Shown here piece after piece: positions 1 through 64,000 of a DNA stretch of 64,000 nucleotides. The notes under the pieces were generated by a model. It was not told the DNA's origin. It did not search any database and worked only from the letters and a program-made list of their open reading frames with translations. The stretch is taken from the UHGV virus genome UHGV-1366603; one strand, 5' to 3'. Numbering within the stretch: the first letter of the stretch is position 1; each line of letters begins with the position of its first letter. Both the position numbers and the translations under genes were made by a program. The stretch is from a virus.

Positions 1-1
1 A

Positions 2-478
2 ATGGAAACCAGCCCGTTCTATCTGCTGCGTAACTCGTCGTATATGAACATGGGTGTCCACCTGACGATTGAGTTGTTCCGTGTGACTGCGCTGATTGCC
101 CAAGCTGCCATTCCGATTCTTCCGGTTATCTCTGTTACGTTCGGCATGATTCTGAACGACCCAGATAACACCATCTACGATCCGCCGCAGGAACGTTTTG
201 AAGCGATGCGCCGTACGCTGGTAGAAGAACTGAATACCATCAAAGACAAAAACACGAAAGCGGCTAACGAGCAACGTAAACGTATTCTGGATGGTATCGC
301 GGTAATTGACCGTATTCTCCTTACGGTTAAAGACAAAGATAACCTGTATCAGTTTATCTGGAAGACGCTGACACCGAAAGGGCGTCGTGACCGTGCTGCG
401 GTGGATTATCAGCGCGCTATCGGGAAGTATATGTCGAATGACCTCCGTATCGCTTCTGCCATGTTTAACGTCGATTAA
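2..478 (+). CDS. hypothetical protein, 5'-truncated at window edge
   Basis: Open frame from window start to stop at 476-478; next gene follows with RBS at 493. Confidence 0.6.
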   Translation: METSPFYLLRNSSYMNMGVHLTIELFRVTALIAQAAIPILPVISVTFGMILNDPDNTIYDPPQERFEAMRRTLVEELNTIKDKNTKAANEQRKRILDGIAVIDRILLTVKDKDNLYQFIWKTLTPKGRRDRAAVDYQRAIGKYMSNDLRIASAMFNVD

Positions 479-492
479 GTAAAGGTAAAACC

Positions 493-936
493 ATGACGCA
501 TAAAGTTTCTCTGAATTCGTTAGTTCTGGATTTTAAACGTGCTAACGAAGGTAAAGGTGTTCAGGCGCAGCGTGCCCTGACTGGCCTGGTTGCATTCTCG
601 CTGGCGTATAATGCTGATATGCCGGACAACGGACCGTATGGTTCTAACGAAGTTTCACAAATCAAACTTCGACCACTGATGAAAAACGTGGTATCCGACG
701 TTAACGAGCTTTACTGCGTTGACTTAGGCACTATTGAAGATCTGACCGTTGCGTTGTTCTGTAACCGTTACGACAGCGCCTGGGGTGGACGTCGTGCAAT
801 TGAAAACTTCTCCGTACGTGAGATTTTCAACGAAGCCTTAGGTGATGACGTTTGGAACACCGTCAACCTGTGGCTGGAACGTTTTGTCGACGCAGTGAAA
901 TTCTACATGGATGAAACGCGAGGCAAATTATCATGA
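493..936 (+). CDS. hypothetical protein
   Basis: 147-aa ORF, AAAGG RBS upstream, stop overlaps next start (ATGA). Confidence 0.7.
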   Translation: MTHKVSLNSLVLDFKRANEGKGVQAQRALTGLVAFSLAYNADMPDNGPYGSNEVSQIKLRPLMKNVVSDVNELYCVDLGTIEDLTVALFCNRYDSAWGGRRAIENFSVREIFNEALGDDVWNTVNLWLERFVDAVKFYMDETRGKLS

Positions 937-2606
937 GCATGGAAATGACAGCAAACATTGCACAGCCGCAATGGAAACTCGACGAACTTCCAACCATTAT
1001 CGAACAGCGAATGGAAGAACGTATCGATTCTGTCAGCCAGCTCAACCTCTACATGCAGCGTAACGAAGCCGATTTGATTTACGGTTCACGTATTATCGCG
1101 CAGATTGAAGCGATTCTTCGTGAAGTTCGTAAAGCGGGTCTAAACCGTGACGTTGCCGTAGCGACGGAATCTTTGCGTCCGGGTACCATTCCGAAAGCGG
1201 TGCAGAGCATCCTGACGTCGAACTACAGCCGTACTCATCAGAAAGAAACCGTCATCGCGCTAGAGTCTTACGCGAACTTCGGTAAGATCAGTCTTATCGT
1301 GATGGTAATGATGGGGATTATGAAAATCCTGAACTGGATTATCAGTAACGCTGTACCGTTTGCAGGGGCTGCTGACGTGGATGGGGACGAGTATCGTGAC
1401 AAACTCTTAGAGAAGATCGATGCGGTTCCTTTCATTGAACGTCTGAAAATCACCGCGCTGAAAGAAGCGTATATGGAGGCGTCAAAAGGACTGAAAGACG
1501 GTGAATTGAATAACCTGGAACTGGCTATTCTGATGGCGGATGAAGTCCTGACGAACATGAACGCAGAAGACCTGTTGAACAAGCTCAGTGCGGCACTGGG
1601 CCGTTCTCCGTTCGTAGGGATGTTTAAAGACTACACGAAACGTCGTCAGAACGAACAGCAGGTTATCCACGATATCCTCGATACGTTGCTGCGTACTAAT
1701 ATCGGTTGTGCGGTATTCAGTCAGCAGGTTTGTGACGAAGTGTACAAAGGTTTACCGGCGGACGTTCGTAAAGCAGGTGTCAACATTCCTAACGAAGCGT
1801 TCTACCGTCAGATGGGAAGAAACCTGGAGAGCTTCTCCGCAGGGTTAAAACGTCTAGAACAGTCGTTAAAAGACCTCAAGATGTATTACTTGTCAGGTGA
1901 CCGCACACTGGGCACAAATCAAGAAAACCGCATTAGTGCAACGGGCATCGTTCAAGCACTGGCGTTGCTTAACGGTGAAATCGAAATGGCGTTAACCGAT
2001 TTTGCATCGTGCCGTGGTGCACCGCTACCAACGATGATGGTGAAATCCGATCGTGGCTTAATCGGCTATTCGTCTCGCGAGTTCGGTAATGGTTTCATCA
2101 TCGCTTCTGCGGGGGTTAACTCGTATTTCGGTTCTGCGGCTAACATGGAAATTATGCGCCAGGAGCTGAGCTTTACCAGCGGTGATTCTCGTGAACTGTT
2201 AGCGTGTCTGATAACGTTAGTCCGTAGCGGGATTACTAAAGGACCAGCCGATACGTCTCTCGACCGCTTCAAAGTGGTGGAGAAACAGATCGAGAAAGTG
2301 GTTAGCCAGTTGAAAGACATGTCTCGCCAATCGCGTTCTGGTATGAACAGCAAAGCTTGGCAGATGATGGAACAAGCGTTCCGTGACGAAGCACAACGTT
2401 CAGAACTGTACGAACTGAACTTTGGTCGTGAACTGACGACGATGACCGTGATGGACCCAGACCGAAACGTGTGGGATTCTGTTGCGTTTACGACGGAACT
2501 GATTAAGTCCTGGACAACTGCCGCCGGTGCGCTGGCGACGATTCTGAAACGGGCTAAGAACAACCCGCTGGTAAAAGGTGGGAAGTTTAATAAACTCGTC
2601 GACTAA
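933..2606 (+). CDS. hypothetical protein (557 aa), probable virion/morphogenesis protein
   Basis: Long ORF translationally coupled to upstream gene; ends at bidirectional terminator. Confidence 0.75.
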   Translation: MSMEMTANIAQPQWKLDELPTIIEQRMEERIDSVSQLNLYMQRNEADLIYGSRIIAQIEAILREVRKAGLNRDVAVATESLRPGTIPKAVQSILTSNYSRTHQKETVIALESYANFGKISLIVMVMMGIMKILNWIISNAVPFAGAADVDGDEYRDKLLEKIDAVPFIERLKITALKEAYMEASKGLKDGELNNLELAILMADEVLTNMNAEDLLNKLSAALGRSPFVGMFKDYTKRRQNEQQVIHDILDTLLRTNIGCAVFSQQVCDEVYKGLPADVRKAGVNIPNEAFYRQMGRNLESFSAGLKRLEQSLKDLKMYYLSGDRTLGTNQENRISATGIVQALALLNGEIEMALTDFASCRGAPLPTMMVKSDRGLIGYSSREFGNGFIIASAGVNSYFGSAANMEIMRQELSFTSGDSRELLACLITLVRSGITKGPADTSLDRFKVVEKQIEKVVSQLKDMSRQSRSGMNSKAWQMMEQAFRDEAQRSELYELNFGRELTTMTVMDPDRNVWDSVAFTTELIKSWTTAAGALATILKRAKNNPLVKGGKFNKLVD

Positions 2607-2613
2607 AAAAAGA

Positions 2614-2656
2614 AGTACCCTACTCCTTTTCGGGAGTAGGGTAGCTTTTTATTTTT
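2614..2656. terminator. bidirectional intrinsic terminator
   Basis: Hairpin TACCCTACTCC/GGAGTAGGGTA flanked by A-run upstream and T-run downstream, between convergent genes. Confidence 0.8.
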
Positions 2657-2657
2657 C

Positions 2658-5612
2658 TTAGTCTGCGGTGGTGTCGTGACGGTTGTAAACGATAACAACA
2701 TCGTCTTTCAGACCGATGTCACCGCTGGCTTCAATATCCAGTTTCTTACCAATCGTTGCGCGTGCAGCTTCGGATACCACAGTAAACAGACGCATGTCTT
2801 TGTCTGGCCCCATCGCATCCAACTCAACGCCGATAATCGACGTGTCAAGCGTTTCGCTGAGCTTATTACCAATCTCTGTTGCCGAGATAGTAAGATGTGA
2901 ACCCAAGTAGTCGTTGATAACTTGAGACGTTTTCTTACGAATCTGCGTTAACAGATCGCTGTTGCTACGGTTAGCCGCTGTGAGGTAATAACGAACGGTA
3001 AACTGGTTTTCAGCCGGTATCGGTGTAACCACCCCGTCTTCGGTACGCGCATCGATATAACCCATCGTGGTGATAGGAACGAAATACCCTTCCGTACGCT
3101 CTAACAACATCGGTTTTAACGTCGGTAGAACCACGGTCACGTAGTTAACGATATTCTCAATAACCGCGTTCAGATAGGATTTCGCAGACGCTGTGGTAGC
3201 GAATTTATAACGTGCGTCGAAGACTGCCATTTCACTACGGAACTTAATAGAACGTGATTTCGCAATCTTAGGATTACCGTACTCGTCTTTTACTAAGTCC
3301 CCTTCGCGGTGCAGGATAATCTGCTGGCCGGTTTCGTCAAGCTTAGGATCGCCTTTACGGTGTTCATAAGTGATTTGTAGCGGTGGTGTACGGCCTGCGT
3401 CGTACGTGTAAACCGGAACCCCATTCTCATCACGTTTCACCACGTCAATTTCCCACGTTGCTAATACGTCTTTGTCGTAATACTCGTAGTTGATGCTGTC
3501 AGTAACAGCACGAGCTTTACGCCAATAGTACGTCATCGCTTTACCCAGTTCGATTTTGAATATCTCGTGGGTAATACCGATAGCGTCACGAGAAGGCGCT
3601 GTGATTAACGTATCCATCTCTACACGTTCGTAGTTCCCAGGGTAATAACCTGTGCAACCGTAGAACAGGTTAAAATCTGTCAACAGAGGAACGGGTGTTT
3701 CCGTTGGGTTACTTCCGTTAATGCGCGTGTTGGTGAGTACCAGTTCGTCGTTACGGTCAACGTCCAGGTTAGTTTCCAGCAAGAACTCCCAAACACGTTC
3801 GCTGCCCTGCTTACCGACTAACGTACCGTTAATGTACGCCAAGGTGTTATCGGAATTACGAGGGCGGAAAGACAGCTGTGCAAAGACTTGGTCATCAGTC
3901 AGTGCCTGGTAAGGTGCTTCTGACTTCGTAACCGTACGCAACACATAACCTGCTTCCGTTTTCTCGATAGTGTAGTCAGCGGTAACGACGCTGAGCTCCG
4001 TCGAGACGTTGGTCGCAATAAAGCGTTTGGAGTTTAATAGCGGTTTATCCAACTGGTAAATACGCACGTCAATCGCTTTGTTGTTAATATCAACAACGTA
4101 ATGGAACGGTGTAAACAAATAACGGTTCGTGTTTGCTGCGTTAATCAGGTCTTCCTTACGCATGGTCTTCGCTAACACCGTCATTTCGGCATCTACAGTC
4201 AGACTGGTATCCGTAAAGCGATACAGCGTATCAGGAAGAATGGTCAGGCGATTACCGTTGACTTTCACTGTCGGAAGATTAACCAGCTCGTTCCAGGAGA
4301 AATAGAACGGGGCAGTAATCGTACCAATCGGTGAACTGACGTTAGCAATTGTCGATTCCAACATCGGTGCTGTCATGAAGTACGTACGACTGGTCACGTA
4401 GTCGTTAGGTTTAGACAACGTGAGACCGTAATCGGAAACCGTAGCTTCAAGCTGCTTTTCTGTCACAGGCAGTTTACGAGCACCTACGGCGTTGTTAACA
4501 ACGCGAGTACGTAAATCGCTGAACGAAAGCTGACTACGACCACCCGACAGCATCTTCCCAGCTTTTGCTGCAAGCTGTTTAATAGAGAACGCTTTAATCG
4601 GGTTGATATAGTTCGCGTCGTACTCTTCGTTTAAATCGCGTAGACTGAAACTATACTCATCAGACGGGTATGCAGAGATGTCCAGCTCCAACGGCCCTAA
4701 GGTCGTATAGACGTCCATCCTGATAGTCCCACTGACGAGATTCTTCGCCATGTAAATAGATGGAATCGTACAACGGATGTTACCGTTACCCACCTGAATC
4801 AATGCTGTTGGTGTGTTCGGGTCGTAAACATCGCGACTGTGGGTGTGCTGAATCTCTACCCACTTGTTGCTACCCGTTGCCTTCATCCAAACACGAACGT
4901 AGAAGAATTTGTTAGTGTAAGCACGGGTCATGACGAAAGTATTGTTACCTTCGACGGTGTTACTTTCTTCTTTCACCGCATACTGCATAACCGGGATATG
5001 AATAGCCAGCAGCTGTGACGACGTTGTGTTAGTGGACGTTAGTTCCCATTCCAGTGCGTTCGTGGAAACTGGTGAAATCGGTGATTGTGTTTCAGTAATC
5101 CACAGTACCTGGAAAGCCGGGTTCTCGTTCGTTCCGTATGGAAGTACACGGATTTCAATTGGATATTGAATAGCAAACGTGTAACCAGAAACCGTAAAGA
5201 CCGTGTCACGTGGGATAACGACTTTACGAACCCCCGCGATTTGCAACGGATACGCTTTCGAGATTAAGCTGTCAACGTCAATTAACAGTAACAGTTCTGT
5301 AGTAGCAGGCTGCGCAAAGACGTCAACGTAATCCACGTCTGACATGTGTCGGAACAGGTCATCGTACGTCTGTGCCATTGACGGGAACGTTTTAGGAATA
5401 GATTCCTGGAGCCCCATCAACGTCGCGTGCCCCATCATTGTTCCCATTTCTGCCAAATAAACGACAGGGTCGGTAGGGTCACGGAGATAAATCTGACCAT
5501 CGGCATCTTCAACATCTTGAAGCTGGTTTAGCAGCATTGTCTGCATCGCCGCAGGGTTGTGTGCGAACAGCAGAAGTTTCTTTGCCAAAGTATCGTAAGT
5601 TGTTGAACTCAT
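2658..5612 (-). CDS. hypothetical large protein (984 aa), probable structural protein
   Basis: Long minus-strand ORF; start overlaps stop of upstream minus gene at 5612. Confidence 0.8.
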   Translation of the reverse strand: MSSTTYDTLAKKLLLFAHNPAAMQTMLLNQLQDVEDADGQIYLRDPTDPVVYLAEMGTMMGHATLMGLQESIPKTFPSMAQTYDDLFRHMSDVDYVDVFAQPATTELLLLIDVDSLISKAYPLQIAGVRKVVIPRDTVFTVSGYTFAIQYPIEIRVLPYGTNENPAFQVLWITETQSPISPVSTNALEWELTSTNTTSSQLLAIHIPVMQYAVKEESNTVEGNNTFVMTRAYTNKFFYVRVWMKATGSNKWVEIQHTHSRDVYDPNTPTALIQVGNGNIRCTIPSIYMAKNLVSGTIRMDVYTTLGPLELDISAYPSDEYSFSLRDLNEEYDANYINPIKAFSIKQLAAKAGKMLSGGRSQLSFSDLRTRVVNNAVGARKLPVTEKQLEATVSDYGLTLSKPNDYVTSRTYFMTAPMLESTIANVSSPIGTITAPFYFSWNELVNLPTVKVNGNRLTILPDTLYRFTDTSLTVDAEMTVLAKTMRKEDLINAANTNRYLFTPFHYVVDINNKAIDVRIYQLDKPLLNSKRFIATNVSTELSVVTADYTIEKTEAGYVLRTVTKSEAPYQALTDDQVFAQLSFRPRNSDNTLAYINGTLVGKQGSERVWEFLLETNLDVDRNDELVLTNTRINGSNPTETPVPLLTDFNLFYGCTGYYPGNYERVEMDTLITAPSRDAIGITHEIFKIELGKAMTYYWRKARAVTDSINYEYYDKDVLATWEIDVVKRDENGVPVYTYDAGRTPPLQITYEHRKGDPKLDETGQQIILHREGDLVKDEYGNPKIAKSRSIKFRSEMAVFDARYKFATTASAKSYLNAVIENIVNYVTVVLPTLKPMLLERTEGYFVPITTMGYIDARTEDGVVTPIPAENQFTVRYYLTAANRSNSDLLTQIRKKTSQVINDYLGSHLTISATEIGNKLSETLDTSIIGVELDAMGPDKDMRLFTVVSEAARATIGKKLDIEASGDIGLKDDVVIVYNRHDTTAD

Positions 5613-6916
5613 CAGTTAGTACCTGCCTCTGTAACAAGACCATTGACGCTGTCAAGTAATCCTGCTTTCTTGAGAATATATTGATAGTCTGCTTGGTAGA
5701 CATACCAGGTAAGCTTGCGCCGTACGGAATCGATATGTGGATAGCCGTAATAGTTAAATAAAGGCAATAACTGTGGCGCGATAGGAACAAGTTGGCTGCT
5801 GGCCATCGGGATAAAATTCCCCGAAGCGACTGAGCCGGGCTGCGGGAGCATATCTGGGTTAAACATCCCAACAGTTTTATTGAACATCTCCATGTAAAGC
5901 GGATCGTTAAACCGTGCCCCGATTGCTTGCCAGTTGATGTTAATCGTCACGTCGTCATTTAACTGCGGCTTTGAGTTATCGACGTTCGCCATTTGACCCG
6001 CGTTATCGTTCATCGGCCAGGCTACACAAATTGTCCAGAAACGGGTAATGTTCCCTAACGCATCGTAACGTAGACCGTAGATACGTGACTGGTAATCAAT
6101 GCGTCGTTGAATGGAGTTGCGCATCTTCGGACGGAACTTACCCATCTTAATACCCGCCATATACTCCAACCACACACCCATCATTCTCATTAACGGGTCA
6201 CCGTAGGGGTTGTTTAGGGACATTGACACAGAGAACGCGTTGTTGATTTCGTGCGTAGAATCAACCATACCCCACTGTTCGCGCATCAAGCCTTCACTGG
6301 CCATCCAGTTATCGACGGACTGATCGGGTGTTCCGCTTAAACTGATCAGCTGCGTACTGAGTATTGGTATGAACGCTTGTAGATTATCGAATCTTACCTG
6401 CGGCATAAACGGAGTACCTAAGCGGTTTCTTCGTATCCCCGTTTTGCTCTCAACAGGTGAGTCCGAAAACCCTAATTCGAAATCAGGGTCGAGAGCAGCA
6501 AGTATCGAATAATCTAAAGAGTCCTTCGGCTGCAATGCCATGTTTGACATTTTACGCGACTTGGCAATGTTGTCGTAGCACAGGTTGAAATCGGGCCGGG
6601 TAATAAATGTTAGACCACCGTATTCTCGGTTGATTGGCGTGGGGTTAGACGCCATCATATGGTTGAACCCCATGTAGGGGTTGGTCAAACGCTGCGCAGC
6701 AAGACCCAAACCTACAGTAAGGCGGATACGATCGTTCCATGCCGTAAGTTCGGTGTTTGCATCGTAAGGTGTTGCCGGATTGTTGTTGCTGAGTCGGTTA
6801 TTAAAATACCCGGCAACAGAAGGCACCGCGTCCGCGTTATTCGGATTGTGGAGAGAATCGTCGTAATCAGTATTCGGGTCATACCCCGGATCGTTCTTAT
6901 CTGTCTCGTCACTCAT
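5612..6916 (-). CDS. hypothetical protein (434 aa)
   Basis: Minus-strand ORF, GGAG RBS in palindrome AACTCCGGAGTT upstream of start at 6916. Confidence 0.75.
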   Translation of the reverse strand: MSDETDKNDPGYDPNTDYDDSLHNPNNADAVPSVAGYFNNRLSNNNPATPYDANTELTAWNDRIRLTVGLGLAAQRLTNPYMGFNHMMASNPTPINREYGGLTFITRPDFNLCYDNIAKSRKMSNMALQPKDSLDYSILAALDPDFELGFSDSPVESKTGIRRNRLGTPFMPQVRFDNLQAFIPILSTQLISLSGTPDQSVDNWMASEGLMREQWGMVDSTHEINNAFSVSMSLNNPYGDPLMRMMGVWLEYMAGIKMGKFRPKMRNSIQRRIDYQSRIYGLRYDALGNITRFWTICVAWPMNDNAGQMANVDNSKPQLNDDVTININWQAIGARFNDPLYMEMFNKTVGMFNPDMLPQPGSVASGNFIPMASSQLVPIAPQLLPLFNYYGYPHIDSVRRKLTWYVYQADYQYILKKAGLLDSVNGLVTEAGTN

Positions 6917-6942
6917 CTTTAACTCCGGAGTTCATTAGGAAA

Positions 6943-8049
6943 ATGTTAGAAAAAACGTTTGAGACAAGCGTTGTCTCTTTCCTCTCCAGACTTCCCATGC
7001 TGTTTCGTTCGCGTGCGGAGTCGATGGAGGAATTTAACTCCGTGCTCTATAATGAGCACATTACCTTAGTCGAACAAAGCCTGCTGGGTTTAGATTACCT
7101 TCCGGGAATTCTGGAGAAAATCCAAGTTTTGCTGGCAGGAAACCAACTTACTGCAATCTCACTGTTAACGGGTGTGCCTGACGTTGATATTATCGGTACG
7201 CTGGATCAAGTAAGCACTCGTCGTAGCGCACTCGATAACGCAGTGCGGAGCGGCTCACGCTTAGCAGCACTGGCAGTCGGCGAATCTTCCCGCCTAGGAT
7301 TACCATCATACGATAAAATCGGCATTGCTGTGGGTGAATGCGCCCGCCGTGTCGCACAGGAATCCAAAGGTTCCGTTACCGGCGGTAAAGCAGACCCGAT
7401 TAAACAACTGTTCGATCAGGAAGGACTGTCTAACGGGAAAATGTTCTCTGTAACGTTTGAACGTGACGGTAATAAAGTCGAACTTCCAATGCGTTTACGT
7501 TTGGACGTTAAGTCCCTTCCGACCGACCAGATTGAAACTCTGATTGCATTCAGCGACCAGACGAAAACGTTCTGGGAACGTTGGCTGCGTGCACGTGTAG
7601 GTGCACTGAGCTACGTTAAAGACATTGCGTTTTGTAACGACCTGGTAGAAGAATACCGTAAGAACCGTTATCGCGATAAGTCAGGCTACTATCGTAAGAT
7701 GATGGAGAAGAAAAACGGTAACTGGCTGTCTGGCTTGCTGACGCTGGCACCGTCTATTAATAACGCTTCTTCTGTCATGGTGGTTTCTCAAGACACTATC
7801 GACGGTCTGACTGCCCAGCTAGGCGGTGAGTTTGACGATTTCAATATTCGTCAGCGTGTCTTTAAAGACACCTTAACCGTCTATTACGTGGTAGTGGATA
7901 CCGCGTGGAACCGCGTTACTATTTATACTCGCGGTCAGAACGGTTCTCAGGAACTTGATAAATCCGATTTCAGCAAAGCGAAGTCCGGTAGCGCCGATGT
8001 GAACAAAATCATTGAAGCGTATCGCTCTGGCGCACAGCCAGTTCTTTAA
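6943..8049 (+). CDS. hypothetical protein (368 aa)
   Basis: ORF diverging from 5612..6916 with 26-bp spacer. Confidence 0.75.
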   Translation: MLEKTFETSVVSFLSRLPMLFRSRAESMEEFNSVLYNEHITLVEQSLLGLDYLPGILEKIQVLLAGNQLTAISLLTGVPDVDIIGTLDQVSTRRSALDNAVRSGSRLAALAVGESSRLGLPSYDKIGIAVGECARRVAQESKGSVTGGKADPIKQLFDQEGLSNGKMFSVTFERDGNKVELPMRLRLDVKSLPTDQIETLIAFSDQTKTFWERWLRARVGALSYVKDIAFCNDLVEEYRKNRYRDKSGYYRKMMEKKNGNWLSGLLTLAPSINNASSVMVVSQDTIDGLTAQLGGEFDDFNIRQRVFKDTLTVYYVVVDTAWNRVTIYTRGQNGSQELDKSDFSKAKSGSADVNKIIEAYRSGAQPVL

Positions 8050-8059
8050 GGGGTAAGGC

Positions 8060-8995
8060 ATGGCATTCCCGAATATGCTCGCTATGTTGTTGCCGAGCTT
8101 TGAAGCAACAAACTTGAAAAATCAGCTTTCGTCCAACTGCGATGCAATTGGCGAACAACTTTTACCACGTTTCCAGTCTTTACAAGAACTGGTAGCGTCG
8201 AAAGAAGGCAAACCGTTTAAATCGAAAACGGTACAAGAAATATCCGATGAAGTGGTTAACTACCTGCGGACTTCCGGTCTGGAAGCCAAAGGTCTCCGCA
8301 ATCCATCGATGTTAGAGTACATCGTTTCCTCGATGGAAAACGTGTTGCAGTTGCGTTCTTTCTTAGACCAATGTATTGCGCGTGACATTGGTAAATCGTT
8401 AGTCACGTCTTCAATGACGTTTAATAAATTAACGGTGCTCAGACTGCTTGACCTGATTGATTTCTTCACAGGTTACAGTGCTACGTTACTTAACTACGTT
8501 ACCGCAGAAGAGATTGCCGCTGTCGAAGGCTCGAATATTGAAGTGAAGGGCATCGGTCCGAATGACCTTCAATACCTCAATACTCGTTCGGTCTCTTACT
8601 GCATCGCCATCCGTGTTTTGGCAACGCCGGTAAATAAACTGAAAGCGGATTATGCCGAAATCCCAGAAGCGATTTTCAACGACGAAACTTACGGTGAGTT
8701 GGTTCAGCAGTTCGGTTCGGGCTCGACTGACCCGCTGGGAATGAGCAGTGTACCGTTCCCGATCTCATTGGTACTTCGCGTTCGTTTGAATATTGCTGAA
8801 AGGCAGATGGATAAATACGACGAGTGCGTAGAAGCAGCGAAAGCTGCGGAGTTGCGTATCCTGCTTTACAAAAAGCAAGTAGCGGAAGGTAAGGGAGATG
8901 CGCACATCGAAAAACTCATCGAGCTAAGTGAAAAGCATCTGTTGGAACTCAAGCATAAGCGTGAGCGTCTTGAGAAGAAATACGGTTTAGTGTAA
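8060..8995 (+). CDS. hypothetical protein (311 aa)
   Basis: ORF with AAGGGG RBS, 10 bp after previous stop. Confidence 0.75.
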   Translation: MAFPNMLAMLLPSFEATNLKNQLSSNCDAIGEQLLPRFQSLQELVASKEGKPFKSKTVQEISDEVVNYLRTSGLEAKGLRNPSMLEYIVSSMENVLQLRSFLDQCIARDIGKSLVTSSMTFNKLTVLRLLDLIDFFTGYSATLLNYVTAEEIAAVEGSNIEVKGIGPNDLQYLNTRSVSYCIAIRVLATPVNKLKADYAEIPEAIFNDETYGELVQQFGSGSTDPLGMSSVPFPISLVLRVRLNIAERQMDKYDECVEAAKAAELRILLYKKQVAEGKGDAHIEKLIELSEKHLLELKHKRERLEKKYGLV

Positions 8996-9012
8996 ACCGT
9001 TAGGAGAGCCTC

Positions 9013-9573
9013 ATGTTTGAGCACGATAGTCCCGATTTTAATGTGGCTGTAGAGCGCATTAAAACCTATATGTCGATTTTATCAAAAAACCCAATCGACA
9101 CACACGATGACGAGCTTATTCACAAAACGCTGGAAGCGTGTGCGGTTGTATTACCGTACTTTCGTCTGTTAGCTGCTGACTCTGTGCAGCAGGTATTATA
9201 TGACGAATATCCGCAGGTCGGATTTACCTTTAATACGTTTTATAACGAAAGCGTAGCCTTCCTGCTTGATGGTAAACGACGCACTGTGACGTTAGGACAG
9301 TGGTCCGTATTGCTGTCGTCGTACATGAATGATGTTCGCAATACGAAGAACGTTGAACAGACGGGCTCATTGGGTGCACGTCTTCTTGCTGCTGCGTTTG
9401 GTCGCCGGGGTACTGTACGTAATATGGGTTCCGCTCACCAGTCTGTTGAGTGTAGCAAACGTCTTTTATCTTATGCAGACCATGAACTGCTGGCACGCTG
9501 GATGACACGCCCGAACGGGTTGTCCGACATGATCTCGTCGTTAGCAGTGTTTTTGAAAATCGCACGTCCCTAA
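9013..9573 (+). CDS. hypothetical protein (186 aa)
   Basis: ORF with TAGGAGAG RBS. Confidence 0.75.
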   Translation: MFEHDSPDFNVAVERIKTYMSILSKNPIDTHDDELIHKTLEACAVVLPYFRLLAADSVQQVLYDEYPQVGFTFNTFYNESVAFLLDGKRRTVTLGQWSVLLSSYMNDVRNTKNVEQTGSLGARLLAAAFGRRGTVRNMGSAHQSVECSKRLLSYADHELLARWMTRPNGLSDMISSLAVFLKIARP

Positions 9574-9604
9574 GGGGGCCCCTCATTCTAGGGGCGTGTA
9601 ATTG

Positions 9605-9616
9605 GGTTATATAACC
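9605..9616. promoter_or_regulatory. perfect 12-bp palindrome GGTTATATAACC upstream of highly expressed paralog gene (candidate promoter/operator)
   Basis: Read directly; sits 17 bp upstream of ATG 9633 between RBS and a GC hairpin. Confidence 0.3.
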
Positions 9617-9632
9617 AAAGGAAATAAACGAA

Positions 9633-10904
9633 ATGGCAAATTTCGCAAAAACTCGCGCCGCTCGTGAATCAATGGAAGCGGCCGATGAAGTAATCGACGG
9701 TATCAGCAACGTTGAACCGGCAGAAGAGAACCTGGACGTCCAGCTTGCGGACGTTGCATCTATCGACGGTCAGCTCGAACAGCTGGAAACCGACGGTGAA
9801 ACCCTGGCTGCCGATACCGAGCGTACTGAAGACGCTATCGAACAGGCGGAAGAAGCCGTTGCTAACGGTGAAGAAATGCCGGAAGAAGCGGTTGCCCTGC
9901 ATGAAGTGGCACAGGAATCCATCGCACGTCGTTGGAACCTGGAGCGTACTAAACTGGCTCGCGAATCCTATCGCCGTGGCCGTGGCATGACTGCTGCTGC
10001 GCAGGAAGGCTGGAAAGAAACCCTGAAAGGTCTTTACGAGCGTTTCATTCAGTTCTGTAAAGAAGTAATTGCGAAGATCAAAGACCTGAAACTGAAATAT
10101 TTCAACGTCGGTAAGACCGCACAGAAACGTGCGAAGAAATATCAGGAAATGATCCGCAAGCTGGGCAAACAAGATAAAGACAACATTTCTGGCGGCTTTA
10201 TCACCAAACTGTCCATCGAAGGTAAATTCGATGCTGCTGGCTCTATTGCCATTGCTAAAGAAGTGACCGCAGGTAAAGCTAAAGGTGCTATCAGTGCACT
10301 GGAAAAACAAGCTGGTGAAGCTGTGACTGCTGTTACCAAAGGTGACGATGACGCATTCAAAGCGATGCGTGGTGATCAGCCGGTTGAACTGTTTGGTAAA
10401 GCAGCGTCTAAACTGCATTCTCTGCCGAACTTTGAAAACGGCGATGCGTCTAAACTGCTGGCTCTGCCGGGCAACGCTTACGTTCAGGCTGGTACTAAAG
10501 AACTGGCTGGCGGCCACAAGTTCACCGCAATTGCGTTCATGAGCACCGGTGACGCTTCTGACGATAAAGAAGTGGCTACTCCGTCTGTTTCCGAAATGGC
10601 TGGCGCGGCATCTGCTCTGGAAGCGATCGGTAAAGGCTTCGAAGCTGTACTGAAAGATTTCCGTGCTTACGATTCTGAAATCGTGAAACTGCAACAGGCT
10701 GCTGAAAAAGCGTCCAACGCGCTGAACAACGAAAAAGACGAAAGTAAGTGGGAAGGACTGCGTAATGCACGTCAGGCCGCTGATCAGTCTGTGAAGAACT
10801 ACCAGACCCTGAACCGTGCCGTTAGCTATGTTGCTAACACCGTTATTAGCGGTCTGAACGGTTACCTGGGTGCTGGTATCGGCGCGTACAAAAAGTCTAA
10901 ATAA
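9633..10904 (+). CDS. abundant acidic-N-terminus protein, paralog A (423 aa); candidate head internal/scaffold-like virion protein
   Basis: Starts MANFAKTRAARESMEA, same as downstream paralog; strongly host-optimised codons (ctg/cgt/ggt/aac); long antisense shadow ORF. Confidence 0.85.
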   Translation: MANFAKTRAARESMEAADEVIDGISNVEPAEENLDVQLADVASIDGQLEQLETDGETLAADTERTEDAIEQAEEAVANGEEMPEEAVALHEVAQESIARRWNLERTKLARESYRRGRGMTAAAQEGWKETLKGLYERFIQFCKEVIAKIKDLKLKYFNVGKTAQKRAKKYQEMIRKLGKQDKDNISGGFITKLSIEGKFDAAGSIAIAKEVTAGKAKGAISALEKQAGEAVTAVTKGDDDAFKAMRGDQPVELFGKAASKLHSLPNFENGDASKLLALPGNAYVQAGTKELAGGHKFTAIAFMSTGDASDDKEVATPSVSEMAGAASALEAIGKGFEAVLKDFRAYDSEIVKLQQAAEKASNALNNEKDESKWEGLRNARQAADQSVKNYQTLNRAVSYVANTVISGLNGYLGAGIGAYKKSK

Positions 10905-10943
10905 TTAGACTTACGCTCGTACAGTTCTTGAAATAAATCAATA

Positions 10944-10962
10944 GGGGAACGACGTGTTCCCC
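10944..10962 (+). other. intergenic hairpin GGGGAAC-GACGTG-TTCCCC between paralogs (weak terminator/processing site)
   Basis: Stem-loop seen in sequence; no strong T-run. Confidence 0.3.
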
Positions 10963-10980
10963 TTAGAGGAAAAGCTTAAA

Positions 10981-12243
10981 ATGGCAAATTTCGCAAAAAC
11001 TCGCGCCGCTCGTGAATCGATGGAAGCTACTGCTACTGTAGTTCCAGACGGCATCGAACTGCCAGCAGAATCTGTTGAAGGTACTCTGGCCGATATCGAA
11101 CATGATACCAAACCGATCGAAGCCCTGGACGCTGACGCTGAACTGCTGGCCGAAGACGGCGACGAAACTGATGCTCAACTGGATGTCCTGGATGAAGCTC
11201 AGGCCGCTGCCGACGGTGAAGGTGCTGGTGAAGACGGCGAAGAGCCGATGGACGCTGAAGAAGATATGCCGGACGACGCAGCGACTGCGCTGGACGTTGC
11301 TCAGGAATCTATCCGTTCTCGTTGGAACTTCGAACACCGTTCTTCCGTTGCACACGAATCCTACGGTTCTCGTAACCGTCGCCAGGTTGCTCGTGAATCC
11401 CTGTGGGAAGACATTAAAGCATTCCTGAAACGTATCTGGGAATGGCTGAAAGAACAAGGCCGTAAGATCAAAGATCGTTGGCTGAAATTCTCCAACCAGG
11501 GTAAATCCATCCAGGCTCGTTCTAAGAAATACGACGATGCTATTCGTAAACTGGGCAAACAGAAGAAAGATGAAATCTCTGGTGGCTTCATCAAGTCTCT
11601 GTCTATCGACGGTAAATTCGTTGGCGACGATCTGTCGCGCCTGAAGAATATCCTGAACCACGTCTCCACCTACTACAGTGGTAACGTTCAGAGCTTCCTG
11701 AACAACGGTACGGATATGGTTGGTAACGTCGTTAAAGGCGATGGTGCTAAAGTTGAGAAACTGAAAGCAGACTTCGCTGCTCTGGCTAAAGAAGACGTTA
11801 GCAAGTTCAAACTTGGTAACATGGCTCTGAAGATGGAGTACGACGAAGAAGGCGGATTTAGCTCCAGCTATGTGGAAGCTGAAAACCGTGCTGAAACCAA
11901 CGTGAAAACTCCGTCTGTTAGCGAACTGGCTAAGACCAATGCCTTCTTCAACGAAGTGGGTAAACAGATCGAGAAGAACGTTCTGGAATATCGTAAGACT
12001 GAACAGGCTCGCGAGAAATTCAGCCAGCAGATTGAGAAGCTGCTGAAAGAAATCGACAGCGTGAAGATCGACGAAAAACCGCAACTGACCGAATCTGTAC
12101 GTACCGCACGTCGTTACATCAACAGCATTAACCAGGCAGTGTCTCTGGGCGAGAAAGTTATTTCCTCTACTCAGAAACATCTGGCTGGCGGTCTGAACGG
12201 CTATATCTCCGCAGGTATCGCTGCTTACGAAAAATCTAAATAA
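10981..12243 (+). CDS. abundant acidic-N-terminus protein, paralog B (420 aa)
   Basis: Start set at MANFAKTRAARESMEA (track ORF begins upstream at 10954); shared N- and C-terminal motifs with paralog A (…GLNGY…AGI.AY.KSK). Confidence 0.85.
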   Translation: MANFAKTRAARESMEATATVVPDGIELPAESVEGTLADIEHDTKPIEALDADAELLAEDGDETDAQLDVLDEAQAAADGEGAGEDGEEPMDAEEDMPDDAATALDVAQESIRSRWNFEHRSSVAHESYGSRNRRQVARESLWEDIKAFLKRIWEWLKEQGRKIKDRWLKFSNQGKSIQARSKKYDDAIRKLGKQKKDEISGGFIKSLSIDGKFVGDDLSRLKNILNHVSTYYSGNVQSFLNNGTDMVGNVVKGDGAKVEKLKADFAALAKEDVSKFKLGNMALKMEYDEEGGFSSSYVEAENRAETNVKTPSVSELAKTNAFFNEVGKQIEKNVLEYRKTEQAREKFSQQIEKLLKEIDSVKIDEKPQLTESVRTARRYINSINQAVSLGEKVISSTQKHLAGGLNGYISAGIAAYEKSK

Positions 12244-12260
12244 TCTCTGATTGTTTAGTA

Positions 12261-12308
12261 GGAGAACCACCCTGTAATGGGGTGGTTCTCCCTTTTCTTT
12301 TTTTTTTC
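12261..12308 (+). terminator. intrinsic terminator
   Basis: GGAGAACCACCC-TGTAAT-GGGGTGGTTCTCC hairpin followed by long T-run. Confidence 0.9.
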
Positions 12309-12322
12309 GCATTAAAAATAAT

Positions 12323-12352
12323 CTCAGATAGATATTACCTTAGTGAGATTAC
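12323..12352 (+). promoter_or_regulatory. promoter-like motif copy 1 (CTCAGATAGATATTACCTTAGTGAGATTAC)
   Basis: 30-mer identical to 47177-47206; lies after terminator and 46 nt upstream of ATG. Confidence 0.55.
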
Positions 12353-12398
12353 GCTGTAATCATTTAACGACCTGTTTATTACGTTTAGGAGAATTATC

Positions 12399-13040
12399 AT
12401 GACACGTTACAATTTAGCCGACTTCTGCGATTGTGCCTTTTCTGTTGAAGGTGACAAACTTGTAATGGCTGCGCCAAACGCAAGAGTTTTATCGTTGTAT
12501 CAAGCCGAAGTTATTGCAATTTCGATTTGGTTGGCAAGGGCTATAGACGGCGGCTGTAAGGACCTTGATAAAGAAGTGTTGAAAGTCGGTCGTCGTGAAT
12601 TTGTGTATAAAGCAGAAATCCAGAACCGTTTACCAAAGACCTTTTTAAGCAGCTTGCTTAAAGATGTCAACACCCCAGTTGTCAGCCGAACATTTGACGG
12701 GGTGAAATATTACTCTTTTGAAGATTCGCACGTTGCTATCTGTGAAGGTGAGAATAAGTTTTTTACGACCGTTATCTACTTTCGTATTGCTGAACCTACG
12801 AAAGAAGAACTGGTTTGCAATACTGCGAACGATGTGGCCGTGATGCGTATGGACGATATCACCAGTGAACTATCTGGATTAAATGACATACCGCGTATTG
12901 TGGAGCGAGTCTTGGAAGGAGACGATTACTTTAAGTTGCTTCCGCTGGTAGCAAGCGAAGAAACAGAACAGGAAAGCGCTTTCATTCAGGTTAACCTTAC
13001 CGCTGCACAGGCGGTGGATCGTTTCTTCGAAGCTTTATAA
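12399..13040 (+). CDS. hypothetical protein (213 aa)
   Basis: ORF with TAGGAGAAT RBS downstream of promoter-like motif. Confidence 0.8.
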   Translation: MTRYNLADFCDCAFSVEGDKLVMAAPNARVLSLYQAEVIAISIWLARAIDGGCKDLDKEVLKVGRREFVYKAEIQNRLPKTFLSSLLKDVNTPVVSRTFDGVKYYSFEDSHVAICEGENKFFTTVIYFRIAEPTKEELVCNTANDVAVMRMDDITSELSGLNDIPRIVERVLEGDDYFKLLPLVASEETEQESAFIQVNLTAAQAVDRFFEAL

Positions 13041-13044
13041 TCAG

Positions 13045-13074
13045 AATGCCCTCCGTAGAGGGCATTATTTTTTC
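13045..13074 (+). terminator. intrinsic terminator
   Basis: AATGCCCTC-CGTA-GAGGGCATT hairpin followed by T-run. Confidence 0.8.
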
Positions 13075-13093
13075 GACCTTTAGGAGAATAGAA

Positions 13094-13645
13094 ATGAACA
13101 AATTTAATATCTTAGACGCTAAAATCGTATCCGAGTCTTCTATTCAGCAAGAAATCTTTCGTGTTCAGTTCGGTGAGAAAGTTCTGAATATTCCGCGCCC
13201 AGTTATGATTGGCTTAGCGATATTCGTTAACAACAGCCATTGCAACGGTTCGGCGTTGTCAGTTCTTGAGTACGGTAACTATCAGTTTTATATTCCAGAA
13301 CATCTCGAGTATAACCGTTTTATTGAACTTAAACCGTTCTATAAGTTCATGCTTGATGCAGGGTATTCGATTCTAACCAAAACGTATATTCGAGACTACT
13401 CGAAGTTAGAATCTTTCTATCGTGCTCGTGGTCTCCGTGTCCCACAACCGTTCGACGGATACCAGACCCGTGTTGTGTTAACTGCACCGCTAACGAAAGA
13501 ATTGGCTTCCTACAAACTGGATATCGAACAAAAACTGCTGCGTGACGACTTACTGAAAATCTATAACCAGTTGTCCGTGGTGCCTTCTTCAACTGTTTCG
13601 AACATTGAACCAGAGTACGGAATAAGACAATACATGGAAGGTTAA
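13094..13645 (+). CDS. hypothetical protein (183 aa)
   Basis: Start moved to ATG after TAGGAGAAT RBS; track start 13046 lies inside the terminator hairpin. Confidence 0.75.
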   Translation: MNKFNILDAKIVSESSIQQEIFRVQFGEKVLNIPRPVMIGLAIFVNNSHCNGSALSVLEYGNYQFYIPEHLEYNRFIELKPFYKFMLDAGYSILTKTYIRDYSKLESFYRARGLRVPQPFDGYQTRVVLTAPLTKELASYKLDIEQKLLRDDLLKIYNQLSVVPSSTVSNIEPEYGIRQYMEG

Positions 13646-13646
13646 G

Positions 13647-13952
13647 ATGAATCCGAGAGCCGACCGAATAGACGTGATACGTTTTGAAGAGTGTGAAACC
13701 GAGTACCAGGTTAAACGTATCGAATTACGTTTAGTTATCCCTAAGCTAAACGAACCTGAGTGGAACGGTGAGCTGATGGTGCCGCTCGCCGAACCAATTA
13801 AAACGGGAGCAGGTGAGATTAATTATCTTCATTTAGAAGCGGCTGGACGAAAAGTAACCGTTTGGCATCTTGCTGACGGTTACAAAACCAGTCAGCTTAC
13901 ACGTAAAGCTTTTATTCGGAAATTAAGAGAGTCGATGGGAGTTGTGAAATGA
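13647..13952 (+). CDS. hypothetical protein (101 aa)
   Basis: ORF starting 1 nt after previous stop; stop overlaps DHFR start. Confidence 0.7.
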   Translation: MNPRADRIDVIRFEECETEYQVKRIELRLVIPKLNEPEWNGELMVPLAEPIKTGAGEINYLHLEAAGRKVTVWHLADGYKTSQLTRKAFIRKLRESMGVVK

Positions 13953-14485
13953 CAGTTACTGTATCTTTGATTGCAGCAGCGGGACTTAATAATGAAATAG
14001 GGAAAGACAATAAACTCCCTTGGCATATTCCCGATGACTTGAAGAACTTCAAAGCACTCACGTCAGGTAAGGTCATCGTGATGGGACGTAAGACGTGGGA
14101 GTCGTTGGGGTATAAACCCTTACCAAACCGTCACCACGTTATCTTAACACGAAAACATGGCGGTGTTCCTGACATCGACGGTGTGTTGAACCTTAAAGGT
14201 GATATGGGGTCGGTTATCGAGTTTCTCAAGAAAGAAGTTGTGGAGAAAGATTACCCGAAAGAAATCTTTATTATTGGTGGCGCAGAGATTTACCAACAGG
14301 CGATGCCTTATGCGGATAAGATTTACTTGTCTCGTGTTGAGGTTAAGGTAGAGGGTGCAGATGCGTTCTTCCCTGAAATCGATCATGACGTGTTTAAATT
14401 GACTTATAACTTAACACACTGCTCGAAACCAGAAAGTGAAATTCCGCGTTGGCATTATCAGATTTGGAAAAGAGATGGAAACTGA
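13949..14485 (+). CDS. folA: dihydrofolate reductase
   Basis: Motifs matching E. coli FolA from memory: SLIAA…G…N.LPWH.P.DL..FK..T.GK..VMGRKTWES.G..PLP.R, IGG..IYQQ…A…YLS.V…VEGD..FP. Confidence 0.9.
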   Translation: MTVTVSLIAAAGLNNEIGKDNKLPWHIPDDLKNFKALTSGKVIVMGRKTWESLGYKPLPNRHHVILTRKHGGVPDIDGVLNLKGDMGSVIEFLKKEVVEKDYPKEIFIIGGAEIYQQAMPYADKIYLSRVEVKVEGADAFFPEIDHDVFKLTYNLTHCSKPESEIPRWHYQIWKRDGN

Positions 14486-14771
14486 GTTTGTAACCTTAGA
14501 AAAACTCTTTTTAGGCAGCGTCGCGAAAAGGAAGATAGCCAGTTTCACTTGGAGCCGTACTCCCGTAAAATACGCGTTTCTACGTCGTTTACACTACGAG
14601 AAAAGCATCAAGCTGGTCTTGGTCGTGTTGTTCGAAAACAAACGCGGATTGTTGATTAATAATCATCGTTTTGCGGCGGAAATCTGGGCGACCACATCTG
14701 GCGGCGAGGAAGCGTCTGTTGGCTTTGCTAACGATGAGGTTATCTTTGAGGGTATACCTTATCTGTTATAG
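14475..14771 (+). CDS. hypothetical protein (98 aa)
   Basis: Start placed at ATG overlapping DHFR stop; track ORF 14436 starts inside DHFR. Confidence 0.5.
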   Translation: METEFVTLEKLFLGSVAKRKIASFTWSRTPVKYAFLRRLHYEKSIKLVLVVLFENKRGLLINNHRFAAEIWATTSGGEEASVGFANDEVIFEGIPYLL

Positions 14772-14784
14772 CACAGATAAACAT

Positions 14785-14820
14785 AAAAGGGGACTTCGGT
14801 TCCCTTTTATTTTTTTTTCA
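14785..14820 (+). terminator. intrinsic terminator (UUCG tetraloop)
   Basis: AAAAGGGGAC-TTCG-GTTCCCTTTT followed by T-run. Confidence 0.8.
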
Positions 14821-14860
14821 TTTCGCGCCTGTGATATGACTATAACGAAGGAACAAGCCA

Positions 14861-16369
14861 ATGCAACAGTATTTTGAAATTCCGTCGTTAGACGCGACCA
14901 TTCGCAAACCAATAATCGATGGCGTTATACAACGTGTACTTAATGAATCAGGTATTGATAAAGCAGCGGTTGTTTTCCTCGATGAATTCAATAGCGCACA
15001 TCAGCCCGATTCCACGTTAGGCGACGGTACAGAAGTTGAGTACAGCTCGCCTGAAAAGGTGTATGTTGAAGTAGAAGAAGAACGCGATGAGTGGGCCAGA
15101 ATCAATCGTCAGGTTGGTCAGCAAGCCGAACCGTACTTCTTTGAAAACTCCGTCGATCAGGTGCGTGCCTGGCCCGTTAGAACGATGTATAACGTAACGG
15201 TAACGTTACGACGTACCAGTGCCTCGCGCGATGAGTTATTGCGCTGGACAAACCGTTTAGACTCGTTAGTGGACATGGGTCGGTATTCGACAATGACCGA
15301 GTCAGAAGCGTTTTATTATATTCCGAAGCCAGCACTGAAACTGTTGAATGCCTGCTATGTTGCCGCAGGAACTCGTGTACCGACGTTTGACGATTTTAAA
15401 GCCTATCTCAAAGCGTACTTTACCCCCGACGTGTTCCGCGCTGCTAACGTTGCCGGTGGTCAGGAATCTATTGCGGTACGCTATGCACCTACTCGCTTAG
15501 AGACTGTATACGACGTTCAGACACCTGCCTGGGATAAAGACGAGAACCACTGGGAAGCCACATTCGTTGTGCGTTTCTCTTATCAGCGTCCTGAAGAGAT
15601 TGTGGTTTCGTATCCGTATATCATCAACCAGACGCCGCTCCCTGATGAATACTGGCCAGAGATAGACCCACCGTGGGTGTCTAACGAAGAATTGGTGTAT
15701 CGTCATCCGCAACAAAAGAATCTCGATTCAACGTGGTGGATTAACGAAACCCGTCAGTATATTCGTTTACCGTATCTACTGTCACCGACAGAACAGTTCC
15801 ACCGTACACATTCCCCGTTAAAAGATAAACTCTTACACGTTTTCGGAACAGACGTTGTATTCGATGAAGACAACATGAGCTCACCGAAAGTGTTATCTGT
15901 GGAGGATTTACCGTACGAGTGGAATCCTGATTTGTTGCCGTATATCGAACACTGTCGTGCAATAGACCCTACCGGACAGACAGGTGTCTTCCGTGTGGAG
16001 TTGTTCGAAGAAGGCCAAATCATCGAACCGCGTTTCTATCATTGGGAAGACAATACCTTCTTTTTGAAAGGTCGTGATTTAAAAGTTAACAAGAGTTACT
16101 ACTTAACTGAATCGGTGATGTTCGACTGGCGAGGGATGAACCTGTGGCCACTCCAGCTTTATCCTAAAGCCGCGAAAGTGTTGATAGAATGGTTATTCCC
16201 GAAATGGGATGTACCGGACTGGTGGTGGGATAAACCCGTATTACCGCCGAGTGTTATCGACGACATTAATAAACTGATTCCTAACGTAGAAGCCCGCGTC
16301 TTGCTGACGGTGCTGAACTCGACCGTGATTACCATGCGAGGGACAGAGAATGCTCAAAGCGAAGCGTGA
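14861..16369 (+). CDS. hypothetical protein (502 aa), probable structural
   Basis: Long ORF, first of five-gene block ending at terminator 20418. Confidence 0.8.
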   Translation: MQQYFEIPSLDATIRKPIIDGVIQRVLNESGIDKAAVVFLDEFNSAHQPDSTLGDGTEVEYSSPEKVYVEVEEERDEWARINRQVGQQAEPYFFENSVDQVRAWPVRTMYNVTVTLRRTSASRDELLRWTNRLDSLVDMGRYSTMTESEAFYYIPKPALKLLNACYVAAGTRVPTFDDFKAYLKAYFTPDVFRAANVAGGQESIAVRYAPTRLETVYDVQTPAWDKDENHWEATFVVRFSYQRPEEIVVSYPYIINQTPLPDEYWPEIDPPWVSNEELVYRHPQQKNLDSTWWINETRQYIRLPYLLSPTEQFHRTHSPLKDKLLHVFGTDVVFDEDNMSSPKVLSVEDLPYEWNPDLLPYIEHCRAIDPTGQTGVFRVELFEEGQIIEPRFYHWEDNTFFLKGRDLKVNKSYYLTESVMFDWRGMNLWPLQLYPKAAKVLIEWLFPKWDVPDWWWDKPVLPPSVIDDINKLIPNVEARVLLTVLNSTVITMRGTENAQSEA

Positions 16370-17720
16370 TAAGCCGTCAACATTTGAACCCGTAGACCGG
16401 CCTATCCCCGAGTTAAATAAACCCCAGGACGGCGTAAAAGAAACCACCAATATCGTTACGCAACCCACCCGTACCACCGTTACTGATTTAGACCGTATTC
16501 CAAAGCAATACCTAATGAAGTATCTGGAAGGGTCAGCGTGGACGGTGGACTTCTTTAACTTCCTGAAAGGAAGAAACGACGCCAAGAAGTTTTTCGATTC
16601 GAAAGTGCTTACACCTGACCAACAGGTGGAGAAAATCATCGGGTTGGAACTGCGTGTAACGACACCGCTCGATCGTAGCCAAGACACCACGAACAAAACG
16701 TTCAGCATGTCAGGCGCTGCAACAATTGCAAACTCGATTATCCCTAACGAGGGTTGCTTTTTCATCGCCCCTATTGGTGATGGTCGTTTTGCGTTGTTTA
16801 ACGTTACCAACGTTGTGCGTATGTCGAATAACAAAGTCGCGACGTACAACATCGAATACACGTTACTTTTCGAAGTTGACCCAGAAACCGCAGAAACGAT
16901 TCGTCGTTGCACCGTACGTGAATACTACTACGTTGCAGAGCGTGCCTGGACAGGCGGTGATACACTTCTCACACCGAAAGAGTACCGCGCGTTCCTGGAA
17001 GTCGTTGACGCGATTGAAGATATTGAACAGACGTATGTGAAACGTTTCTACGACGGTGAAACGGCCACGTTGTTGTTCCCACACGATCGGCACAGTGACG
17101 GTTTGCGTAGCCGTGCTTACTACGACGTGTTCTTAGCGCTGTTTGTGCGCGCGCTGGGGTTACGTACCGTAGGTAAGGATATTCAGATTTATCCACATCC
17201 GCCGATGAACGTGGAGGATATTGAAACGGTGTGGACAGCGCTGCTGCAACAGTCGCCAACGTTCTTAGCAGATTACAAACGTGACAGTTCGGTGTGGCAA
17301 ACGAAAACTTTCCGTACGATGCAACATCGTAACTCGGTAACGTGGTCGCTGATTTCCGACACCCGATTCTTTACGGAAGAGTTAAAGCCAGGTTATGGGA
17401 TGGCGCAACGTTTCCCTGGCCAGTGGCCAGAATGGAAACCGTTTGAACCGGTTGAAGTTGAAAACTATCGTGGGAACGAAGGAGAGTCTATACCGGCCTT
17501 CTTACCGTTATCCTTTAAACCGTATCTGTTGAGCGAGACGTTCTACGACGGTTCTTACAGTTCGTTGTTGGAATACGGCTTGTACTTGTACCTGCATAAA
17601 CGTCCGCTACCGTCGGTAATTGCGTTAAAACTGTTTGAGGAAGTTTATAAGCTCCCGAAAGACGCACAGTTCTATTACATTCCGATGGTGTATCTGCTTT
17701 TAAGATATTCGAGGGATTAA
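16350..17720 (+). CDS. hypothetical protein (456 aa)
   Basis: ORF with GAGGGA RBS, 20-nt overlap with upstream gene. Confidence 0.8.
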   Translation: MLKAKRDKPSTFEPVDRPIPELNKPQDGVKETTNIVTQPTRTTVTDLDRIPKQYLMKYLEGSAWTVDFFNFLKGRNDAKKFFDSKVLTPDQQVEKIIGLELRVTTPLDRSQDTTNKTFSMSGAATIANSIIPNEGCFFIAPIGDGRFALFNVTNVVRMSNNKVATYNIEYTLLFEVDPETAETIRRCTVREYYYVAERAWTGGDTLLTPKEYRAFLEVVDAIEDIEQTYVKRFYDGETATLLFPHDRHSDGLRSRAYYDVFLALFVRALGLRTVGKDIQIYPHPPMNVEDIETVWTALLQQSPTFLADYKRDSSVWQTKTFRTMQHRNSVTWSLISDTRFFTEELKPGYGMAQRFPGQWPEWKPFEPVEVENYRGNEGESIPAFLPLSFKPYLLSETFYDGSYSSLLEYGLYLYLHKRPLPSVIALKLFEEVYKLPKDAQFYYIPMVYLLLRYSRD

Positions 17721-17721
17721 T

Positions 17722-18261
17722 GTGTCAGTGAAACGTAGTGCAGCGTTTATGCTGTTCCATAAGTGGGTAGCATGGCGTGTCCCTGAATGGACAACCATCA
17801 CCCAGTATATGTCGCAAGAACACGGATTGTTCTTGCCGGATGACGAAAAGAAAGCACGAGCGATTTTGTTGAACAAGAAAACGGTGTATATGCGGCCATT
17901 TGAAGTGGCGGTGTATGCTGAGACCGGTGCTGCGTTAGATGTTCATGATCCGAACGACGGTATTATCGTTTACGGGTATATCATGGAACACCTGGCAGAT
18001 TGGTTACATTACATGCAAGAACCTCACCTGACGACGCGTAAAGTGCCGATAGAAGGACTACGTCAGTTCAACGCCTTAGCATGTAAACTCTTTCCTGTTG
18101 CTAACCGTTACGGTTACTTTAAGAAACCGGAAGTGACGATGGCGACGTCGGTACAAGCGTTATTTGGAGAGGTGCGTTTAGAAACGCAGCAACACCGTTT
18201 TAACGATACGATAATGCGACGTATAGAAGCGATTTATCGTAAAAGGGGAGGTATACTGTAA
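17722..18261 (+). CDS. hypothetical protein (179 aa)
   Basis: ORF with apparent GTG start 1 nt after previous stop. Confidence 0.65.
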   Translation: MSVKRSAAFMLFHKWVAWRVPEWTTITQYMSQEHGLFLPDDEKKARAILLNKKTVYMRPFEVAVYAETGAALDVHDPNDGIIVYGYIMEHLADWLHYMQEPHLTTRKVPIEGLRQFNALACKLFPVANRYGYFKKPEVTMATSVQALFGEVRLETQQHRFNDTIMRRIEAIYRKRGGIL

Positions 18262-19580
18262 TGTCGTTTGGTCGGTTACAGAACATAGCAAACGTGCACA
18301 TTGCACAAGCGGCGGGATTACCGGCCATCGAATACGTACCTATCATTACGGTACGTGGTACAGTTATCAGCGTATTTAAAACGTTGTCGATAATCCATGC
18401 CAGTAACTTCGCACAGGACTTAACGACCATCACCCATCTTACCGTGATGATACCGTTGAGCCAACAGCGTGTGTTAACGTCCTCCGCAGACGGGGATTTG
18501 TCCGTGAAGATCTTAATGCGGACGATGAACAAGAAAACCGTTGCGAAACTCGACTATCGGGGTATCGTCGTGAACAACCACGATCCCGATATGGAATCGC
18601 CCACGATGTTCTTAGGTGAGTCTGACCAGAAAGCGTTAGCGGTCGTCACCCTGGAACTGATGGACGAGTCAATGTGGTTCTTACGTTGCCGTCAGGTCGG
18701 TGGGATTTATCACGAGACAGATGGCCTTAGCGTTGTTCGTGCGCTGCTGGCAGATACGTTACCTACCGGTGATGCGCCAGAAGGTCAGTTGGTGGGCGTG
18801 GAATACGAGGAAGAGGAGCAACAACCGTATCGGGATATTTTGATTCCTGACTCGGAAAGTTTCCTGTCTGTGTTCGATTACCTTCAGAATCGTTACGGGG
18901 TTTATAGCCAAGGATTGGGGGTGTTCCTTTACAAACACCGTTGGTATATTTTCCAACCTTGGGACTCTAAGAAGTTTTCATCAGCGAAGAATAAGCTGGT
19001 GATTATAAACCTACCGAAAGAGAAAGCAGCGTATCTGAATAAGACCTGCCACATTGACGGTGATGTGATTTACCTGATTTGTGGGGGTGATGTCCACACC
19101 TTCGAAGATAAAGACTCCTTAGCGCTAAACCAAGGTACCGGTTATCGTGTGGGGTCTATCCGTGCGTTGGATGGTCGTGCGTCCTCGTTCTCGTCAGGCG
19201 ACGTTTCTGCTACAACGTCTGATTCGTTCGTCTCAGCGGCTGACCCGACGCAATATCCAGGCGGCGTAGTTAACGCACCAATTGACCCGAACCAACACTT
19301 CTCGGACACAGATAAACCGCAACGGTCTAAGTTAGCGGCGGCGAAAGGGACGTTAACCGCAACAACCTGGAACGCTTCAACGTATGGCTTACTCCGTCCG
19401 GGGATGGCAGTAAAATACATTTATGCGAATAACTATGGTGTATACACGCGTTACGGAACATTAGTTGCAGAAGTTTTCCAAGGTGCAATTGATGGCGGTT
19501 CAGCGGCTTCACCACGGTTTAATACCATTAGTCAGTTGACGTTGTGGCTGACTAATGAAAATTTTACATCCACAACGTAA
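18261..19580 (+). CDS. hypothetical protein (439 aa)
   Basis: TAATG junction, AGGGGAGG RBS. Confidence 0.8.
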   Translation: MSFGRLQNIANVHIAQAAGLPAIEYVPIITVRGTVISVFKTLSIIHASNFAQDLTTITHLTVMIPLSQQRVLTSSADGDLSVKILMRTMNKKTVAKLDYRGIVVNNHDPDMESPTMFLGESDQKALAVVTLELMDESMWFLRCRQVGGIYHETDGLSVVRALLADTLPTGDAPEGQLVGVEYEEEEQQPYRDILIPDSESFLSVFDYLQNRYGVYSQGLGVFLYKHRWYIFQPWDSKKFSSAKNKLVIINLPKEKAAYLNKTCHIDGDVIYLICGGDVHTFEDKDSLALNQGTGYRVGSIRALDGRASSFSSGDVSATTSDSFVSAADPTQYPGGVVNAPIDPNQHFSDTDKPQRSKLAAAKGTLTATTWNASTYGLLRPGMAVKYIYANNYGVYTRYGTLVAEVFQGAIDGGSAASPRFNTISQLTLWLTNENFTSTT

Positions 19581-19612
19581 GTTATGTCGACAGCAACCTA
19601 AAGGATTTGTTA

Positions 19613-20413
19613 ATGAGCAATTTACTTACTTTCCGCATGTCTGGTCAAACGTTAATGCAGATTGACGAGTACGAAAAAGAACATTTCGCTAAACCGTCCA
19701 AACTGTTAGAACGTTGCTTAAAGGTTATTCCAGGCGGCGAGCATTGTCAGCTAGATTTCGTCATGGCGTCTTCTGCTGACAAAACGGTCTCTGTTATCTA
19801 CACGGTTGACGGAGTACAGGGCCATCGCTTATTACCGATTGAAGAAAAAGGTTCTTTGGGTAATTTGTTGTTCTTGCACGCAATCACGACAGCGGTAGTG
19901 ACGGGTGCACTGGAAGCACAGTACGGTTTCGCGTATTGCTATTTCTACGCACAGAAACTGGCGAATGCGGTAGTTCCAGGGGAGCCGGAAACGTATCCGA
20001 AGTATATCGAACGTTTGCTTCCGACACACTTTGCTGAGTCTGACGACTATGAGTTCAATGCTTTCCGTTTCACGATGATTGGCGAAGCACGCGATCCTGA
20101 AAACACCATCGCGTTACGTGCTGTTGTTCGTTACGCGGTAATTTCGTCTGACAGCGGAATGGCAAGCAACTTCAACGAAGTGTTCCCGGTTATGCAACTA
20201 GGTCCGTATATCACGTTTAACGCGTACGTACCGTTTACTTGTCAGTTAATCGGCCCGCAGGATAACGATTCTATCCTCCCGATTACTGAAGAGAAAGGTC
20301 TGCATATTCGTGACGCCGTAGAAGTCATCAACGATAAACGTTTTACGATCTCATCGAAAAGCGGCATTGCTGATGAAGAACTTGCGGTCGTGAACAAAAT
20401 GCAAGTGATGTAA
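19613..20413 (+). CDS. hypothetical protein (266 aa)
   Basis: Start set at ATG after AAAGGA RBS (track uses TTG at 19607). Confidence 0.75.
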   Translation: MSNLLTFRMSGQTLMQIDEYEKEHFAKPSKLLERCLKVIPGGEHCQLDFVMASSADKTVSVIYTVDGVQGHRLLPIEEKGSLGNLLFLHAITTAVVTGALEAQYGFAYCYFYAQKLANAVVPGEPETYPKYIERLLPTHFAESDDYEFNAFRFTMIGEARDPENTIALRAVVRYAVISSDSGMASNFNEVFPVMQLGPYITFNAYVPFTCQLIGPQDNDSILPITEEKGLHIRDAVEVINDKRFTISSKSGIADEELAVVNKMQVM

Positions 20414-20417
20414 AATT

Positions 20418-20457
20418 ATCCCGTTACCTTTGTGGGTAACGGGATGTCCTTTTATTT
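20418..20457 (+). terminator. intrinsic terminator
   Basis: TCCCGTTACC-TTTGTG-GGTAACGGGA hairpin then T-rich tail. Confidence 0.8.
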
Positions 20458-20577
20458 ACTCGTAAACGCGTCTTAGACGTTGTTTTACACCTTAAGACGA
20501 TTAATGGTGTTTAAAAAATAAAAGGTCGTCAGAATGCGATACAGCGCGTTTTAGAGGGTGTTTTAATTAAAATATTT

Positions 20578-20610
20578 TCAGATATATATTACTTAGGTGA
20601 GAGAATTACG
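20578..20610 (+). promoter_or_regulatory. promoter-like motif (TCAGATATATATTACTTAGGTGAGAGAATTACG)
   Basis: Variant of the 12323/47177 motif, contains TATATTAC and GTGAGA; 39 nt upstream of ATG 20650. Confidence 0.5.
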
Positions 20611-20649
20611 TAATACTCATTTATCGAATACCTAATTAGGAGCTATATC

Positions 20650-20793
20650 ATGATTTCTGTAAAACACAAAAAAGCTATCTTCGCTGTTGTTATCGCTGTT
20701 GTTCTGGGTTGCCTGTACCTGGATATCGACAAAGGCTACGACACTTGCATCGACAACGGTAACTCCGTTGCGCAGTGCACTGGTCGTGGTTAA
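20650..20793 (+). CDS. small single-pass membrane protein (47 aa), highly codon-optimised; missing from ORF track (<60 aa)
   Basis: TAGGAG RBS; MISVKHKKAIFAVVIAVVLGCLYLD… hydrophobic helix; own promoter-like motif and terminator. Confidence 0.7.
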   Translation: MISVKHKKAIFAVVIAVVLGCLYLDIDKGYDTCIDNGNSVAQCTGRG

Positions 20794-20798
20794 TGTAT

Positions 20799-20828
20799 AA
20801 GGCACCTTCGGGTGCCCTTAATTTTTTA
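20799..20828 (+). terminator. intrinsic terminator (UUCG tetraloop)
   Basis: GGCACC-TTCG-GGTGCC followed by T-run. Confidence 0.8.
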
Positions 20829-20847
20829 TCTATTGGAGTATTTTTAA

Positions 20848-21663
20848 ATGAAAACTATCAAAGACTATTTTCCGACCGGCATCAGTAGCGACCATTTCGT
20901 ACCAGCGGATTCGATGGAAATCATCAGTAAGTCCAGTAGCGGTGAGTTTGTTATTTACCTAACTAATGTAGGAGGTAGACCGAGTTTCATTCTCCTCGAG
21001 CCTAAAGAAGTAAGTGTCTGTACGGTTGCTGTAAATGTTTCTTGCAGCCTTAGCTGGTTGAAGTCCAGATTGCTACGCTTGCTCGTGGTTAATACTGACC
21101 CAGTAGTACGCTTAGAGCGATTAAAAGCAATGAATGAAGTTATCCTGGGTTTTCTGCTACATCCTATTTACGGTAACCCTAAAGTCGCAGAAGCAATACA
21201 AAACGTACAGTTGGTGGAGTGGAGTGATATTGACTACGAGCGTGCCTCCGAATTTGTATTACAGGCAGACGACAACACCGGTGTGTTCTCACGAACGTTA
21301 GATAATGTAACGGTAACTGCACGTGTGTTGTTTGGTTTACAGCGCGTAGAGTTTGAATTGAAACACGTCTACGTGAGCAATAAACCGGAGATGGTGGAAA
21401 CGTTGATTCGTGCGTTCGCATACCCGTTAGATGGTGAATGGGAACAGCAGATTAATGATGCGTTAGGAGCCATGCATTTCCTGGCTGAAACGTTAAGGAA
21501 GGATGAGAAATTGAAAGGTCGTGTTTATCCAGAACACGATTTTGTTTGTGAAGAATGTGGAGCACAGTATCAAATCCGTGTTCCTTTAACCGGCCTAACA
21601 TTCCCGCAAGCCAACGTGCAATGTAAGGAATGTGGCCATGTTCAATACGTAGCGATTAAATAA
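20848..21663 (+). CDS. hypothetical protein (271 aa) with C-terminal CxxC…CxxC zinc-ribbon
   Basis: ORF with GGAG RBS; C-terminus CEECGAQYQ…CKECGH. Confidence 0.8.
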   Translation: MKTIKDYFPTGISSDHFVPADSMEIISKSSSGEFVIYLTNVGGRPSFILLEPKEVSVCTVAVNVSCSLSWLKSRLLRLLVVNTDPVVRLERLKAMNEVILGFLLHPIYGNPKVAEAIQNVQLVEWSDIDYERASEFVLQADDNTGVFSRTLDNVTVTARVLFGLQRVEFELKHVYVSNKPEMVETLIRAFAYPLDGEWEQQINDALGAMHFLAETLRKDEKLKGRVYPEHDFVCEECGAQYQIRVPLTGLTFPQANVQCKECGHVQYVAIK

Positions 21664-21668
21664 AAGCA

Positions 21669-21713
21669 ACCCCTAATCCCGAAAAGGATTAGGGGTACAC
21701 TTTATTTATTTTC
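21669..21713 (+). terminator. intrinsic terminator
   Basis: CCCCTAATCC-CGAAAA-GGATTAGGGG then T-rich tail. Confidence 0.8.
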
Positions 21714-21737
21714 GCTCTTAAAAAAGGAAATTGTGTC

Positions 21738-21893
21738 ATGAAGAATGTTAATGCAATGCTTAACCAGTCATTTGTTAACCAACAGCGTTTTCAGGAACGC
21801 TTAGCACAACTTAAAACACAACACAGACCGCCACAACAAAGAGTGGTTAAGAGCAAGTTTGGCGAAATGGTTTTCGAAAGAAAATCTTTCTAA
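21738..21893 (+). CDS. small basic protein (51 aa), bracketed by two terminators; missing from ORF track
   Basis: ATG with AAGGAAA RBS; MKNVNAMLNQSFVNQQRFQERLAQLKTQHRPPQQRVVKSKFGEMVFERKSF. Confidence 0.45.
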   Translation: MKNVNAMLNQSFVNQQRFQERLAQLKTQHRPPQQRVVKSKFGEMVFERKSF

Positions 21894-21903
21894 TAACCGT
21901 TAA

Positions 21904-21930
21904 GGGGGTGTGACAGCACCCCCTTTTTTA
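21904..21930 (+). terminator. intrinsic terminator
   Basis: GGGGGTG-TGACAG-CACCCCC then TTTTTT. Confidence 0.8.
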
Positions 21931-22052
21931 CGCTTTAACTTTTCCAAAGAGAAGTTAAAGCAAGGTACGCTGCCACAACAGCGTACCTTTTACAACACCA
22001 TTACGTTTCCGTAATGGATTTCTTTAATCACCCTACAAAGAGGGCTTATACC

Positions 22053-22226
22053 ATGAACAATGGTTACTACTTTACTGACAAAATGCTTGCAGAACAGTAT
22101 GCAGCAAAAACCAATTTACAGCAACGTATCTACGAGTATAGTCAACTCGGCGTGAATAAACGATTAAAACCATCCACCAACCGTTTCACACAGATAATCA
22201 CTGAAAAAAGGAGCGAACGCTACTAA
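22053..22226 (+). CDS. small hypothetical protein (57 aa; track gives 22014 start)
   Basis: ORF ending before GGGGGTG…CACCCCC hairpin; start uncertain. Confidence 0.4.
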   Translation: MNNGYYFTDKMLAEQYAAKTNLQQRIYEYSQLGVNKRLKPSTNRFTQIITEKRSERY

Positions 22227-22234
22227 CTAATACA

Positions 22235-22254
22235 GGGGGTGCACTACCACCCCC
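22235..22254 (+). other. hairpin GGGGGTG-CACTAC-CACCCCC without T-run (same stem as terminator 21904)
   Basis: Read directly. Confidence 0.5.
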
Positions 22255-22361
22255 TACTTGGTTCAGTAGTTGACTTTCGTTCATAATTATTAGATGTCTT
22301 GTTTTTTTTTTGCTTTTCGGGACGCATAAGGGGTCGTAGGGGGAGCCGAAGCTCCCCAGAC

Positions 22362-23924
22362 TCAAAAGAGTTCGTCTCCCATACCGCCTGTAAAGACGTT
22401 AATCGACGATGCAGTTACTGTTTCTTCTTTATCGCAATCCCAAGGCAGAATGCCAACTTCACGGAAAGGTATTACTGTATAATGGTAAGCTTCTTTAGTA
22501 TCGATAATTGTACGGTGTTTACCACGTTGTACTTCTAAGTAACTATGTCCATTGACAACACGTTTGTTAAAATACATCTCACCGTCAGCTTCGTTATCCA
22601 AGCTGGAGCAGTTATCGTAAAGACCGCGACCTGGTAAGTTCTTGCAGAAACTTGCTGGGTCTAACGCTTTTAATTTTTTGCCTTCTGGTGAGATTTGGTG
22701 TGGTGCTAACAAGAAACCACGGTTACGTACTACCTGGATGTTTCGAGCGATACGATAAATTTCTTTAATGTCGCTACCGGCAATCCCGTTACCGTGACCT
22801 GCTTTACTGATAGTCCCGAAATAGTCTCCGCGAATCCCAGCTACATGATAACCTCGACGCTTTAAGTCCAGTATTAAGTCGTTTAAGTAGTGTATTTTAA
22901 AATCTGAGTTTGTGTGTTTCTGAAAGATGTATTCCCAACCGTTAGCCCGCATTTTACTACAGAGGTAGTCCGACATTTTTGTGTTGTGCAAAGCTTTCTC
23001 TTCGTCGGTAGCGTTTTCAGAAGCAACCATAACCGGTGCTTCACCTTCAAAATGACCGTAGAGCGCTTGGTACGCATACGCCAAGTTAACGTCCAGTTCG
23101 TTCTCTAAACTTAAATCGAGAATAACCGGCTGCAAATCCCCTTTAACGTTTTCCATTACTTTTTCAGGTGTATTGAATACCGGAATACTGATAGACAATA
23201 ACAGACTAAAAAGTGATTTACAGTTAAAAGGCAGTGCAGGCATTAGCCAAAGTTCTTCGGTAATCCCTTTGTTACAACCCAGCATCTGGTTAATGGCTTT
23301 CCATCCGGTACGTAAACCGTTACCCGCCGCTTTCTTACTGATGGAGTCGAACACGTGTACGAACGGTGCACGGTTATCCGTAATAAGTTCGCCTACAAGT
23401 GAGGGAATCTTATTATGAGAGCGTTCACTGAACGTAGAGAGACTATCTCTGAGGTCGTTGAGCGCCGTTTGTAAATCAACGCGCGTTTCGGTTCCGTTCA
23501 GTGCGCCTAACGTACGACCTAATTTTTGTTTCAGTTGTACGCCTTGAATAGCTTGACGTAATTGGAAGTAGTATTGTGCTACTTGACGGTTAAGATGCTC
23601 GATGCGTGCTTCTGGTTCTTCTGGAATATCATCTTCCAGGAATTTGGTAATCGTATCGTATAGAGGACGTATTTGCGTAGTGGCCAATTTCAAACGTTTC
23701 ATGACGTTTGTGTGGTCGTAAGGCATACCGCCGTCTATGATGGATGTGATGATATCCTTGATTTCGACGAGGGCGGCACGTTCGTCACCTTCCTCTACGT
23801 AATCAGGAAGCTTAGCCTCTAACAGCACTTTTCTTATGACCTCATGATCCTTCTCAGGGTCGGTCAACAGACTTTCAGTGTATAGTGTGGCTAATGCGGT
23901 TATCAACATCATTTTGTTATTCAT
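22362..23924 (-). CDS. hypothetical protein (520 aa)
   Basis: Long minus-strand ORF; AAGGA RBS overlapping start of divergent gene 23938. Confidence 0.8.
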   Translation of the reverse strand: MNNKMMLITALATLYTESLLTDPEKDHEVIRKVLLEAKLPDYVEEGDERAALVEIKDIITSIIDGGMPYDHTNVMKRLKLATTQIRPLYDTITKFLEDDIPEEPEARIEHLNRQVAQYYFQLRQAIQGVQLKQKLGRTLGALNGTETRVDLQTALNDLRDSLSTFSERSHNKIPSLVGELITDNRAPFVHVFDSISKKAAGNGLRTGWKAINQMLGCNKGITEELWLMPALPFNCKSLFSLLLSISIPVFNTPEKVMENVKGDLQPVILDLSLENELDVNLAYAYQALYGHFEGEAPVMVASENATDEEKALHNTKMSDYLCSKMRANGWEYIFQKHTNSDFKIHYLNDLILDLKRRGYHVAGIRGDYFGTISKAGHGNGIAGSDIKEIYRIARNIQVVRNRGFLLAPHQISPEGKKLKALDPASFCKNLPGRGLYDNCSSLDNEADGEMYFNKRVVNGHSYLEVQRGKHRTIIDTKEAYHYTVIPFREVGILPWDCDKEETVTASSINVFTGGMGDELF

Positions 23925-23937
23925 GGAGCATCCTTAA

Positions 23938-24462
23938 ATGCAAATTCGTTTTAGTCCACCGTGGGAAGTTCAGCCTAACATAGATAAAGGCGCTGCCGTT
24001 AAAAGTGTAGAATTGCTCCAGGCAGGGTTCTTTAACTGGTTATATGACTGTCCGAATGGTTTCAGTTCTATCATTATACCTGAAGTAAGTCGTTCTGCTA
24101 TTTATAAAGCGTTGATGGCTCCGCCTGTGCTTCCAGGTAAATATTATGATCAGGTGTTACGTCTGGTCGAATCAGGCGAAAAGGTTTCCCTTGACGATTT
24201 ATATGGGGAAACAATTCCTTGTCGCTTACGCTGGGTCTTTACCCAACGTGGTGATACGATTGTGGCGTCATTTGCAGAAGCGAAGTCCGGTTCGGGTTTT
24301 TCTTCGGGTGAAGACCACGCTGCGAAAAAGATGTTCTGCGCAGAACTTTTTAAATATATGCGTACCAAGACTCGCGTCGTGGATGACTGCTTCAGTACCT
24401 CAACGCAGTTTGCCGCTAACGAAGTGCTGACGCAATTATACGCATGTCATTTATCTCATTAA
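23938..24462 (+). CDS. hypothetical protein (174 aa)
   Basis: ORF with GGAG RBS, 13 bp from divergent gene start. Confidence 0.75.
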   Translation: MQIRFSPPWEVQPNIDKGAAVKSVELLQAGFFNWLYDCPNGFSSIIIPEVSRSAIYKALMAPPVLPGKYYDQVLRLVESGEKVSLDDLYGETIPCRLRWVFTQRGDTIVASFAEAKSGSGFSSGEDHAAKKMFCAELFKYMRTKTRVVDDCFSTSTQFAANEVLTQLYACHLSH

Positions 24463-24474
24463 GGTATTAAACAA

Positions 24475-26760
24475 ATGAAAGATACCCGAATCTCTAATTT
24501 AGAGAAACTCGTAGAAGCCGGTACTAGTCTGGCCCAAAACGTCATCGGCAACAACACCGCCAGCGAAATGTGGAATACGATTGTTGCAGGCGAGTCCGTA
24601 CGCAGCAACGCAAAAGTGTTTGGCGCTCTGCGTGACGAAGCATCACAGCACTATGCCAACGCTTTTGGTGGCAAGAAAATGTCTCATGCTGCGACTGTCG
24701 CCTCCGCAATGATTCTGGGCGCAGCTAACCACGGTAAAGACCTGCAAGAACGTGTTGCCCAGGAATACGCTAAGCCGGAATTCCACACCAAGTATAACCT
24801 GGATATTGGTATCCCTGGTGCGCAAGGTGGTGACTGGGGTCGTGAGCGCATGGTTGTTGCTCAGGAATACTACAGCAACAAAGACTACGACAAAAACCTG
24901 GGCCTGACCTGGACCCTGAACGTACGTGCTCTGGAAACTCAGTCCAAGTTTGCTGAAACACTGTTCCCGACCATTACCGTCGACACCAACGATGTTGGTA
25001 TTACCGTACGTACTAAAGTGACTACCGTTTCTCGCGGTATCATGAACGCGCTGCTGAGCAAAGACGTCGTTGAAGATCATCGTCGTCCGCTGCACAACGC
25101 ACTGACTGACCACACCGTTCTCCAGGACGAAGCGATCAACATCGTTCCTTACGTAATGGAAACCGGTGAAAACCAGGAATACTTCGTAAGCGAAGAACTG
25201 GTTCCGAACGAAACCGTTCGCCTGGGTCGTGTACCTCCGTATCCGACTAACTACCTGAGCTTTGCAAACGACACGCTGAACCTGTTCCAGCTGTCTGCGC
25301 ATCCGGGTATCGTTCAGGAAGGTTACGAAGAAACTGATGAAATCGCACCGGGTTGTGCTCTGGGCAGCCTGCTGATTTCTGTACGTAAACCGGCCGAAGA
25401 AGCGAAAGCGGGTAAATTCATCAAACTGCACGTTCGTGACATGCAGTTCGCAACCTTCCAGCGTCCTGCTGAAGGTGACGGCCGTGAACTGGTTCTGCAA
25501 TTCCGTCGTACCGCGTTCTCTCTGAATGCGAAAACCACTGACTGGAAAGGCGACGCTATTCCGGCTCTGCAAGCACTGGGCCAGAACTCCTACACCCTGC
25601 GCTACGTTATCACCATCACCATGTCCCTGTTCACCAGCGGCCAGTTCGGTGGTAAAGTAGACATTTCCGGCCACAAACTGGAAATCGAAGGTCTGTACGA
25701 TGCAACTGGTAACAAAGTTGATACCAAGTCTGGTACCGGTAAAGTTATCCTGGATGGCCTGAAACTTGAACTGATGGGCTGGCGCTTCGATGGTACTCGT
25801 ACCAACGAAAACCGTCGTACCCAGGGTCTTCTGCTTGACCCAATTTGGGAACAGGAAAACTACAAACTGCAATACGGTTCTCCGATTCTGACCAAGTCTC
25901 CGGTTGGTGTTGAATACGACGACACTGAACGTCTGGACGACCTGATCTCTGCGGTGAACATCCGTAACGAACAGCTGGCTATTACTCAGACGCTGTCTTA
26001 CACCGAAGCAGTACGTAACGCAGCCGCTGCGATGATCACTCCGTGGGACAAACCGGCTATCCGTGGTCTGGGCCGTCACTGGGTTGCTCCGTGGTTCAAA
26101 GAGTCTGACTACAAAGTCGATGAAGTTGTTCAGTCTCTGGATACCAAAGAAGCGCTGATCAACGCTCGTCAGGGTCTGTTGCAGCGTATCGGTAGCCAGG
26201 TAACTCAGGCTATCCAGGATTCTCGTTTCATTCCTGCACTGCGCCTGCTGACCGCTGATCCGGACATTCTGCCGAAAGTTATTATCGCAACTGACGAACC
26301 GACTGCATCTATGCTGCTGCTGGTTCAGGGCGACCAACGTCTGCTGGGCGACCGTTATGAATACGAAGTCGTTACCACCAACGATGACCGCTGGCGCATC
26401 TACAACGCAGCTGACGATTCCTGGACTCGTCGTCTGCAATGGTTCCTGAAAGTTCCGACTGCGGACGATGGTTCCTACTGCGTACTGAACTGGGGTAACC
26501 ACTTCTGGTCTCCGATCATGGTTACCAACATCAACATCCAGCGTAACGGTTCTACTTCTAAAGAACTGGCTGTACAGCCGCGTAACGCGCATATCTGCCA
26601 CTGCCCGATCACTGGTCTGATTTGGGTTAAAGGCATCACCAAACTGGTTGAAGAAAAACTGGCTTACAACGTTTCTGTAGAACAGAACGGCCAGAAACAA
26701 ACCGACGGTGGTGTAGCAGGTAATGTTGCTGGCGACGGTAAAGACAAAGCTGGTAAATAA
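24475..26760 (+). CDS. major virion structural protein (761 aa); candidate major capsid protein (alternatively tail sheath)
   Basis: Extreme host-optimised codon usage, strong terminator after it, 685-aa antisense shadow ORF; size matches phiKZ-type major capsid proteins (from memory). Confidence 0.85.
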   Translation: MKDTRISNLEKLVEAGTSLAQNVIGNNTASEMWNTIVAGESVRSNAKVFGALRDEASQHYANAFGGKKMSHAATVASAMILGAANHGKDLQERVAQEYAKPEFHTKYNLDIGIPGAQGGDWGRERMVVAQEYYSNKDYDKNLGLTWTLNVRALETQSKFAETLFPTITVDTNDVGITVRTKVTTVSRGIMNALLSKDVVEDHRRPLHNALTDHTVLQDEAINIVPYVMETGENQEYFVSEELVPNETVRLGRVPPYPTNYLSFANDTLNLFQLSAHPGIVQEGYEETDEIAPGCALGSLLISVRKPAEEAKAGKFIKLHVRDMQFATFQRPAEGDGRELVLQFRRTAFSLNAKTTDWKGDAIPALQALGQNSYTLRYVITITMSLFTSGQFGGKVDISGHKLEIEGLYDATGNKVDTKSGTGKVILDGLKLELMGWRFDGTRTNENRRTQGLLLDPIWEQENYKLQYGSPILTKSPVGVEYDDTERLDDLISAVNIRNEQLAITQTLSYTEAVRNAAAAMITPWDKPAIRGLGRHWVAPWFKESDYKVDEVVQSLDTKEALINARQGLLQRIGSQVTQAIQDSRFIPALRLLTADPDILPKVIIATDEPTASMLLLVQGDQRLLGDRYEYEVVTTNDDRWRIYNAADDSWTRRLQWFLKVPTADDGSYCVLNWGNHFWSPIMVTNINIQRNGSTSKELAVQPRNAHICHCPITGLIWVKGITKLVEEKLAYNVSVEQNGQKQTDGGVAGNVAGDGKDKAGK

Positions 26761-26775
26761 TACCGAATAAAAAGT

Positions 26776-26816
26776 GTCTAAGCCCTTCGGGGCTTAGACC
26801 TTTTATTTTTTTTTTC
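26776..26816 (+). terminator. intrinsic terminator (UUCG tetraloop)
   Basis: GTCTAAGCCC-TTCG-GGGCTTAGAC followed by long T-run. Confidence 0.9.
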
Positions 26817-26831
26817 TTTCTATTATTTTTT

Positions 26832-26856
26832 GGATAGATATTATCAAAGGGAGACT
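26832..26856 (+). promoter_or_regulatory. promoter-like motif (GGATAGATATTATCAAAGGGAGACT)
   Basis: Resembles AGATAGATATTAC core of other copies; after terminator. Confidence 0.4.
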
Positions 26857-26943
26857 GTCAGTTGGTTTAAAGGAGACTTTATGGAAAAATTACAGTTAAA
26901 ACTAAAGATATGTACCATTATTAAAACTTAATCTGGCCCCTAC

Positions 26944-27954
26944 ATGAACCGTCTTGATATTGATGTGGTGCCCAGTATTACTGACCGCTCGTTGTATCAA
27001 AAGTCAGGACTGCAAAAACTCATCACTTTTGAGAATAATACTGGTGTGCCAATTTACGTCACTGAAACCAGTGGCGGTAGCTTTATTTTAACTCCGTCCA
27101 AAAGCCCGGCTGATGAGCATGGGGTTGTTGTTTATGTAACGTATCAATCGTTCGGAAATCTGGTTAACCTGAACGGGTTTGCAGAAGTCTTACCAGAAAA
27201 ACAATTCACTAAATTCTGTGCAGATTTAAAGGAGAAAGGAGAGGTCACACTCCGATACGTGGTTGACGATATCGGTGCTTTATTACGTGGGGACTTGGTT
27301 GTATTGAAGCAGCTAGGATTCGCTTTTTCAATTACACCAGTTCGATTAGAAAGTACGCCACCGAGCGTAAGACCAGGAGGCGAGAGAACTGAATTTACAT
27401 TAGGTGTTATTGTTGTGCAGCGTTACGACGATCCCGAACTATATCGTTGGATTAGATTCTACGGAACGCGCATGGAAGTACAGCCGATACTATCGCGGTA
27501 TTACGAACCGGGTGTGTATATGGTAATCGGAGGAGGAGACAAAGTAGAAGGGAGTAGGATGATTCACTTCGAGTTCGATGACTTACTGTCACCGTTCCGT
27601 GTTTTTAAAGATAAAGAAACAGCCACTGCGTTTCGATGGCAAGAAACGTTACCGGATATTCACGAGATAAAGGAAAAGCTGGAAAGTCAATACAGAGAAA
27701 AATTAGAAAGTTTGGATTCGGCAAAAGACAAACTGGAAATAGAACACAAAAAACAACTACAGAATTTGGCTTTGGAAAAGGAGCGTTTGACTCTAGCGTA
27801 TAAACAACAAGAACTAGAAGCAAAGTCTCGGGCAGAGGCACGAAAAGAATTCTACGAGACTCGTTCTTACATTCGTAAAGATGGGTCAGACCTATTTAAA
27901 TCAGTCCCTGCGTATCTGGCGGCGGGTGTCGCATTTATAGGGATGCTAAAGTAA
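26944..27954 (+). CDS. hypothetical protein (336 aa) with C-terminal coiled-coil and hydrophobic tail
   Basis: ORF; repetitive KEKLESQYREKLESLDSAKDKLEIEHKKQLQNLALEKERL and C-terminal AYLAAGVAFIGML. Confidence 0.75.
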   Translation: MNRLDIDVVPSITDRSLYQKSGLQKLITFENNTGVPIYVTETSGGSFILTPSKSPADEHGVVVYVTYQSFGNLVNLNGFAEVLPEKQFTKFCADLKEKGEVTLRYVVDDIGALLRGDLVVLKQLGFAFSITPVRLESTPPSVRPGGERTEFTLGVIVVQRYDDPELYRWIRFYGTRMEVQPILSRYYEPGVYMVIGGGDKVEGSRMIHFEFDDLLSPFRVFKDKETATAFRWQETLPDIHEIKEKLESQYREKLESLDSAKDKLEIEHKKQLQNLALEKERLTLAYKQQELEAKSRAEARKEFYETRSYIRKDGSDLFKSVPAYLAAGVAFIGMLK

Positions 27955-27964
27955 GGAGCGTGGC

Positions 27965-29740
27965 GTGTTTAAAGATGCAATCAGAAAGCTTAAAGAGGAT
28001 GGCAAAATAGTACCCTTTAACCGAGCGATTGCGGAAGGTGTCGGTTATACACAGGCCAAAGACGGTATACACGAGCGTGTTCAGATTATCTTGAAACGTG
28101 AGCTGGATTATCATCCTGTTGATAATCCGCGTGTTCCTGAAGGGCTGGCTGTATTAGGCGTACGGTTAATGTCACCGTTTGAAACGTTCATCTATAAGCT
28201 GTCTCGTTCTGAGAGCAGCAGAATGGATAGACGTCGTGGCGTGATGTCCATTGCGAATACCGATGCGTATATGGTCATGTCAACATTCCGTATTCCAGGA
28301 GATTCTCGACCGATCTCAAGACCGATTAACTTACCCTTTATCCGTCGTGGCGGTTTAATGAACTATTACGGTACGACGTATCACGTTGCACCGGTTATTC
28401 ACCAGCCAGGTATCTGTCGCGAACACGGTGGGGTATTTGTTAACTTTGACTTTAAACGTAAAGCCTCGTTGAAATTCTGTAAGCAACCTGTCCGTGTGTT
28501 AGTCAACGGTAAAAAAGAGGAGCTATTCTTACCAGGCACCAAAAACCTGTTCAAAGCGAAGAACGCAACACATCCTGATACTGACGAGAAACCGTTAATG
28601 TATTGGTTGTTCGGACGTTACGGATTTAAAGAAGCGATTAAACGCTATACTGGTGTTGATGTAGAAATTTATCCGTCGTTTAAGATCCCAGAACTCGATC
28701 TCAACGAGAAAGTTGTAATCAGTTCCGGTGAATCGAAATATAACCGTTCGATAATGTACGCGGTTGTCGTACCCGCAGAAGCATTGCCGAACGTGGATAA
28801 AGTTGGTTGGGATCAAAACGAGCATTTGTTGCTGGCCGCAATTGCTGCGTTCTTCAAAGCCGCTCACTACTATTGCAGTAAACAATCTATTAAGAACGGT
28901 AACGTCACGCCGCTCCCGCCGCTGTTTACCGCAATTAATGAGTTAGCGATGGAAGACGATATTGCTAACCTGAACTCTGCTCCGATTTGGCGTGAGATTC
29001 TGGGAAGAAGTATCGTAGGACTAAAACCTTCCGATATTGAGTTAGCACACAGTATGGCGAAACACTATACTGAATGCGATCGCTACGTTAACTCAACGTT
29101 CCGTGCAGAACTGAAGATGACCGATCCTGACATTCCAGACGACATGGATATGTTTGATTTCTTCTGGTATGCAACGAAACTGATGGTACGTACCCGGTTG
29201 ACCAAACAGGGTGACATTCCGTCGATGTACGGAAAACGTTTAACCGTGACTGACTACTTACTGTTAGGTGACCGTGGGTTTACACCAACGGTAGCGGCTA
29301 TTCGTTTCCATCTGGGACAAACGGAGAATCGTTCGCCAGAATCCTGCGCGAATATGATTCGTAGCGCACTCAATAAAGAAATTGTCACGAGTCTGGTGTT
29401 GCGTAATATCACCGGTAACGGTGGTGTAAGCTATTTCAACGCATCAACAGAGTCCATGGTACTAGGAGTATCCACACACGCAATCAGTCAAACTGAAACG
29501 GAATCTAAACGTAACAGCAAAGGCGGTAAAACGGTTAACCTTAACGACCGTACGAAACATGCTTCTGCATCGCACCTAGAATGCGGTAACGTTTATTACA
29601 TTCCGAAGTCGTCCCCATTCAAATGGGGTGTCCTTAACCCGTACATGAAAACTAACCGTCAGTTAGTGATGGTCCGTAATCCAAAACTTGACGAGTTAAT
29701 CCAAGCAACCGAAGAAGACATTGCGAAGATTGGCCGTTAA
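27965..29740 (+). CDS. hypothetical protein (591 aa)
   Basis: ORF with AAGGAG RBS and apparent GTG start. Confidence 0.7.
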   Translation: MFKDAIRKLKEDGKIVPFNRAIAEGVGYTQAKDGIHERVQIILKRELDYHPVDNPRVPEGLAVLGVRLMSPFETFIYKLSRSESSRMDRRRGVMSIANTDAYMVMSTFRIPGDSRPISRPINLPFIRRGGLMNYYGTTYHVAPVIHQPGICREHGGVFVNFDFKRKASLKFCKQPVRVLVNGKKEELFLPGTKNLFKAKNATHPDTDEKPLMYWLFGRYGFKEAIKRYTGVDVEIYPSFKIPELDLNEKVVISSGESKYNRSIMYAVVVPAEALPNVDKVGWDQNEHLLLAAIAAFFKAAHYYCSKQSIKNGNVTPLPPLFTAINELAMEDDIANLNSAPIWREILGRSIVGLKPSDIELAHSMAKHYTECDRYVNSTFRAELKMTDPDIPDDMDMFDFFWYATKLMVRTRLTKQGDIPSMYGKRLTVTDYLLLGDRGFTPTVAAIRFHLGQTENRSPESCANMIRSALNKEIVTSLVLRNITGNGGVSYFNASTESMVLGVSTHAISQTETESKRNSKGGKTVNLNDRTKHASASHLECGNVYYIPKSSPFKWGVLNPYMKTNRQLVMVRNPKLDELIQATEEDIAKIGR

Positions 29741-29779
29741 CCACGAAAGACGTATTAAGACCTATTAGGAGAATTAAGA

Positions 29780-31390
29780 ATGGCAAGCTACAGTGAAACT
29801 CGTGAATTTATCTTGAAAGTTTTTATGGCTAAACAGGATCAACTGTTGAACTATCTCGTCGACGCGATGAACGCGAAAGGGATAAAAGAAGATCCGTTTG
29901 TTAATGCAGCCTGCATTGTGGGTAACTGGTATCTGCAAAACCGTCGTCCTATTGACCAAACTAACGTTGCGGTTATCGAAACCTTTAAGGCAACGCTCTA
30001 TAGCCGTCTGTTAGGTTTAGGTCTGACCCCGTTGCAGCCGGACATTCATAGCGCGTTAGAGAAAGCGTTTGTGCTGGCGAATCAGCTTGCAGAAGAAGCC
30101 CGTCGTGCAGGGCAGGGTGGATTTGGTGTACGTACTGAACCGGTTAACTTCGGTATTCAGAATTCGCAGAATGCGCAACCAACTGCACCGATTCAGGGTT
30201 CTTCTGTACCGATGGCCAGCTATACTCCGGCCGGTGTAACAGTGCAACCTGTACAACCCGCTCCGGTATTCGGCGGTACTCCGCAACCTCAACCTCAGCC
30301 GCAAACGCAGCCTGCTATTATTCAGCCGACTGTTCCGCAGGAAGTGATGAATAAAAGCAAGCCTGTGGATATGAATAAGGAAACGATGGATGACATCATT
30401 CAACGTGCTAACCGTCCTCACCATGACATTTTGCGGGTAGAAATTGTGGAAGACTATTTAGATCACGAGCTGAAAGAAAAGATTCAGCAAAACGTTGTTT
30501 CGCCGAAAGAAGCTAACACACGCGTCAAGAATTCTGTGTATGCAGAACATCGTGACTGGGGTGATAAGGTTAGTGAACTGGTTGAAGATAACGACAAACA
30601 ATATTGCTCGTATGACGATGCGGGTATCATGGTGAAAGTCGAAAGCGAATATCGTCTGTATCCGATGGCACAGACTGAAACTTCTGCGGTGTATCTCCAG
30701 GAGTTTTATAGCTCGGTTCGCCAGATTATCGACGATCTCGATACCGTACGTGATATTGACGATATTGAAAAGCTGATGGAGCGTGTTTCTAACGACGTCT
30801 TCAGACTGCGTGACCTTGCACAGCGTCTGTTAATGTACTTCCTCACCAAATCTGATGAGAATGAAACGTATCGTAGCGAATGCTCAGCGTTTACTCGTCG
30901 TTTCATTGCAACATTAACCGTGCTGGTTCACAACGCGATCTCCGTGGCATCTGCTTACGGTAAAGACGTTCCGGGTACGAAATTCGTACAGTTGGAATGC
31001 TGCCTGGATGACATGACCTACTTTAAAGAGACAGTGTATGGTCGTACCATCGGTGAAAACGGCGTGAGCAAGTCTGCGGATTACTTCCGTGAAATGTTCC
31101 TGCTGATTGCGCGTTCTCTGCGTAAGCTGCACATTCGTCTGACCTGCGATAATAAAGCCATTGAACTGTCTCAGGTAACGTACACGATTTCTCTGCAAGC
31201 AGATTATCAATCCGCTAACGATCGTCATATCGTGGAAATCTCATCGTTTGGTAATAGCTTCGAACCGATTGTTTCAATCTACGAAGTCATTAACCAGAAA
31301 GCACCAGAAGCGTTCATTAAACTTAAGACCCCGTCTCACGTTTATTCGCTACTGAGCACCGGTGACGTTACTGCACCAGTTCGTTATTAA
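29780..31390 (+). CDS. hypothetical protein (536 aa) with Pro/Gln-rich linker
   Basis: TAGGAGAAT RBS; PQPQPQPQTQP linker. Confidence 0.8.
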   Translation: MASYSETREFILKVFMAKQDQLLNYLVDAMNAKGIKEDPFVNAACIVGNWYLQNRRPIDQTNVAVIETFKATLYSRLLGLGLTPLQPDIHSALEKAFVLANQLAEEARRAGQGGFGVRTEPVNFGIQNSQNAQPTAPIQGSSVPMASYTPAGVTVQPVQPAPVFGGTPQPQPQPQTQPAIIQPTVPQEVMNKSKPVDMNKETMDDIIQRANRPHHDILRVEIVEDYLDHELKEKIQQNVVSPKEANTRVKNSVYAEHRDWGDKVSELVEDNDKQYCSYDDAGIMVKVESEYRLYPMAQTETSAVYLQEFYSSVRQIIDDLDTVRDIDDIEKLMERVSNDVFRLRDLAQRLLMYFLTKSDENETYRSECSAFTRRFIATLTVLVHNAISVASAYGKDVPGTKFVQLECCLDDMTYFKETVYGRTIGENGVSKSADYFREMFLLIARSLRKLHIRLTCDNKAIELSQVTYTISLQADYQSANDRHIVEISSFGNSFEPIVSIYEVINQKAPEAFIKLKTPSHVYSLLSTGDVTAPVRY

Positions 31391-31400
31391 GTTTGGATTG

Positions 31401-31427
31401 GGGGTGGAAACATCCCCATTTTTAAGG
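31401..31427 (+). terminator. weak intrinsic terminator
   Basis: TGGGG-TGGAAACAT-CCCCA then TTTTT. Confidence 0.4.
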
Positions 31428-31434
31428 AGTGTGT

Positions 31435-31683
31435 ATGGCCGCTTATGTTGATTACAGTAAAGCCAAGATAGAGCTAAACGTAATTGATACCGTAGAGCGT
31501 TTAAAGCAACAACTTTCTTTGGAGTTATATCAACTTCGCGTCCGTATTCACGAGCGTGAACAACTTATTGAGAAACGTCCATTATTTATCGACGAGAAGC
31601 AGGTAAAACTTATCACTGCGGAGTTAGAAGTTATGGCCACAGAGAAACTGTTACTCGAAGAACGTATCGCTGCTATTGGTTAA
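31435..31683 (+). CDS. small coiled-coil protein (82 aa)
   Basis: AAGGAG RBS 5 nt upstream of ATG (track starts at GTG 31429). Confidence 0.7.
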   Translation: MAAYVDYSKAKIELNVIDTVERLKQQLSLELYQLRVRIHEREQLIEKRPLFIDEKQVKLITAELEVMATEKLLLEERIAAIG

Positions 31684-31693
31684 TCACCACACA

Positions 31694-31727
31694 AGGAGAG
31701 CTTCGGCTCTCCTCCTTTATTTTTATT
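31694..31727 (+). terminator. intrinsic terminator (UUCG tetraloop)
   Basis: GGAGAGC-TTCG-GCTCTCC then T-rich tail. Confidence 0.8.
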
Positions 31728-31771
31728 CCCCAATTTATTATAGCCGCCCACTATAGCGAGGGAATGAGGAA

Positions 31772-32071
31772 ATGATTAAATATGTTGTTATTAATGTAAA
31801 CTACGAACGTAGTCCACGTTTTCGCTTCGAATTACCTGAAACCAATGCAACCATGGAGTTTAATCGTTACCTGTTAGAACATTCAAACACCAAAGTCAAT
31901 CACGGTAGATACTGGCTTATCTACTATAATGCCCGTAATGAGTTACTGAAAGCCGTTAAGAAATCAGGTCAGTCAGAACTGTTAGCGAAACTGATGGCGT
32001 TTGATAACGATCCTTTAGCGATAGGAATTATGTTAGACCTTGCTATCAATAAAGACGAGATAGCGTGGTGA
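31772..32071 (+). CDS. hypothetical protein (99 aa)
   Basis: ORF with GAGGA RBS. Confidence 0.7.
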   Translation: MIKYVVINVNYERSPRFRFELPETNATMEFNRYLLEHSNTKVNHGRYWLIYYNARNELLKAVKKSGQSELLAKLMAFDNDPLAIGIMLDLAINKDEIAW

Positions 32072-32077
32072 AAAAAA

Positions 32078-32133
32078 AAGAAAGCTACTCCGACCCCAGA
32101 AGGGTCGGAGTAAGCTCGAATTATTTTTTTTTT
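32078..32133. terminator. bidirectional intrinsic terminator
   Basis: A9 run, CTCCGACCC-CAGAA-GGGTCGGAG hairpin, T11 run, between convergent genes. Confidence 0.85.
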
Positions 32134-32138
32134 GCTAT

Positions 32139-34856
32139 TTAGAGAGTTTCATCGGTGTTTTCGTCTGTACCGGTATCCGTCTCGTCCGTGCCTTCAGTTG
32201 AAACGTCTTCTTCCGTTGTCGTATCGGTTTCTGTCGTTTCATCATCGGTCATGTCCAAGTCTTCATCACCGCCCAGATCGTCACCACCTAAGTCCTCATC
32301 GCCTCCTAAGCCACCGTCATCTTCAGTGCCGCCACCAAAGTCGCTACCACCGCCGAAGTTATTGGCGTCTTCAGGATTCAGATCGGCTGCTTTTGCTAAC
32401 GTCTGAACTTTACCTGTCGCACGTTTTGCTAACTGAATCAGCGTCTTCGATGCCGCTGCAATTTCATCAGAAATCATCTTGACGTTTTCACCACGTTTAT
32501 CTTCATCGTAGATCAAATCAAACAGATCGGTTTCGATGCCCTGATTACGTAGCCAGTTGCGCGCGTAGAAGGTCTTAACCATCGTCTTGAGGTCATCAGG
32601 TGACATTTCAATACCTTCGTTCTGAAGCATATTAGCAATGTCATCCGTGACCACCAGATCTGCAAGTTTCTCGATAAATTCATAGCGTTTATCGAAGAGA
32701 TCAGCTTGAGATGCTGTTGCAGAAGTATCGGGCGGCGGCAAGGTGACCTTCATACCGTTGATAAACTTCGCCATATACTCTGACGTTTGTTTTGTCATCT
32801 CTTCGCTAGTTACATTCGGATTCTGCTCACGGATATACTCAACGATAATACGGATGAGTTCTGCTTGCAGTTTCGGTGAAGCTTGCAGACTGTTTGTAAC
32901 GTAGCGCGTAAGCGGGGTTGAGAGAATTTCCTGTTTCTTCACAATCTGTTGAGTAACCAACAGCGATTTAGAATAAATCTGAGAAGCAAACTCCAGGTTC
33001 TCCGGGGTAAGTACAAGGTCAGGATCAACACACGCGATGTGACATGTACGGCGTAACAGGTTCTCGTCGATTTGTTGATCAGGAACTTTATACTCCGGCG
33101 TGGTATCAGACACAGACACTTTGTGGCTGGCGTAGTAATCGTTACCCGTTACGTTAAAGGCAATCCCCGCATTAGCCCCCATTGACCAGGCGTCGTTGAT
33201 ATCGCCCCACATCGGCAGACGTCGATTGTAGGAGTTAAGGATATCTGATTTAACTTGGTCAACGGTTTTCTGACCGTTTGCATCATCTGGTGACAGCTCA
33301 ATGTCATACTGCATGTGACGTGCCGAGTTCAGTACAGATGAGTTCATCGTTGCGAACAGCAGCGCCATCCTGACAGTAGAGATAATAAAGGAGCGTTCAG
33401 TAATAGAAACCCCGATACCGTCCTCGTTAAAGTCCGTTGCAAAATAGCATAGGTTATTAACCGGAATGTAAACCACCTGAGTATGACGTTTTGCGAGATG
33501 ACGCGCCAACAGAATACGACCGAATGTTTCGGTAATATTCATGCTGATTTCTGCGCCACCTAGTGCCTGACTTAATGCGCGAGCAAATTCGTTTTCAGCG
33601 ATTTCACCACAACGTGCACTTAAACGGTTGGCGATTTCCGGGGTAATACGAGAAGTGTTCCCTAAGCCCAGATTAGAACGGTTAATGATGCTGTCCGTCA
33701 TCCCGTCGTTATTCAGGTAGTTCATAAAGTTCGCATCGCCGTACAGCGAGGAGCGAGCATTGATGAAGTTACCCATGTCATCTACGATGGTCAGATAACC
33801 AATAGGGTTACGAACGTCATCGCCAATTACCAGTGGCAGCGTTGACTCTGCGGGCAGTAAACGTTCGATGTATTCGATTTTGTTATTCTCATCCATTGAG
33901 ATAATAGGAATATCACCGTACGTTTGTGTTTTCGGTGTTGACTTATACGCCTCGTTTAAATCGCCCAAGTTAATGAACCCTTTTTCAGCAGCGTCACGCT
34001 GACGGTCATCGAAAGATTGGTTAGGGTCGAACGGACTGCCACCGTTTGGTGTAGACGGCTTTTCATATGCGGCTTGCTCTAATTGCCCGTACAATCCCGT
34101 ACGTGCGTTCTCATGCGCGATACGACGATACAAATCCGGCAGCATGGTAATGCGTGGGTTATCGGTAATCGTGATTTCCATCTGGAATTTATCCGAGAAC
34201 ATCGAATCATGCTTACCGAAATCGATTTTCAACGTTTGAGGACCAGTAACGGCTCCGTGTAAACGGTTGAGAATTGATTCTACACCAACTCGCTGCCCTT
34301 CTTTCGGCGCATTAATAGGCCCGAGAATACCAAGCTGTTGTTCGAAGAACGCCGTTTGAGAACGACGAACAGATTCAGTAGCGACCTTTGTATTCAGGCC
34401 GAATAATTGGTCGAAGCCGGTATCCGAGATTATCATCACTGGACTTGCGCCTTTGGTTTTTAACGCATCGTAAATCCACTGATATAATTTCTTAGGTAGC
34501 TGACGAATGTTATCGTGATAATCACGGGTCGGTGTCAGTAGCGCGTTACGCAGATCAATGGGGATGTCCGCGATGTTGTCGTAAATCAACGTCGTGTTGA
34601 TTAAGTCTTTTGTTGATAGCAGGCTCGAAGTTGCAATAGTAACGATTGTTTCGAGTTCAGGTAACGCATCAAAGATACGTTCCGCATTTTTGATAGTACG
34701 AATACGTGAACTCGCAATTGCCGTGAGTTCTTGACGTGTTGGCGTAGAACCACCCTCGCTACGCGTACCGCGTTGTTGCTGAGGTGCTGGGCCCGTAGTT
34801 TTACGAAGAATTGCAGCTACGGCGGGGTCGCCCGTTAATTTACTAATATCGTCCAT
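32139..34856 (-). CDS. large protein (905 aa) with Gly/Asp/Glu/Thr-rich acidic C-terminal tail; candidate portal or other head protein
   Basis: Long minus ORF; C-terminus GGGSDFGGGTEDDGGLGGDEDLGGDDLGGDEDL…TDETDTGTDENTDETL; GGAG RBS. Confidence 0.8.
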   Translation of the reverse strand: MDDISKLTGDPAVAAILRKTTGPAPQQQRGTRSEGGSTPTRQELTAIASSRIRTIKNAERIFDALPELETIVTIATSSLLSTKDLINTTLIYDNIADIPIDLRNALLTPTRDYHDNIRQLPKKLYQWIYDALKTKGASPVMIISDTGFDQLFGLNTKVATESVRRSQTAFFEQQLGILGPINAPKEGQRVGVESILNRLHGAVTGPQTLKIDFGKHDSMFSDKFQMEITITDNPRITMLPDLYRRIAHENARTGLYGQLEQAAYEKPSTPNGGSPFDPNQSFDDRQRDAAEKGFINLGDLNEAYKSTPKTQTYGDIPIISMDENNKIEYIERLLPAESTLPLVIGDDVRNPIGYLTIVDDMGNFINARSSLYGDANFMNYLNNDGMTDSIINRSNLGLGNTSRITPEIANRLSARCGEIAENEFARALSQALGGAEISMNITETFGRILLARHLAKRHTQVVYIPVNNLCYFATDFNEDGIGVSITERSFIISTVRMALLFATMNSSVLNSARHMQYDIELSPDDANGQKTVDQVKSDILNSYNRRLPMWGDINDAWSMGANAGIAFNVTGNDYYASHKVSVSDTTPEYKVPDQQIDENLLRRTCHIACVDPDLVLTPENLEFASQIYSKSLLVTQQIVKKQEILSTPLTRYVTNSLQASPKLQAELIRIIVEYIREQNPNVTSEEMTKQTSEYMAKFINGMKVTLPPPDTSATASQADLFDKRYEFIEKLADLVVTDDIANMLQNEGIEMSPDDLKTMVKTFYARNWLRNQGIETDLFDLIYDEDKRGENVKMISDEIAAASKTLIQLAKRATGKVQTLAKAADLNPEDANNFGGGSDFGGGTEDDGGLGGDEDLGGDDLGGDEDLDMTDDETTETDTTTEEDVSTEGTDETDTGTDENTDETL

Positions 34857-34867
34857 TGGGGTCTCCG

Positions 34868-37051
34868 ATGCAGAGATTTAACATATTTCGTGAACAGAAC
34901 ATCGCGTTGGCGAAATCACTGATTATTAAATCAGAATCAATCGCACAACAGATGAATCTGGCAATAACCGAGAACGGCGGTTTCGTTTCCGATAACCGAA
35001 GTACGTGGCGATACTACCTGCATTTAGCAGGACAACGTCACGAATGGGATAAGCCCATTTACATAACGTCGCTCGACACGCAAGAGCAGATAGAATTAAC
35101 GACAGCCAACCTGTCCCGTCATAAAAAGACCTCAAACGTATTTCGTTCGAACGGCGAGTACATTGAGGAGCTGATCAGAACGTATCCTGACTACGCGATT
35201 TATATCCGAGGTGTGTTTAATCCGGTGGATATAAACTACGCCATCCGTGTGGCCGACTGCTCTATCCTCTATTACGACAGTTCATTAGTGGAGTCGCAAG
35301 AGACGTCGCTGATGTCGAGATTGGAAGACAGAATAAGGGCAGCTCATGTTCGCTATATGTCAGAAGGGTGGAAAGTTCACAACGATGCGTTCGTGTTAGC
35401 GTTCTACTGTATTCTGTATCCGCAGCTACCCGGCATTATTGGTTACATCCGTTCTTCTTTACAGCATACCACGGAAACGCATTCGTTTTACGTGACAGAG
35501 TTCTTAGCATCACACCAAGAACTTCACGAGTTTATGCCTTATCTGACCCAGAAACAGAAATTCATTCTGTATCGGAATATTCGTTACTGGGAGCGTAACT
35601 CAGGGAAAGAGGAGATTTTCGACTGGCAGATTGATGCGCTACTGACAGGTTGGGGGATGCCTGCGGTTGGGTATAATGTTGCGCAACAGATACACGAACC
35701 GAAGGATGATGACGATTCCACGTTAACACCGTTACCGATTGGTTATCAGCAATCGCTTAACTATACGGAAAAGGATTCTGGTCGAGACCTTGACATTGTA
35801 ACGACGACGGACATTATCCAGAAGGAAGTCGCGTTAGCGTACAATAACCCGGCGTACGAACCGGAGTATCAGGAAGACTTAGATACCCGTTTAAGTTTAA
35901 CGCAATACCCTAACCTGAAAACCAAACTCATTGAAGTTACAGCAGTCGACCCAGAGGCGATTGAGCGCTTCGAGTATCTGCATAACCTCTTTAACGAATG
36001 GGTACATCTCGTCGCGAAAGGGAAATACAACATTTACCACGAGATTCTTAACCCAACAAACGGGGATACCTTAAAGCTTAGCTCAAAAGAGTTATTGGCG
36101 CTGTTCTTGTACGCGGCGTATAAAGGGTATTCTGACGTTGCGTTAGAAGAGATTCCTGTGTTCAACGTATTCGGGGTGTTAATCAAACGCTGGGTTCCAT
36201 TCGACGAAATGGAACAACATTTAATCCCGAGCTGGGAAAACCGTTTCGATGCGTTGATTAACTATTATACCGATACGCACACAGAAGTCGTCGGAACGAT
36301 TCTCAGTGCTGACGAACTCTACGACACGGTTAATGAAATCATTACCCAGAAACGTCGTCGTTGGCGTTATAGCCAAAACCGTCGGAAGATTCCTGACCGC
36401 GCTGCGGGCTTGATGCTGTTTAACTACCATTATCGTGATTATCGTTGCGATTTAAAACTGAACTACCGTAACTACGATGAGTTCTTTAAAACGTTTGGGT
36501 TAGATTATACGTTGGTTTCTGCGGAGACGTGGCAAGACATTGCTATTGACGCGTTTAACACCGCAACTAACCTCGAAACCCGCGCAACGATTTCACAGTC
36601 TGAGATTCAGCGTGCGATGGTACGACTGATGACGAAGCTGTCATCCTACACCGTACATTTTGCTGCACGAATGGGGTCAGATTCTTACGACGTTATGGAC
36701 CCGCTCTGTCCTATCTTAGGGGATATCCCTATGAGTGGGGAGGGGTCGGTTACCATTATTGAACCCCTCTTAGGCGTACAGCAAGTTACGCGTCACCAGT
36801 ATATGTCCACCGACACTGTGTTACCGGCAGCGCCTGTTATTAAAGAACTGTCGATGCCGCAGCACATCAAACTCAGGATGAACATTTACATGGGCATCCG
36901 AGTGAAAGTAACACAGCAGGTTGTGGTGGATATTAACGAGCCGACTACCGGGGTTGTTAAAGTGAAATCTTCGCTTGACGATTGGACGTTAAACGAACAG
37001 GTGAAAATTAACGATCTGGACGGCTTCACGCTTGACCAGCTACCTAAGTGA
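34868..37051 (+). CDS. hypothetical large protein (727 aa)
   Basis: Start set at ATG 34868 (track uses TTG 34856); diverges 11 bp from 905-aa gene start. Confidence 0.8.
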   Translation: MQRFNIFREQNIALAKSLIIKSESIAQQMNLAITENGGFVSDNRSTWRYYLHLAGQRHEWDKPIYITSLDTQEQIELTTANLSRHKKTSNVFRSNGEYIEELIRTYPDYAIYIRGVFNPVDINYAIRVADCSILYYDSSLVESQETSLMSRLEDRIRAAHVRYMSEGWKVHNDAFVLAFYCILYPQLPGIIGYIRSSLQHTTETHSFYVTEFLASHQELHEFMPYLTQKQKFILYRNIRYWERNSGKEEIFDWQIDALLTGWGMPAVGYNVAQQIHEPKDDDDSTLTPLPIGYQQSLNYTEKDSGRDLDIVTTTDIIQKEVALAYNNPAYEPEYQEDLDTRLSLTQYPNLKTKLIEVTAVDPEAIERFEYLHNLFNEWVHLVAKGKYNIYHEILNPTNGDTLKLSSKELLALFLYAAYKGYSDVALEEIPVFNVFGVLIKRWVPFDEMEQHLIPSWENRFDALINYYTDTHTEVVGTILSADELYDTVNEIITQKRRRWRYSQNRRKIPDRAAGLMLFNYHYRDYRCDLKLNYRNYDEFFKTFGLDYTLVSAETWQDIAIDAFNTATNLETRATISQSEIQRAMVRLMTKLSSYTVHFAARMGSDSYDVMDPLCPILGDIPMSGEGSVTIIEPLLGVQQVTRHQYMSTDTVLPAAPVIKELSMPQHIKLRMNIYMGIRVKVTQQVVVDINEPTTGVVKVKSSLDDWTLNEQVKINDLDGFTLDQLPK

Positions 37052-37058
37052 GAAAACC

Positions 37059-37586
37059 ATGGCATATCGCGTCGACTTAACGAAAACTCCGAAACAAATT
37101 CTGGTAGATCGTATTAACTACGTTTTCGGGGTATCCTATACCACTGATAACATCGATTTTAACGATAAAGGTGTGCAGCCACTGACGAAAGACGAAGCCC
37201 GTCGTTACGGACTGGAATCGAAAGTGGCGGCCGACTTTAAAAACGGTGTTACAGGGAACCAGGAATTCATCTTAACCCGTGTTGACCTGGCAACGTTCTT
37301 AGCTGACGAACCGGTTACAGTACCGAAAGGCGAAGTAACCAGCAGCCAAGAACTGGCAGACTATATCGTTGCCCAGACCGGTATTGATTTGACCAAAGAT
37401 GACATTATGATCGAGCCTATCAGTGAGGAACTCGATTCTTATGATGTTCGCTTAGTCCCGAATCACTTATCTTTTAAAGGAACGATTCCGGTCGTATTTA
37501 CTGACCCCACACCACGCACGTTGGCGTCTCTCGTGACGAAACTTGCGCTGGACGGGTTCCGCCCTGGAGAATTAATCAATGTCTAA
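37059..37586 (+). CDS. hypothetical protein (175 aa)
   Basis: Start set at first ATG (track TTG at 37032 overlaps upstream gene). Confidence 0.65.
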   Translation: MAYRVDLTKTPKQILVDRINYVFGVSYTTDNIDFNDKGVQPLTKDEARRYGLESKVAADFKNGVTGNQEFILTRVDLATFLADEPVTVPKGEVTSSQELADYIVAQTGIDLTKDDIMIEPISEELDSYDVRLVPNHLSFKGTIPVVFTDPTPRTLASLVTKLALDGFRPGELINV

Positions 37587-38466
37587 TGTCAAAGTTTACG
37601 ACGGTAAACTCTCGACGGTAACACTTAATGCGATGCGTCTGGCTACCGCATTAATTACCGGTGCCGATGTGCAATACCCACAGAAGTCCACACTGAATGA
37701 GTTTTATAAGCTCATGCAAACCCCAGTGCCGGACGGTAAAGCACGTCCCCATTTGCAGTACATGGCGATTGGTAACCGTGGCCACATGGTCGACACATCA
37801 GACGTTGTTGCTGATGTTGTTCCTGTAGCTAAAGAACCTATCGCGTCCGGGATGTTTTCACGCGTTCCGTTTGTCCTGCGTACTAAAGACAACGATTTGT
37901 CTGATGAACAGCGTAAGAACTACGCTTTCCGTACTCTGGAAACCATCAACAAACGTGAGTATTGGGCGTACTACTTAAAACGCATTGACATGCGTGCAGT
38001 AAAAACTACCGACTACGACATTAAGCGTGAGAACGGTGTTGAAACTGTAGAAGACTTTGTCTATACGGATACTGAACTGAACCCGGTACCGAAAGTGTTA
38101 CCGGACTACGATTACGACGATGACGGTACCGTTGCAATTCCTGACGGCCGTTATGTGGAATCAGGCGCAGACCTGGTTATTCCGTGGACGGACTTTGACG
38201 TTCAGGAGTACATGAACGTGACCAGCATTATGCGCGGTAGCCCTCGTAGTTCGATTATCTCTGAACTGGCACTGTGCTCTGGTTTAGACCAAGTAACGTC
38301 TGGTGACTCTGCCACAGGTTCGAAGTTCAGCTACACTGAAGCTATCGGTGTACAAGCCCTGTATTACATTTCGATGTTTACTAACCTGGCGCAGACGAAC
38401 GATAAACTGTCACTGACAATCCGTATCGGTCAACCTGCACCGTTCTTCTTAGGGACAGCGAATTAA
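37579..38466 (+). CDS. hypothetical protein (295 aa)
   Basis: GGAGA RBS, 8-nt overlap with upstream gene. Confidence 0.8.
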   Translation: MSNVKVYDGKLSTVTLNAMRLATALITGADVQYPQKSTLNEFYKLMQTPVPDGKARPHLQYMAIGNRGHMVDTSDVVADVVPVAKEPIASGMFSRVPFVLRTKDNDLSDEQRKNYAFRTLETINKREYWAYYLKRIDMRAVKTTDYDIKRENGVETVEDFVYTDTELNPVPKVLPDYDYDDDGTVAIPDGRYVESGADLVIPWTDFDVQEYMNVTSIMRGSPRSSIISELALCSGLDQVTSGDSATGSKFSYTEAIGVQALYYISMFTNLAQTNDKLSLTIRIGQPAPFFLGTAN

Positions 38467-39110
38467 TGTTGATTCCTGAGCCGAGACTTCCCGATAAAAT
38501 GGTCAGGATCGCGGCGATAGACCCCGGTACGAGCCATCTCGGGATGGCGGTGCTGGATTGGGAATATGGCAGCGACCAAGCCGAAGTGGTGTGGGCTGAT
38601 ACCATGCACGTATTAGACCCAACACATCCAAGTGCGTTTGCAGAGTGTGTCGGTAAACGCGACGATCGCTTAGTAAAACTCGAAGCGTGCTACCGTGAGT
38701 TTCTTCGGATTGCGCGTCCGACGTTTGTTGCAACAGAAACGCCGTTTATGCGGCGGGCAAAACTCTCCGCGTATGAGTCTGGCGTAGAGTTACAGCTGAT
38801 GTTAAGACGGGCGTTATGGGACGTGTTTCCAGAGAAAGTCTTACACGGGTTCAATCCGATTATTGTAAAATCATTCGTTGGTGTGGAAGCGAAAGGAACG
38901 GACAAAACAGATATGTTTCGTGCCGTAACGAAGTTGTATCGCGACCACGCGTTGTTTGACATTACAACGTTGGATGAGCACAGTATCGATGCCGTGGCGG
39001 TGGGGAATATCTTTGTCAGGGTAAACCTGTTAAACTTGAATAGTCTCCTACCGCCAAAACAAAAGTCTGCTAAGACAGCAAAACGGCGGAGAAGACGTCG
39101 GAGGAAATAG
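38466..39110 (+). CDS. putative RuvC-like Holliday-junction resolvase/endonuclease with poly-Arg C-terminal tail
   Basis: N-terminal VRIAAIDPGTSHLGMAVLD (RuvC IDPG motif), internal ETPF and DEHSIDAVAVG acidic motifs, C-terminal KRRRRRRRK. Confidence 0.55.
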   Translation: MLIPEPRLPDKMVRIAAIDPGTSHLGMAVLDWEYGSDQAEVVWADTMHVLDPTHPSAFAECVGKRDDRLVKLEACYREFLRIARPTFVATETPFMRRAKLSAYESGVELQLMLRRALWDVFPEKVLHGFNPIIVKSFVGVEAKGTDKTDMFRAVTKLYRDHALFDITTLDEHSIDAVAVGNIFVRVNLLNLNSLLPPKQKSAKTAKRRRRRRRK

Positions 39111-39112
39111 CG

Positions 39113-39691
39113 ATGTCGCAACCAACACAAGACGTGTCAGCCGCAATTCTTGACATTCTTATCCAAGCAGGAAACAGAAAGTTAAGTAAAGAGCAGTCCG
39201 AAGAACTGTCTAAGATTCTCAAAGACAACTTCGGTGACGACGTCTCTGTAGACGTAACGCGGTCGGGTACAAAGATTCTGTCGGAGCTACGCCCAACGCT
39301 TCTTGAGAACATTGGAAAGATGGCGGAAAACTTTCAGCAGCAAGCCACAAACGCTGTAGAGAGTTTAGGTGACGAAGTAAGCAAAGAAACGATGTTGACA
39401 CTGTGGCCAAAACTTGCCGGTGCACAGAAGTTCATTATTGTTCTGCTTGCACTCGCCACTGTGGTCGTGACAGGCTTCTTAGCGTACGACACGCATCAGA
39501 ACTTTCCAAAAGACAGTATGGAAGTGTTATTTGTATCCTTACTTCCGCTGTTCGGATTGGTAGTATTTGCAACGTGGCCAATTAAAACGTTGGCTTACAA
39601 GTCGTTGGAGATTGCTACCAAAGTTGTCGAGAAGAAACTTGAGAAATCAGGTCAGGTCGTCGCGAAGACGGAAACAAAGACAGCGAAATAA
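39113..39691 (+). CDS. membrane protein (192 aa), two predicted TM helices
   Basis: Hydrophobic segments FIIVLLALATVVVTGFLAY and LFVSLLPLFGLVVFATW. Confidence 0.75.
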   Translation: MSQPTQDVSAAILDILIQAGNRKLSKEQSEELSKILKDNFGDDVSVDVTRSGTKILSELRPTLLENIGKMAENFQQQATNAVESLGDEVSKETMLTLWPKLAGAQKFIIVLLALATVVVTGFLAYDTHQNFPKDSMEVLFVSLLPLFGLVVFATWPIKTLAYKSLEIATKVVEKKLEKSGQVVAKTETKTAK

Positions 39692-39693
39692 AA

Positions 39694-39735
39694 CCAACCT
39701 CTACCTTCGGGTAGAGGTTTTCTTCTTTTTATTTT
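39694..39735 (+). terminator. intrinsic terminator (UUCG tetraloop)
   Basis: AACCTCTACC-TTCG-GGTAGAGGTT then T-rich tail. Confidence 0.85.
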
Positions 39736-39743
39736 ACAATTTT

Positions 39744-39760
39744 TGATCATACTGTGAGAC
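39744..39760 (+). promoter_or_regulatory. promoter-like element with GTGAGA half-site (TGATCATACTGTGAGAC)
   Basis: After terminator, upstream of AAGGAGACTT RBS and ATG 39780; shares TGTGAGA with other copies. Confidence 0.35.
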
Positions 39761-39779
39761 TTGAACAAGGAGACTTATC

Positions 39780-40433
39780 ATGGAACCACTACGTTTAATG
39801 ACCAGAACGCTACTGATTCCTATCTGGGAATTGAAGCTTGCCCCATTGCCTGCCTCTAATGGGGAGGTCATTGATTTTATTAAAGACGAAGAATTCGTGT
39901 TGACGGCTTTCCAGGAGACGCTGCATCGTTATTATAATGCAGTGCCTTTATCTGGCGGATTAGATTGCCCTGGTGTAGAAGGGAGTACGTCTGCGTTAAT
40001 TGCAGAGTATTTAGAACAGAAAGGAATCGGGGTTGGGAAAGGTCGGGTTTATGTGGACGTCGATAAACTGAAGAGTTATCAGATTGAGCTGACGTTTCAG
40101 ATAAGAAAATTACTTACTCGCTACGGTCTTTTCTCGATTAACTGTAAGGTTGATGACGTACGGATGTTAGACCACGGTTTTACCACCGCCCTCAAAACTT
40201 GTCGCGGTAAAAGATTCGTACAATTTGCGTGGTGGGTACCAGTATTGCGTGGTGAGAGAAAAACGGTGGAGGGGTTGTACGGCTGGGCGCTATGGAGCGA
40301 AGTTCCAGTAAATAAACTCGATGCGGTTATTCCAAAGCACCGAAACGTTCCGCTTAGCAGTTTATTTACTTCCGGCGAGAACACTACGTGGGCTGAATTC
40401 GTTAATAACGTTATGTCAATTGGGGAACAATGA
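39780..40433 (+). CDS. hypothetical protein (217 aa)
   Basis: AAGGAGAC RBS; first gene of accessory block. Confidence 0.8.
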   Translation: MEPLRLMTRTLLIPIWELKLAPLPASNGEVIDFIKDEEFVLTAFQETLHRYYNAVPLSGGLDCPGVEGSTSALIAEYLEQKGIGVGKGRVYVDVDKLKSYQIELTFQIRKLLTRYGLFSINCKVDDVRMLDHGFTTALKTCRGKRFVQFAWWVPVLRGERKTVEGLYGWALWSEVPVNKLDAVIPKHRNVPLSSLFTSGENTTWAEFVNNVMSIGEQ

Positions 40434-40909
40434 TGCAGCAATTAGATATTACTGAAGACAAAATCTCCGCTAAATTTCCACAATTACGCGAATACATTAA
40501 GGACTTAAACTCGATACGCGAAACACCTGTTCGTATTACGTTAGCGATAGAAGACGATATTACGCACGGTATTGCGATTTGGGAACCGGGCAATCTTATC
40601 TATCTGGTGGTAGCAGAAGGTTCTCGTCGTTTCGGCGTGGGTTCGTTCTTATTGCAGTACGTTCAGTTGAATTCCGATCGTCAAATGGTGACGTGTCGTG
40701 TCCACCCTTCGAACATTGACGGCCTGTGTTTCTTTTCGAAAAAAGGCTACCAGATTGACCGTTGGTATATCGCCAGCGACTCTCGTCGGTATTTTCGTAT
40801 GACGAACGGTAACGTTGTTTCGTCATACGCCCCGCCGGAAGAAGGATATTTGGTGGATTTTATCGAAAACACGCCCATCTTTCTCTCTGTTGCGGATAAA
40901 ATTTATTAA
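40430..40909 (+). CDS. GNAT-family acetyltransferase (159 aa)
   Basis: GNAT motif A-like LVVAEGSRRFGVGSFLL; ATGA coupling to upstream gene. Confidence 0.6.
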   Translation: MMQQLDITEDKISAKFPQLREYIKDLNSIRETPVRITLAIEDDITHGIAIWEPGNLIYLVVAEGSRRFGVGSFLLQYVQLNSDRQMVTCRVHPSNIDGLCFFSKKGYQIDRWYIASDSRRYFRMTNGNVVSSYAPPEEGYLVDFIENTPIFLSVADKIY

Positions 40910-40925
40910 CCGTTGAGAGTCTAAA

Positions 40926-41402
40926 ATGATACGTGTCGAATATGAGACGCGGTGCTTAGAAGACAATCGAGCAAAAGCATTACGTTGTGTTGAAATCGTC
41001 CCCGAACACGAACTGGATATTCAAGCTGGTAAGGTTCGGGGCGTTCCGGTTAAGATCGTACAACATAGCCATTGTTCGCAATATAAAGAGAAAGCTGTCC
41101 CAGTAGTACGTTCCAGTAAACGAGAAGACTTTTCAGAACTCCGTAAGTGTTTTCAACGACACTACCGCCGGAGTAAATGGAAAGTGTTGGTATTAATGTT
41201 AGTCGACGATTTCATTAAAGACCTGGTTTGGGAAGAAGTGCTTAAAGAGCGTGGTTTTCAACCCAAACCGTTCTCGTATCACTGGGAACGTTTCAAAAAG
41301 AAATACCACGAGTCATTGCGTTGGTCTCCGAACACCCGGAATATGATGCCGCGTTTAGAGTCAATGTCTTGGCTTCGTGTTTATCTCGATGAGGTAAACT
41401 GA
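40926..41402 (+). CDS. hypothetical protein (158 aa)
   Basis: ORF; stop overlaps next start. Confidence 0.7.
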   Translation: MIRVEYETRCLEDNRAKALRCVEIVPEHELDIQAGKVRGVPVKIVQHSHCSQYKEKAVPVVRSSKREDFSELRKCFQRHYRRSKWKVLVLMLVDDFIKDLVWEEVLKERGFQPKPFSYHWERFKKKYHESLRWSPNTRNMMPRLESMSWLRVYLDEVN

Positions 41403-41791
41403 TGAAACGTTTTATTACTCCATTTCTAATGTTACTTTCGTTTTCTGTATTAGCGGATTTTAAACCTTACGATATCAGTCGTTACGAACCTGCTGTTCCT
41501 GGCGATAAACCGGTTGTGTTTAAAGCAGACGACCAACCCGTCACTGCGGTTCAAAACGATGAGTTTGCAGTGGTGAATTACGGCAAAACGGACTTATGCC
41601 CTGCGGGTGGATTTTATCTGGTGAACATCAAACGTCGAACTTATCAGTTTGTTGATCCGGGTAGCTGCTCTGCAATGGTTAAGGTGACGTTAGAAACCGT
41701 ACCTTACACGAATAAAAACATTAATATACAACGTTTAACCTTTTATGCGGGTGATGAAATCACAGCACGTTATCCGTTATACGGGTATTAG
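41402..41791 (+). CDS. secreted/periplasmic protein (129 aa) with N-terminal signal peptide
   Basis: MKRFITPFLMLLSFSVLA signal-like N-terminus; two Cys pairs. Confidence 0.7.
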   Translation: MKRFITPFLMLLSFSVLADFKPYDISRYEPAVPGDKPVVFKADDQPVTAVQNDEFAVVNYGKTDLCPAGGFYLVNIKRRTYQFVDPGSCSAMVKVTLETVPYTNKNINIQRLTFYAGDEITARYPLYGY

Positions 41792-41814
41792 TGATTAGCC
41801 CCCACGGAGTTCGT

Positions 41815-42453
41815 ATGTCTTTTGTAATTGATTTCGACGTTGGCCACAGACAGAACTTACTTAATCTCGTTAGTTATTGTAACAGTGACAGTGTACGGAA
41901 AAAGCTTTCGGCTGAAAAGGTAGACGTTACGCTCGTCGGTGCCCCAACACCGGAAGGACGCTATAAGGTAAAGTTAACGAACCGTAACGACATAAACGAT
42001 GCGGTACTGATTACCTACACAAAGCTTCAACTGAACGACTTCCTTGAGATTCCTGCCAAGTATCTGGATTGGTTTGATTTCGAAAACGGTCAACCTAAGA
42101 ACTACGATACGTGGGCAGCTTCCGCTAAAGTCGCTGTAGAGAAAATGTGCCAAGACCGAGGTATGGTGATATCGCGCGCTTGGGACACCGGTTCACAGTG
42201 TCACATTGAGTTTGACGAGTCTATCGAACGCTATGTGGTTGTTTACGAGTGCGACTCTTTTATTTATAGTGCGAGAAACCGATTCATCTTACCTCTACAC
42301 TTAGGGCAGGTGATTAACGACACGACATTAGACGGTCTTGATTACAATAACGAACTGAACAAGAAACCATTGGCGGATTTGGACGGTGAGTTAGAAGTGT
42401 GGATGGGTCAGGCGTTGGTTGAGACAGTCGTCTTAAGCGGCCTGGAAATGTAG
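41815..42453 (+). CDS. hypothetical protein (212 aa; track gives GTG start 41791)
   Basis: ATG preceded by GGAG RBS. Confidence 0.7.
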   Translation: MSFVIDFDVGHRQNLLNLVSYCNSDSVRKKLSAEKVDVTLVGAPTPEGRYKVKLTNRNDINDAVLITYTKLQLNDFLEIPAKYLDWFDFENGQPKNYDTWAASAKVAVEKMCQDRGMVISRAWDTGSQCHIEFDESIERYVVVYECDSFIYSARNRFILPLHLGQVINDTTLDGLDYNNELNKKPLADLDGELEVWMGQALVETVVLSGLEM

Positions 42454-42465
42454 TAGTAACGGTGG

Positions 42466-42506
42466 GTAGAGAGAGCTTTCGGGCTCTCTCTACTTTTCTT
42501 TTTTTT
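42466..42506 (+). terminator. intrinsic terminator
   Basis: GTAGAGAGAGC-TTTCGG-GCTCTCTCTAC followed by T-run. Confidence 0.9.
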
Positions 42507-42535
42507 CATTAACGACGGTCTTTATGGAGGTGACC

Positions 42536-43090
42536 ATGAAAGAATATAAAATCGCGATCATCGGGTCTCGAGAAACACCGGAAGACGTTATGCAGGAAAT
42601 GTTGGAAACGTTACGGGAAGGGTTTCGAATCTTACGAAAGAAAGGCTACACGATTACCACCCGTTCTGGAGGATGTTATAAAGGCCCAGACCAACTTCAG
42701 TTCATGTTAGCACGCACCGAGGACGTTAAGAGCGTTTGTTACCTGCCGGATGAAAAGAAAATGTGGCTAGGGAAAATACACCCTAAAGTAGAGTTCCGTT
42801 ATATCCCACAAGACGTGCAGTACCGAGCAGTTGTTGCTTCACTCCACCCAAACCCAGATAAGCTCTCACCGATTGCCTGGGCGTTACACGGTCGTAATCT
42901 GAATATCATCTCAGGTGACCGTTTAGACGAACCGGTAGACGCAGTGTATTATTTCAGCGACCACGACAAACACGGAAACGCAAAGGGTGGTACTGCGATG
43001 GGTGTAAAATACGCGAAGTCAGTCGACGTTCCTTGTTACTACCATACCGCCGATCGAGATAAGTGGTTGGAAAGTCTTCGTTTATTATGA
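42536..43090 (+). CDS. SLOG/DprA-like Rossmann-fold protein (184 aa)
   Basis: KIAIIGSRE…TITTRSGGCYKGPDQ resembles DprA/Smf and SLOG-family glycine-rich motifs; GGAGGTG RBS. Confidence 0.5.
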   Translation: MKEYKIAIIGSRETPEDVMQEMLETLREGFRILRKKGYTITTRSGGCYKGPDQLQFMLARTEDVKSVCYLPDEKKMWLGKIHPKVEFRYIPQDVQYRAVVASLHPNPDKLSPIAWALHGRNLNIISGDRLDEPVDAVYYFSDHDKHGNAKGGTAMGVKYAKSVDVPCYYHTADRDKWLESLRLL

Positions 43091-43240
43091 ACTTGACTTT
43101 AACCGCTTTACAAAGGGAATCCCGATAAGCGTCGTAGTTGAGTTCAGCGATTCGCCGTGCGATGGGAACAGAAGTTACTGCGTATCCGACAGCAGGGTGA
43201 ACTGGGTAAAAGTAAGATCAAAGCAAACGAGTAAATTATC

Positions 43241-44374
43241 ATGTCAACGTTAGATAGCGACTTAGAAGTGCTTTGTGACGATTACGACCGACTCGTAGCG
43301 TTAGAATCCATTGGAGTAAAAGATAATTATCCGGCTATCGTTGCTATCCGTAAACGTTGGCTTTTGGATGATGTGGTTGTTGCGTCAGAGTCTTCGGCCA
43401 TGATGCACCGCGCACAGTTTTTGTCAGACACGGAACCTGATAAAGGGATAGGCAAAGCGGCTGCGCGACTCACCGGACGTGCTGTTCGTGGCGTCAGTCG
43501 GGTAGCAGGCCGTGCTGCCAGTGCAGGTGCAAAAGCATCAGCGAACTTTGCAGGTAAACATTCCAAACAGCTTGCTTTACGTTTTGTGGACTTTGCTGAG
43601 GCTGCGGGTAAAGAAGTCATTAAGGAATTAAAAGAAGCGACGTCTAAAGCGACGACCTTAGAGCGCAAACTGCAAAAGTTAAATGCACGTCTAAGTTTAA
43701 TCGGTGACAAAGACACCTTAAAACCGGTTGACTGCGACACGGGAAGCTGGACGACCAAAGTTTGTTTAGAAGACAAACCTAATGTAAAAGCGTGTATTGA
43801 GTTCAGTAAGAACCTGAACGCAATGGATGCGATGGTCAACGATTATACCGTTAAAACGCGTACTATTCTCGGTAAGAGTAAGAAAGTTACTGAGAGTGGT
43901 TTGGAGAGAGTAGGTCGGTCAACGAACTGGGCGATTAAACGTAGTGCAGGGTTGTTCGGTATTATCGATCCGTTTAAAACGGTGAAAGCGTATCCGTGGC
44001 CAGGTAACGTGGTGGTCGTTGAACACGACAACGGTAAGATTGAGTGGGCGATTGCCCGTGATGGTGATTTTGGCCACACAATCAAATCTCTGAACTTACA
44101 CGAAATCGGTTCAGCTCTCGAAGCCGTTGAAAAAATTATCCGTGCTTTACGTCAGCGTGGTACGAAGCGTCGTAGTGTTGGTTATACCGGTATTTACGAT
44201 GAAATTCAGCGAATGAAAAAAGAATTGAAATCGTTAGACGGTCGTGAATTACGTGACGCTACCGTTCGGTATAAAAACGCACTGCGTTTAGAAGATGCGT
44301 TTACTACCTCGTTAGTGCGTGTTGCGGAAGGCTTACTGGAATGGTGCAGGTTGTCGCTGATTGAGGTTAAATAA
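43241..44374 (+). CDS. hypothetical protein (377 aa), Ala/Arg-rich N-terminal region
   Basis: ORF; TAATG coupling to downstream GNAT. Confidence 0.75.
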   Translation: MSTLDSDLEVLCDDYDRLVALESIGVKDNYPAIVAIRKRWLLDDVVVASESSAMMHRAQFLSDTEPDKGIGKAAARLTGRAVRGVSRVAGRAASAGAKASANFAGKHSKQLALRFVDFAEAAGKEVIKELKEATSKATTLERKLQKLNARLSLIGDKDTLKPVDCDTGSWTTKVCLEDKPNVKACIEFSKNLNAMDAMVNDYTVKTRTILGKSKKVTESGLERVGRSTNWAIKRSAGLFGIIDPFKTVKAYPWPGNVVVVEHDNGKIEWAIARDGDFGHTIKSLNLHEIGSALEAVEKIIRALRQRGTKRRSVGYTGIYDEIQRMKKELKSLDGRELRDATVRYKNALRLEDAFTTSLVRVAEGLLEWCRLSLIEVK

Positions 44375-44841
44375 TGCGTATCACTATTATTCTCAAACCC
44401 GACAGTAAATACGGAAAGTTATACGGCGACCAGGTACTCAAACTGCACAACATGTTGTTCGCAGAAGAGAAAGTGCGTATTAGTCAGTTAACTGGACGTG
44501 ACACGTTCAACCCCATCGAACGTTTAGAAGAGATTTGGCCTCAAGATTATCTCTGTGCTTGTGCGGTGGGTGACAACGAACAGCTTCTGGGATTTATGAC
44601 GTTCTCATTGGGTTCTTGCTCAAAAGACACGTTTGTTTACATCGGGAATTACTATGTGATTCCTGAAGCACGCTCTCAAGGGGTAGGGCGTGCGCTTATG
44701 GACAAAGTCCGTGAATACGGAAAGTCTAAAGGTTGTGGTTGGATGAGTCTGGATGTGTTAGACAACAACGTTAAAGCTATCTCCTTGTATGAGAAAATGG
44801 GATTCCGTACCGAATGCAGGGAAATGATAAAGGAAATCTAA
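44374..44841 (+). CDS. GNAT-family N-acetyltransferase (155 aa)
   Basis: Classic GNAT motifs YVIPEARSQGVGRALMDKV and AISLYEKMGF. Confidence 0.8.
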   Translation: MRITIILKPDSKYGKLYGDQVLKLHNMLFAEEKVRISQLTGRDTFNPIERLEEIWPQDYLCACAVGDNEQLLGFMTFSLGSCSKDTFVYIGNYYVIPEARSQGVGRALMDKVREYGKSKGCGWMSLDVLDNNVKAISLYEKMGFRTECREMIKEI

Positions 44842-44842
44842 A

Positions 44843-45475
44843 ATGGCTGCAAGATTCGTACCGTTTCATGACGGGTCTAGATATACTTTTGGTGTAGAGC
44901 GTTACGCTGTGGGTTTTCGTCCTGGTTGGAGAGTGGTACGAATCGATAAAGCGTGTTGGTGTTTACCGACCGGCATTTTTGATTACTTTACGCCTGAAGC
45001 TTTAACGCGGTTTGTTTCTCTGGGTTCTCCCACGCAACGTGCTGCGTGGGAAAAGAATATTCGTTGCCGTTATTTGGGTAAAACACGAAACGCGACGGTA
45101 CGCGGTGTTTATCACGTAGGAAGCCGTTGGTTACACGTTGAGCCAACACATCTCCGTTGTGCCGTCACGCCCTTTAACGGTGAATATCGCGGTCAGGTGT
45201 ACACTGGGTTACATTTTGCGTTCCCGGATAACCCTGACCTTAATTATTTTCTGGCTACCCCGAAAGACGTTACATTAGCCACGTTCTATAAATACCTTTT
45301 GTTCTATCCTGCGTACGTCGTTGCAGAATACGAACACAAAGCATTTCCTCTACCTTACGGTAGAGACAGGAGATTAGCAGGATGTTCTATCGAGAACTTC
45401 AGCAATACACCGACGCTCTCCGAAAAGCGACCATTGATGCTCACAACAACCTCAGAGATGTCGTTAGCGTTATAG
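44843..45475 (+). CDS. hypothetical protein (210 aa)
   Basis: ORF beginning 2 nt after GNAT stop; 3' end overlaps next ORF by 94 nt. Confidence 0.6.
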   Translation: MAARFVPFHDGSRYTFGVERYAVGFRPGWRVVRIDKACWCLPTGIFDYFTPEALTRFVSLGSPTQRAAWEKNIRCRYLGKTRNATVRGVYHVGSRWLHVEPTHLRCAVTPFNGEYRGQVYTGLHFAFPDNPDLNYFLATPKDVTLATFYKYLLFYPAYVVAEYEHKAFPLPYGRDRRLAGCSIENFSNTPTLSEKRPLMLTTTSEMSLAL

Positions 45476-45753
45476 AACAGTGTTCGGATGTATTGTATGC
45501 GGAAACGATTGAAACGCCAACCCGCGACGGTGTGAAATCGCTCCAGCTACACGTTTGTAGTAAACACGGCAGTCTGTCGTTAAACTTCCGTGTAGGTTTA
45601 GATTATTACATGGTTCGTAAGAGCTATTTAAGTTGTGACGGTGACCTCTATCCGGTTGTCTGGAACAACGATTATTCTAAGTTTGTTTATCCACTTGAAG
45701 AACACCGACGCACGGTTTATGAATTTGTGAAAGCTGTTCTCGAGGGGTTCTAA
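45382..45753 (+). CDS. hypothetical protein (123 aa)
   Basis: ORF with AGGAG RBS. Confidence 0.6.
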   Translation: MFYRELQQYTDALRKATIDAHNNLRDVVSVIEQCSDVLYAETIETPTRDGVKSLQLHVCSKHGSLSLNFRVGLDYYMVRKSYLSCDGDLYPVVWNNDYSKFVYPLEEHRRTVYEFVKAVLEGF

Positions 45754-45766
45754 AGAGGGTATTGTG

Positions 45767-46372
45767 ATGTCAGAGATGATTCTCGACTCATTACTGCTGA
45801 TTACGGTGGCGTATATCAACAAAACCGGTAAGCTACCAAAGCGTGGGGTGACGATTGAACGGGAGGGGTTTAAGCACCGCTACCCGTTAACGAAAGTTCT
45901 CGATTTGGCAGCGCGGTTAGCGAAGATGCGTAGACCGACGTCAGACGCAGCACCGAAGTACGTCTTAGTGGTACTCCAACGTGCGATTTCTGAAGTCCGT
46001 CGTGCGCGTCGTCGTGCCTCGTTTCGCTTTTATCCAAACTCTACGCAACAGGTTGTGGGGGTCTATAACGAAATGGTTGTTGATTTACGTGCCGAACGCT
46101 GTAACGTTACAGGACTTGCGTATAACCGCCTCAAACGCATTCTGGACGACTCAGACGCGTTTACCACACCGCAAGAAGGTCAAGCGGCTTTAGCGCTTCT
46201 ACGAGGCGCTGAGCTCGTTATTGTGGACACCGCAGTACAGGCCGCAAGAATGCAGCACTATCTTGCTAAGCAAGGGTTAGTTTTACTGTGTGTACCGTCT
46301 GCACAGACTGCTAATCTTACCGCACCGGAAACGTCAGAAGTGTGGAGTGGTCCGATTGTTGACCATCAATAA
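45767..46372 (+). CDS. hypothetical protein (201 aa)
   Basis: ATG after AGAGGG RBS (track GTG 45764). Confidence 0.7.
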   Translation: MSEMILDSLLLITVAYINKTGKLPKRGVTIEREGFKHRYPLTKVLDLAARLAKMRRPTSDAAPKYVLVVLQRAISEVRRARRRASFRFYPNSTQQVVGVYNEMVVDLRAERCNVTGLAYNRLKRILDDSDAFTTPQEGQAALALLRGAELVIVDTAVQAARMQHYLAKQGLVLLCVPSAQTANLTAPETSEVWSGPIVDHQ

Positions 46373-46379
46373 AACCTTA

Positions 46380-46416
46380 CCCCTACCTATCGGTAGGGGC
46401 GGGTTTCTTTTTTATC
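46380..46416 (+). terminator. intrinsic terminator
   Basis: CCCCTACC-TATCG-GGTAGGGG then T-run. Confidence 0.85.
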
Positions 46417-46510
46417 CTAAAATTTATTACAACCAATAGCTATTATGTGAACGCCGGTATGGAATAAAGAAGTATCGGTTTAAATTTTTGTGCGTAAAGG
46501 TAAAACGATA

Positions 46511-47134
46511 ATGCTTAAGACAGTGTCTATTGATGGCCCTGACTTTTCTGGGAAATCGACGTTGTGCAAAATGGTAAAAGGTATGCTGGAATCTGCGGGG
46601 TTAAAGGTCTGCATCCGTAATCACCCTACGACGGAGACCGAAGCGGGTATCCGCGCACGCAGTTTAGTCATTCAGTCCGCAGCAAAAGCAAAAATTGCCG
46701 AAGCGATGTGCGACGATTTCCTCCACACGTTAGACCATGTTGTTGACGATTACGATGTTGTTATTTTCGACAGGTTCTGTCCCTCTACAGTCGTTTACCA
46801 GGGTGTCGACGGTAAAGACGAAGTTTTCCGACGTAAGCTAACGCGTCATTTCCACGCACCAGATTTGTACGTTTGGACAGATGTGGATTACGACGGCGCA
46901 GTAGCACGCTTTAAGAAACGGGTAGAAGAACAAGGTAAGAATTGGGACGATGAGGTTCTTACCGTTAAGTATTTAAAAGACAACCAAAGTTGGGAAGCGT
47001 TACGTGACCACTACCGCTTCGCCCACCACATTCTCACTGAAGGCGGTTGTCTACACCATTTATTACCCGTGAAGCAAGACGACGATTACCGGTTAAAAGC
47101 GGCTGAAATCGTTGCTTGTATTTTAGAGAATTAA
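46511..47134 (+). CDS. tmk: thymidylate (dNMP) kinase-like P-loop kinase
   Basis: P-loop GPDFSGKST and DRF.PSTVVYQG matching E. coli Tmk DRH.LSTQAYQG (from memory); start set at ATG 46511 (track GTG 46490). Confidence 0.75.
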   Translation: MLKTVSIDGPDFSGKSTLCKMVKGMLESAGLKVCIRNHPTTETEAGIRARSLVIQSAAKAKIAEAMCDDFLHTLDHVVDDYDVVIFDRFCPSTVVYQGVDGKDEVFRRKLTRHFHAPDLYVWTDVDYDGAVARFKKRVEEQGKNWDDEVLTVKYLKDNQSWEALRDHYRFAHHILTEGGCLHHLLPVKQDDDYRLKAAEIVACILEN

Positions 47135-47141
47135 TCACATA

Positions 47142-47176
47142 CCCCTACCTTCGGGTAGGGGGTTATTTAATTTTTT
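47142..47176 (+). terminator. intrinsic terminator (UUCG tetraloop)
   Basis: CCCCTACC-TTCG-GGTAGGGG then T-run; same stem as terminator 46380. Confidence 0.85.
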
Positions 47177-47206
47177 CTCAGATAGATATTACCTTAGTGA
47201 GATTAC
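47177..47206 (+). promoter_or_regulatory. promoter-like motif copy 2 (CTCAGATAGATATTACCTTAGTGAGATTAC)
   Basis: Identical 30-mer to 12323-12352; same 46-nt spacing to ATG and similar leader. Confidence 0.55.
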
Positions 47207-47252
47207 ACAATAACCTCTTTACGACTTGTTCTACAGATTAGGATTAATTACC

Positions 47253-47612
47253 ATGACTTATAATCACAACTCTATTGTTTTAGCAAAACGTAAATTCGGT
47301 CTTCATCTTTCTTACGTGATTCGTCATTTGACAGCGAAAGACATTACACAGCGTGAACTTGCCCAGCTTGCGAAAGTTTCACAATCGGTTATTTCATCTA
47401 TTAAGAACGATCGTAGCGAACGCCTGAGTCTACCGATAATGATGAAGGTTGCTGATGCAGTTCGTCTGAAATACCAGATTACGTTTAATTCCATTAAAGG
47501 GCGTTGCTCAGTAACGGTTCACGTAGAGTCTGCGTTGGACTACGTTGCAAATACGTCCCTTAAACGTACCGCGAAGAATATTCGTTTTGTTACTAACAGC
47601 GCAACACACTAA
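47253..47612 (+). CDS. helix-turn-helix (XRE/Cro-like) DNA-binding protein (119 aa)
   Basis: HTH-like segment ITQRELAQLAKVSQSVISSIKN; ATG after TTAGGA RBS (track TTG 47226). Confidence 0.6.
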   Translation: MTYNHNSIVLAKRKFGLHLSYVIRHLTAKDITQRELAQLAKVSQSVISSIKNDRSERLSLPIMMKVADAVRLKYQITFNSIKGRCSVTVHVESALDYVANTSLKRTAKNIRFVTNSATH

Positions 47613-47633
47613 CCAACCTAAAGGAGTAATATC

Positions 47634-48317
47634 ATGGCACCGAGAACTAAGAAAACCGAAGTTAAAGAAACTGTAGAAAAGCCGACTGATAATAAGGAAG
47701 CGGAAGTTAAGCAGACTGGGCCTAACAAGAAACTTGTGCTTATGTCACCCGCCACAGAAATACACGGGGATAAAATCTTAAGTTACACTCCGCGCGCGAG
47801 TTTAACGATCGATATTTACCATTACCCGGTATTCGACCTGTACACGCTTGTCTGTCGACTCGACGATGAGATACTGGCAGTCGTTCCAGGTATCCACAAA
47901 GAAAAACTGCTTACGGGTTCAGTCATTAGCGAGATTTTCCTGCGCTTGATGTTTAAATCAGACGATAAGATGATCAGCCAGATTGCTAGTAAATTGACTG
48001 ACTTCTTTGTTGAGGCTTCAACGTGGTTAGGCTTTCACCCAACGGCTTATTTCGTTTTCGACACCAAAATGTTGTATGCTGAAATGGGCGATAGCGTTAA
48101 ATATCCTATCTTGCTTAATGAAGAAGTCGTTCCTTTTTCCCTTACCAGTCCTAACAAACATCTTCGCTTTCATCCGGCGTTAGAAAGCCTGATTGAATAC
48201 AATCGGTTGGAAAAATATTACGCTTATCATCGCATGTTCTTTGAACTTCTGCGTGATAAATTAAGAGGCAAAGTTCCAGATTCTAGTGCAGCATTCACTA
48301 GTTCTAAGCTTTGGTAG
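47634..48317 (+). CDS. hypothetical protein (227 aa)
   Basis: ORF with AAGGAG RBS. Confidence 0.75.
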   Translation: MAPRTKKTEVKETVEKPTDNKEAEVKQTGPNKKLVLMSPATEIHGDKILSYTPRASLTIDIYHYPVFDLYTLVCRLDDEILAVVPGIHKEKLLTGSVISEIFLRLMFKSDDKMISQIASKLTDFFVEASTWLGFHPTAYFVFDTKMLYAEMGDSVKYPILLNEEVVPFSLTSPNKHLRFHPALESLIEYNRLEKYYAYHRMFFELLRDKLRGKVPDSSAAFTSSKLW

Positions 48318-48330
48318 TTTGTAACAAACA

Positions 48331-48358
48331 GGGAGCTTCGGCTCCCTTTTTCTTTTTA
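48331..48358 (+). terminator. intrinsic terminator (UUCG tetraloop)
   Basis: GGGAGC-TTCG-GCTCCC followed by T-run. Confidence 0.85.
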
Positions 48359-48403
48359 CAACTTTTTCTTTTGTTGTGAGGAAAGCCGATAAGGAGTATT
48401 AAA

Positions 48404-49390
48404 ATGGTATATCGTAAAACGATAGAAAGAACCTCTTCTGATTTAACCGTAGGACGCTTAACCCGTAGAGATATTCGCAATCCTCAACTTCAGGCATGTT
48501 TAACGGGCCCTAACGGTGCGGTGATTCGTGAAGCACTGTGCAATACTGAGCTGAATACGTTCTCTTTACAAAAAGGAAAAACAATCCAAGGGTTTATCAT
48601 CACAAAACACATTTACGGTGATCCAACGTTACACTGCTTGTATATGCATGAAATTGTACCTGGGTGTTTGAACAAACTGAGCCTTCTATTGGTACTTGAC
48701 TATACTGGGTTTACGTACCTTAACCGAATTGCCAGGGGCGTGGAAGAAATCGCTGAGCTTAACGATTTAGGGTTTAGACATACCCACACAGCATATCGTT
48801 TAGGTACGCGTAAGCTACTGGATGTCACTTTACCGACGAACGTGAAGAACGTCTCCGGCGACTTCTATAAAGACTTAACCAGAGCACAACGTGAACAGCT
48901 CATGACGTTGTTTGGCACTAGCGTCGTTGAAAACATCAATGCTGACCCTGTAACGCGTTCTCGACAAATAATGCCGCAAGTTGAAACATTGGTGGAATTA
49001 GCGCGGCACGTCAATCACTACACTTACGTTTGGATGGACGGTAATGACGTTGTGGGTGTGGTGCAAGTTAAATCACGCAATCTTAGCGAGTGCGAACTAA
49101 AAGCCATTGCGGTAAGTGAATCACACCGGGGCCGTGGGATTGGGCGTGCGTTGTTGTACCGTGCTTTACAGATTGCTTCGACAACAGCAGCACCGTTAGA
49201 AATAGGCTGTTACAATAACAACCCAGCATTTAGACACCTGGCTGTAGATTTGTTTAAATTCCGTCCCTACGAGTACGAATTTGTTTTAGTGCGCGACGAC
49301 GATGTCGTCAGTTGGGAGCGTCGGAAAAACCGCGTCGAGTTAGTGTTAGGCGACGAAATGTCATCGTTACAAGGCGGAATTAATGCATAA
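48404..49390 (+). CDS. GNAT-domain protein (328 aa), C-terminal acetyltransferase domain, possibly tandem GNAT
   Basis: C-terminal AIAVSESHRGRGIGRALLYRALQ GNAT motif; AAGGAG RBS. Confidence 0.65.
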   Translation: MVYRKTIERTSSDLTVGRLTRRDIRNPQLQACLTGPNGAVIREALCNTELNTFSLQKGKTIQGFIITKHIYGDPTLHCLYMHEIVPGCLNKLSLLLVLDYTGFTYLNRIARGVEEIAELNDLGFRHTHTAYRLGTRKLLDVTLPTNVKNVSGDFYKDLTRAQREQLMTLFGTSVVENINADPVTRSRQIMPQVETLVELARHVNHYTYVWMDGNDVVGVVQVKSRNLSECELKAIAVSESHRGRGIGRALLYRALQIASTTAAPLEIGCYNNNPAFRHLAVDLFKFRPYEYEFVLVRDDDVVSWERRKNRVELVLGDEMSSLQGGINA

Positions 49391-50198
49391 ACCAATTATA
49401 AAGTGGATGGGTGGTAAATCACGGATTATCGACACCTTACTACAAGTCTTACCTGAACGTACAACATTCGTTGAACCGTTTGTTGGTGCAGGGTCGGTGT
49501 TTTTGAACACACGTTATAAACGTTACATTCTTGCTGACTCTAACCCCGATTTAATACAGTTGCTGAATGTGGCGAAAGACCAACCTGAAGAACTTATCTT
49601 AAAGTCGAAACCACTATTCGAAGACGGTAACGATTGTATTAAGTATATGGAACGCCGTGAGTTGTTTAATCGCGAAACGGATATGGCTCCGTTAGACCGG
49701 GCAGCAATGTTTCTGTACTTAATGCGTCACGGTTTTAACGGGATGTGTCGTTACAACGGCAGCGGGGGTTTTAACGTTCCGTTTGGTCGCTATCCTAACG
49801 GTGTGTATTACCCGTTAGACGAGATTCGTGGTTGGGCTAAACGTTGTCAAGAACCGGAATACTTAGAAATTGTTTGTGAAGATTTCCGAACAGTTTTAGA
49901 GCGTACACCGGAAGAGAGTGTGATTTACGCAGACCCGCCTTATATACCGCTCTCAGAGACCGCTAAACACGCCCAATACCATCGGAAGGAGTTTTCCCAG
50001 GCTGACCATCGAGAACTCGCCAGAGCGCTGTTTAAGCAGGTTGAGAGGGGGAATAGCGTTGTGTTGTCCAATGCAGATACGTTACTAACGCGTGAGATTT
50101 ATTACGGGTTCGAATGGCGTTCTGTGGAAGTAGGGCGATACATGGGTGCGTCAGGTGCTGCCCGTAAAACGGTAACGGAATTGTTAGGAGTGCTCTAA
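49383..50198 (+). CDS. dam: DNA adenine methyltransferase (Dam, GATC N6-adenine MTase)
   Basis: IKWMGGKSR, VEPFVGAGSVFLNT, YILADSNPDLI, FNGMCRYNG.GGFNVPFGRY, DPPYIPLS, all matching E. coli Dam from memory. Confidence 0.9.
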   Translation: MHKPIIKWMGGKSRIIDTLLQVLPERTTFVEPFVGAGSVFLNTRYKRYILADSNPDLIQLLNVAKDQPEELILKSKPLFEDGNDCIKYMERRELFNRETDMAPLDRAAMFLYLMRHGFNGMCRYNGSGGFNVPFGRYPNGVYYPLDEIRGWAKRCQEPEYLEIVCEDFRTVLERTPEESVIYADPPYIPLSETAKHAQYHRKEFSQADHRELARALFKQVERGNSVVLSNADTLLTREIYYGFEWRSVEVGRYMGASGAARKTVTELLGVL

Positions 50199-50971
50199 TG
50201 CGTATAGTGGATATCCACGATTATCGTAATGACCATTTAGCGATTGGTGTCGATGGGAAAATGGTTTCGTTAACCCGCGTACGCAAAGGGTTAATGGAAA
50301 AGGAGATCATTCGGGAGTCCGAAGACCCTACCTTTATCATCCTTTCGAACACTAATCAGTTACAGGGCATCTTTTCAGGGCGTGCTGACGGTAAGATTTT
50401 CTATATGTCCGCAATCGTTGTGTTTGCGAAGAAGAACATTAACTTCGCCCAACTCAAACGTTTGTTAAACGTGAAGATGTTTGATGTCACCTACCCTGCT
50501 AATGACCTAAAACGTCGTGATCAGTTAATGACGTTTTTAGGTATGCAACCAACGTCTATCGATTACGACCTTACGATTACTGAGAAGCCGGAAGTGCGCA
50601 CTGACTTACCTGACGTAGACGATGTTGAATCCTTAACGTTAGAAGAGACGTTTACGATTCCTAAGGTTGTTAATGTCAACCTGGACACGCATTGTTTAGG
50701 GTTGTTAGCCGTAGGTGCAGCAGAAGGGTTGTGTTGTCGTAAAGACGGTAAGGTTGAAGGTATCTTAGTCTATTCGAAAATCAACGAAAAGACGTTTGCC
50801 ACTGAAGGCTTTTTCTATAACGATTGCACTTACGGAAACGCACTACTAACCACGTATTTCCGTATTGCTTATCTGAAAGGCGCAACTGTACGCCTCACGT
50901 TTCCATACACAGCCCCACCGTCTATGGGTGGAGTTGAGGTAGAACCATTAACCGGCCACTTTATCTTTTAA
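50198..50971 (+). CDS. hypothetical protein (257 aa)
   Basis: TAATG coupling to Dam. Confidence 0.75.
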   Translation: MRIVDIHDYRNDHLAIGVDGKMVSLTRVRKGLMEKEIIRESEDPTFIILSNTNQLQGIFSGRADGKIFYMSAIVVFAKKNINFAQLKRLLNVKMFDVTYPANDLKRRDQLMTFLGMQPTSIDYDLTITEKPEVRTDLPDVDDVESLTLEETFTIPKVVNVNLDTHCLGLLAVGAAEGLCCRKDGKVEGILVYSKINEKTFATEGFFYNDCTYGNALLTTYFRIAYLKGATVRLTFPYTAPPSMGGVEVEPLTGHFIF

Positions 50972-50980
50972 GGATGATGA

Positions 50981-51208
50981 ATGGAAATCAAACGTATTGT
51001 AACCAAAAACAAACAGATTGTTTACGTCGCAGGCGATAACGAATTCTCGGCGGTAATCAACAGCGAAAATGCGCTCATTATCGGTTATCCGGGTAAAGTT
51101 ATTACGCGCAGTCACCAACGTGTGATTGACAAACTTATCGCAAAAGCGAAAGCGCGTGACGGTGTTGGTTCAGTACAAACCCACACGGGGTTAACGCTGG
51201 CCCTCTAG
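50981..51208 (+). CDS. hypothetical protein (75 aa)
   Basis: ORF with AAGGA RBS. Confidence 0.6.
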   Translation: MEIKRIVTKNKQIVYVAGDNEFSAVINSENALIIGYPGKVITRSHQRVIDKLIAKAKARDGVGSVQTHTGLTLAL

Positions 51209-51247
51209 TCAGCAGGTAATATGACCTCTTAACTGGAGACTTTAATA

Positions 51248-51754
51248 ATGAGTGAGACTCTGGATTTTAATCAGCTCGAACAACACGATTTCGACCTCGG
51301 TGTTCGTGATATCGATGCTGATCATGAAACACGTTGTAAAGAGCTGTTTAACCGTTACGGTCAGCTCATCACCGGTGCCTCTGACGACACCGAATTCAGT
51401 TTAGATGAGTTTGAAAAAGTTCTGTCGTGTTTTATCACTGACTGTCTGGCGAAGAAAGCGTTGCTGGTCGAACTGAACTTAGACTCCGTCGAACCTACTG
51501 ATGCTCACGCCGTGTTGAAAGAGTCCATTATCCCAACTGATGAGATTATGGACACGGTAGCCGGTATTCGCGGTACGTTTGAAACTGCCGTAGAAGAATA
51601 CACGGAACAGCTTCGTGAATCAGGACTGACGTTGTGTGCGCCAGCAGGTGAGCCATTACCGTCCGACGAAGAAACTGAAGAAGCGCGTAGTCGCTTAGCG
51701 CGTTATGTTATTACGTCTATCTTGGTAGATGATCGCGAAGAGAATCTGCTATAA
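51248..51754 (+). CDS. strongly acidic protein (168 aa), candidate DNA mimic
   Basis: GGAGACTT RBS; very high Asp/Glu content. Confidence 0.7.
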   Translation: MSETLDFNQLEQHDFDLGVRDIDADHETRCKELFNRYGQLITGASDDTEFSLDEFEKVLSCFITDCLAKKALLVELNLDSVEPTDAHAVLKESIIPTDEIMDTVAGIRGTFETAVEEYTEQLRESGLTLCAPAGEPLPSDEETEEARSRLARYVITSILVDDREENLL

Positions 51755-51757
51755 GCT

Positions 51758-51797
51758 GCCCCTCTCTCCGTTTGGAGAGAGGGTGTATTTATTTTTA
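51758..51797 (+). terminator. intrinsic terminator
   Basis: GCCCCTCTCTCC-GTTT-GGAGAGAGGG then T-rich tail. Confidence 0.85.
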
Positions 51798-51852
51798 CGC
51801 GTATAGCCGTAGTTATGCACAAGTAAACAAAATTAATTGAGGAAACAATCTG

Positions 51853-52170
51853 ATGTGGTTAAGTGCTATTCACCGTGATTTGCCAAAACGTGACGTGTCG
51901 TTTACTGTTGAGGACGCACCGATTGAGGTAGGCGTCGCTAAATTCGAAAGAATCGAAGAAGGGCAGTTTGTTGTAATGGATGGCAACGACAACGAATTTA
52001 TGTTGTATCATCCAGAAGTGGATACCTCTGAAATTTGTGACGGTGTTCTTTTGTTGTCCTGGCAAAACCAAGAAACTAAAGAATGGATGTGGTGTGTTGC
52101 TAAACCGACAAATGAAGCTGGAACCGCATACGTGTTTGGGGAAATTTATGTCGAACCCGAGCCACACTAA
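51853..52170 (+). CDS. hypothetical protein (105 aa)
   Basis: ORF with GAGGA RBS. Confidence 0.7.
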   Translation: MWLSAIHRDLPKRDVSFTVEDAPIEVGVAKFERIEEGQFVVMDGNDNEFMLYHPEVDTSEICDGVLLLSWQNQETKEWMWCVAKPTNEAGTAYVFGEIYVEPEPH

Positions 52171-52217
52171 TTTCGATATAGCTTCAGCATTGTGTTGTTA
52201 ATGGTCTAAAAAATTTA

Positions 52218-52248
52218 AGATATATTTCATCTATGTGAGAATTCTCAC
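52218..52248 (+). promoter_or_regulatory. promoter-like element with perfect 14-bp palindrome GTGAGAATTCTCAC (52235-52248)
   Basis: AGATATAT… then TGTGAGAATTCTCAC; 24 nt upstream of ATG 52272. Confidence 0.45.
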
Positions 52249-52271
52249 TTAACTAAATGGAGTAATCTAAA

Positions 52272-52541
52272 ATGGCTAAGATTTACATTGTTGAGAAACG
52301 TGCGGGTAATGTTCTTTCCTATTACGAAGAAGGTAAACCTGAAAAAGTTAAAACACTCAAACTCGACGGGTATGAAGTGAAGAGTTTACGCAAAGGTGTG
52401 AAGATTACCTTTAAAGGTTTGGCTCGCGTAAATAACTTACACATTGTTAAGGCCGATGGTACGATGGCTGCGTTAGCGCCTGTCAGTGCTGCGAAAACGA
52501 CAGCCGGTCGTGGCTGCTACGGTAGCAGTCGTAAGATTTAA
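52272..52541 (+). CDS. small basic protein (89 aa), monocistronic unit
   Basis: TGGAG RBS; promoter-like element before and terminator after. Confidence 0.7.
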   Translation: MAKIYIVEKRAGNVLSYYEEGKPEKVKTLKLDGYEVKSLRKGVKITFKGLARVNNLHIVKADGTMAALAPVSAAKTTAGRGCYGSSRKI

Positions 52542-52546
52542 GCAGT

Positions 52547-52588
52547 GCCCCTCTCTCCTAACGGAGAGAGGGTACTTTTATTTTTCTT
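52547..52588 (+). terminator. intrinsic terminator
   Basis: GCCCCTCTCTCC-TAAC-GGAGAGAGGG then T-rich tail; stem identical to terminator 51758. Confidence 0.85.
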
Positions 52589-52599
52589 CGAGGTGCGTG

Positions 52600-53088
52600 A
52601 TGACAACGGTATTAGTAACAAAGGATTACATTTTAGCTGACCGACTTGTGGACTATGCTGGCACAGTTAAAGAATTGCCCAAACTACATAAACACAAAAA
52701 CAAGTTTGTTTTCTACACTGGGGAACGTGTACTGGACACCGAGTTTTGGAAAATATCAATGACCGCTGTTATAGAAAAATATTTAGACGTGGATAAACGC
52801 AAGGAAGTTGAGCCTTTGCTTGTGGATTTTTTCGAAAAAGAGCGAATATTCGATCAGATTGTCATTTTTACGGCTAGAAAAACTCATTGGCTCACATTAG
52901 TAGCAGGTAAGTTTGAAGATCTTGTAATAAATGAAAATGCGGTTTGGGCAACGGGTTCTGGTGGAGGTTTTGCACGGGCTGCTTGGGCGACAGGAATATC
53001 AGAAAAGAAAATTATGCCGTTGGTAGGTTCTATTGATCCGTCTAGCTCGACCACCTATGACTTGTTTTACAGGAAGAGTTTACGATGA
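52600..53088 (+). CDS. HslV/proteasome-beta-like Ntn-hydrolase peptidase candidate (162 aa)
   Basis: Start set at ATG after GAGGTG RBS (track ORF 52486 runs through the terminator); N-terminus MTT…; ENAVWATGSGGGFARAAWATG resembles HslV [21 protein letters not shown]. Confidence 0.5.
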   Translation: MTTVLVTKDYILADRLVDYAGTVKELPKLHKHKNKFVFYTGERVLDTEFWKISMTAVIEKYLDVDKRKEVEPLLVDFFEKERIFDQIVIFTARKTHWLTLVAGKFEDLVINENAVWATGSGGGFARAAWATGISEKKIMPLVGSIDPSSSTTYDLFYRKSLR

Positions 53089-53606
53089 AAATAAATGCGG
53101 TTTTAATTGGCGATGAAATATTCGTGAATACAAAAACACAATATTTGTGTTACGAAGGTATTACTGTAATAGATGAGTATTACGGTAAATACGGTTGGTG
53201 GATTCCATCCCCTAATTCTTTACGATTAGAAGAAGCTTTAACTGCTGAAGAGAACAAACTGGATGATGAATGGACTTATATTAGCTCTGTAATTGATGTT
53301 AGCGGACGAATTAAAGACGTCTACTGGGCTAAAGGTATAGGGTGGCGTGTTACGCTACATCAAGCCACACCGGTAAGATTGTTGTACGACCACACTGACA
53401 CTTCGGAGTTAGCGTTTACCATTGAGACGCTCTCGGTGCGTAAAGATTTAGATAACGTAGGTAAAGGGAAGTGGTCGATTGAACGTATAGAGGAAATTCT
53501 CAGTCACTTTAAAGCCAACAACCAATTTAAACGTTGGTGTACGCTACCTGAGTTAGTAGAAGAGTTGAAAAAGCGGGATTGCAAGCCGCTACCTTTTAAT
53601 CCGTAA
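53085..53606 (+). CDS. hypothetical protein (173 aa), translationally coupled to HslV-like gene
   Basis: ATGA overlap. Confidence 0.7.
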   Translation: MKINAVLIGDEIFVNTKTQYLCYEGITVIDEYYGKYGWWIPSPNSLRLEEALTAEENKLDDEWTYISSVIDVSGRIKDVYWAKGIGWRVTLHQATPVRLLYDHTDTSELAFTIETLSVRKDLDNVGKGKWSIERIEEILSHFKANNQFKRWCTLPELVEELKKRDCKPLPFNP

Positions 53607-53650
53607 CTTTTTACGAATGCAGCTATTTTAATGATTAGGAGAATATAGAG

Positions 53651-54046
53651 ATGACAGCAATACTAGGTGTAATGGCAAGAAAAGCCGACATCGTTGAAAC
53701 GTTTATTGAACAATACAACAACTCGCCGTATACGCGTTTTAGATTACATAAACCGAAGAATAGTACAGAATGGGTTCGTTGGTTCAGGATTTGGGATAAA
53801 ACAATAAGTAAAATTGATCCGTTATTTAGAATAACGGTTGAACCAGCTTATTGGATTGTAATGGAAATTTCGCTATTACGTATTATCGAAAAACGTCCGA
53901 TTGACACTATGACGATGTTTGGGAAAGATACGTATAAAATGTTGACCAACGGTTTTGTGGGTAATGGGGAACACACGTTGTATCAAGCGATGCTGGAAAT
54001 GTGTTTGTTCGATTTAGTTACTTACGAATTGGGGATTTCAAAATGA
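53651..54046 (+). CDS. hypothetical protein (131 aa)
   Basis: TAGGAGAAT RBS. Confidence 0.7.
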   Translation: MTAILGVMARKADIVETFIEQYNNSPYTRFRLHKPKNSTEWVRWFRIWDKTISKIDPLFRITVEPAYWIVMEISLLRIIEKRPIDTMTMFGKDTYKMLTNGFVGNGEHTLYQAMLEMCLFDLVTYELGISK

Positions 54047-54507
54047 ATTGCTTCGAATCTAAAGAAATTGTTGAGTTGTTTAAGCAGCGTGAGAAAACAA
54101 CATTCCGTGACCTGTACGATTCCGATTACCGTCCTCTGTTTGCGGTATTGTTGAAACTGGATAAAGAACCCGAAATCGCACTAGCAGAGGTTCAGCATCA
54201 TCACATCAGTTTCGTGTTAACTGAAAACAAGGAACGTTGGGTAGATGACATACTGGGTCGTATTGCGCTTTTGGAAACACCGCATCGTTGGGAAGTGGTT
54301 ATTCAGAAATCACTCTTCCCGCGTGAAGACATTTTCAACAACTATCGTCCGAAACAGTATTACAACCACGACGGGTCGCCAAAACGTGCTTTCCTGGCAC
54401 CACAACACTTCGTAACCTACGTAACGTTGCGTTACAAAGACACCGTGGTGCCGTTTGACACCTACCTGGAAATGCGTGAGATAATCTTAGGGAAGAATCC
54501 GTCATGA
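54043..54507 (+). CDS. hypothetical protein (154 aa)
   Basis: ATG overlapping previous stop (ATGA); track ORF 54001 over-extends. Confidence 0.65.
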   Translation: MNCFESKEIVELFKQREKTTFRDLYDSDYRPLFAVLLKLDKEPEIALAEVQHHHISFVLTENKERWVDDILGRIALLETPHRWEVVIQKSLFPREDIFNNYRPKQYYNHDGSPKRAFLAPQHFVTYVTLRYKDTVVPFDTYLEMREIILGKNPS

Positions 54508-54986
54508 TTCAATTTTCTGTTGACTCAGAAAGACTGGCGTCATTTAAAGAGCGTGCTCAGACTGCAATCAAAAACGGTTACATTGAGAAAGGTGTTCGTG
54601 ATACTTGTAAACTAATCAACGGCCATCCGCACCTGGCGACAATGTGGAGCTGTGAAGGTCACGGTATGTATTCTAAATCGCCGGGAAACTTGCATATTGT
54701 TTTTGCAACAGATGGTATCGGAAGCCAGCTTCCAATGCAGATTATGTCCGAACTTGCAAAAAGCGATCTGCCCAATTTCTGGAATCTTAGTTTGTGTCGT
54801 CTTTATATACCGGACGCATACACGGATTTGGTATATCTTGAACCTGACTATGGGTTAAACACCGACGACACGTCTTACTGGTCTTGGAAAATCGGATACA
54901 TGTGCTTGATTAATCGTCCGGCATTAATTGAGGCACGACAGGCTCTTTATAAAGCATTTCACACAGTATTAGTTGAGAATAAATAA
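54504..54986 (+). CDS. hypothetical protein (160 aa)
   Basis: ATGA coupling. Confidence 0.7.
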   Translation: MIQFSVDSERLASFKERAQTAIKNGYIEKGVRDTCKLINGHPHLATMWSCEGHGMYSKSPGNLHIVFATDGIGSQLPMQIMSELAKSDLPNFWNLSLCRLYIPDAYTDLVYLEPDYGLNTDDTSYWSWKIGYMCLINRPALIEARQALYKAFHTVLVENK

Positions 54987-55678
54987 TGGCTACCAAACAA
55001 AAGAAACCTCGTAACAAAAAGTATAACCCGAAAGCAGCTGCTAACCGTACTGCACACACCATTGCTGAAAATGCGTTAAACCGCATTACTTTCGTCGGTA
55101 GCTCAATTCGTCCTATCGGTCCGTACGCAGGTCGTGGTTTCCAGTTTACAACGTCGCCGCGTATGCGCATGGCAGCGACCGATATGTTAATCGGTGGTCT
55201 GTTTGACGAACCACGTAACTGGAAGTTATGGGTTGCGCATCTGTACGAAACGGATAATGGTGTACAGGCAGAAACCGTCGTGGCCACGCTTGACGATTAC
55301 ACGTTAAGTGATTTCTGTCAACACGGCGACAAAATCATCAAGTCGCTACGTGAGACAGAAGAAAACTACTTCGGTTACGCTTTCGTTGCTGCGCCTAACG
55401 AACGCTATGATTTCGACCAGGGAGAAGAACGTTTACTGGAAAACTTCATGCATTCTGGACTGTTAGACAAATCCTTACACTTACCTGAAGAAGAACTGAT
55501 GGTTTCGCGTAAGGATATGGTAACGTTGCTGTTAGCCGACCGTGGTCGTTTTGATATCACCGAGCCGCATGTGCGTAAAGTACAGAAACTCGTGGATAAA
55601 GTAGACGAAACTGACCTGGACACTAATGAAGTCGCAACACGTATTCAAAGTGTAGTAAACCAGATTGAGGATTACTAA
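54986..55678 (+). CDS. hypothetical protein (230 aa), basic N-terminus
   Basis: TAATG coupling. Confidence 0.75.
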   Translation: MATKQKKPRNKKYNPKAAANRTAHTIAENALNRITFVGSSIRPIGPYAGRGFQFTTSPRMRMAATDMLIGGLFDEPRNWKLWVAHLYETDNGVQAETVVATLDDYTLSDFCQHGDKIIKSLRETEENYFGYAFVAAPNERYDFDQGEERLLENFMHSGLLDKSLHLPEEELMVSRKDMVTLLLADRGRFDITEPHVRKVQKLVDKVDETDLDTNEVATRIQSVVNQIEDY

Positions 55679-55680
55679 AC

Positions 55681-56211
55681 GTGATAGCACGACTTGTGAG
55701 TTGGTTTAAGCAATGTCGTGCAAAGGCGGTCGAATGGCCGCCTATTACGCATGACGAGAAAGTGGCTCTTTTTTTGAGATATAACAAAGACTTGAAGAGA
55801 TTAGGTGGATTAATGCGCTTAACGGAACGTCAGGTTTTTGCTAAGATTTCGAGCAGCGAGTTGCGTAAAGAAGTAATTCCACACCTATCCTTTTTAGGGC
55901 AGGTTTATGCAATTACGACAGAGGAATTTTTATCAACCCAAGGTAGCGAACGGCCACATATTCGGTTTTCCGTCGTAGGTGAACCTGATACGGTAGGTGA
56001 AATCGATTTTAAGATGCTGTATCGCAGAATAAAAGATGATGGGTTTATACATGTTAAACGATTATCAGAAACTTCTGTGGTGATTTATCATCGCACTGAT
56101 CAGGATTTGTTAGGGTGCGTTATAAGGCTAACAAATTTACGTAGTTTTTACGTTGATTTACTTACAGACTTTTATCCGGAACCTTGGTGTTTTATAGATG
56201 AAAATAAATGA
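55681..56211 (+). CDS. hypothetical protein (176 aa)
   Basis: Apparent GTG start after GAGGA RBS. Confidence 0.6.
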   Translation: MIARLVSWFKQCRAKAVEWPPITHDEKVALFLRYNKDLKRLGGLMRLTERQVFAKISSSELRKEVIPHLSFLGQVYAITTEEFLSTQGSERPHIRFSVVGEPDTVGEIDFKMLYRRIKDDGFIHVKRLSETSVVIYHRTDQDLLGCVIRLTNLRSFYVDLLTDFYPEPWCFIDENK

Positions 56212-56410
56212 CGGATATATCATTTCAGCAATCGTTTCAACTGCGTTGATTGTAGCGATGTTGATGTTCTACGTTAAGACGTCTGACGAATCACGTAGAG
56301 ACTCCCTTTATCGTGAATGTATGTCAGGCACTACTGTAGATAATCCACGCTACGCTGAATTAGTAATGGCGTGTACGGAATACGCTAATCGAATGGGAGG
56401 AGGGAAATGA
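56198..56410 (+). CDS. small membrane-anchored protein (70 aa), paralog of next gene
   Basis: N-terminal hydrophobic helix; LYREC…AELVMAC motif shared with 56407 gene. Confidence 0.6.
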   Translation: MKINDGYIISAIVSTALIVAMLMFYVKTSDESRRDSLYRECMSGTTVDNPRYAELVMACTEYANRMGGGK

Positions 56411-56604
56411 AAATTTGGTTGCCGATTCTAGTTTTTATCGTTATTGCAGGGGCACTCGCAAGTGCTGAGTTAGATAGCCGTACTTTAGAAACGAAACGTG
56501 AATTGTACCAGGACTGTATAAAGGATTACACACCGGGTACAGAGCTTCATGCACAGGCTGTAAAAAGCTGTGCGTTGATGGCTGAATCGCAGACTCGCTC
56601 CTAA
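56407..56604 (+). CDS. small signal-peptide/membrane-anchored protein (65 aa), paralog of previous gene
   Basis: GGAGGG RBS; MKIWLPILVFIVIAGALASA; LYQDC…AQAVKSC motif. Confidence 0.65.
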   Translation: MKIWLPILVFIVIAGALASAELDSRTLETKRELYQDCIKDYTPGTELHAQAVKSCALMAESQTRS

Positions 56605-56978
56605 TGCGTATCTGGACGCTACAACTCGCTAAGTGGCGGTTAGCTAAGCAGAAAGGATTTCACGCAGTGGATATCACTGTGAAGTCAGGTCGAAAGGAAC
56701 TCGCCCCCGACTGGGATTTCCTAATGGCGTATAAATCTTCTGCCAAGGACGCTGCCGCTGAACGTGAGTACACGATAAAGTATTTGTACAAACTCGAACG
56801 ACTGTTAGATACTGATGCCGAAGTTTTAGTGTCATTACTCAGACACGATGACTTGGTTTTGATGTGTTACTGTCCCGTAGGTAAGTTTTGTCATCGTCAC
56901 CTACTGGCGAACAAACTTCAAGAAGTAGGAATGATGTTCGGTATCGACGTTGCGTTGTGTGGAGAATTAACCGAATGA
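56604..56978 (+). CDS. DUF488-like protein (124 aa)
   Basis: LVLMCYCPVGKFCHRHLLA resembles the conserved C.C…CHR motif of DUF488/YeaO-type proteins (from memory). Confidence 0.5.
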   Translation: MRIWTLQLAKWRLAKQKGFHAVDITVKSGRKELAPDWDFLMAYKSSAKDAAAEREYTIKYLYKLERLLDTDAEVLVSLLRHDDLVLMCYCPVGKFCHRHLLANKLQEVGMMFGIDVALCGELTE

Positions 56979-57039
56979 AAAATTTTATCAAAACCTTCCG
57001 AAAATCACCAATCGTTCTTGATTTTTAGGTACAGAATAG

Positions 57040-57088
57040 TCTCCTACCGCCCGATTCTATGGGCGGTAGGTGTTTTATTTTTTTTTGA
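57040..57088 (+). terminator. intrinsic terminator
   Basis: CCTACCGCCC-GATTCTAT-GGGCGGTAGG followed by T-run. Confidence 0.9.
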
Positions 57089-57102
57089 TCTTGGAGGGTT
57101 AA

Positions 57103-57666
57103 GTGGCCACATCTTACGTACCTGATTTGAGTCTGACCTCAGCAGAGCTAGTGGTCGCTTTAATCAATCATGATAACGGGTTACAGCTTACGCTAAACGA
57201 AATACGTATTAGTGGAACTGTAACAAACCCATCCCCAACAACTTCGCGTCGTAACACTATCACTGAAATCAGTAAAATCAGAAAACCGGATGGTGCGTCT
57301 GTTGTGGTTTATTACGACAGACTCGACGCAGATGAAGTATTAACGTATGAACCCATTCTGATTTCGTTAGACGGTACTGAAGACAACGTTCGTGACATTC
57401 TTAGTGTTGTAAATGAATTCTGCGGAACGAACTTACAACCCGAGGATTTACGTGCTTCAGATATCACTTTAGGTAACGATCCCATTTCCGTTAACGTTGC
57501 TGACGATTCTCCTGCCTGGATGAATGCGTTTATGGTGACGTTATTTGATAAAACCGAACGTGCGTTAGCGAACGAAGAAGATGAAATCTTCTGCATCGGT
57601 GACGATAGCGTTCTTACATTCGAGGTTACAGATGGCGACAGCACTGAAGAAGACGAGACTCCATGA
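57103..57666 (+). CDS. hypothetical acidic protein (187 aa), first gene of tail fibre module
   Basis: Apparent GTG start after GGAGGG RBS. Confidence 0.65.
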   Translation: MATSYVPDLSLTSAELVVALINHDNGLQLTLNEIRISGTVTNPSPTTSRRNTITEISKIRKPDGASVVVYYDRLDADEVLTYEPILISLDGTEDNVRDILSVVNEFCGTNLQPEDLRASDITLGNDPISVNVADDSPAWMNAFMVTLFDKTERALANEEDEIFCIGDDSVLTFEVTDGDSTEEDETP

Positions 57667-58093
57667 GCTCGAAAGCTACGCAGGCACACCGCAGGGTGGG
57701 GTACTGCTGTATAGCAAAGACAATAAAGAATATAAAATTGATGTTGATAAGTTAGCCCCGGTTGCGACAGTCACAACGGTTAACGGTGCGAATAATGCAG
57801 CCACGCTGGATTTCAATACCAGCACTGACATTATTCTGGTGTTAAACGATCCCACCACTACAGTGAAGTTCGCAGCCCTTACCAACGTTGCGGAAAATAC
57901 CCGTTTCGAAGTAATGCTAACGTTTAAGCAAGGAACGGGGGCGAATAAAGTAACCTGGCCTGAAAACGTTAAGTGGCCTCACGGTGCACAACCGGTTTTA
58001 TCCTACGCGGCAAATGCGGAGGACACTCTGTCGCTTTATACCCTTGATGGGGGTGCCACCTGGAAAGGTTCTCTTCTTGCAGCGGGTTACTAA
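57632..58093 (+). CDS. tail fibre N-terminal anchor-domain protein (153 aa)
   Basis: Start set at MATALKKTRLHELESYAGTPQGGVLLYSKDNKEYKIDV, which parallels the N-terminus of the 61177 fibre; GAGG RBS. Confidence 0.6.
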   Translation: MATALKKTRLHELESYAGTPQGGVLLYSKDNKEYKIDVDKLAPVATVTTVNGANNAATLDFNTSTDIILVLNDPTTTVKFAALTNVAENTRFEVMLTFKQGTGANKVTWPENVKWPHGAQPVLSYAANAEDTLSLYTLDGGATWKGSLLAAGY

Positions 58094-61000
58094 ATGAGAA
58101 AACATTTTCAGCGTCACGCGATTAGCTACGCGTTATCGTTAGCTTACGGACACCAATCCTTCGTTACCCGGAATACGGGAACGACTCACGACGCGCACAA
58201 CGAACACTATATTCAAAACGAAGAAGGTGTTCTGTCGAATAACCGTCATTTCATTGCTGACACTATGGCGGAATACCAACCGAACGGGGACGCGACGACC
58301 GAGGGTCAGTCGTTACACGTTATTGGTTACTGCCACATGTATATCGCAACGAAAGACGAAAGATGGTTAGATGCGGCGAAACACGCCTGGGATGCGTACA
58401 ACACGTACTTCTACGTCGGACAACCTATTCCGACCACACCCCAGCGTCGGATTTGTAACTGGTTGGTAAACGGGAAAGAACCGGTATTAGCACATTACCC
58501 AATACACCCTACAGAACCTACCCAAGGTGGGTATAAAAGCGTCCCTGTAAGGTTTACAAACGGACAGTGTAAAATACCGCATGGTGCACCGTTCTGGGGA
58601 GAGTATTTGGATACCTTTACGTTTGCGCATCGTGGTCACCCTGCCTGGGAAGCCATTAACGCAGACGTACAGATTATTAAGGAAGACAAAGAAGGGTCAA
58701 TTAATTGGGAAGACGTTTTAACTCACGTTATTACCAATCCTGATAAACCCTACGAGGCCAAAGCCTGGGTTGATTGGCCTACGTTATTAAACAACGCTAC
58801 AGGGTACACCCCGCTTTGGGGTGGCAGTGCAACAAAAGCCCCTAAACACGACGTTGACTGGATAATTGCCTGGACAGGTAACAAAATCCAGGATAGTGAG
58901 ATTATTGAGACAGGATTAGCAGACGCTGATAAAGGTACCGTACAGTTAAAAGACACGCAGTTAAACGGTGTCTATTTGATTAACTACGCGGTAAAACTGC
59001 CTGTCGAACACGGGGGTTACGAGTTTAAACGTAACGAACCGTGGCACAACCGTCCAGTTCACACGCCGTTCTTAGGATCGAAAAACCAATACGGTAACGC
59101 CGCTGATGCTGAACTGTGGTTTATTGACGCCTGTTATTTGCTGTGGCGAATCACGGGTGAAGAGAAATACAAACAAGCATTAGACTGTGCTTTCTACACA
59201 GCACACGAGTACACGTATATTGATGCGGTAGATAAATTCTTCCGTCGTTCTACCGCTGCGGAAACACCGTTTACGGATGGTATTTCGTACGACTTCAATT
59301 ACCCGGACACCGTAAGTGCTACCTACGGCCGTGATGAGAATGGGGATATTACCATCCATGTGCCTGAAGCGGCACAACACTTTATGGAGCAGAAAGCGGT
59401 TCGATTCAGGATTAACAAAGACTCCAAACTACGTGTCACGTACGGCGGGGTTTGTAAGAACGGTGATCCTGTCTACTGTAAAGCAATGGTAAACATTAAC
59501 CCTGTGAAAGCCGACACCGAGGAAGTAAACTGGTACGGCTTAACCTTACCTCAGTCTACGGTAAATACCGTTAAGCAGTACGATATTGACTTAGGCCAAC
59601 TTGCCCGTATCACCACCCCAGAAGGAGAAGACTACCTGATAGCCGACGCCCGTGCGTGTTCGGACTATGGTGGTTGTACGTGGGAAGAACGTTTTGAGAA
59701 CAGCATTTACGACGGTCGCGCGGGTACCGTTATAGAAGCTGAATTTCCTGATGACGGTGCCGGGTTTATTATCGGGTTCTGGTTAACCGCTGAAGAGAAG
59801 GTAAAACCGGTTTCTATTGTCTACCGTGCGGACGCAGATTTTAACCTGCGTTTAGTCGACAGTGATAACTGGCGTTGGTGGTGGATGTTACCCAACACAA
59901 ACAACGAATGGCGTCAGGTAACGTTGAATCCGGATGATGCCACACTTTCCGGTTATCAGCCAGACCACACAGACGACGACCCTAAACCGGCAGCACCGAA
60001 TTTCGATAAGGTGGATCAGGTCACGATTCTCCCTGACTCTACGGTTGACCATGCACATTTTGCCTACTATTGTGTTAACGATGTTCCACCGCTCTTTAAT
60101 AAAGACGACGGTTATATTCTCACCTTCCGTATTGGGTTACGCGGCGGTGGAGAGTATGATGCGAAGGTCGGCGACTGTACGATCAAAGATTACCGATTGG
60201 ATTCGTTAGCGTATTGTCCGGGTACGATACCGTTCTCGAACAACTATTCAGAAGGTTCAGAACAGTTAGGTGCCTGGCACGGGATGCCTTATCCGGGTTA
60301 TCAGTATCCGTTTATGTACACTATCCACAAAGACGACCGGTATAAGCTGTGGTTAGATAACCAGATTCAATTCTTGTACGATTCGCAGTTGGCTTACCAA
60401 CGGCAACTCGGTGAATTAGGGCCCGGTTGTGCAGCGTATATCTGGAACCGTTGGGACAACTACAGCTACGGAGAAGCAGATACCTGGACAACGTTCCATT
60501 GGGGCGACGACCATCCGTGGGCAGGGTATCAACCTCGTGCGTTTCATGCTGCGTGTCGGTGCTGGTACGAACTGAAACTAAGAGGTAAAGAGATTCCTGA
60601 GGCGTTAACAAGCTATATTGAAAACTGGGTGAATTGGCTAGGTGGGTTTGTGGATCGGTTTAACGGACACACCCCTAACGAGTTCCCTACAGCACCTGAT
60701 AAACCCGTTTGGGTGGAAGATGACTTCACCGCACATATGTGTGCGTTGTGGTTAGCAGGCTGTTGTTGGGCATTACTCGCTGGTGCAACTAATCCGAACT
60801 ACGATAAGGTAGTTAATGCGGCAATTAAGGAGTTAGGTGAAGGGTTTACGATTACCTCAATTCCGAATAAGCCGATTAACGGGGCGTGGTCTCCAGCCGC
60901 TCGAGAGTCTTCCGATAACGGAATGGCTTTTGGGTTCTACAGTGGGGAAGCGTTCCGTGCGTTAGGTCTCTACGTTACTTACAAAACCTACGGAGCCAAC

Positions 61001-61099
61001 GCTAATATTTATCGTGACTTAGCGATTGCTGACCACAGTCAAGCGGTCTTAGACGTTACGTTAACGATAGAAGACGATGCATTAAAACCAGAGCAATAA
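58094..61099 (+). CDS. large tail spike/fibre-associated protein (1001 aa), possible polysaccharide-degrading domain
   Basis: ORF starting directly after anchor-domain gene; large aromatic-rich protein next to tail fibre. Confidence 0.75.
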   Translation: MRKHFQRHAISYALSLAYGHQSFVTRNTGTTHDAHNEHYIQNEEGVLSNNRHFIADTMAEYQPNGDATTEGQSLHVIGYCHMYIATKDERWLDAAKHAWDAYNTYFYVGQPIPTTPQRRICNWLVNGKEPVLAHYPIHPTEPTQGGYKSVPVRFTNGQCKIPHGAPFWGEYLDTFTFAHRGHPAWEAINADVQIIKEDKEGSINWEDVLTHVITNPDKPYEAKAWVDWPTLLNNATGYTPLWGGSATKAPKHDVDWIIAWTGNKIQDSEIIETGLADADKGTVQLKDTQLNGVYLINYAVKLPVEHGGYEFKRNEPWHNRPVHTPFLGSKNQYGNAADAELWFIDACYLLWRITGEEKYKQALDCAFYTAHEYTYIDAVDKFFRRSTAAETPFTDGISYDFNYPDTVSATYGRDENGDITIHVPEAAQHFMEQKAVRFRINKDSKLRVTYGGVCKNGDPVYCKAMVNINPVKADTEEVNWYGLTLPQSTVNTVKQYDIDLGQLARITTPEGEDYLIADARACSDYGGCTWEERFENSIYDGRAGTVIEAEFPDDGAGFIIGFWLTAEEKVKPVSIVYRADADFNLRLVDSDNWRWWWMLPNTNNEWRQVTLNPDDATLSGYQPDHTDDDPKPAAPNFDKVDQVTILPDSTVDHAHFAYYCVNDVPPLFNKDDGYILTFRIGLRGGGEYDAKVGDCTIKDYRLDSLAYCPGTIPFSNNYSEGSEQLGAWHGMPYPGYQYPFMYTIHKDDRYKLWLDNQIQFLYDSQLAYQRQLGELGPGCAAYIWNRWDNYSYGEADTWTTFHWGDDHPWAGYQPRAFHAACRCWYELKLRGKEIPEALTSYIENWVNWLGGFVDRFNGHTPNEFPTAPDKPVWVEDDFTAHMCALWLAGCCWALLAGATNPNYDKVVNAAIKELGEGFTITSIPNKPINGAWSPAARESSDNGMAFGFYSGEAFRALGLYVTYKTYGANANIYRDLAIADHSQAVLDVTLTIEDDALKPEQ

Positions 61100-61121
61100 T
61101 AACCCGCTTATAAAAAATATT

Positions 61122-61150
61122 GGGGGGGGGTAAGCTACTCCCCCGATCTT
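61122..61150 (+). other. G9 homopolymer tract plus weak hairpin (possible weak terminator)
   Basis: TGGGGGGGGG TAAGCTACT CCCCC then GATCTTT. Confidence 0.3.
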
Positions 61151-61176
61151 TAGCTCCCGATAGAGAACTTAATATC

Positions 61177-64000
61177 ATGGCGAAAGCGGTAAAGAAAATA
61201 CGATTGCATAATCTTAGGCCGTATACCGGTGATATCGGTGAAGGCGTTTTACTTTTCTCCAAGGATGAGAAAGATTATAAGTTACCAGTCCGTGAGGTTA
61301 TTGCAGATATTGACACCGTACGTAATGCGGTGGCTGATGCACAAACAGCAGCAGCGCAATCACAAGAAGCTGCAACTCAGGCTACACAAGCAAAGAATTT
61401 AGCAGAAACAGCAAAACAACAAACTGACACCGTTGCGGCTACGGTTGCTCAACAAGCACAAACCGTAACAGAAAAAGCAACGGAAGTCGGTACAAAACAC
61501 ACTGAAGTGTTAGCCGCGAAAACGGCGGTAGATACCCAGGTTGTGTCCGTTAATGAGAAAGCGCAAGCGGTAGCGGCAAGTGAGGCCAACGTCACGCAAG
61601 CAGAGACTACTGTTACGAAGAAAGCAGAAGCCGTTGCGACACAAGCCGGTCAAGTTGAACAGTCTCTTACGGCAGTTAACGAAGCTGTCGCGTCGGTAGA
61701 GTCGTCAAAAGCCTCTGTAGAAGCTACAGCAACGCAAGTTACCTCGGACAAAGAAACCGCAGAGAATGCGGCAACCCGTTCTGAGGCAGCCGCTAAGCGA
61801 GCAGAAGAAATTGTTGCACAAGGTACTGTTGATGCAACAACGTCCAGTAAAGGTATCGTTAAACTTAATAATACCTTAACCAGTGACTCGGTTACTGAAG
61901 CTGCTACTCCGTCAACGGTTAAGCAGTTAAATGATGATTTGCAGTTAAAAGCAAACCGTCACAACCCAACCTTTACCGGTACGGTAAAAGCACCAACCCC
62001 TGCTGCGGATTCTAACGACACGAGTGTCTCAACGACTGCATGGGTACGACAAGCGATTGCTGAATTAGTGGACTCTTCTCCCGAGACGTTAGATACGTTA
62101 TCAGAAATTGCAGCCGCGTTAGGAAACGATCCTAACTTTGCGACAACGATAACGAATCAGCTCGCGGGTAAACAGCCGTTAAGTCCGTTACTGACAGCGA
62201 TTGCCGCAGTCACCACCGCTGCAAACAAACTCCCTTACTTTACCGGTAGTAATCAGGTAGGGTTAGCGGATTTCACCTCGACCGCACGCGATTTATTAGC
62301 AAAAGGGTCGACGGCCGATATCATTAGCTTCCTGGGTTTGAAAACTACCGTCGATAAAGCTGCGGGGGCGATGCAGCGCAATTCTAATGGTGCAGATATT
62401 CCTGACAAAGCCACCTTCGCGAAGAATATTGGATTGTCAGCAGAGACGTATCTGAAGTTTAATGGGGAGATGGCAGTAGATGCAGATATCAACACCTTCG
62501 GCCCAGTCGAAGCGTTTATGGGTGTTTGGTCTAAAGCCACGTCTACGAATGCAACAATTGCAAAGAACTTCCCGGAAGATGATGCAGTTGGTTACTTAGA
62601 AGTATTCAAAGCAGGTAACTACAGCGGAAGTCAACGTTTTACCATACGTAACGGTAACGTCTATACTCGTCGTTTAACAGGAACCTGGAACGGTACTAAC
62701 GGCCCTTGGTCACCCTGGAGAATGACAACCACCGCGAACCGTCCGCTCTCTACCACTATTGACCTTAACACCTTAGGTGGTGTTGAACACATGGGTCAGT
62801 GGCGTAACTCCAGTTCTTCTCTTGCGACGTTCGATCGTCATTATCCCGAAGAAGGTGGTAATGCTCAAGGTGTGTTAGAAGTAATGGAAGGTGGTCTCTA
62901 CGGACGTATGCAACGTTACACCACTCGTCGTGGTACGATGTATATCCGTGGGTTGACTGCGACTTGGGATGCGTCTAATCCGCAGTGGGAAGACTGGATT
63001 CAAGTTGGGTATCAGGTAGACGGTGCCTACTATAAGGGTAGCTTTAATAACTTAACTAAACCCGGTCGTTTTAGTGTTACCGGTGAGGCTACTGACGGAC
63101 CGTTAACAGGGCCTTCTGGTGAAACTTTGTTAGGTGTCTGTGAAGTCACCCTGCGCTTAGACGGTGTAGGTGTCGAACAAAATTACACCACTTACGGTAC
63201 AGGTGCTATTTATAAAGGTCGTAAGTTCCATCGTATCCGTACGGGGAATGTCTGGAGCGAGTGGCGTGAAGTTTATACGTCTAGTTCATTAGCGATGCTT
63301 TTAGGAATCGGTGGAGTTGCAGCTAAGGTCGATCCGTTGGACTGGCAAACCTACGACTTCGTTCCTGGACAGATGTTAACGACACCGTTGAACACCATGA
63401 AAAACATTCCTGCGGGAATGGATTGGGGTGTGATCAACGGTAACTTAGTTAACATCCTTGTAGGTCCGTCTGACGACACTGGTACCGGCCGCAGTATGCT
63501 GGTTTGGCGTAGCACGGTGTCTACTGCCAACTATCGCTTCTTTGCGGTACGTATCGCCGGTGAGAAGGGTAGTCGTACGATTACACCACGCCAGATGCCT
63601 GTATTGAACGCAGCGCACACCTGGGCAGAGAAACAGACCTTTGCAAAAGGGTTAGCAGGTGAGTTAACAGGCAATGCTTCAACCGCCACTAAATTAAAGA
63701 CGGCACGTAGAATTGGTGGGGTCGCCTTCGACGGTAGCGGCGATGTTAACCTCCCAGGTGTTAACCAACAAGGTAATCAAAACACCACGGGTAACGCCGC
63801 GACAGCCACTAAACTTCAAACTGCCAGAAATATTAACGGTGTGAGATTCGATGGTTCTGCTGACATCAATATCAACACCCTGGTGGGTCGTGGTCGGGTT
63901 ACCGCTCTAACCGGTTCAAACAAAGGTACACCTGGTATTCAAATGTACGAAGTTTACAATAACGGTTATCCAACCGCTTATGGTAACTTACTGCATTTGG
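61177..64000 (+). CDS. tail fibre protein, 3'-truncated at window edge
   Basis: Not in ORF track (no stop in window); Ala/Thr/Gln-rich coiled-coil, SSKGIVKLNN…ATPSTVKQLND and NPTFTGTVKAPTPAADSNDTSVSTTAWVRQAI tail-fibre motifs, two tail-fibre repeats near 63673-63870. Confidence 0.85.
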   Translation, partial: MAKAVKKIRLHNLRPYTGDIGEGVLLFSKDEKDYKLPVREVIADIDTVRNAVADAQTAAAQSQEAATQATQAKNLAETAKQQTDTVAATVAQQAQTVTEKATEVGTKHTEVLAAKTAVDTQVVSVNEKAQAVAASEANVTQAETTVTKKAEAVATQAGQVEQSLTAVNEAVASVESSKASVEATATQVTSDKETAENAATRSEAAAKRAEEIVAQGTVDATTSSKGIVKLNNTLTSDSVTEAATPSTVKQLNDDLQLKANRHNPTFTGTVKAPTPAADSNDTSVSTTAWVRQAIAELVDSSPETLDTLSEIAAALGNDPNFATTITNQLAGKQPLSPLLTAIAAVTTAANKLPYFTGSNQVGLADFTSTARDLLAKGSTADIISFLGLKTTVDKAAGAMQRNSNGADIPDKATFAKNIGLSAETYLKFNGEMAVDADINTFGPVEAFMGVWSKATSTNATIAKNFPEDDAVGYLEVFKAGNYSGSQRFTIRNGNVYTRRLTGTWNGTNGPWSPWRMTTTANRPLSTTIDLNTLGGVEHMGQWRNSSSSLATFDRHYPEEGGNAQGVLEVMEGGLYGRMQRYTTRRGTMYIRGLTATWDASNPQWEDWIQVGYQVDGAYYKGSFNNLTKPGRFSVTGEATDGPLTGPSGETLLGVCEVTLRLDGVGVEQNYTTYGTGAIYKGRKFHRIRTGNVWSEWREVYTSSSLAMLLGIGGVAAKVDPLDWQTYDFVPGQMLTTPLNTMKNIPAGMDWGVINGNLVNILVGPSDDTGTGRSMLVWRSTVSTANYRFFAVRIAGEKGSRTITPRQMPVLNAAHTWAEKQTFAKGLAGELTGNASTATKLKTARRIGGVAFDGSGDVNLPGVNQQGNQNTTGNAATATKLQTARNINGVRFDGSADININTLVGRGRVTALTGSNKGTPGIQMYEVYNNGYPTAYGNLLHL
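63673..63870 (+). repeat. two tandem phage tail-fibre repeats (protein level)
   Basis: NASTATKLKTARRIGGVAFDGSGDVNL and NAATATKLQTARNINGVRFDGSADINI. Confidence 0.7.

Follow-up and report, generated by a model that had tools for sequence, protein, structure and literature searches.

The window, a 64,000-nucleotide stretch of viral DNA with a GC content of 45.9%, very probably belongs to an uncultivated chimallivirus of about 223.3 kb that infects Enterobacteriaceae and falls within the PhuZ-less SPN3US/Asesino clade ('phuzzywuzzyviruses'). An earlier note had called it a phiKZ-like jumbo phage of an enterobacterium, and this lineage call was right because the window is a 64-kb part of a nucleus-forming jumbo phage of the SPN3US/Asesino type, roughly 223 kb in size, from gut enterobacteria. 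The best matches are all jumbo chimalliviruses (of Erwinia, Salmonella, Escherichia, Cronobacter, and Proteus), and all of the 72–73 phage records matched lie in the SPN3US/Asesino group. The note had named two outcomes that would speak against its call; no best match is a non-jumbo phage, nor is the genome one of under 200 kb without shell or virion RNAP genes. Sequence comparison, through the nearest relatives and the missing PhuZ, places the phage in the SPN3US/Asesino clade and indicates that phiKZ itself is not a close relative.

The window corresponds to bases 32,001–96,000 of a human-gut metagenome contig, and four assemblies of a single human-gut sample contain it at 100% identity. The contigs from these four assemblies are 223,355, 223,419, and 223,427 bp long and differ in their break points; subtracting 55, 119, or 127 for the k-mer overlap yields 223,300 bp every time, from which we infer a circular map. 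These lengths, like those of the relatives (221,873–225,279 bp), exceed the 200 kb that defines a jumbo phage. Searches of the window for tRNA genes and Rfam families found none. In RefSeq, E. coli 98232 and Enterobacter ludwigii 51A:C have near-identical (96–98%) circular records that are labeled as plasmids. NZ_CP173450.1, a circular record of 221,873 bp from an E. coli urine isolate, aligns with 62,017 of the 64,000 bp of the window at 96.3% identity, and the E. ludwigii "plasmid" is 98.1% identical over a 15-kb stretch (window positions 22,000–37,000).

Taken at face value, the labels on these near-identical circular records would make the replicon a genuine plasmid or phage-plasmid, a reading to which we give almost no credence. 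The records are full of virion, portal, sheath, terminase, RNAP, and chimallin genes, while the PGAP tables (including that of NZ_CP173450.1) hold no product names for a replication initiator, partition protein, integrase, or relaxase, insofar as annotation names tell, and PLSDB, which shows no replicon or relaxase type for the Enterobacter record, classes it as non-mobilizable; a plasmid would be expected to have genes for replication, partition, or transfer. Moreover, an earlier study (bioRxiv 10.1101/2024.12.31.630880) described virulent 'Seoul-like' jumbo phages that persist in assemblies of isolates. The window phage is like them in having 96–98% identical extra circular replicons in E. 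coli/Enterobacter isolates, although the 'Seoul-like' phages were found in bacterial genome assemblies and the window comes from a gut metagenome. Co-assembly with isolates suggests E. coli, Salmonella, and Enterobacter as hosts. For annotators, several RefSeq entries of about 222 kb, filed as "plasmids" from E. coli/Enterobacter, are chimallivirus genomes.

Read as part of a chimallivirus genome, the window begins among virion genes. Its start truncates a gene (2–478, + strand) for the C-terminal part of a virion protein homologous to SPN3US gp45 and phiKZ gp84 (65–67% identity to SPN3US gp45 and Asesino gp62; 26% to phiKZ gp84), which is followed by a fast-evolving SPN3US gp47-like protein (933–2606, +; 43% identity; phrog_8131, 1.5e-153). 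On the − strand, sequence comparison identifies a large virion structural protein homologous to SPN3US gp48 and phiKZ gp87 (2658–5612; 77–82% identity to SPN3US/Asesino; 30% to phiKZ gp87, E 1.7e-149), and adjoining it is a virion protein homologous to SPN3US gp49 and phiKZ gp88 (5612–6916) with a precomputed Pfam match to Phage_TTP_15. Three head-protein genes, homologues of phiKZ gp89, gp90, and gp91 (6943–9573, +), precede two internal head proteins of the phiKZ_IP family (9633–10904, +; PF12699, 6.6e-74; and 10954–12243, +, gene-caller start 10981; PF12699, 3.9e-59), which are 35% identical to each other (E 1.8e-54) and bear out the paralogous proteins noticed earlier. Further along lie a virion and neck gene block with homologues of phiKZ gp98, gp99, and gp101 (14861–19580, +; precomputed head-tail joining Pfam matches) and a homologue of SPN3US gp74 (23938–24462, +), which by gene order occupies the position of phiKZ gp119 and had no sequence match in phiKZ.

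The capsid-sized protein of roughly 750 aa that had been singled out is the product of a 761-aa ORF (24475–26760, +), a phiKZ-type major capsid protein (PhiKZ_MCP, PF25620, 1.3e-207) with 78–80% identity to SPN3US gp75 and Asesino gp91. The comparison with phiKZ gp120 that the note had proposed gives 24% identity (E 6e-39), and the protein also has PDB matches among capsid proteins of jumbo phages with solved structures. The acidic-tailed portal candidate likewise held up: the 905-aa ORF (32139–34856, −) matches phiKZ gp129 (PDB 9xpe, PHIKZ129, 12 chains; E 1e-42), and its final 80 residues contain 31 D/E and no K/R. Next to it are a head protein homologous to phiKZ gp128 and SPN3US gp82 (34868–37051, +; 29% identity to phiKZ gp128, E 4.7e-82) and homologues of phiKZ gp139 and gp140 (37579–39110, +). 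The phiKZ-type capsid, portal, and internal head proteins of the Chimalliviridae are thus all present (PF25620, PDB 9xpe, and PF12699 twice). At the other end of the window, a tail protein homologous to SPN3US gp124 (58094–61099, +; 72% identity; phrog_2871 'tail protein') is followed by a T-even/lambda-style tail fibre (PF03406), of which the window holds residues 1–941 of 1488 (61177–64000, +; gene end near 65643); the complete gene on the window's contig carries Gp34_trimer and Peptidase_S74 domains. Upstream of the tail fibre, a G9 run (61122) was dropped from consideration, as the E. coli record lacks a counterpart.

SPN3US (Salmonella, Seoulvirus) gp45–gp124 is the colinear counterpart of the window and, together with Asesino (Erwinia phage vB_EamM_Asesino, Erskinevirus, PhuZ-less), shows about 75% nucleotide and 43–84% protein identity to it; for SPN3US, protein identity is 78% for the capsid gp75, 73% for the portal gp81, 71% for gp77, and 72% for the tail protein gp124. 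However, intergenomic similarity to SPN3US is 44% across the window, the stretch from 45 to 58 kb is far more diverged and includes several genes without an SPN3US homologue, and gp124 is followed by small genes in SPN3US and by the long tail-fibre gene in the window phage. Asesino is colinear from gp62 on, with 43–84% protein identity, and shares with the window phage the promoter-like motif described below, a chimallin (58% identical, read on the near-identical genome), and the lack of PhuZ. It differs in its intergenomic similarity (about 54%, computed on the window's first 44.8 kb), in genome size (246 kb vs. about 223 kb), and in origin, as Asesino comes from Erwinia amylovora and the window phage lineage from gut, urine, and cloacal enterobacteria; the window phage also differs in its accessory genes and carries a tail-fibre and Gp38 module of the T-even type.

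Since SPN3US and Asesino are the top isolate matches and both are colinear with the window, the phage might be taken as a member of Seoulvirus or Erskinevirus and not as a separate lineage, which we consider unlikely. The ICTV guideline for a genus is at least 70% nucleotide similarity across the genome. VIRIDIC-style similarity, computed on the window part of the genome, is 0.44 to SPN3US; restricted to the first 44.8 kb, it rises to 0.53, with 0.54 for Asesino. These values all fall below the guideline; in the capsid gene, isolates reach at most about 82% identity.

The earlier note had also reported that no RNAP beta or beta-prime motif (NADFDGD) was seen in the window. This holds for the motif as such, but the statement misleads, because 27965–29740 (+) encodes a homologue of phiKZ gp123, a non-virion RNAP subunit (also SPN3US gp77 and Asesino gp94; PDB 7ogp_E, 1.9e-17; phrog_2943 'polymerase', 1.9e-170). 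A virion-RNAP subunit (phiKZ gp80-like, E 1.5e-43) lies 3–5 kb upstream of the window on its own contig. NZ_CP173450.1 encodes homologues of five phiKZ non-virion-RNAP proteins (gp71 and gp73 counted as one), one of which carries NADFDGD, as well as homologues of five SPN3US virion-RNAP proteins (gp42, gp218, gp240, gp241, and gp244). The two split RNAPs of the Chimalliviridae are therefore represented by one subunit each in the window or its contig and by full sets in the near-identical genome. The expectation that split RNAPs would lie outside the window was correct in that the 96%-identical genome encodes both, and incorrect for the one non-virion subunit inside it.

The TATATTAC-type promoter motif on which the lineage call had partly rested did not survive counting, as the window contains one exact copy (20585) vs. 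2.0 expected by chance. It was rejected as a promoter signal and replaced by a 13-mer obtained from reading the intergenic regions, where simple k-mer enrichment returned T-runs and ribosome-binding sites only. This motif, AGATA[GT]ATATTA[CT], has three exact and two degenerate sites in the window, with 5/5 on the + strand and 5/5 intergenic; by our own estimate about 0.01 exact copies would be expected. It occurs 9 times in the related genome and 11 times in SPN3US, each on one strand, and 130 kb of phiKZ contain no copy. The five early-promoter-like sites (all +) are AGATAGATATTAC at 12326–12338, preceded by an intrinsic terminator hairpin (together 12261–12338); AGATATATATTAC at 20580–20592, which contains the window's only exact TATATTAC; GGATAGATATTAT at 26832–26844, which with its terminator (26776–26844) heads an operon that includes the RNAP subunit gene; a second AGATAGATATTAC at 47180–47192, upstream of an XRE-type HTH regulator gene (47226–47612, +; the unit spanning 47180–47612); and the degenerate AGATATATTTCAT at 52218–52230. 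Intrinsic terminators are enriched, and sigma-70-like sites show no enrichment. In the form AGATA(G/T)ATATTAC, the motif is strand-specific, lies 3′ of terminators, and is conserved in Asesino and in SPN3US, where it stands 45–76 nt upstream of genes.

The core of the promoter overlaps with the phiKZ octamer TATATTAC, 17 copies of which lie in 130 kb of phiKZ, and the window phage shares with phiKZ (Pseudomonas, Phikzvirus) a family-level toolkit and the local order of the genes near the capsid and the portal (helicase, gp119, capsid, gp122, gp123, gp124, then portal, gp128). One could on these grounds see a canonical phiKZ-like phage that builds a PhuZ spindle and has TATATTAC as its early promoters, but that is most improbable. 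Protein identity to phiKZ is merely 21–30%, with no nucleotide similarity; exact TATATTAC stands at chance level, and the window phage's early-promoter consensus is extended and clade-specific. PhuZ, which the note had expected elsewhere in the genome, was not found in the 96%-identical complete genome with a single query (best E 2.6 by tblastn and 2.5 by phmmer --max), nor was a GG[GA][ST]G[ST] loop in its six frames, and PhuZ is reported missing from the whole SPN3US/Asesino clade (PMC11724907). The lack of a GGGTGSG tubulin motif in the window, also reported earlier, is not a valid probe, as phiKZ PhuZ itself reads GGASGST. From these searches, the window phage, a member of the SPN3US/Asesino clade, apparently lacks the PhuZ tubulin like the rest of that clade; phiKZ, by comparison, has PhuZ.

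Chimallin, in contrast to PhuZ, bears out the note's expectation of a gene outside the window: the 96%-identical complete NZ_CP173450.1 encodes it at 137326–139164. It was identified via the literature link to Asesino gp039, a GFP-verified chimallin (PMC11724907) to which it is 58% identical, and via a fold search, in which the AlphaFold model of a 99%-identical cluster representative had chimallins as its sole significant PDB matches (E 7e-22 to 1e-17; TM 0.6–0.7). A tblastn search with phiKZ chimallin gave no match in SPN3US, Asesino, the window, or the E. coli record. Neither PDB sequences, searched with a profile built from five SPN3US-like chimallins, nor Pfam yielded a match. The designation of SPN3US chimallin as 'gp244' (Laughlin et al.) was treated as a numbering mismatch and not relied on; GenBank-numbered SPN3US gp244 has 240 aa and is described as a C-terminal piece of virion RNAP beta′ (PMC7598289). 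The chimallin cluster at 90% identity numbers 337 members; Salmonella enterica and E. coli assemblies contribute many of them. As judged from the modeled fold, the nuclear-shell protein of the Chimalliviridae (ChmA) is encoded in this lineage; it and most RNAP subunits were read on 96–98% identical genomes and not on the window's contig; for chimallin, scans of IMG/VR and metagenomes and look-ups of clusters yielded sister strains only.

Formation of a nucleus during infection is known for the relatives Asesino and SPN3US (PMC11724907, PMC13282480), and the window phage may well follow the same phiKZ/Asesino paradigm. Packaged virion RNAP would transcribe early operons from AGATA(G/T)ATATTAC promoters, situated just 3′ of intrinsic terminators and 45–112 nt 5′ of start codons, and one of these operons would include the window's non-virion RNAP subunit gene. 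The non-virion RNAP would then express the middle and late genes within the chimallin shell, and a tubulin spindle would not be used.

The nucleotide-metabolism and accessory genes cited in support of the lineage call are also present. They comprise a dihydrofolate reductase (13949–14485, +; PF00186, 4e-47), a thymidylate kinase (46490–47134, +; PF02223, 2.5e-17), a divergent DnaB-like replicative helicase homologous to phiKZ gp118 (22362–23924, −; PF20307, 4.9e-126), a DprA-like recombination mediator (42524–43090, +; phrog_768, 2.6e-42), and three GNAT acetyltransferases, namely a weakly matching GNAT-like one (40430–40909, +), a second (44374–44841, +; PF00583, 8.8e-19), and a third encoded alongside a Dam-type (D12) DNA adenine methylase (48404–50198, +).

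A broader proposal, that an unnamed genus-level PhuZ-less chimallivirus is widespread in human and animal guts, persists in a plasmid-like carrier state in E. coli, Salmonella, and Enterobacter isolates, and owes its breadth across genera to the acquisition by swapping of a T-even-type tail-fibre/Gp38 adhesin cassette, is put forward only tentatively; its persistence part was essentially proposed before for 'Seoul-like' phages (bioRxiv 10.1101/2024.12.31.630880). The window phage is an ordinary addition to a well-described clade; its main value is a clean classification, and it raises no new biological question. With it, the PhuZ-less clade gains a gut-associated lineage, and a predicted, strand-specific early-promoter consensus for that clade is now concrete.

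The earlier note assigned this DNA to a phiKZ-like jumbo phage of an enterobacterium, an assignment that is right and now well grounded; its details on the promoter motif, the RNA polymerase (RNAP) fragment, and PhuZ (phage tubulin) need correction. A megablast comparison of the window with 50,697 phage records matched nothing but jumbo phages whose hosts are Erwinia, Salmonella, Escherichia, Cronobacter, or Proteus. The aligned part amounts to between one third and one half of the window, at ~75% nucleotide identity, and the top matches were Erwinia phage Asesino (Erskinevirus) and Salmonella phage SPN3US (Seoulvirus) with its relatives. Nucleotide matches are nearly nil across the last 19 kb. 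The proteins follow the order of SPN3US gp45-gp124 and of Asesino from gp62 on, at 43%-84% identity. Weak but significant homologues of phiKZ gp84, gp87-90, gp98, gp99, gp101, gp118 (helicase), gp120 (capsid protein), gp123, gp128, gp129 (portal), gp139, gp140, and gp151 are present, and phiKZ shares gene order with the window around the capsid and portal genes. Together with the chimallin and RNAP genes of a near-identical relative, these matches bear out the lineage call. In the phage collection, no isolate is more than ~82% identical, the capsid gene included. In a VIRIDIC-style similarity comparison, the window scores 0.44 against SPN3US, 0.54 against Asesino (first 44.8 kb), and 0.94 against the E. 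coli record NZ_CP173450.1. The guideline for a genus is 70% similarity. Because the SPN3US and Asesino values lie under it, the phage would fall outside both Seoulvirus and Erskinevirus, at least on this 64-kb segment. Two large, position-conserved genes, gp47-like (933-2606) and gp78-like (29780-31390), are 33-43% identical to their SPN3US/Asesino counterparts, while their neighbours are 70-84% identical, and for this reason both appear to be evolving locally fast.

According to exact-protein look-ups, the window is 100% identical to four assemblies of one human-gut sample (ERR636350/SAMEA2784449, PRJEB7369); by coordinates, it is bases 32,001-96,000 of JGI contig Ga0495776_011139. The assembled contigs measure 223,355, 223,419, and 223,427 bp, above 200 kb and in agreement with the proposed jumbo size; two contigs break within the window region, at differing places. 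Subtraction of a plausible, presumed k-mer overlap (55, 119, or 127) yields 223,300 bp in each case, which points to a circular assembly and hence to a complete genome of that length. The circular, complete E. coli record (221,873 bp), 96.3% identical to the window over the 62,017 bases (of 64,000) that align, is filed as "plasmid p98232-contig_4" of a urine isolate (98232). A second "plasmid", NZ_CP134650.1 of Enterobacter ludwigii 51A:C from a gull cloaca (222,441 bp), is 98.1% identical over a 15-kb window stretch. Each of the two plasmid-labelled RefSeq records is the complete genome of a phage in this jumbo lineage, sharing 96-98% identity with the window; PGAP annotates nearly all genes in them as hypothetical.

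The structural genes proposed from the sequence were recovered. The 761-aa ORF (24475-26760) is the major capsid protein: it matches Pfam PhiKZ_MCP (1.3e-207) as well as capsid proteins of jumbo phages with solved structures. On the minus strand, the 905-aa portal candidate (32139-34856) matches PHIKZ129 (1e-42), solved as a 12-chain structure, and another chain named portal protein, and its acidic tail holds 31 acidic and 0 basic residues in the last 80. The paralogous pair consists of two adjoining ~420-aa proteins, 35% identical, of the phiKZ internal-head-protein family. Antisense ORFs of 685 aa (24643-26700, minus) and 449 aa (10963-12312, minus) lie over the capsid gene and an internal-head-protein gene, respectively; both appear to be shadow ORFs, as conservation of their translations appears due only to the conserved sense genes.

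Chimallin, the nuclear-shell protein, had been predicted outside the window. The E. coli record, which also encodes a prohead protease, terminase, and tail sheath, carries a homologue of Asesino gp039 (58% identity), adjoining the NADFDGD-bearing gp55-like RNAP subunit; GFP-labelled, the Asesino protein forms a ring enclosing the phage DNA (PMC11724907). The AlphaFold model of the 99%-identical cluster representative of the E. coli record's protein (pLDDT 75, pTM 0.78) matches only the Goslar, 201phi2-1, and phiPA3 chimallins in the PDB (E 7e-22 to 1e-17, TM 0.6-0.7), the next hit following at E 0.16. PhuZ, also expected elsewhere in the genome, was not found in the E. coli record by tblastn with phiKZ PhuZ (best E 2.6), by phmmer --max on every ORF from 150 aa upwards (best E 2.5), or by a six-frame search for the nucleotide-binding loop GG[GA][ST]G[ST] (0 matches). 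The GGGTGSG probe used earlier is unable to detect phiKZ PhuZ, since that loop reads GGASGST. Prichard et al. report a whole chimallivirus clade to be PhuZ-less, including Asesino, which still forms a nucleus (PMC11724907); the PhuZ prediction therefore fails in an already known manner.

The split multisubunit RNAPs were likewise expected outside the window, and no RNAP motif had been seen inside it. The E. coli record does encode both sets: homologues of phiKZ gp68, gp71, gp73, gp74, and gp123 (non-virion) and of phiKZ gp80 and gp149 and SPN3US gp240, gp241, and gp244 (virion). On the window's own contig, a phiKZ gp80-like virion subunit (E 1.5e-43) lies within the 9 kb preceding the window. 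One piece, however, is inside: the 591-aa ORF at 27965-29740 matches PHIKZ123, chain E in the solved phiKZ non-virion RNAP structure, in two stretches (1.9e-17) and shares 71-76% identity with SPN3US gp77 and Asesino gp94. It was missed because this subunit does not carry NADFDGD, so the motif's absence stands and that of RNAP does not. In some strains of the phage, a group I intron (Rfam RF00028, 61 bits, E 1.7e-14; contig L035:13284-13596, also L031, L036-L038, L042, and L044; outside the window) splits the gp55-like non-virion RNAP gene, called as 499 + 83 aa; it is 535 aa and intact in other strains and the E. coli record.

The octamer TATATTAC, put forward as a promoter, occurs exactly once in the window (20585) vs. 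an average of 2.0 in shuffled sequence, and as stated is thus no evidence. Reading of the intergenic regions revealed a longer element, AGATA(G/T)ATATTAC, with an AT-rich stretch before it and (C)TTAG(G)TGAGA after it. Exact copies lie at 12326, 20580, and 47180, a copy with one mismatch at 26832 (heading the operon that holds the gp123-like gene), and one with two mismatches at 52218. Every one of the five is on the plus strand, 45-112 nt ahead of a start codon, and three directly follow a hairpin + T-run terminator. By our own calculation, ~0.01 exact matches are expected by chance (13-mer, two two-fold positions; 128 kb of two-strand sequence) vs. the 3 found. The near-identical complete genome has 9, on one strand only; SPN3US has 11 in 193 kb, plus strand only, 9 of them preceding annotated genes, such as the non-virion RNAP beta gene gp34, by 45-76 nt; Asesino has 4 in 49 kb; and the 130 kb of phiKZ searched has none. 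On these counts, the element is clade-specific. According to a review (PMC7598289), each RNAP-encoding jumbo phage has its own AT-rich ~10-nt motif with its centre near position -10 of early genes, which the virion RNAP is presumed to recognise; the element fits this description. Sigma-70-like sites are not enriched in the window (21 vs. 26 expected); terminators are (41 vs. 19.6 ± 4.4).

The mid-range GC (45.9%) and the many nucleotide-metabolism and accessory genes were confirmed, the latter comprising DHFR, thymidylate kinase, a Dam-type methylase, GNAT acetyltransferases, a DprA-like protein, an XRE regulator, and a divergent DnaB. Compared with the E. coli record, strain-variable islands lie at 12403-13047, 21716-22207, 53644-54039, and 62712-63252. 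The first is a 213-aa ORF (12399-13040) directly behind the early-promoter motif at 12326, without a Pfam or PHROG match; in SPN3US, an unrelated gene occupies this slot. The 1488-aa tail fibre (61177-64000, on to ~65643) has Phage_fiber_2, Gp34_trimer, and Peptidase_S74 domains, and its start codon is preceded by a 77-nt spacer containing a G9 homopolymer (61122-61130); the string flanking G9 is missing from the E. coli record, where G/C runs of 9-10 occur elsewhere. In the contigs extending beyond the window (L032/L033, 13084-18861), a 260-aa T2-type Gp38 adhesin and then a second Gp38_N protein follow. Whereas SPN3US has only small genes after gp124, this phage has a T-even-style host-recognition cassette after its gp124 homologue.

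The lineage is already present in databases and is not new there. Clustered at 90% identity, its chimallin falls in a group of 337 members, among them proteins from many Salmonella enterica serovars and from E. coli, and the phage recurs as 221-225 kb contigs across many gut metagenomes. A preprint (10.1101/2024.12.31.630880) already reports 299 virulent jumbo phages, termed "Seoul-like" and all encoding chimallin, that persist in bacterial assemblies.

What the first reader, a model, noticed from the sequence alone, without database searches (positions are those of the whole stretch)
6917..6942. Tight divergent gene pairs with start codons 11-26 bp apart and a palindromic shared SD
Three minus/plus gene pairs diverge with almost no intergenic space: 6916/6943, 23924/23938 and 34856/34868. 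In the first, the 12-bp palindrome AACTCCGGAGTT offers GGAG to both strands. Promoters for each gene must therefore lie inside the neighbour's coding sequence, implying compact promoters or read-in from distant ones.
Basis: seen in the sequence. Interest (0 to 1): 0.4.

Follow-up and report, generated by a model that had tools for sequence, protein, structure and literature searches.

The report
Divergent jumbo-phage genes with embedded promoters
In a phiKZ-like giant phage, three pairs of back-to-back genes leave room between them only for their two ribosome-binding sites, and comparison with related phages indicates that their tiny TATG-type promoters sit inside each other's coding sequences: a conserved but fairly ordinary consequence of this family's four-base promoters.

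Summary
Three minus/plus gene pairs start 26, 13 and 11 nt apart, and AACTCCGGAGTT lies at 6921-6932. The window is an uncultivated SPN3US-like (phiKZ-related) jumbo phage. The three pairs are orthologous to phiKZ gp88/gp89, gp118 (helicase)/gp119 and gp129/gp128. All 10 isolates compared, from at least five genera, keep them tight.

The gaps hold only two Shine-Dalgarno (SD) sites: abutting at junction 1, which makes the palindrome, and crossing at junctions 2 and 3. The core ACTCCGGAGT is invariant in 11/11 genomes. A 12-bp palindrome is not rare in itself (18 found, 15.6 expected), it forms no stable RNA fold, and GGAGT is a common SD form here.

The promoters appear to be embedded in the neighbour's coding sequence. 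CATA, the reverse complement of TATG (the phiKZ non-virion RNA polymerase start motif), is the most conserved of all 256 four-letter words in the six junction genes (8 of 16 sites invariant against a 3% baseline). It is never conserved in 21 control genes. TATG is also depleted in coding DNA and enriched 21-60 nt upstream of starts. The helicase site also carries a TTAC element. The predicted start sites face each other, so the leaders would overlap by 142-1052 nt. No transcript data exist, so the start sites are inferred.

The parts
5612..6916 (-). Gene A, virion structural protein (phrog_3196), homologue of phiKZ gp88. Hosts plus-strand TATG sites on its antisense strand.
   Evidence: 27% identity over 365 aa to phiKZ gp88
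6917..6942 (.). Junction 1 gap of 26 nt. Palindrome AACTCCGGAGTT at 6921-6932 = CTCC (SD of gene A, read on the minus strand, 6 nt from its ATG) abutting GGAG (SD of gene B, 12 nt from its ATG).
6943..8049 (+). Gene B, virion structural protein (phrog_3239), homologue of phiKZ gp89, first gene of a long plus-strand head-gene operon.
6658..6661 (+). Conserved TATG inside gene A (antisense). Candidate start site (G 6661) for gene B, 282 nt upstream of its ATG.
   Evidence: invariant in 11/11 genomes and in 10 further IMG/VR contigs. Coincides with a synonymous-conservation peak (bin 9 of A = 0.79).
6368..6371 (+). Second conserved antisense TATG inside gene A (G 6371, 572 nt upstream of gene B).
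   Evidence: invariant in the 9 genomes aligned
7307..7310 (-). Conserved TATG on the minus strand inside gene B (G at 7307). Candidate start site for gene A, 391 nt upstream of its ATG. Context TTTTATCG-TATG-A.
   Evidence: Coincides with the synonymous-conservation peak in bin 13 of B (0.73).
22362..23924 (-). Gene C, DnaB-like replicative helicase (phrog_3213), homologue of phiKZ gp118.
23925..23937 (.). Junction 2 gap of 13 nt, GGAGCATCCTTAA. GGAG is the SD of gene D (9 nt from its ATG). TCCTT is AAGGA, the SD of the helicase (6 nt from its ATG). The two SD sites cross.
23938..24462 (+). Gene D (phrog_8266), in the position of phiKZ gp119 (head protein) directly upstream of the major capsid gene 24475-26760.
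   Evidence: Assigned to gp119 by synteny only; no BLAST match.
23835..23838 (+). Conserved TATG inside the helicase gene (antisense), context ACTTTTCT-TATG-AC. Candidate late start site (G 23838) for the D-capsid operon, 100 nt upstream of D. Positional counterpart of phiKZ P119L.
   Evidence: second-longest invariant run of the helicase gene
23414..23417 (+). Second conserved antisense TATG inside the helicase gene (G 23417, 521 nt upstream of D), within the longest invariant run of that gene (GGAATCTTATTATGA).
23979..24002 (-). Candidate helicase promoter inside gene D codons 14-22, minus strand: TTAAC (24002-23998), 15-nt spacer, TATG (23982-23979). G 23979 is the predicted +1, 55 nt upstream of the helicase ATG.
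   Evidence: the only minus-strand PWM hit of score 8 or more in 64 kb. Conserved 11/11, with exact TTTTAC-N15-TATG in EarlPhillipIV and CR5.
32139..34856 (-). Gene E, virion structural protein (phrog_3004), homologue of phiKZ gp129.
34857..34867 (.). Junction 3 gap of 11 nt, TGGGGTCTCCG. GGGG is the SD-like site of gene F. CTCC is GGAG, the SD of gene E (6 nt from its ATG). The two sites cross.
34868..37051 (+). Gene F (phrog_3222), homologue of phiKZ gp128.
   Evidence: 29% identity over 629 aa
35120..35123 (-). Conserved minus-strand TATG inside gene F (G 35120), context GGTCTTTT-TATG-AC. Candidate start site for gene E, 264 nt upstream.
34066..34069 (+). Conserved antisense TATG inside gene E (G 34069). 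The only conserved candidate for gene F, 799 nt upstream. The weakest assignment.
   Evidence: invariant in the 10 genomes aligned

Best explanation
The three junctions are ancient back-to-back translation-start regions of a phiKZ-related jumbo phage. The DNA between the start codons carries nothing but the two Shine-Dalgarno sites, one per strand. At junction 1 the two GGAGT sites abut, which necessarily makes the palindrome ACTCC|GGAGT. At junctions 2 and 3 they cross.

Transcription signals are not in the gap. Each gene is transcribed by the phage's own non-virion RNA polymerase from a very small promoter of the phiKZ type: a TATG start-site motif, plus for the helicase an upstream TTAC element about 19 nt before the start. 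These promoters are written on the antisense strand of the neighbour's coding sequence, 55-799 nt upstream of the start codon. The promoters of each pair therefore face each other, and the two mRNAs carry complementary 5' leaders (predicted overlaps 647, 142 and 1052 nt).

Shown here: the gene layout, its conservation, the SD content of the gaps, and purifying selection on antisense TATG in these genes only. Inferred: that these TATGs are the transcription start sites of the neighbouring genes, and that they are used by the non-virion polymerase.
For: 1. Layout and homology. The three tight pairs are present in 11/11 genomes of Seoulvirus, Erskinevirus, Machinavirus, Wellingtonvirus and Derbicusvirus. 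The orthologous pairs in phiKZ are gp88/89 (39-nt gap), gp118/119 and gp128/129 (35-nt gap), and in 201phi2-1 gp150/151 (36-nt gap).

2. The gaps are SD sites. Each strand has GGAG, AAGGA or GGGG 5-12 nt before its ATG. GGAGT is the form in 8 of 21 GGAG-bearing genes.

3. The polymerase and its promoter are known in the family. The phiKZ non-virion RNA polymerase initiates at T(-3)ATG(+1), a 4-base consensus bound by the beta-like subunit gp123 (PMC4666361, PMC12809450). P119L drives the gene syntenic with gene D. The window encodes the gp123 homologue at 27965-29740.

4. TATG behaves as a signal here. It is depleted in coding DNA against a codon shuffle that keeps proteins and codon usage: sense 151 vs 246 (z = -9.1), antisense 49 vs 95 (z = -5.7). 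It is enriched 2.6-fold at 21-60 nt upstream of starts (16 vs about 6 expected). It is conserved at orthologous intergenic promoters while the spacers diverge.

5. Antisense TATG is under selection only in the six junction genes. Eight of 16 sites are invariant in all aligned genomes against a 3% baseline for any 4-mer (binomial 7e-9). Among all 256 4-mers, CATA ranks first by a factor of two. None of 11 sites is invariant in 21 control genes (about 19 kb). All eight point toward the neighbour and lie in the 5' 42-790 nt of the host gene. Several coincide with local peaks of synonymous conservation.

6. These ATGs do not open conserved ORFs (1-87 codons, mostly 3-30).

7. Helicase promoter. 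TTAC-N15-TRTG gives 9 hits against 4.6 expected, all on the plus strand, 7 of them in or at intergenic regions. A PWM built from these gives a single minus-strand hit in 64 kb, 55 nt upstream of the helicase ATG.

8. The two J1 TATG sites are also kept in the further IMG/VR contigs that cover them: each in 10 of 11 contigs, the eleventh being cut short on that side.
Against: There is no transcript or TSS data for any SPN3US-like phage (paper searches).

Four of the six predicted leaders (264-799 nt) are far longer than the 21-60 nt that TATG positions suggest for ordinary genes in this window. Gene F has no conserved TATG nearer than 799 nt.

Only about 6 of 16 phiKZ gp123 pocket residues are kept in a 21%-identity alignment (F151, H331, Q466, R155, R156->K and Y406->F/W). 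The recognised word need not be exactly TATG.

The conserved sites could drive antisense regulatory RNAs rather than the neighbour's mRNA.

Excess synonymous conservation in the first ~10 codons of minus genes A and E (z = 2.7 and 3.4) is not explained by the TATG sites. It hints at further elements close to the plus genes.
Confidence: 0.6

Rival explanations
1. The palindrome ACTCCGGAGT is an operator: a binding site for a dimeric protein (transcriptional or translational regulator) that controls both genes of pair 1 together, in addition to or instead of serving as SD sites.
For: The 10-bp core is invariant in 11/11 genomes, including positions +/-5 (A...T), which do not pair with the anti-SD. 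Position +/-6 changes symmetrically (A..T to T..A) in the Machina-like clade, extending the palindrome to 16 bp.
Against: GGAGT is a common SD form here. T-rich left and A-rich right flanks are expected from two A-rich SD-to-ATG spacers on opposite strands. The symmetric change is a single evolutionary event. The motif occurs only once per 44-64 kb. Junctions 2 and 3, and the orthologous phiKZ and 201phi2-1 junctions, have two separated SD sites and no palindrome. The consensus RNA fold is negligible (-0.67 kcal/mol).
Confidence: 0.1
2. The plus-strand genes (B, D, F) are mainly transcribed from proximal promoters. An upstream element would lie in the first ~10 codons of the minus gene and the start site in or next to the gap, giving very short leaders. 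The distant TATG sites would be secondary.
For: The first 10 codons of A and E have the highest synonymous conservation of their genes (0.81-0.84 against a mean of about 0.5; rank 1/43 and 1/93). The helicase is rank 2-6 of 52. The first codons of B and F are not raised, and 21 other genes mostly lie between z = -1.1 and 1.2. These stretches contain TTTACT or GTTACT, resembling the -24 TTAC element.
Against: TTAC is not kept in Wellington, EarlPhillipIV and CR5 at junction 3, and is TCAC in the window at junction 1. No TRTG follows at the right spacing. The PWM gives no hit of 8 or more there in any genome. TTAC followed by GGRG is not enriched (8-9 hits against 7 expected).
Confidence: 0.2
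3. The conserved CATA/TATG words are a by-product of protein coding (conserved residues, Ile-ATA codons) or mark the start codons of small overlapping antisense genes. They are not promoters.
For: All sites lie in coding sequence. One of them (ATG at 6659) opens an 87-codon ORF in the window.
Against: The same word is never conserved in 21 control genes of equal or higher conservation (0/11 against 8/16). The sites fall in different reading frames and peptide contexts. The ORFs opened are 1-87 codons and not conserved in length or sequence. The ATG word alone does not explain it, because sense-strand TATG is conserved only at background rate in the same genes (2/28).
Confidence: 0.05
4. The genes have no nearby promoter of their own. 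They are read into from far-upstream promoters or from pervasive antisense transcription across the neighbouring operon.
For: Gene F's only conserved candidate is 799 nt away. phiKZ-type promoters are hard to recognise, so absence of a motif proves little (PMC7598289).
Against: Antisense TATG is 3-fold depleted in the plus-strand operons, which argues against tolerated antisense initiation there. Conserved candidates exist within 55-391 nt for five of the six genes.
Confidence: 0.1

Closest known systems
phiKZ late promoter P119L and the gp118 (helicase) / gp119 / gp120 (capsid) locus
   Same: Same synteny: helicase on one strand, small head-protein gene, major capsid gene, then ... gp123 on the other strand. 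Same polymerase family. A TATG start-site motif drives the gene 119 position (PMC4666361, PMC7618050, PMC12809450).
   Different: In phiKZ the two start codons are 139-211 nt apart and P119L lies in that intergenic DNA, back to back with an AAAATTAC middle-type element for the helicase (my reading of the sequence). Here the gap is 13 nt, and both candidate promoters are inside coding sequence and face each other.
phiKZ gp88/gp89 and gp128/gp129, and 201phi2-1 gp150/gp151 divergent pairs
   Same: Orthologous genes and the same tight divergent layout (39, 35 and 36 nt), with one SD per strand in the gap.
   Different: In those phages the SD sites are separated by an AT-rich spacer and form no palindrome. 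In phiKZ a TATG for gp88 lies in the gap and one for gp89 lies about 30 nt inside gp88 (my reading, not checked against published TSS tables).
phiKZ middle promoters (AAanTTACc centred near -24)
   Same: The TTAC-N15-TRTG class found here has an A/T-rich TTTTAC element whose C lies 19 nt before the start-site G. The helicase, a replication gene, carries this type.
   Different: Here the upstream element is coupled to a conserved TRTG at the start. Timing and the polymerase form that uses it are unknown.
Excludons and other overlapping divergent transcription units in bacteria (Listeria; from my own knowledge: Sesto et al. 2013, Nat Rev Microbiol)
   Same: Divergent genes whose long 5' leaders are antisense to the neighbour, so that expression of one can depress the other.
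   Different: No evidence here of mutual exclusion. The polymerase is viral and transcription takes place in a phage nucleus. The overlap is predicted, not observed.
Face-to-face promoters with transcriptional interference (coliphage 186 pR/pL; from my own knowledge)
   Same: Two promoters that fire toward each other across a short shared region.
   Different: Those use the host sigma-70 polymerase and lie in intergenic DNA. Here the promoters are 4-base motifs inside coding sequence.

Membership tests
phiKZ-type late promoter of the non-virion RNA polymerase (nvRNAP) | The phage encodes the multisubunit non-virion RNA polymerase, including the beta-like subunit gp123 that binds the motif | tested here: met
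   Window 27965-29740 aligns end to end with phiKZ gp123 (21% identity; 48 invariant columns across 6 phages) in the same syntenic position.
phiKZ-type late promoter of the non-virion RNA polymerase (nvRNAP) | TATG with the G as the transcription start | not testable with these tools
   Needs 5'-end mapping. No RNA data for this clade in the literature searched.
phiKZ-type late promoter of the non-virion RNA polymerase (nvRNAP) | All four bases are required (single substitutions abolish activity in phiKZ) | tested here: met
   Proxy only. All four bases are invariant at 8 sites in 9-11 genomes of at least 5 genera, against a 3% baseline.
phiKZ-type late promoter of the non-virion RNA polymerase (nvRNAP) | Residues of the gp123 pocket that contact T-3, A-2, T-1 and G+1 are conserved | tested here: inconclusive
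   F151, H331, Q466, R155, R156->K and Y406->F/W are kept. S144, K158, H185, N186, K190, S334, N398 and Y399 are not; S330 and S402 are kept only in part of the relatives. The alignment is only 21% identical.
phiKZ-type late promoter of the non-virion RNA polymerase (nvRNAP) | The motif behaves as a genome-wide signal: avoided where not wanted, enriched upstream of genes | tested here: met
   Codon-shuffle z = -9.1 (sense) and -5.7 (antisense). 2.6-fold enrichment at -21 to -60.
phiKZ-type middle promoter (-24 TTAC element) | A/T-rich TTAC element about 24 nt upstream of the start | tested here: met
   For the helicase only: TTAAC-N15-TATG in the window, exact TTTTAC-N15-TATG in EarlPhillipIV and CR5. 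It is the only minus-strand PWM hit in 64 kb. Not met at the other five genes.
Palindromic operator bound by a dimeric regulator | An inverted repeat that recurs at co-regulated genes, or a cognate regulator encoded nearby | tested here: not met
   One copy per 44-64 kb. The other two junctions and the phiKZ and 201phi2-1 orthologues lack a palindrome. No regulator was looked for.
Structured RNA element at the junction | A stable conserved fold with covariation | tested here: not met
   Only a 4-bp hairpin, consensus energy -0.67 kcal/mol. No Rfam family in the window.
Excludon-like overlapping divergent transcription units | Experimentally observed long 5' leaders antisense to the neighbour, with reciprocal expression | not testable with these tools
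   Overlaps of 647, 142 and 1052 nt are predicted from the candidate start sites. No expression data.

The most novel reading that the evidence does not exclude
The face-to-face promoters embedded in each other's genes form a conserved built-in switch. Transcription from one side runs over the opposing promoter and produces a leader fully complementary (142-1052 nt) to the other mRNA's 5' end. Under this reading, the onset of late capsid-operon transcription from 23838(+) would shut off the middle-type helicase promoter at 23979(-). The structural pairs A/B and E/F would be balanced by collision or antisense pairing. The excess synonymous conservation of the first ~10 codons of the minus genes would belong to this control region.
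Probability: 0.2. Interest if true: 0.6.

Novelty: new member of a known kind. Interest (0 to 1): 0.4.

Why it matters
Reviews state that middle and late promoters of jumbo phages that encode their own RNA polymerases cannot be predicted from sequence (PMC7598289). In this clade, comparison of about ten genomes plus a codon-shuffle test does expose them, in three ways. TATG is avoided in coding DNA. It is conserved only where an antisense start is needed. A TTAC-N15-TRTG class is conserved at intergenic sites.

That gives specific, testable start sites for replication and capsid genes of SPN3US-like phages, which are used as genetic models and are candidates for Salmonella and Erwinia control. 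It also shows that three tight divergent pairs are family-wide features, from phiKZ to SPN3US. Whoever maps transcripts in this family should expect promoters inside coding sequence and overlapping antisense leaders.

The palindrome itself is of little consequence.

Tried and rejected
1. Sigma-70-type promoters around junctions 1 and 2: 2 hits each against 1.3 and 2.2 expected, nothing above chance. The host polymerase is not expected to be used anyway.

2. k-mer enrichment in intergenic DNA: dominated by terminator T-runs and SD sites, and TATG is not enriched there overall.

3. TTAC followed 13-16 nt later by GGRG, as a short-leader promoter class: 8-9 hits against 7 expected, only one next to a start. 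Rejected.

4. RNA structure at junction 1 on either strand: only the trivial 4-bp hairpin.

5. Antisense small ORFs starting at the conserved ATGs: not conserved.

6. A near-junction TATG for gene E at -26 (window 34882): present in only 3 of 11 genomes. Rejected.

7. Homology of gene D to phiKZ gp119 by tblastn: no hit outside the SPN3US-like clade. The assignment rests on synteny.

8. Published TSS tables for phiKZ and 201phi2-1: supplements not held, and Ceyssens 2014 not held.

9. Rfam scan of the window: no family.

The large protein databases, structure prediction and fold search were not used, because the question did not need them.

Full report
**What the window is.** The DNA around the finding matches SPN3US-like jumbo phages at about 76% nucleotide identity (Salmonella SPN3US, Erwinia phiEaH2/Stratton, Asesino, Machina, Wellington, EarlPhillipIV, Cronobacter CR5 and others). 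It has 88-99% relatives only among uncultivated IMG/VR contigs of 221-225 kb. Gene order is collinear with SPN3US. SPN3US belongs to the phiKZ-related phages that carry a virion RNA polymerase and a non-virion RNA polymerase (PMC7598289).

**The observation.** The ORF list and the sequence confirm three divergent pairs:

| Pair | Minus gene | Plus gene | Gap |
|---|---|---|---|
| 1 | 5612-6916 | 6943-8049 | 26 nt |
| 2 | 22362-23924 | 23938-24462 | 13 nt |
| 3 | 32139-34856 | 34868-37051 | 11 nt |

. They are the only divergent junctions in the 64 kb. AACTCCGGAGTT is at 6921-6932. A 12-bp perfect palindrome is not unusual in itself: 18 are found against 15.6 expected.

**What the genes are.**
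- Pair 1 is two virion structural proteins, homologous to phiKZ gp88 and gp89.
- Pair 2 is the DnaB-like helicase (phiKZ gp118) and a small gene in the position of phiKZ gp119, directly upstream of the major capsid gene.
- Pair 3 is homologous to phiKZ gp129 and gp128.

All ten annotated relatives, from five genera, keep the three pairs, with gaps of 21-29, 11-14 and 11-15 nt. In phiKZ the corresponding gaps are 39 nt, 211 nt as annotated (139 nt if the helicase starts at the upstream ATG that I read) and 35 nt. In 201phi2-1 the first pair has a 36-nt gap. The tight divergent layout is therefore an old family trait, not a peculiarity of this window.

**What is in the gaps.** Each gap holds one SD per strand at a normal distance from its ATG.
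- Junction 2, GGAG-CAT-CCTT: GGAG serves the plus gene (9 nt) and AAGGA the helicase (6 nt).
- Junction 3, GGGG-T-CTCC: the two sites cross in the same way.
- Junction 1: the two sites abut as ACTCC|GGAGT, which is by construction a palindrome.

The 10-bp core is invariant in 11/11 genomes that were chosen by BLAST rather than by the motif, while the rest of the gap varies. It occurs once per locus.

GGAGT is the form of 8 of 21 GGAG-type SD sites in the window. Gene B's 12-nt spacing is the longest of the 21, so sharing costs it something. The symmetric A..T to T..A change in the Machina-like clade, and the T-rich and A-rich flanks, are what two A-rich SD-to-ATG spacers on opposite strands would give. 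The consensus RNA fold is a 4-bp hairpin of -0.67 kcal/mol. phiKZ and 201phi2-1 have two separated SD sites at the same junction and no palindrome. I therefore read the palindrome as two abutting ribosome-binding sites. An extra operator role cannot be excluded but has nothing specific in its favour.

**Where the promoters are: background.** Since both genes of each pair have an SD, their mRNAs must begin inside the neighbour's coding sequence. In phiKZ the non-virion polymerase starts late transcripts at T(-3)ATG(+1). This four-base word is necessary but not sufficient, and is bound in a pocket of the beta-like subunit gp123. P119L, the promoter of gene 119, is the standard example (PMC4666361, PMC7618050, PMC12809450). 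Middle promoters have AAanTTACc near -24 (PMC4666361). The window encodes the gp123 homologue at 27965-29740. About six of the sixteen pocket residues are conserved in a 21%-identity alignment, which is inconclusive.

**Three independent indications that TATG is a signal in this phage.**
1. Against 200 codon shuffles that keep every protein and each gene's codon usage, TATG is depleted on the sense strand (151 vs 246, z = -9.1) and on the antisense strand (49 vs 95, z = -5.7). This exceeds the deviation of any of twelve other words tested.
2. TATG is 2.6-fold enriched 21-60 nt upstream of start codons (16 vs about 6 expected).
3. At orthologous intergenic regions, a TTAC element and a T[A/G]TG 15 nt downstream are kept across genera while the spacer diverges. 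TTAC-N15-TRTG gives 9 hits in the window against 4.6 expected. All are on the gene strand and 7 lie in or at intergenic regions.

**The key result.** I built codon alignments for 27 genes across 9-11 genomes and asked where an antisense TATG (sense CATA) is invariant.
- It is invariant at eight sites, all in the six genes that flank the three junctions (A: 2, B: 1, helicase: 2, D: 1, E: 1, F: 1).
- It is invariant at none of 11 sites in the 21 other genes.
- In the junction genes 8 of 16 CATA sites are invariant, against 3.0% of all 4-nt windows (binomial 7e-9).
- Of all 256 four-letter words CATA ranks first. The next is ATGG at 23%.

Every site points toward the divergent neighbour. The predicted +1 G positions are:

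| +1 G (strand) | Host gene | Target gene | Distance upstream of target ATG |
|---|---|---|---|
| 6661 (+) | A | B | 282 nt |
| 6371 (+) | A | B | 572 nt |
| 7307 (-) | B | A | 391 nt |
| 23838 (+) | helicase | D-capsid operon | 100 nt |
| 23417 (+) | helicase | D-capsid operon | 521 nt |
| 23979 (-) | D | helicase | 55 nt |
| 35120 (-) | F | E | 264 nt |
| 34069 (+) | E | F | 799 nt |

. Six of the eight have a T-rich stretch just upstream (for example ACTTTTCT-TATG-AC and TTTTATCG-TATG-A). Several sites fall on local peaks of synonymous-site conservation. The ATGs inside these words do not open conserved reading frames. The two J1 sites are also present, in the same context, in the further IMG/VR contigs that extend far enough: 10 of 11 for each site. 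Those contigs were found through the palindrome, so they are informative only for the TATGs.

**The helicase site.** It has more than a TATG. It reads TTAAC-N15-TATG in the window and TTTTAC-N15-TATG in EarlPhillipIV and CR5. A weight matrix trained on the plus-strand TTAC-N15-TRTG instances gives exactly one minus-strand hit of score 8 or more in the whole 64 kb. That hit lies 55 nt upstream of the helicase ATG, inside codons 14-22 of gene D. This fits a middle-type promoter for a replication gene. In phiKZ I read a comparable AAAATTAC element for the helicase in the intergenic region.

**Consequence.** If these are the start sites, the promoters of each pair face each other. The two transcripts would overlap by 647 nt (junction 1), 142 nt (junction 2) and 1052 nt (junction 3), giving complementary leaders. 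Whether this is used for regulation (interference, or antisense pairing as in bacterial excludons) is open. I rate it about 0.2.

**What does not fit.**
- Leaders of 264-799 nt are long compared with the 21-60 nt typical here.
- Gene F has no nearer conserved TATG.
- The first ~10 codons of minus genes A and E, and less so the helicase, show the strongest synonymous conservation of their genes (z = 2.7, 3.4 and 1.3). The first codons of plus genes B and F do not, and other genes rarely do.

That asymmetric footprint lies directly upstream of the plus genes. It may be a proximal promoter element or a leader constraint. TTTACT and GTTACT occur there, but they are not conserved in all genera and no start motif follows. 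I leave it unexplained.

**Verdict.** The palindrome is two fused ribosome-binding sites. This is a new member of a known kind: phiKZ-type promoters and family-wide divergent pairs, here squeezed so that the promoters are embedded and face each other. Interest is moderate. The start sites need RNA data.

Noticed in passing
window 9563-9605: A strong hairpin (15 pairs, consensus -21.7 kcal/mol), CGCACGTCCCTAAGGGGGCCCC...TAGGGGCGTG, spans the stop codon of gene 9013-9573, just upstream of the internal head protein gene at 9633. It is almost identical in 8 genomes of 5 genera while the flanks vary. No T-run follows and there is no Rfam match.
   Followed up: partly
window 24333-24355 (inside gene D): A 23-nt stretch is invariant in all 11 genomes, the longest such run in the six junction genes. 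It contains the 14-bp palindrome GTTCTGCGCAGAAC followed by TTTTTAAAT, about 120 nt before the major capsid gene. Gene D also has fully conserved sense-strand TATGs (alignment positions 211 and 268), which may be internal promoters for the capsid gene.
   Followed up: partly
window 6961-6977: The hairpin GAGACAAGCGTTGTCTC lies in codons 7-12 of gene B and is flagged as terminator-like on both strands. On the minus strand it is followed by a U-run about 25 nt before gene A's SD. One stem pair shows compensatory changes across relatives.
   Followed up: partly
window about 12320-12345, 20595-20625, 26825-26850, 47170-47200, 52215-52245: A recurrent AT-rich motif, (C)AGATAGATATTAC followed about 9 nt later by GTGAGA, sits just after terminators. 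It resembles the phiKZ early (virion polymerase) promoter TATATTAC.
   Followed up: no
window 19564-19586, 26890-26912, 39734-39756, 46427-46449, 48356-48378, 51102-51124, 51795-51817: Bipartite promoter-like class A/T-rich-TTTAC(A/G)-N14-T(A/G)TG, conserved at orthologous positions in relatives with diverged spacers. The 19564 instance overlaps the 3' end of the upstream gene.
   Followed up: yes
whole window, coding regions: TATG is strongly under-represented on both strands of coding DNA relative to a codon shuffle (z = -9.1 and -5.7). On the plus strand it occurs 161 times against 66 on the minus strand.
   Followed up: yes
window 2607-2657 and 32072-32138: Hairpins flanked by an A-run on one side and a T-run on the other look like bidirectional terminators. 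They close the short minus-strand units and the incoming plus-strand operons.
   Followed up: no
L031, L056, L044 (97.6-99% identity), L029, L020 (88-89% identity): The window's closest relatives are uncultivated IMG/VR contigs of 221-225 kb. No cultured phage in the INPHARED set is closer than about 77% at this locus.
   Followed up: partly

Follow-up and report, generated by a model that had tools for sequence, protein, structure and literature searches.

Why does a phage carry two adjacent, related genes whose codons are as biased as those of its major head protein gene? The question is raised by genes A and B (Table 1), which lie within the 64,000-nucleotide stretch of the virus genome UHGV-1366603 analysed here (hereafter the window). 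Our answer is that their products are very probably the high-copy pair of internal head proteins, 'paralog family A' (PF12699), of a jumbo phage resembling SPN3US and Asesino.

Table 1. Genes A and B, their predicted products and the elements around them.
Feature	Position	Strand	Remarks
GC-rich hairpin GCCCCT-cattct-AGGGGC	9578-9595	+	immediately past the end of the gp52-like gene, within the gene A leader region
Palindrome GGTTATATAACC	9605-9616	+	upstream of the gene A Shine-Dalgarno AAGGAA (9618-9623)
Gene A	9633-10904	+	ORF, 423 aa, 45.6 kDa; orthologous to gp53 of SPN3US, an internal head / ejection protein of high abundance
A, predicted propeptide	9633-10007	+	residues 1-125, 13.7 kDa, pI 4.25; from motif positions
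A, predicted mature protein	10008-10901	+	residues 126-423, 31.9 kDa, pI 9.33; ends GLNGYLGAGIGAYKKSK
Hairpin AGGGGAAC-gacgt-GTTCCCCT	10943-10963	+	2 nt 5' of the gene B Shine-Dalgarno GAGGA (10966-10970)
Gene B	10981-12243	+	420 aa, 46.6 kDa; ortholog of SPN3US gp54
Probable converted tract, copy of the A 5' end	10981-11027	+	47 nt of B, codons 1-16
B, predicted propeptide	10981-11397	+	residues 1-139, 15.0 kDa, pI 4.07
B, predicted mature protein	11398-12240	+	residues 140-420, 31.7 kDa, pI 9.43
B, allele-variable segment	11578-11910	+	around residues 200-310 of the mature domain
Intrinsic terminator closing the A-B unit	12261-12306	+	14-bp stem with 8 GC pairs, 3-nt loop, then T-run
Early-promoter-like motif TCTCAGATAGATATTACCTTAGTGAGATT	12321-12349	+	opens the next low-GC, low-CAI gene block

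A paralogous pair with capsid-level codon bias

An earlier note on this DNA had described the two products as tandem paralogs with a common start, an acidic N-terminal stretch followed by a basic region, and a common C-terminal motif, and each of these features was recovered. Pairwise BLASTP aligned A and B over their full length, at 35% identity (E 2e-55). Both open with the 16-residue leader MANFAKTRAARESMEA and close with the motif GLNGY..AGI.AY.KSK, as GLNGYLGAGIGAYKKSK in A and GLNGYISAGIAAYEKSK in B; G407, A418 and Y419 of this motif (A numbering) are invariant across 53 homologs. Net charge is -19 at residues 31-90 and +14 at residues 91-180 of A, -27 at residues 31-120 and +11 at residues 121-210 of B, and the pI is about 4.1-4.3 for the acidic N-terminal parts and about 9.3-9.4 for the basic remainders.

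The start of gene B was placed at ATG 10981, which follows the GAGGA Shine-Dalgarno and aligns with an ATG start in all orthologs. The start of the mechanically called ORF, GTG 10954, was rejected, because it sits within a conserved hairpin and because the orthologs all use ATG. Antisense ORFs of 341 aa (9669-10694) and 449 aa (10963-12312) opposite A and B were discarded as by-products of codon bias, since TTA, CTA and TCA, which make stops on the opposite strand, are nearly absent from the sense genes (one in A, none in B).

The claim of host-optimised codon usage held as well: between them, A and B occupy ranks 2 and 3 by CAI among the 61 ORFs of the window, at 0.691 and 0.694 (approximate values, with E. 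coli weights after Sharp & Li), with Fop of 0.79 and 0.80 and ENC of 33-34, for window medians of 0.30 (CAI) and 49 (ENC). The sole ORF above them is the major head protein gene (24475-26760, phrog_3231), at 0.706, and the remaining 58 ORFs do not exceed 0.44, the value of the fourth rank. This parallels the published abundance ranking in SPN3US, where gp75, gp53 and gp54 are the top three head proteins (PMC7552025, PMC5694885).

Both products match PF12699 (phiKZ_IP, phiKZ-like phage internal head proteins) over profile positions 2-387 of 387, A with 249.9 bits (E 6.6e-74) and B with 201.3 bits (E 3.7e-59), the gathering cut-off being 27 bits; they also match phrog_2497 'internal head protein' (E 2e-146 and 1e-119). 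PF12699 was present in 109 of 116 homologs, at full or near-full length in all 109, the other 7 being garbled records of SPFM phages. A is 70% identical to SPN3US gp53 and 74% to Asesino gp70, and B is 59% identical to SPN3US gp54 (E 3e-164). Comparison of the annotated regions gave the same gene order, gp50-51-52-53-54 ... DHFR, in the window and in SPN3US; the ORF order also matches that of Asesino, where A and B occupy the place of gp70 and gp71, and the same neighbourhood recurs in 12 further phages. The gene arrangement of SPN3US paralog family A, a tandem pair with gp50-52 upstream and the DHFR cluster downstream, is present here. The duplication was found in 62 of 62 related Enterobacteriaceae-phage records, and a single copy in two Vibrio phages.

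The guess that these are head-internal proteins is thus backed by both profiles, by synteny and by published data on SPN3US gp53 and gp54. As judged from sequence, A and B correspond to the two internal head ("ejection") proteins that are most abundant in SPN3US, the biology of which is already published. No solved-structure relative was found by sequence with A alone as query. A relation to Snf7/ESCRT-III, weakly suggested by the family profile over the acidic propeptide only (E 0.005, 19 bits), was judged compositional and rejected.

The unit has conserved boundaries. The hairpin past the gp52-like gene was seen in 15 of 15 related phages, and a strong hairpin with a T-run stands at the same place as the terminator after gene B in all 15 genomes. 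At the position of the palindrome, the 15 genomes all have GGTTATAACC or GGTTAACC, which makes it a candidate promoter or operator element of the late transcription unit. The hairpin before gene B is not followed by a T-run; a GC-rich hairpin of 7-10 bp lies directly 5' of (Y)AGAGGA in 15/15 genomes, with differing stem sequences and compensatory changes in 4 of 7 consensus pairs. Beyond the terminator comes an early-promoter-like motif: the window contains four copies of GATAKATATTAC (0.39 expected), all of them intergenic and on the + strand, and the sequence is matched by the predicted promoters of phiKZ (TATATTAC), 201phi2-1, OBP and N1M2 (PMC7058600). Two details appear to be new, namely the conserved hairpin abutting the B ribosome-binding site, and the predicted terminator followed by the early-promoter-like motif after gene B. 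A search for sigma-70 promoters at 8900-12600 returned a single weak candidate, on the - strand, and nothing on the + strand; shuffled sequences gave more, and this scarcity fits transcription by a phage RNA polymerase.

Predicted processing and fate of the products

In the mechanism that we propose, A and B would form a single late transcription unit, expressed at a high level and closed by a strong terminator, and each precursor of about 46 kDa would enter the procapsid in hundreds of copies. The acidic N-terminal part of about 125-139 residues, including a common 12-residue leader, would act in assembly and targeting and hold an inner shell beneath the capsid lattice. The prohead serine protease (gp245/S80-type) would cut after A-X-E, at E12, inside the propeptide, and at the maturation sites AQE-125 (A) and ARE-139 (B). 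Basic, helix-rich mature domains of about 31-32 kDa would result, which would remain alongside the DNA inside the head and probably be ejected with it into the cell. We infer copy number, head location, cleavage and ejection of A and B from orthologs that are 59-70% identical; for the window phage, orthology and codon usage, the latter an indirect proxy of copy number, together point to virion abundance and cleavage.

In SPN3US, each head contains >600 copies each of gp53 and gp54 (PMC5694885), and the two proteins are the main constituents, by SDS-PAGE, of the T=1 inner shell of protease-minus capsids (PMC7552025). In phiKZ, residues 14-84 of gp93 stay on the inner capsid surface and cleavage releases the helix-rich domain (PMC11297242); gp93, gp95 and gp97 pass into the cell with the injected DNA (bioRxiv 10.1101/2024.03.24.586471).

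Mass spectrometry has mapped cuts by gp245 at ARE-12, AQE-95 and AQE-125 of SPN3US gp53, and at AQE-124 and ARE-137 of gp54 (PMC10052503). All five sites are kept in A and B, in terms of motif presence, as A-X-E at aligned positions. In A, the sites are ARE-12/S, AQE-95/S and ARE-111/S, with AQE-125/GWKETLK as predicted maturation site; in B, they are ARE-12/S, AQE-109/S and AHE-126/S, with ARE-139/SLWEDIK as predicted maturation site (the slash marks the bond). AHE-126 aligns to AQE-124 of gp54, and ARE-139/SLWEDIK to ARE-137/SLWDDIK. The sites that align to mapped ones show the published preference for V/A at P4 and Ser at P1'. The earlier note had proposed processing after Glu in S/A/G-X-E; Glu motifs are indeed conserved at the mapped sites, but the motif has to be narrowed, that of the SPN3US-like group being A-X-E, usually with V/A at P4 and Ser at P1'. 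The propeptide of A contains 8 A-X-E motifs for 4.2 expected by shuffling, a modest enrichment (P 0.03), and for that of B the same comparison gave P 0.14. The mature part of A was modelled as a bundle of long helices with a beta-containing insert (AlphaFold2, pLDDT 82, pTM 0.81). The prohead protease gene, gp245 in SPN3US and far from gp53/54 there, is not expected inside the window.

Other fates of these proteins were weighed. One rival makes A and B scaffolding proteins and nothing more, which would form the core of the procapsid and later, like T4 gp22, be fully degraded and expelled, so that the mature head would contain none of them. Their N-terminal part is scaffold-like, being acidic, helical, highly conserved and provided with multiple protease motifs, and the ordered T=1 inner shell of SPN3US exists only before proteolysis. 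However, mature fragments of about 31 kDa are among the top three proteins of purified SPN3US virions and tailless heads, and the A-X-E motifs cluster in the propeptide (8 of 13 in A, 6 of 9 in B) instead of being spread protein-wide, so that we regard complete degradation as extremely unlikely. It is also unlikely, if less strikingly so, that the proteins are static, as parts of an inner body or spool or as capsid cement, organising the packaged DNA and staying behind in the capsid when the phage infects. In the SPN3US literature, gp53 and gp54 are regarded as ejection proteins, and the high-copy phiKZ homologs gp93, gp95 and gp97 were seen entering the cell (bioRxiv 10.1101/2024.03.24.586471). 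Against this, phiKZ gp162, also of PF12699, and gp89 stay in the head, so that ejection is not family-wide (bioRxiv 10.1101/2024.03.24.586471), the inner capsid wall holds N-terminal fragments of gp93 and gp162 in place (PMC11297242), and the basic mature domains (pI 9.3-9.4) would be compatible with DNA binding.

The mature domains might also be membrane-active in the manner of ClyA or Nhe, remodelling or piercing the inner membrane after ejection, for example for the early infection vesicle. A weak Foldseek list comprises the alpha-pore-forming toxins SmhA, ClyA and NheA, as well as IpaD and flagellins (long helix bundles with a beta insert), the Gly-rich C-terminal motif is conserved, and injected phiKZ gp93 co-localises with a membrane stain and pulls down membrane proteins (bioRxiv 10.1101/2024.03.24.586471). 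Yet every Foldseek match had E > 0.3 and TM below 0.2, and there is no hydrophobic segment, the maximal Kyte-Doolittle 19-residue mean being 0.99 in A and 0.44 in B. With no significant fold match and no such segment, membership of the ClyA/Hbl/Nhe-type alpha-pore-forming toxins was rejected, and we consider a membrane-active role very unlikely. We retain the reading of A and B as high-copy internal head proteins, for which capsid-level codon bias, together with an acidic propeptide carrying A-X-E motifs, is a reliable signature.

The leader and the variable segment of gene B

In the window, the leaders of A and B are identical at 16/16 residues and 46/48 nt. The pattern M(A)NF....ARES.E is common to both paralogs, with N3, F4, A10, E12 and S13 invariant in 53 homologs, and no other protein with the same leader was found within the window. 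The first 47 nt of B are identical (47/47) to the A genes of the sister phages L016, L018 and L020; L016 and L018 have B alleles that encode MANFYKNKIARESMES and differ from the window B tract at 13 of 47 nt. Synonymous codon choices are common to the two window leaders in 12 of 14 cases, versus 7.7 expected. A recent A-to-B gene conversion of 47 nt, a new detail, is thus a well supported origin for the leader of window B. Among the 15 genomes, recent conversion is visible only in the lineage of the window. As a general explanation of leader identity it was rejected: 14 of the 15 genomes have synonymous leader codons that are no more alike than expected from codon usage, and in these the identity is either maintained in the protein sequence or due to old conversions. 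Across the 15 phages the leader appears to evolve in concert between the paralogs, which is also a new detail and the expected look of a shared capsid-targeting signal.

Among close relatives, the propeptide is the most constrained part of gene B (dN/dS 0.00-0.13), as expected if this removed part has a role in assembly. The part predicted to be removed is under tighter constraint than the mature domain that is retained. Sequence entropy among 54 close B homologs is highest at residues 221-300, and in the variable segment nucleotide identity drops to 59-67% where the upstream flank is 99-100% identical. The alleles of the B mature domain appear to be mosaic, with a recombination hot spot among near-identical phages, again a new detail. 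Positive selection on this region was rejected: dN/dS is 0.24-0.37 with dS about 1 (crude Nei-Gojobori), which points to recombining alleles of long standing and gives no hint of positive selection.

It is conceivable, though improbable, that the paralogs have split roles, with A as conserved assembly partner, B as an ejected domain in shuffled, old and deeply diverged alleles, and the cleavable leader of 12-16 residues re-homogenised by short-tract conversion from A. As a speculation, B alleles might be shuffled because the ejected protein meets host defences, and conversion of the leader from A, if the leader has a targeting function, might keep any B allele compatible with a common packaging receptor. 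Our main finding matters little in itself, since it re-discovers published biology from sequence alone. The concerted evolution of the leader, the constraint on the propeptide and the gp54-like recombination hot spot could help researchers working on jumbo-phage head assembly.

Comparison with known systems

SPN3US gp53 and gp54 resemble A and B in forming a tandem pair in the same neighbourhood, in their lengths, C-terminal motif and aligned A-X-E motifs, and in having identical N-terminal leaders within one genome. The leader itself differs, being MANFAKTRAARESME in the window and MANFVKSKLARESVE in SPN3US, and its nucleotide identity between paralogs is 46/48 in the window (recent conversion) versus 40/48 in SPN3US. 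The centre of the mature domain has diverged between the window proteins and gp53/gp54. The finding that A and B are as codon-biased as the major capsid gene applies to the window, for which it was computed.

With phiKZ gp93, gp95, gp97 and gp162, A and B share PF12699, a helix-rich fold and clustering of the paralogs, and probably also high copy number and the separation of a capsid-binding N-terminal part from the helix-rich domain, although sequence similarity is detectable at the profile level only. N-terminal cleavage after Glu near residue 12-13 has SLE-13 as its site in gp93 and would have ARE-12, here a motif only, in A and B. In phiKZ the paralogs number five to eight, with about 100-200 copies of each, and the inner body is visible as a cylinder, whereas SPN3US-like phages have two paralogs at >600 copies each; the protease motif is S/A/G-X-E in phiKZ and A-X-E in SPN3US-like phages.

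The internal proteins IPI, IPII and IPIII of T4 carry a short conserved N-terminal leader (the capsid targeting sequence), which the prohead protease removes after Glu, and they are packed with the DNA and injected. By analogy, the leader of A and B is a putative targeting signal; the likening to T4 internal proteins was also drawn in PMC5694885. A and B have no sequence or fold relationship with these proteins, which are small and have a leader of about 10 residues only, whereas A and B carry about 110-125 further acidic propeptide residues.

The paralogous pair and its family

The earlier note on this DNA had described two adjacent paralogous genes, A and B, with a common start, an acidic then a basic stretch, and a shared C-terminal motif, and every element of this description is real. 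In a pairwise BLASTP-type alignment, the two products were 35% identical over their full length (E 2e-55). They begin with the same 16 residues, MANFAKTRAARESMEA, and end in a common motif, GLNGYLGAGIGAYKKSK closing A and GLNGYISAGIAAYEKSK closing B. Residues 31-90 of A carry a net charge of -19 and residues 31-120 of B one of -27; the stretches that follow are at +14 (A residues 91-180) and +11 (B residues 121-210). Ortholog alignment placed the start of B at ATG 10981, 10 nt past a GAGGA Shine-Dalgarno; the upstream GTG 10954, which falls within a conserved hairpin, was rejected.

The note had also guessed at head-internal proteins, and this interpretation was right. Window DNA is about 75% identical to Erwinia phage Asesino, Salmonella phage SPN3US and relatives, and the phage collection searched held no near-identical record. 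Both products span the whole profile of PF12699 ("phiKZ-like phage internal head proteins"), at 249.9 bits for A and 201.3 for B (cut-off 27 bits), and both matched phrog_2497, "internal head protein". The same gene order is seen in SPN3US (gp50-gp54, then the DHFR cluster) and in Asesino (gp67-gp75). Identity of A reaches 70% with SPN3US gp53 and 74% with Asesino gp70; for B and SPN3US gp54 it is 59%. The pair is another member of a well-described internal head protein family. This identification itself is of low interest, and the evolutionary details contribute a little. Both copies were present in all 62 related Enterobacteriaceae-phage records, so that the duplication is older than the present phage group; two Vibrio phages have one copy.

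The gene upstream of A (9013-9573, +, 186 aa, gp52-like) matched PF25618, the phiKZ gp91 capsid vertex-binding protein, at 29 bits (cut-off 27), which would place an inner-capsid vertex-complex gene next to those of the internal proteins.

In SPN3US, gp53 and gp54 form "paralog family A"; together with the major capsid protein they make up the top three head proteins by abundance, each present in more than 600 copies (PMC5694885; PMC7411985). By SDS-PAGE they are the chief constituents of the T=1 inner shell in protease-less capsids; they are retained in mature heads and counted among the ejection proteins (PMC7552025). Among the PF12699 proteins of phiKZ, gp93, gp95 and gp97 enter the cell with the DNA and gp162 does not (bioRxiv 10.1101/2024.03.24.586471); gp93 residues 14-84 remain on the inner capsid wall, and cleavage frees a helix-rich domain (PMC11297242). 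For A and B in the present phage, we infer abundance, cleavage and ejection.

Close relatives were also found in assemblies of Salmonella, Shigella and E. coli isolates, as single contigs of ~220-227 kb (e.g. L021, GCA_010977795.1, 226 kb, and many P00xx records); complete genomes of E. coli and Enterobacter ludwigii list them as "plasmids" of 222 kb (NZ_CP173450.1; NZ_CP134650.1). This suggests a carrier state, pseudolysogeny or culture contamination. One NCBI record from an E. coli assembly (P0003), a partial protein 100% identical to A, is labelled "preprotein translocase subunit YajC". This name is a mis-annotation, since the Pfam YajC match scores 16.9 bits, below the 28.2 cut-off, and involves only the basic helix of residues 156-193. 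Records P0110-P0116, gp53 homologs of Salmonella phages SPFM5-SPFM20, have 20-residue blocks in inverted order. This is a database artefact: as 20 residues make one 60-nt line, the sequence of a minus-strand gene had apparently been reversed one line at a time.

Table. Coordinates of the genes and elements discussed
Feature	Position	Strand	Remarks
Hairpin GCCCCT-loop-AGGGGC	9578-9595	+	upstream of A; kept in 15/15 genomes
Palindrome GGTTATATAACC, GGTTATA(TA)ACC	9605-9616	+	upstream of A; kept in 15/15 genomes
Gene A	9633-10904	+	ORF, 423 aa
Antisense ORF, 341 aa	9669-10694	-	opposite gene A
Intergenic hairpin	10943-10963	+	directly 5' of B Shine-Dalgarno
Gene B	10954/10981-12243	+	ORF; 420 aa from ATG 10981
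Antisense ORF, 449 aa	10963-12312	-	opposite gene B
Strong intrinsic terminator	12261-12291 plus T-run	+	after B; conserved
Promoter-like TCAGATAGATATTACCTTAGTGA		+	after B terminator; heads next block
Core GATAKATATTAC	12327-12338, 20581-20592, 26833-26844, 47181-47192	+	motif count
Major head protein ORF	24475-26760	+	phrog_3231, E 7e-279

Codon usage and signals around the pair

CAI, Fop, ENC and GC3 were calculated for 61 window ORFs. With the E. coli weights of Sharp & Li, taken as approximate, A and B reached CAI 0.691 and 0.694, Fop 0.79 and 0.80, and ENC 33-34. The sole comparable ORF encodes the major head protein (CAI 0.706); the next-ranked one has a CAI of 0.44, against a window median of 0.30. 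The claim of far more host-optimised codon usage in A and B is therefore both correct and specific. TTA, CTA and TCA codons are absent from gene B and occur once in gene A, leaving long frames open on the opposite strand; the two antisense ORFs were thus rejected as artefacts of sense-strand codon bias. The one facing gene B exceeds the true gene in length, so that gene callers which pick the longest ORF would be misled.

A and B are a single unit. Upstream, the hairpin and palindrome (9578-9616) are candidates for a late promoter/operator or an RNA element. In each of the 15 genomes compared (the window and related phages L001-L014), a GC-rich hairpin of 7-10 bp lies between the genes, immediately before the B Shine-Dalgarno, (Y)AGAGGA; its stems vary in sequence, with compensatory changes. 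No T-run follows this hairpin, which could act in mRNA processing or stabilisation, or in the control of translation. Past the terminator of B, TCAGATAGATATTACCTTAGTGA fits promoters predicted for phiKZ-like phages (PMC7058600). The core GATAKATATTAC has 4 copies in the window for 0.39 expected, all between ORFs, and the two sites read (12327 and 26833) come after an intrinsic terminator. It fits the TATATTAC-type promoters predicted for phiKZ, 201phi2-1, OBP and N1M2 (PMC7058600), and its sites are probably early promoters at the head of low-GC gene blocks.

Concerted leaders and mosaic B alleles

Over the first 15 residues, A-B identity inside one genome is 0.90 (15 genomes). Within-genome identity of this leader exceeds between-genome identity by 0.19, an excess that is ~0 in the rest of the protein. 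Leader residues 5-9 read AKTRA in both A and B of the window, VKSKL in both of SPN3US and AQRKI in both of pEa_SNUABM_29; in the CR5 and Wellington groups, both proteins begin MNF, not MANF. The leader shows concerted evolution, with lineage-specific states common to the two paralogs. In 14 of the 15 genomes, the similarity of synonymous codons across the identical leader does not exceed the level predicted from codon usage. In metagenomic sister phages, A is 95% identical to window A, with the same leader, and the B alleles, 76-80% identical to window B, start MANFYKNKIARESMES. Nucleotides 1-47 of window B match the sisters' A gene exactly, and the sisters' B with 13 mismatches out of 47; judging from these alignments, this is a recent conversion of the B leader from A in the window lineage.

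Two sister contigs, L016 and L018, are 98-100% identical in upstream genes, 92-100% downstream, and 59-88% across mature B and the next gene (window 11431-13040), L018 having a 59-aa ORF in place of a 213-aa one (window 12399-13040). By its identity pattern, the 11431-13040 stretch is a local recombination hot spot. Entropy of B is maximal at residues 221-300, and residues 21-140 of its propeptide, the acidic part preceding the predicted maturation site, are almost invariant (propeptide dN/dS 0.00-0.13). As dS is ~1 and dN/dS 0.24-0.37 in the variable region, the B variants appear to be old alleles swapped by recombination; these dN/dS values gave no sign of positive selection on this region.

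Predicted maturation sites compared with SPN3US

An AlphaFold2 model of A, built on a 53-sequence alignment (pLDDT 82, pTM 0.81), has residues 1-27 disordered, long helices at 34-77, 84-101, 119-175, 319-366 and 370-417, and an insert containing beta structure (177-315). The A-X-E sites (P4-P1/P1') are AARE-12/S, VAQE-95/S, LARE-111/S and AAQE-125/GWKETLK in A, and AARE-12/S, VAQE-109/S, VAHE-126/S and VARE-139/SLWEDIK in B. The predicted propeptide and mature protein are 13.7 kDa (pI 4.25) and 31.9 kDa (pI 9.33) for A, and 15.0 kDa (pI 4.07) and 31.7 kDa (pI 9.43) for B.

The SPN3US prohead protease, gp245, cleaves gp53 at ARE-12, AQE-95 and AQE-125 and gp54 at AQE-124 and ARE-137, with a preference for V/A at P4 and Ser at P1' (PMC10052503). 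For 5 out of 5 of these mapped sites, an A-X-E motif was found at the aligned position in A or B, and the masses published for SPN3US are nearly equal to those predicted here. The mapped maturation site of the SPN3US major capsid protein gp75, ATE-130/YYTNK (PMC7411985), has its counterpart at the same position in the window capsid protein, VAQE-131/YYSNK. The protease specificity of the present phage is probably the same as in SPN3US.
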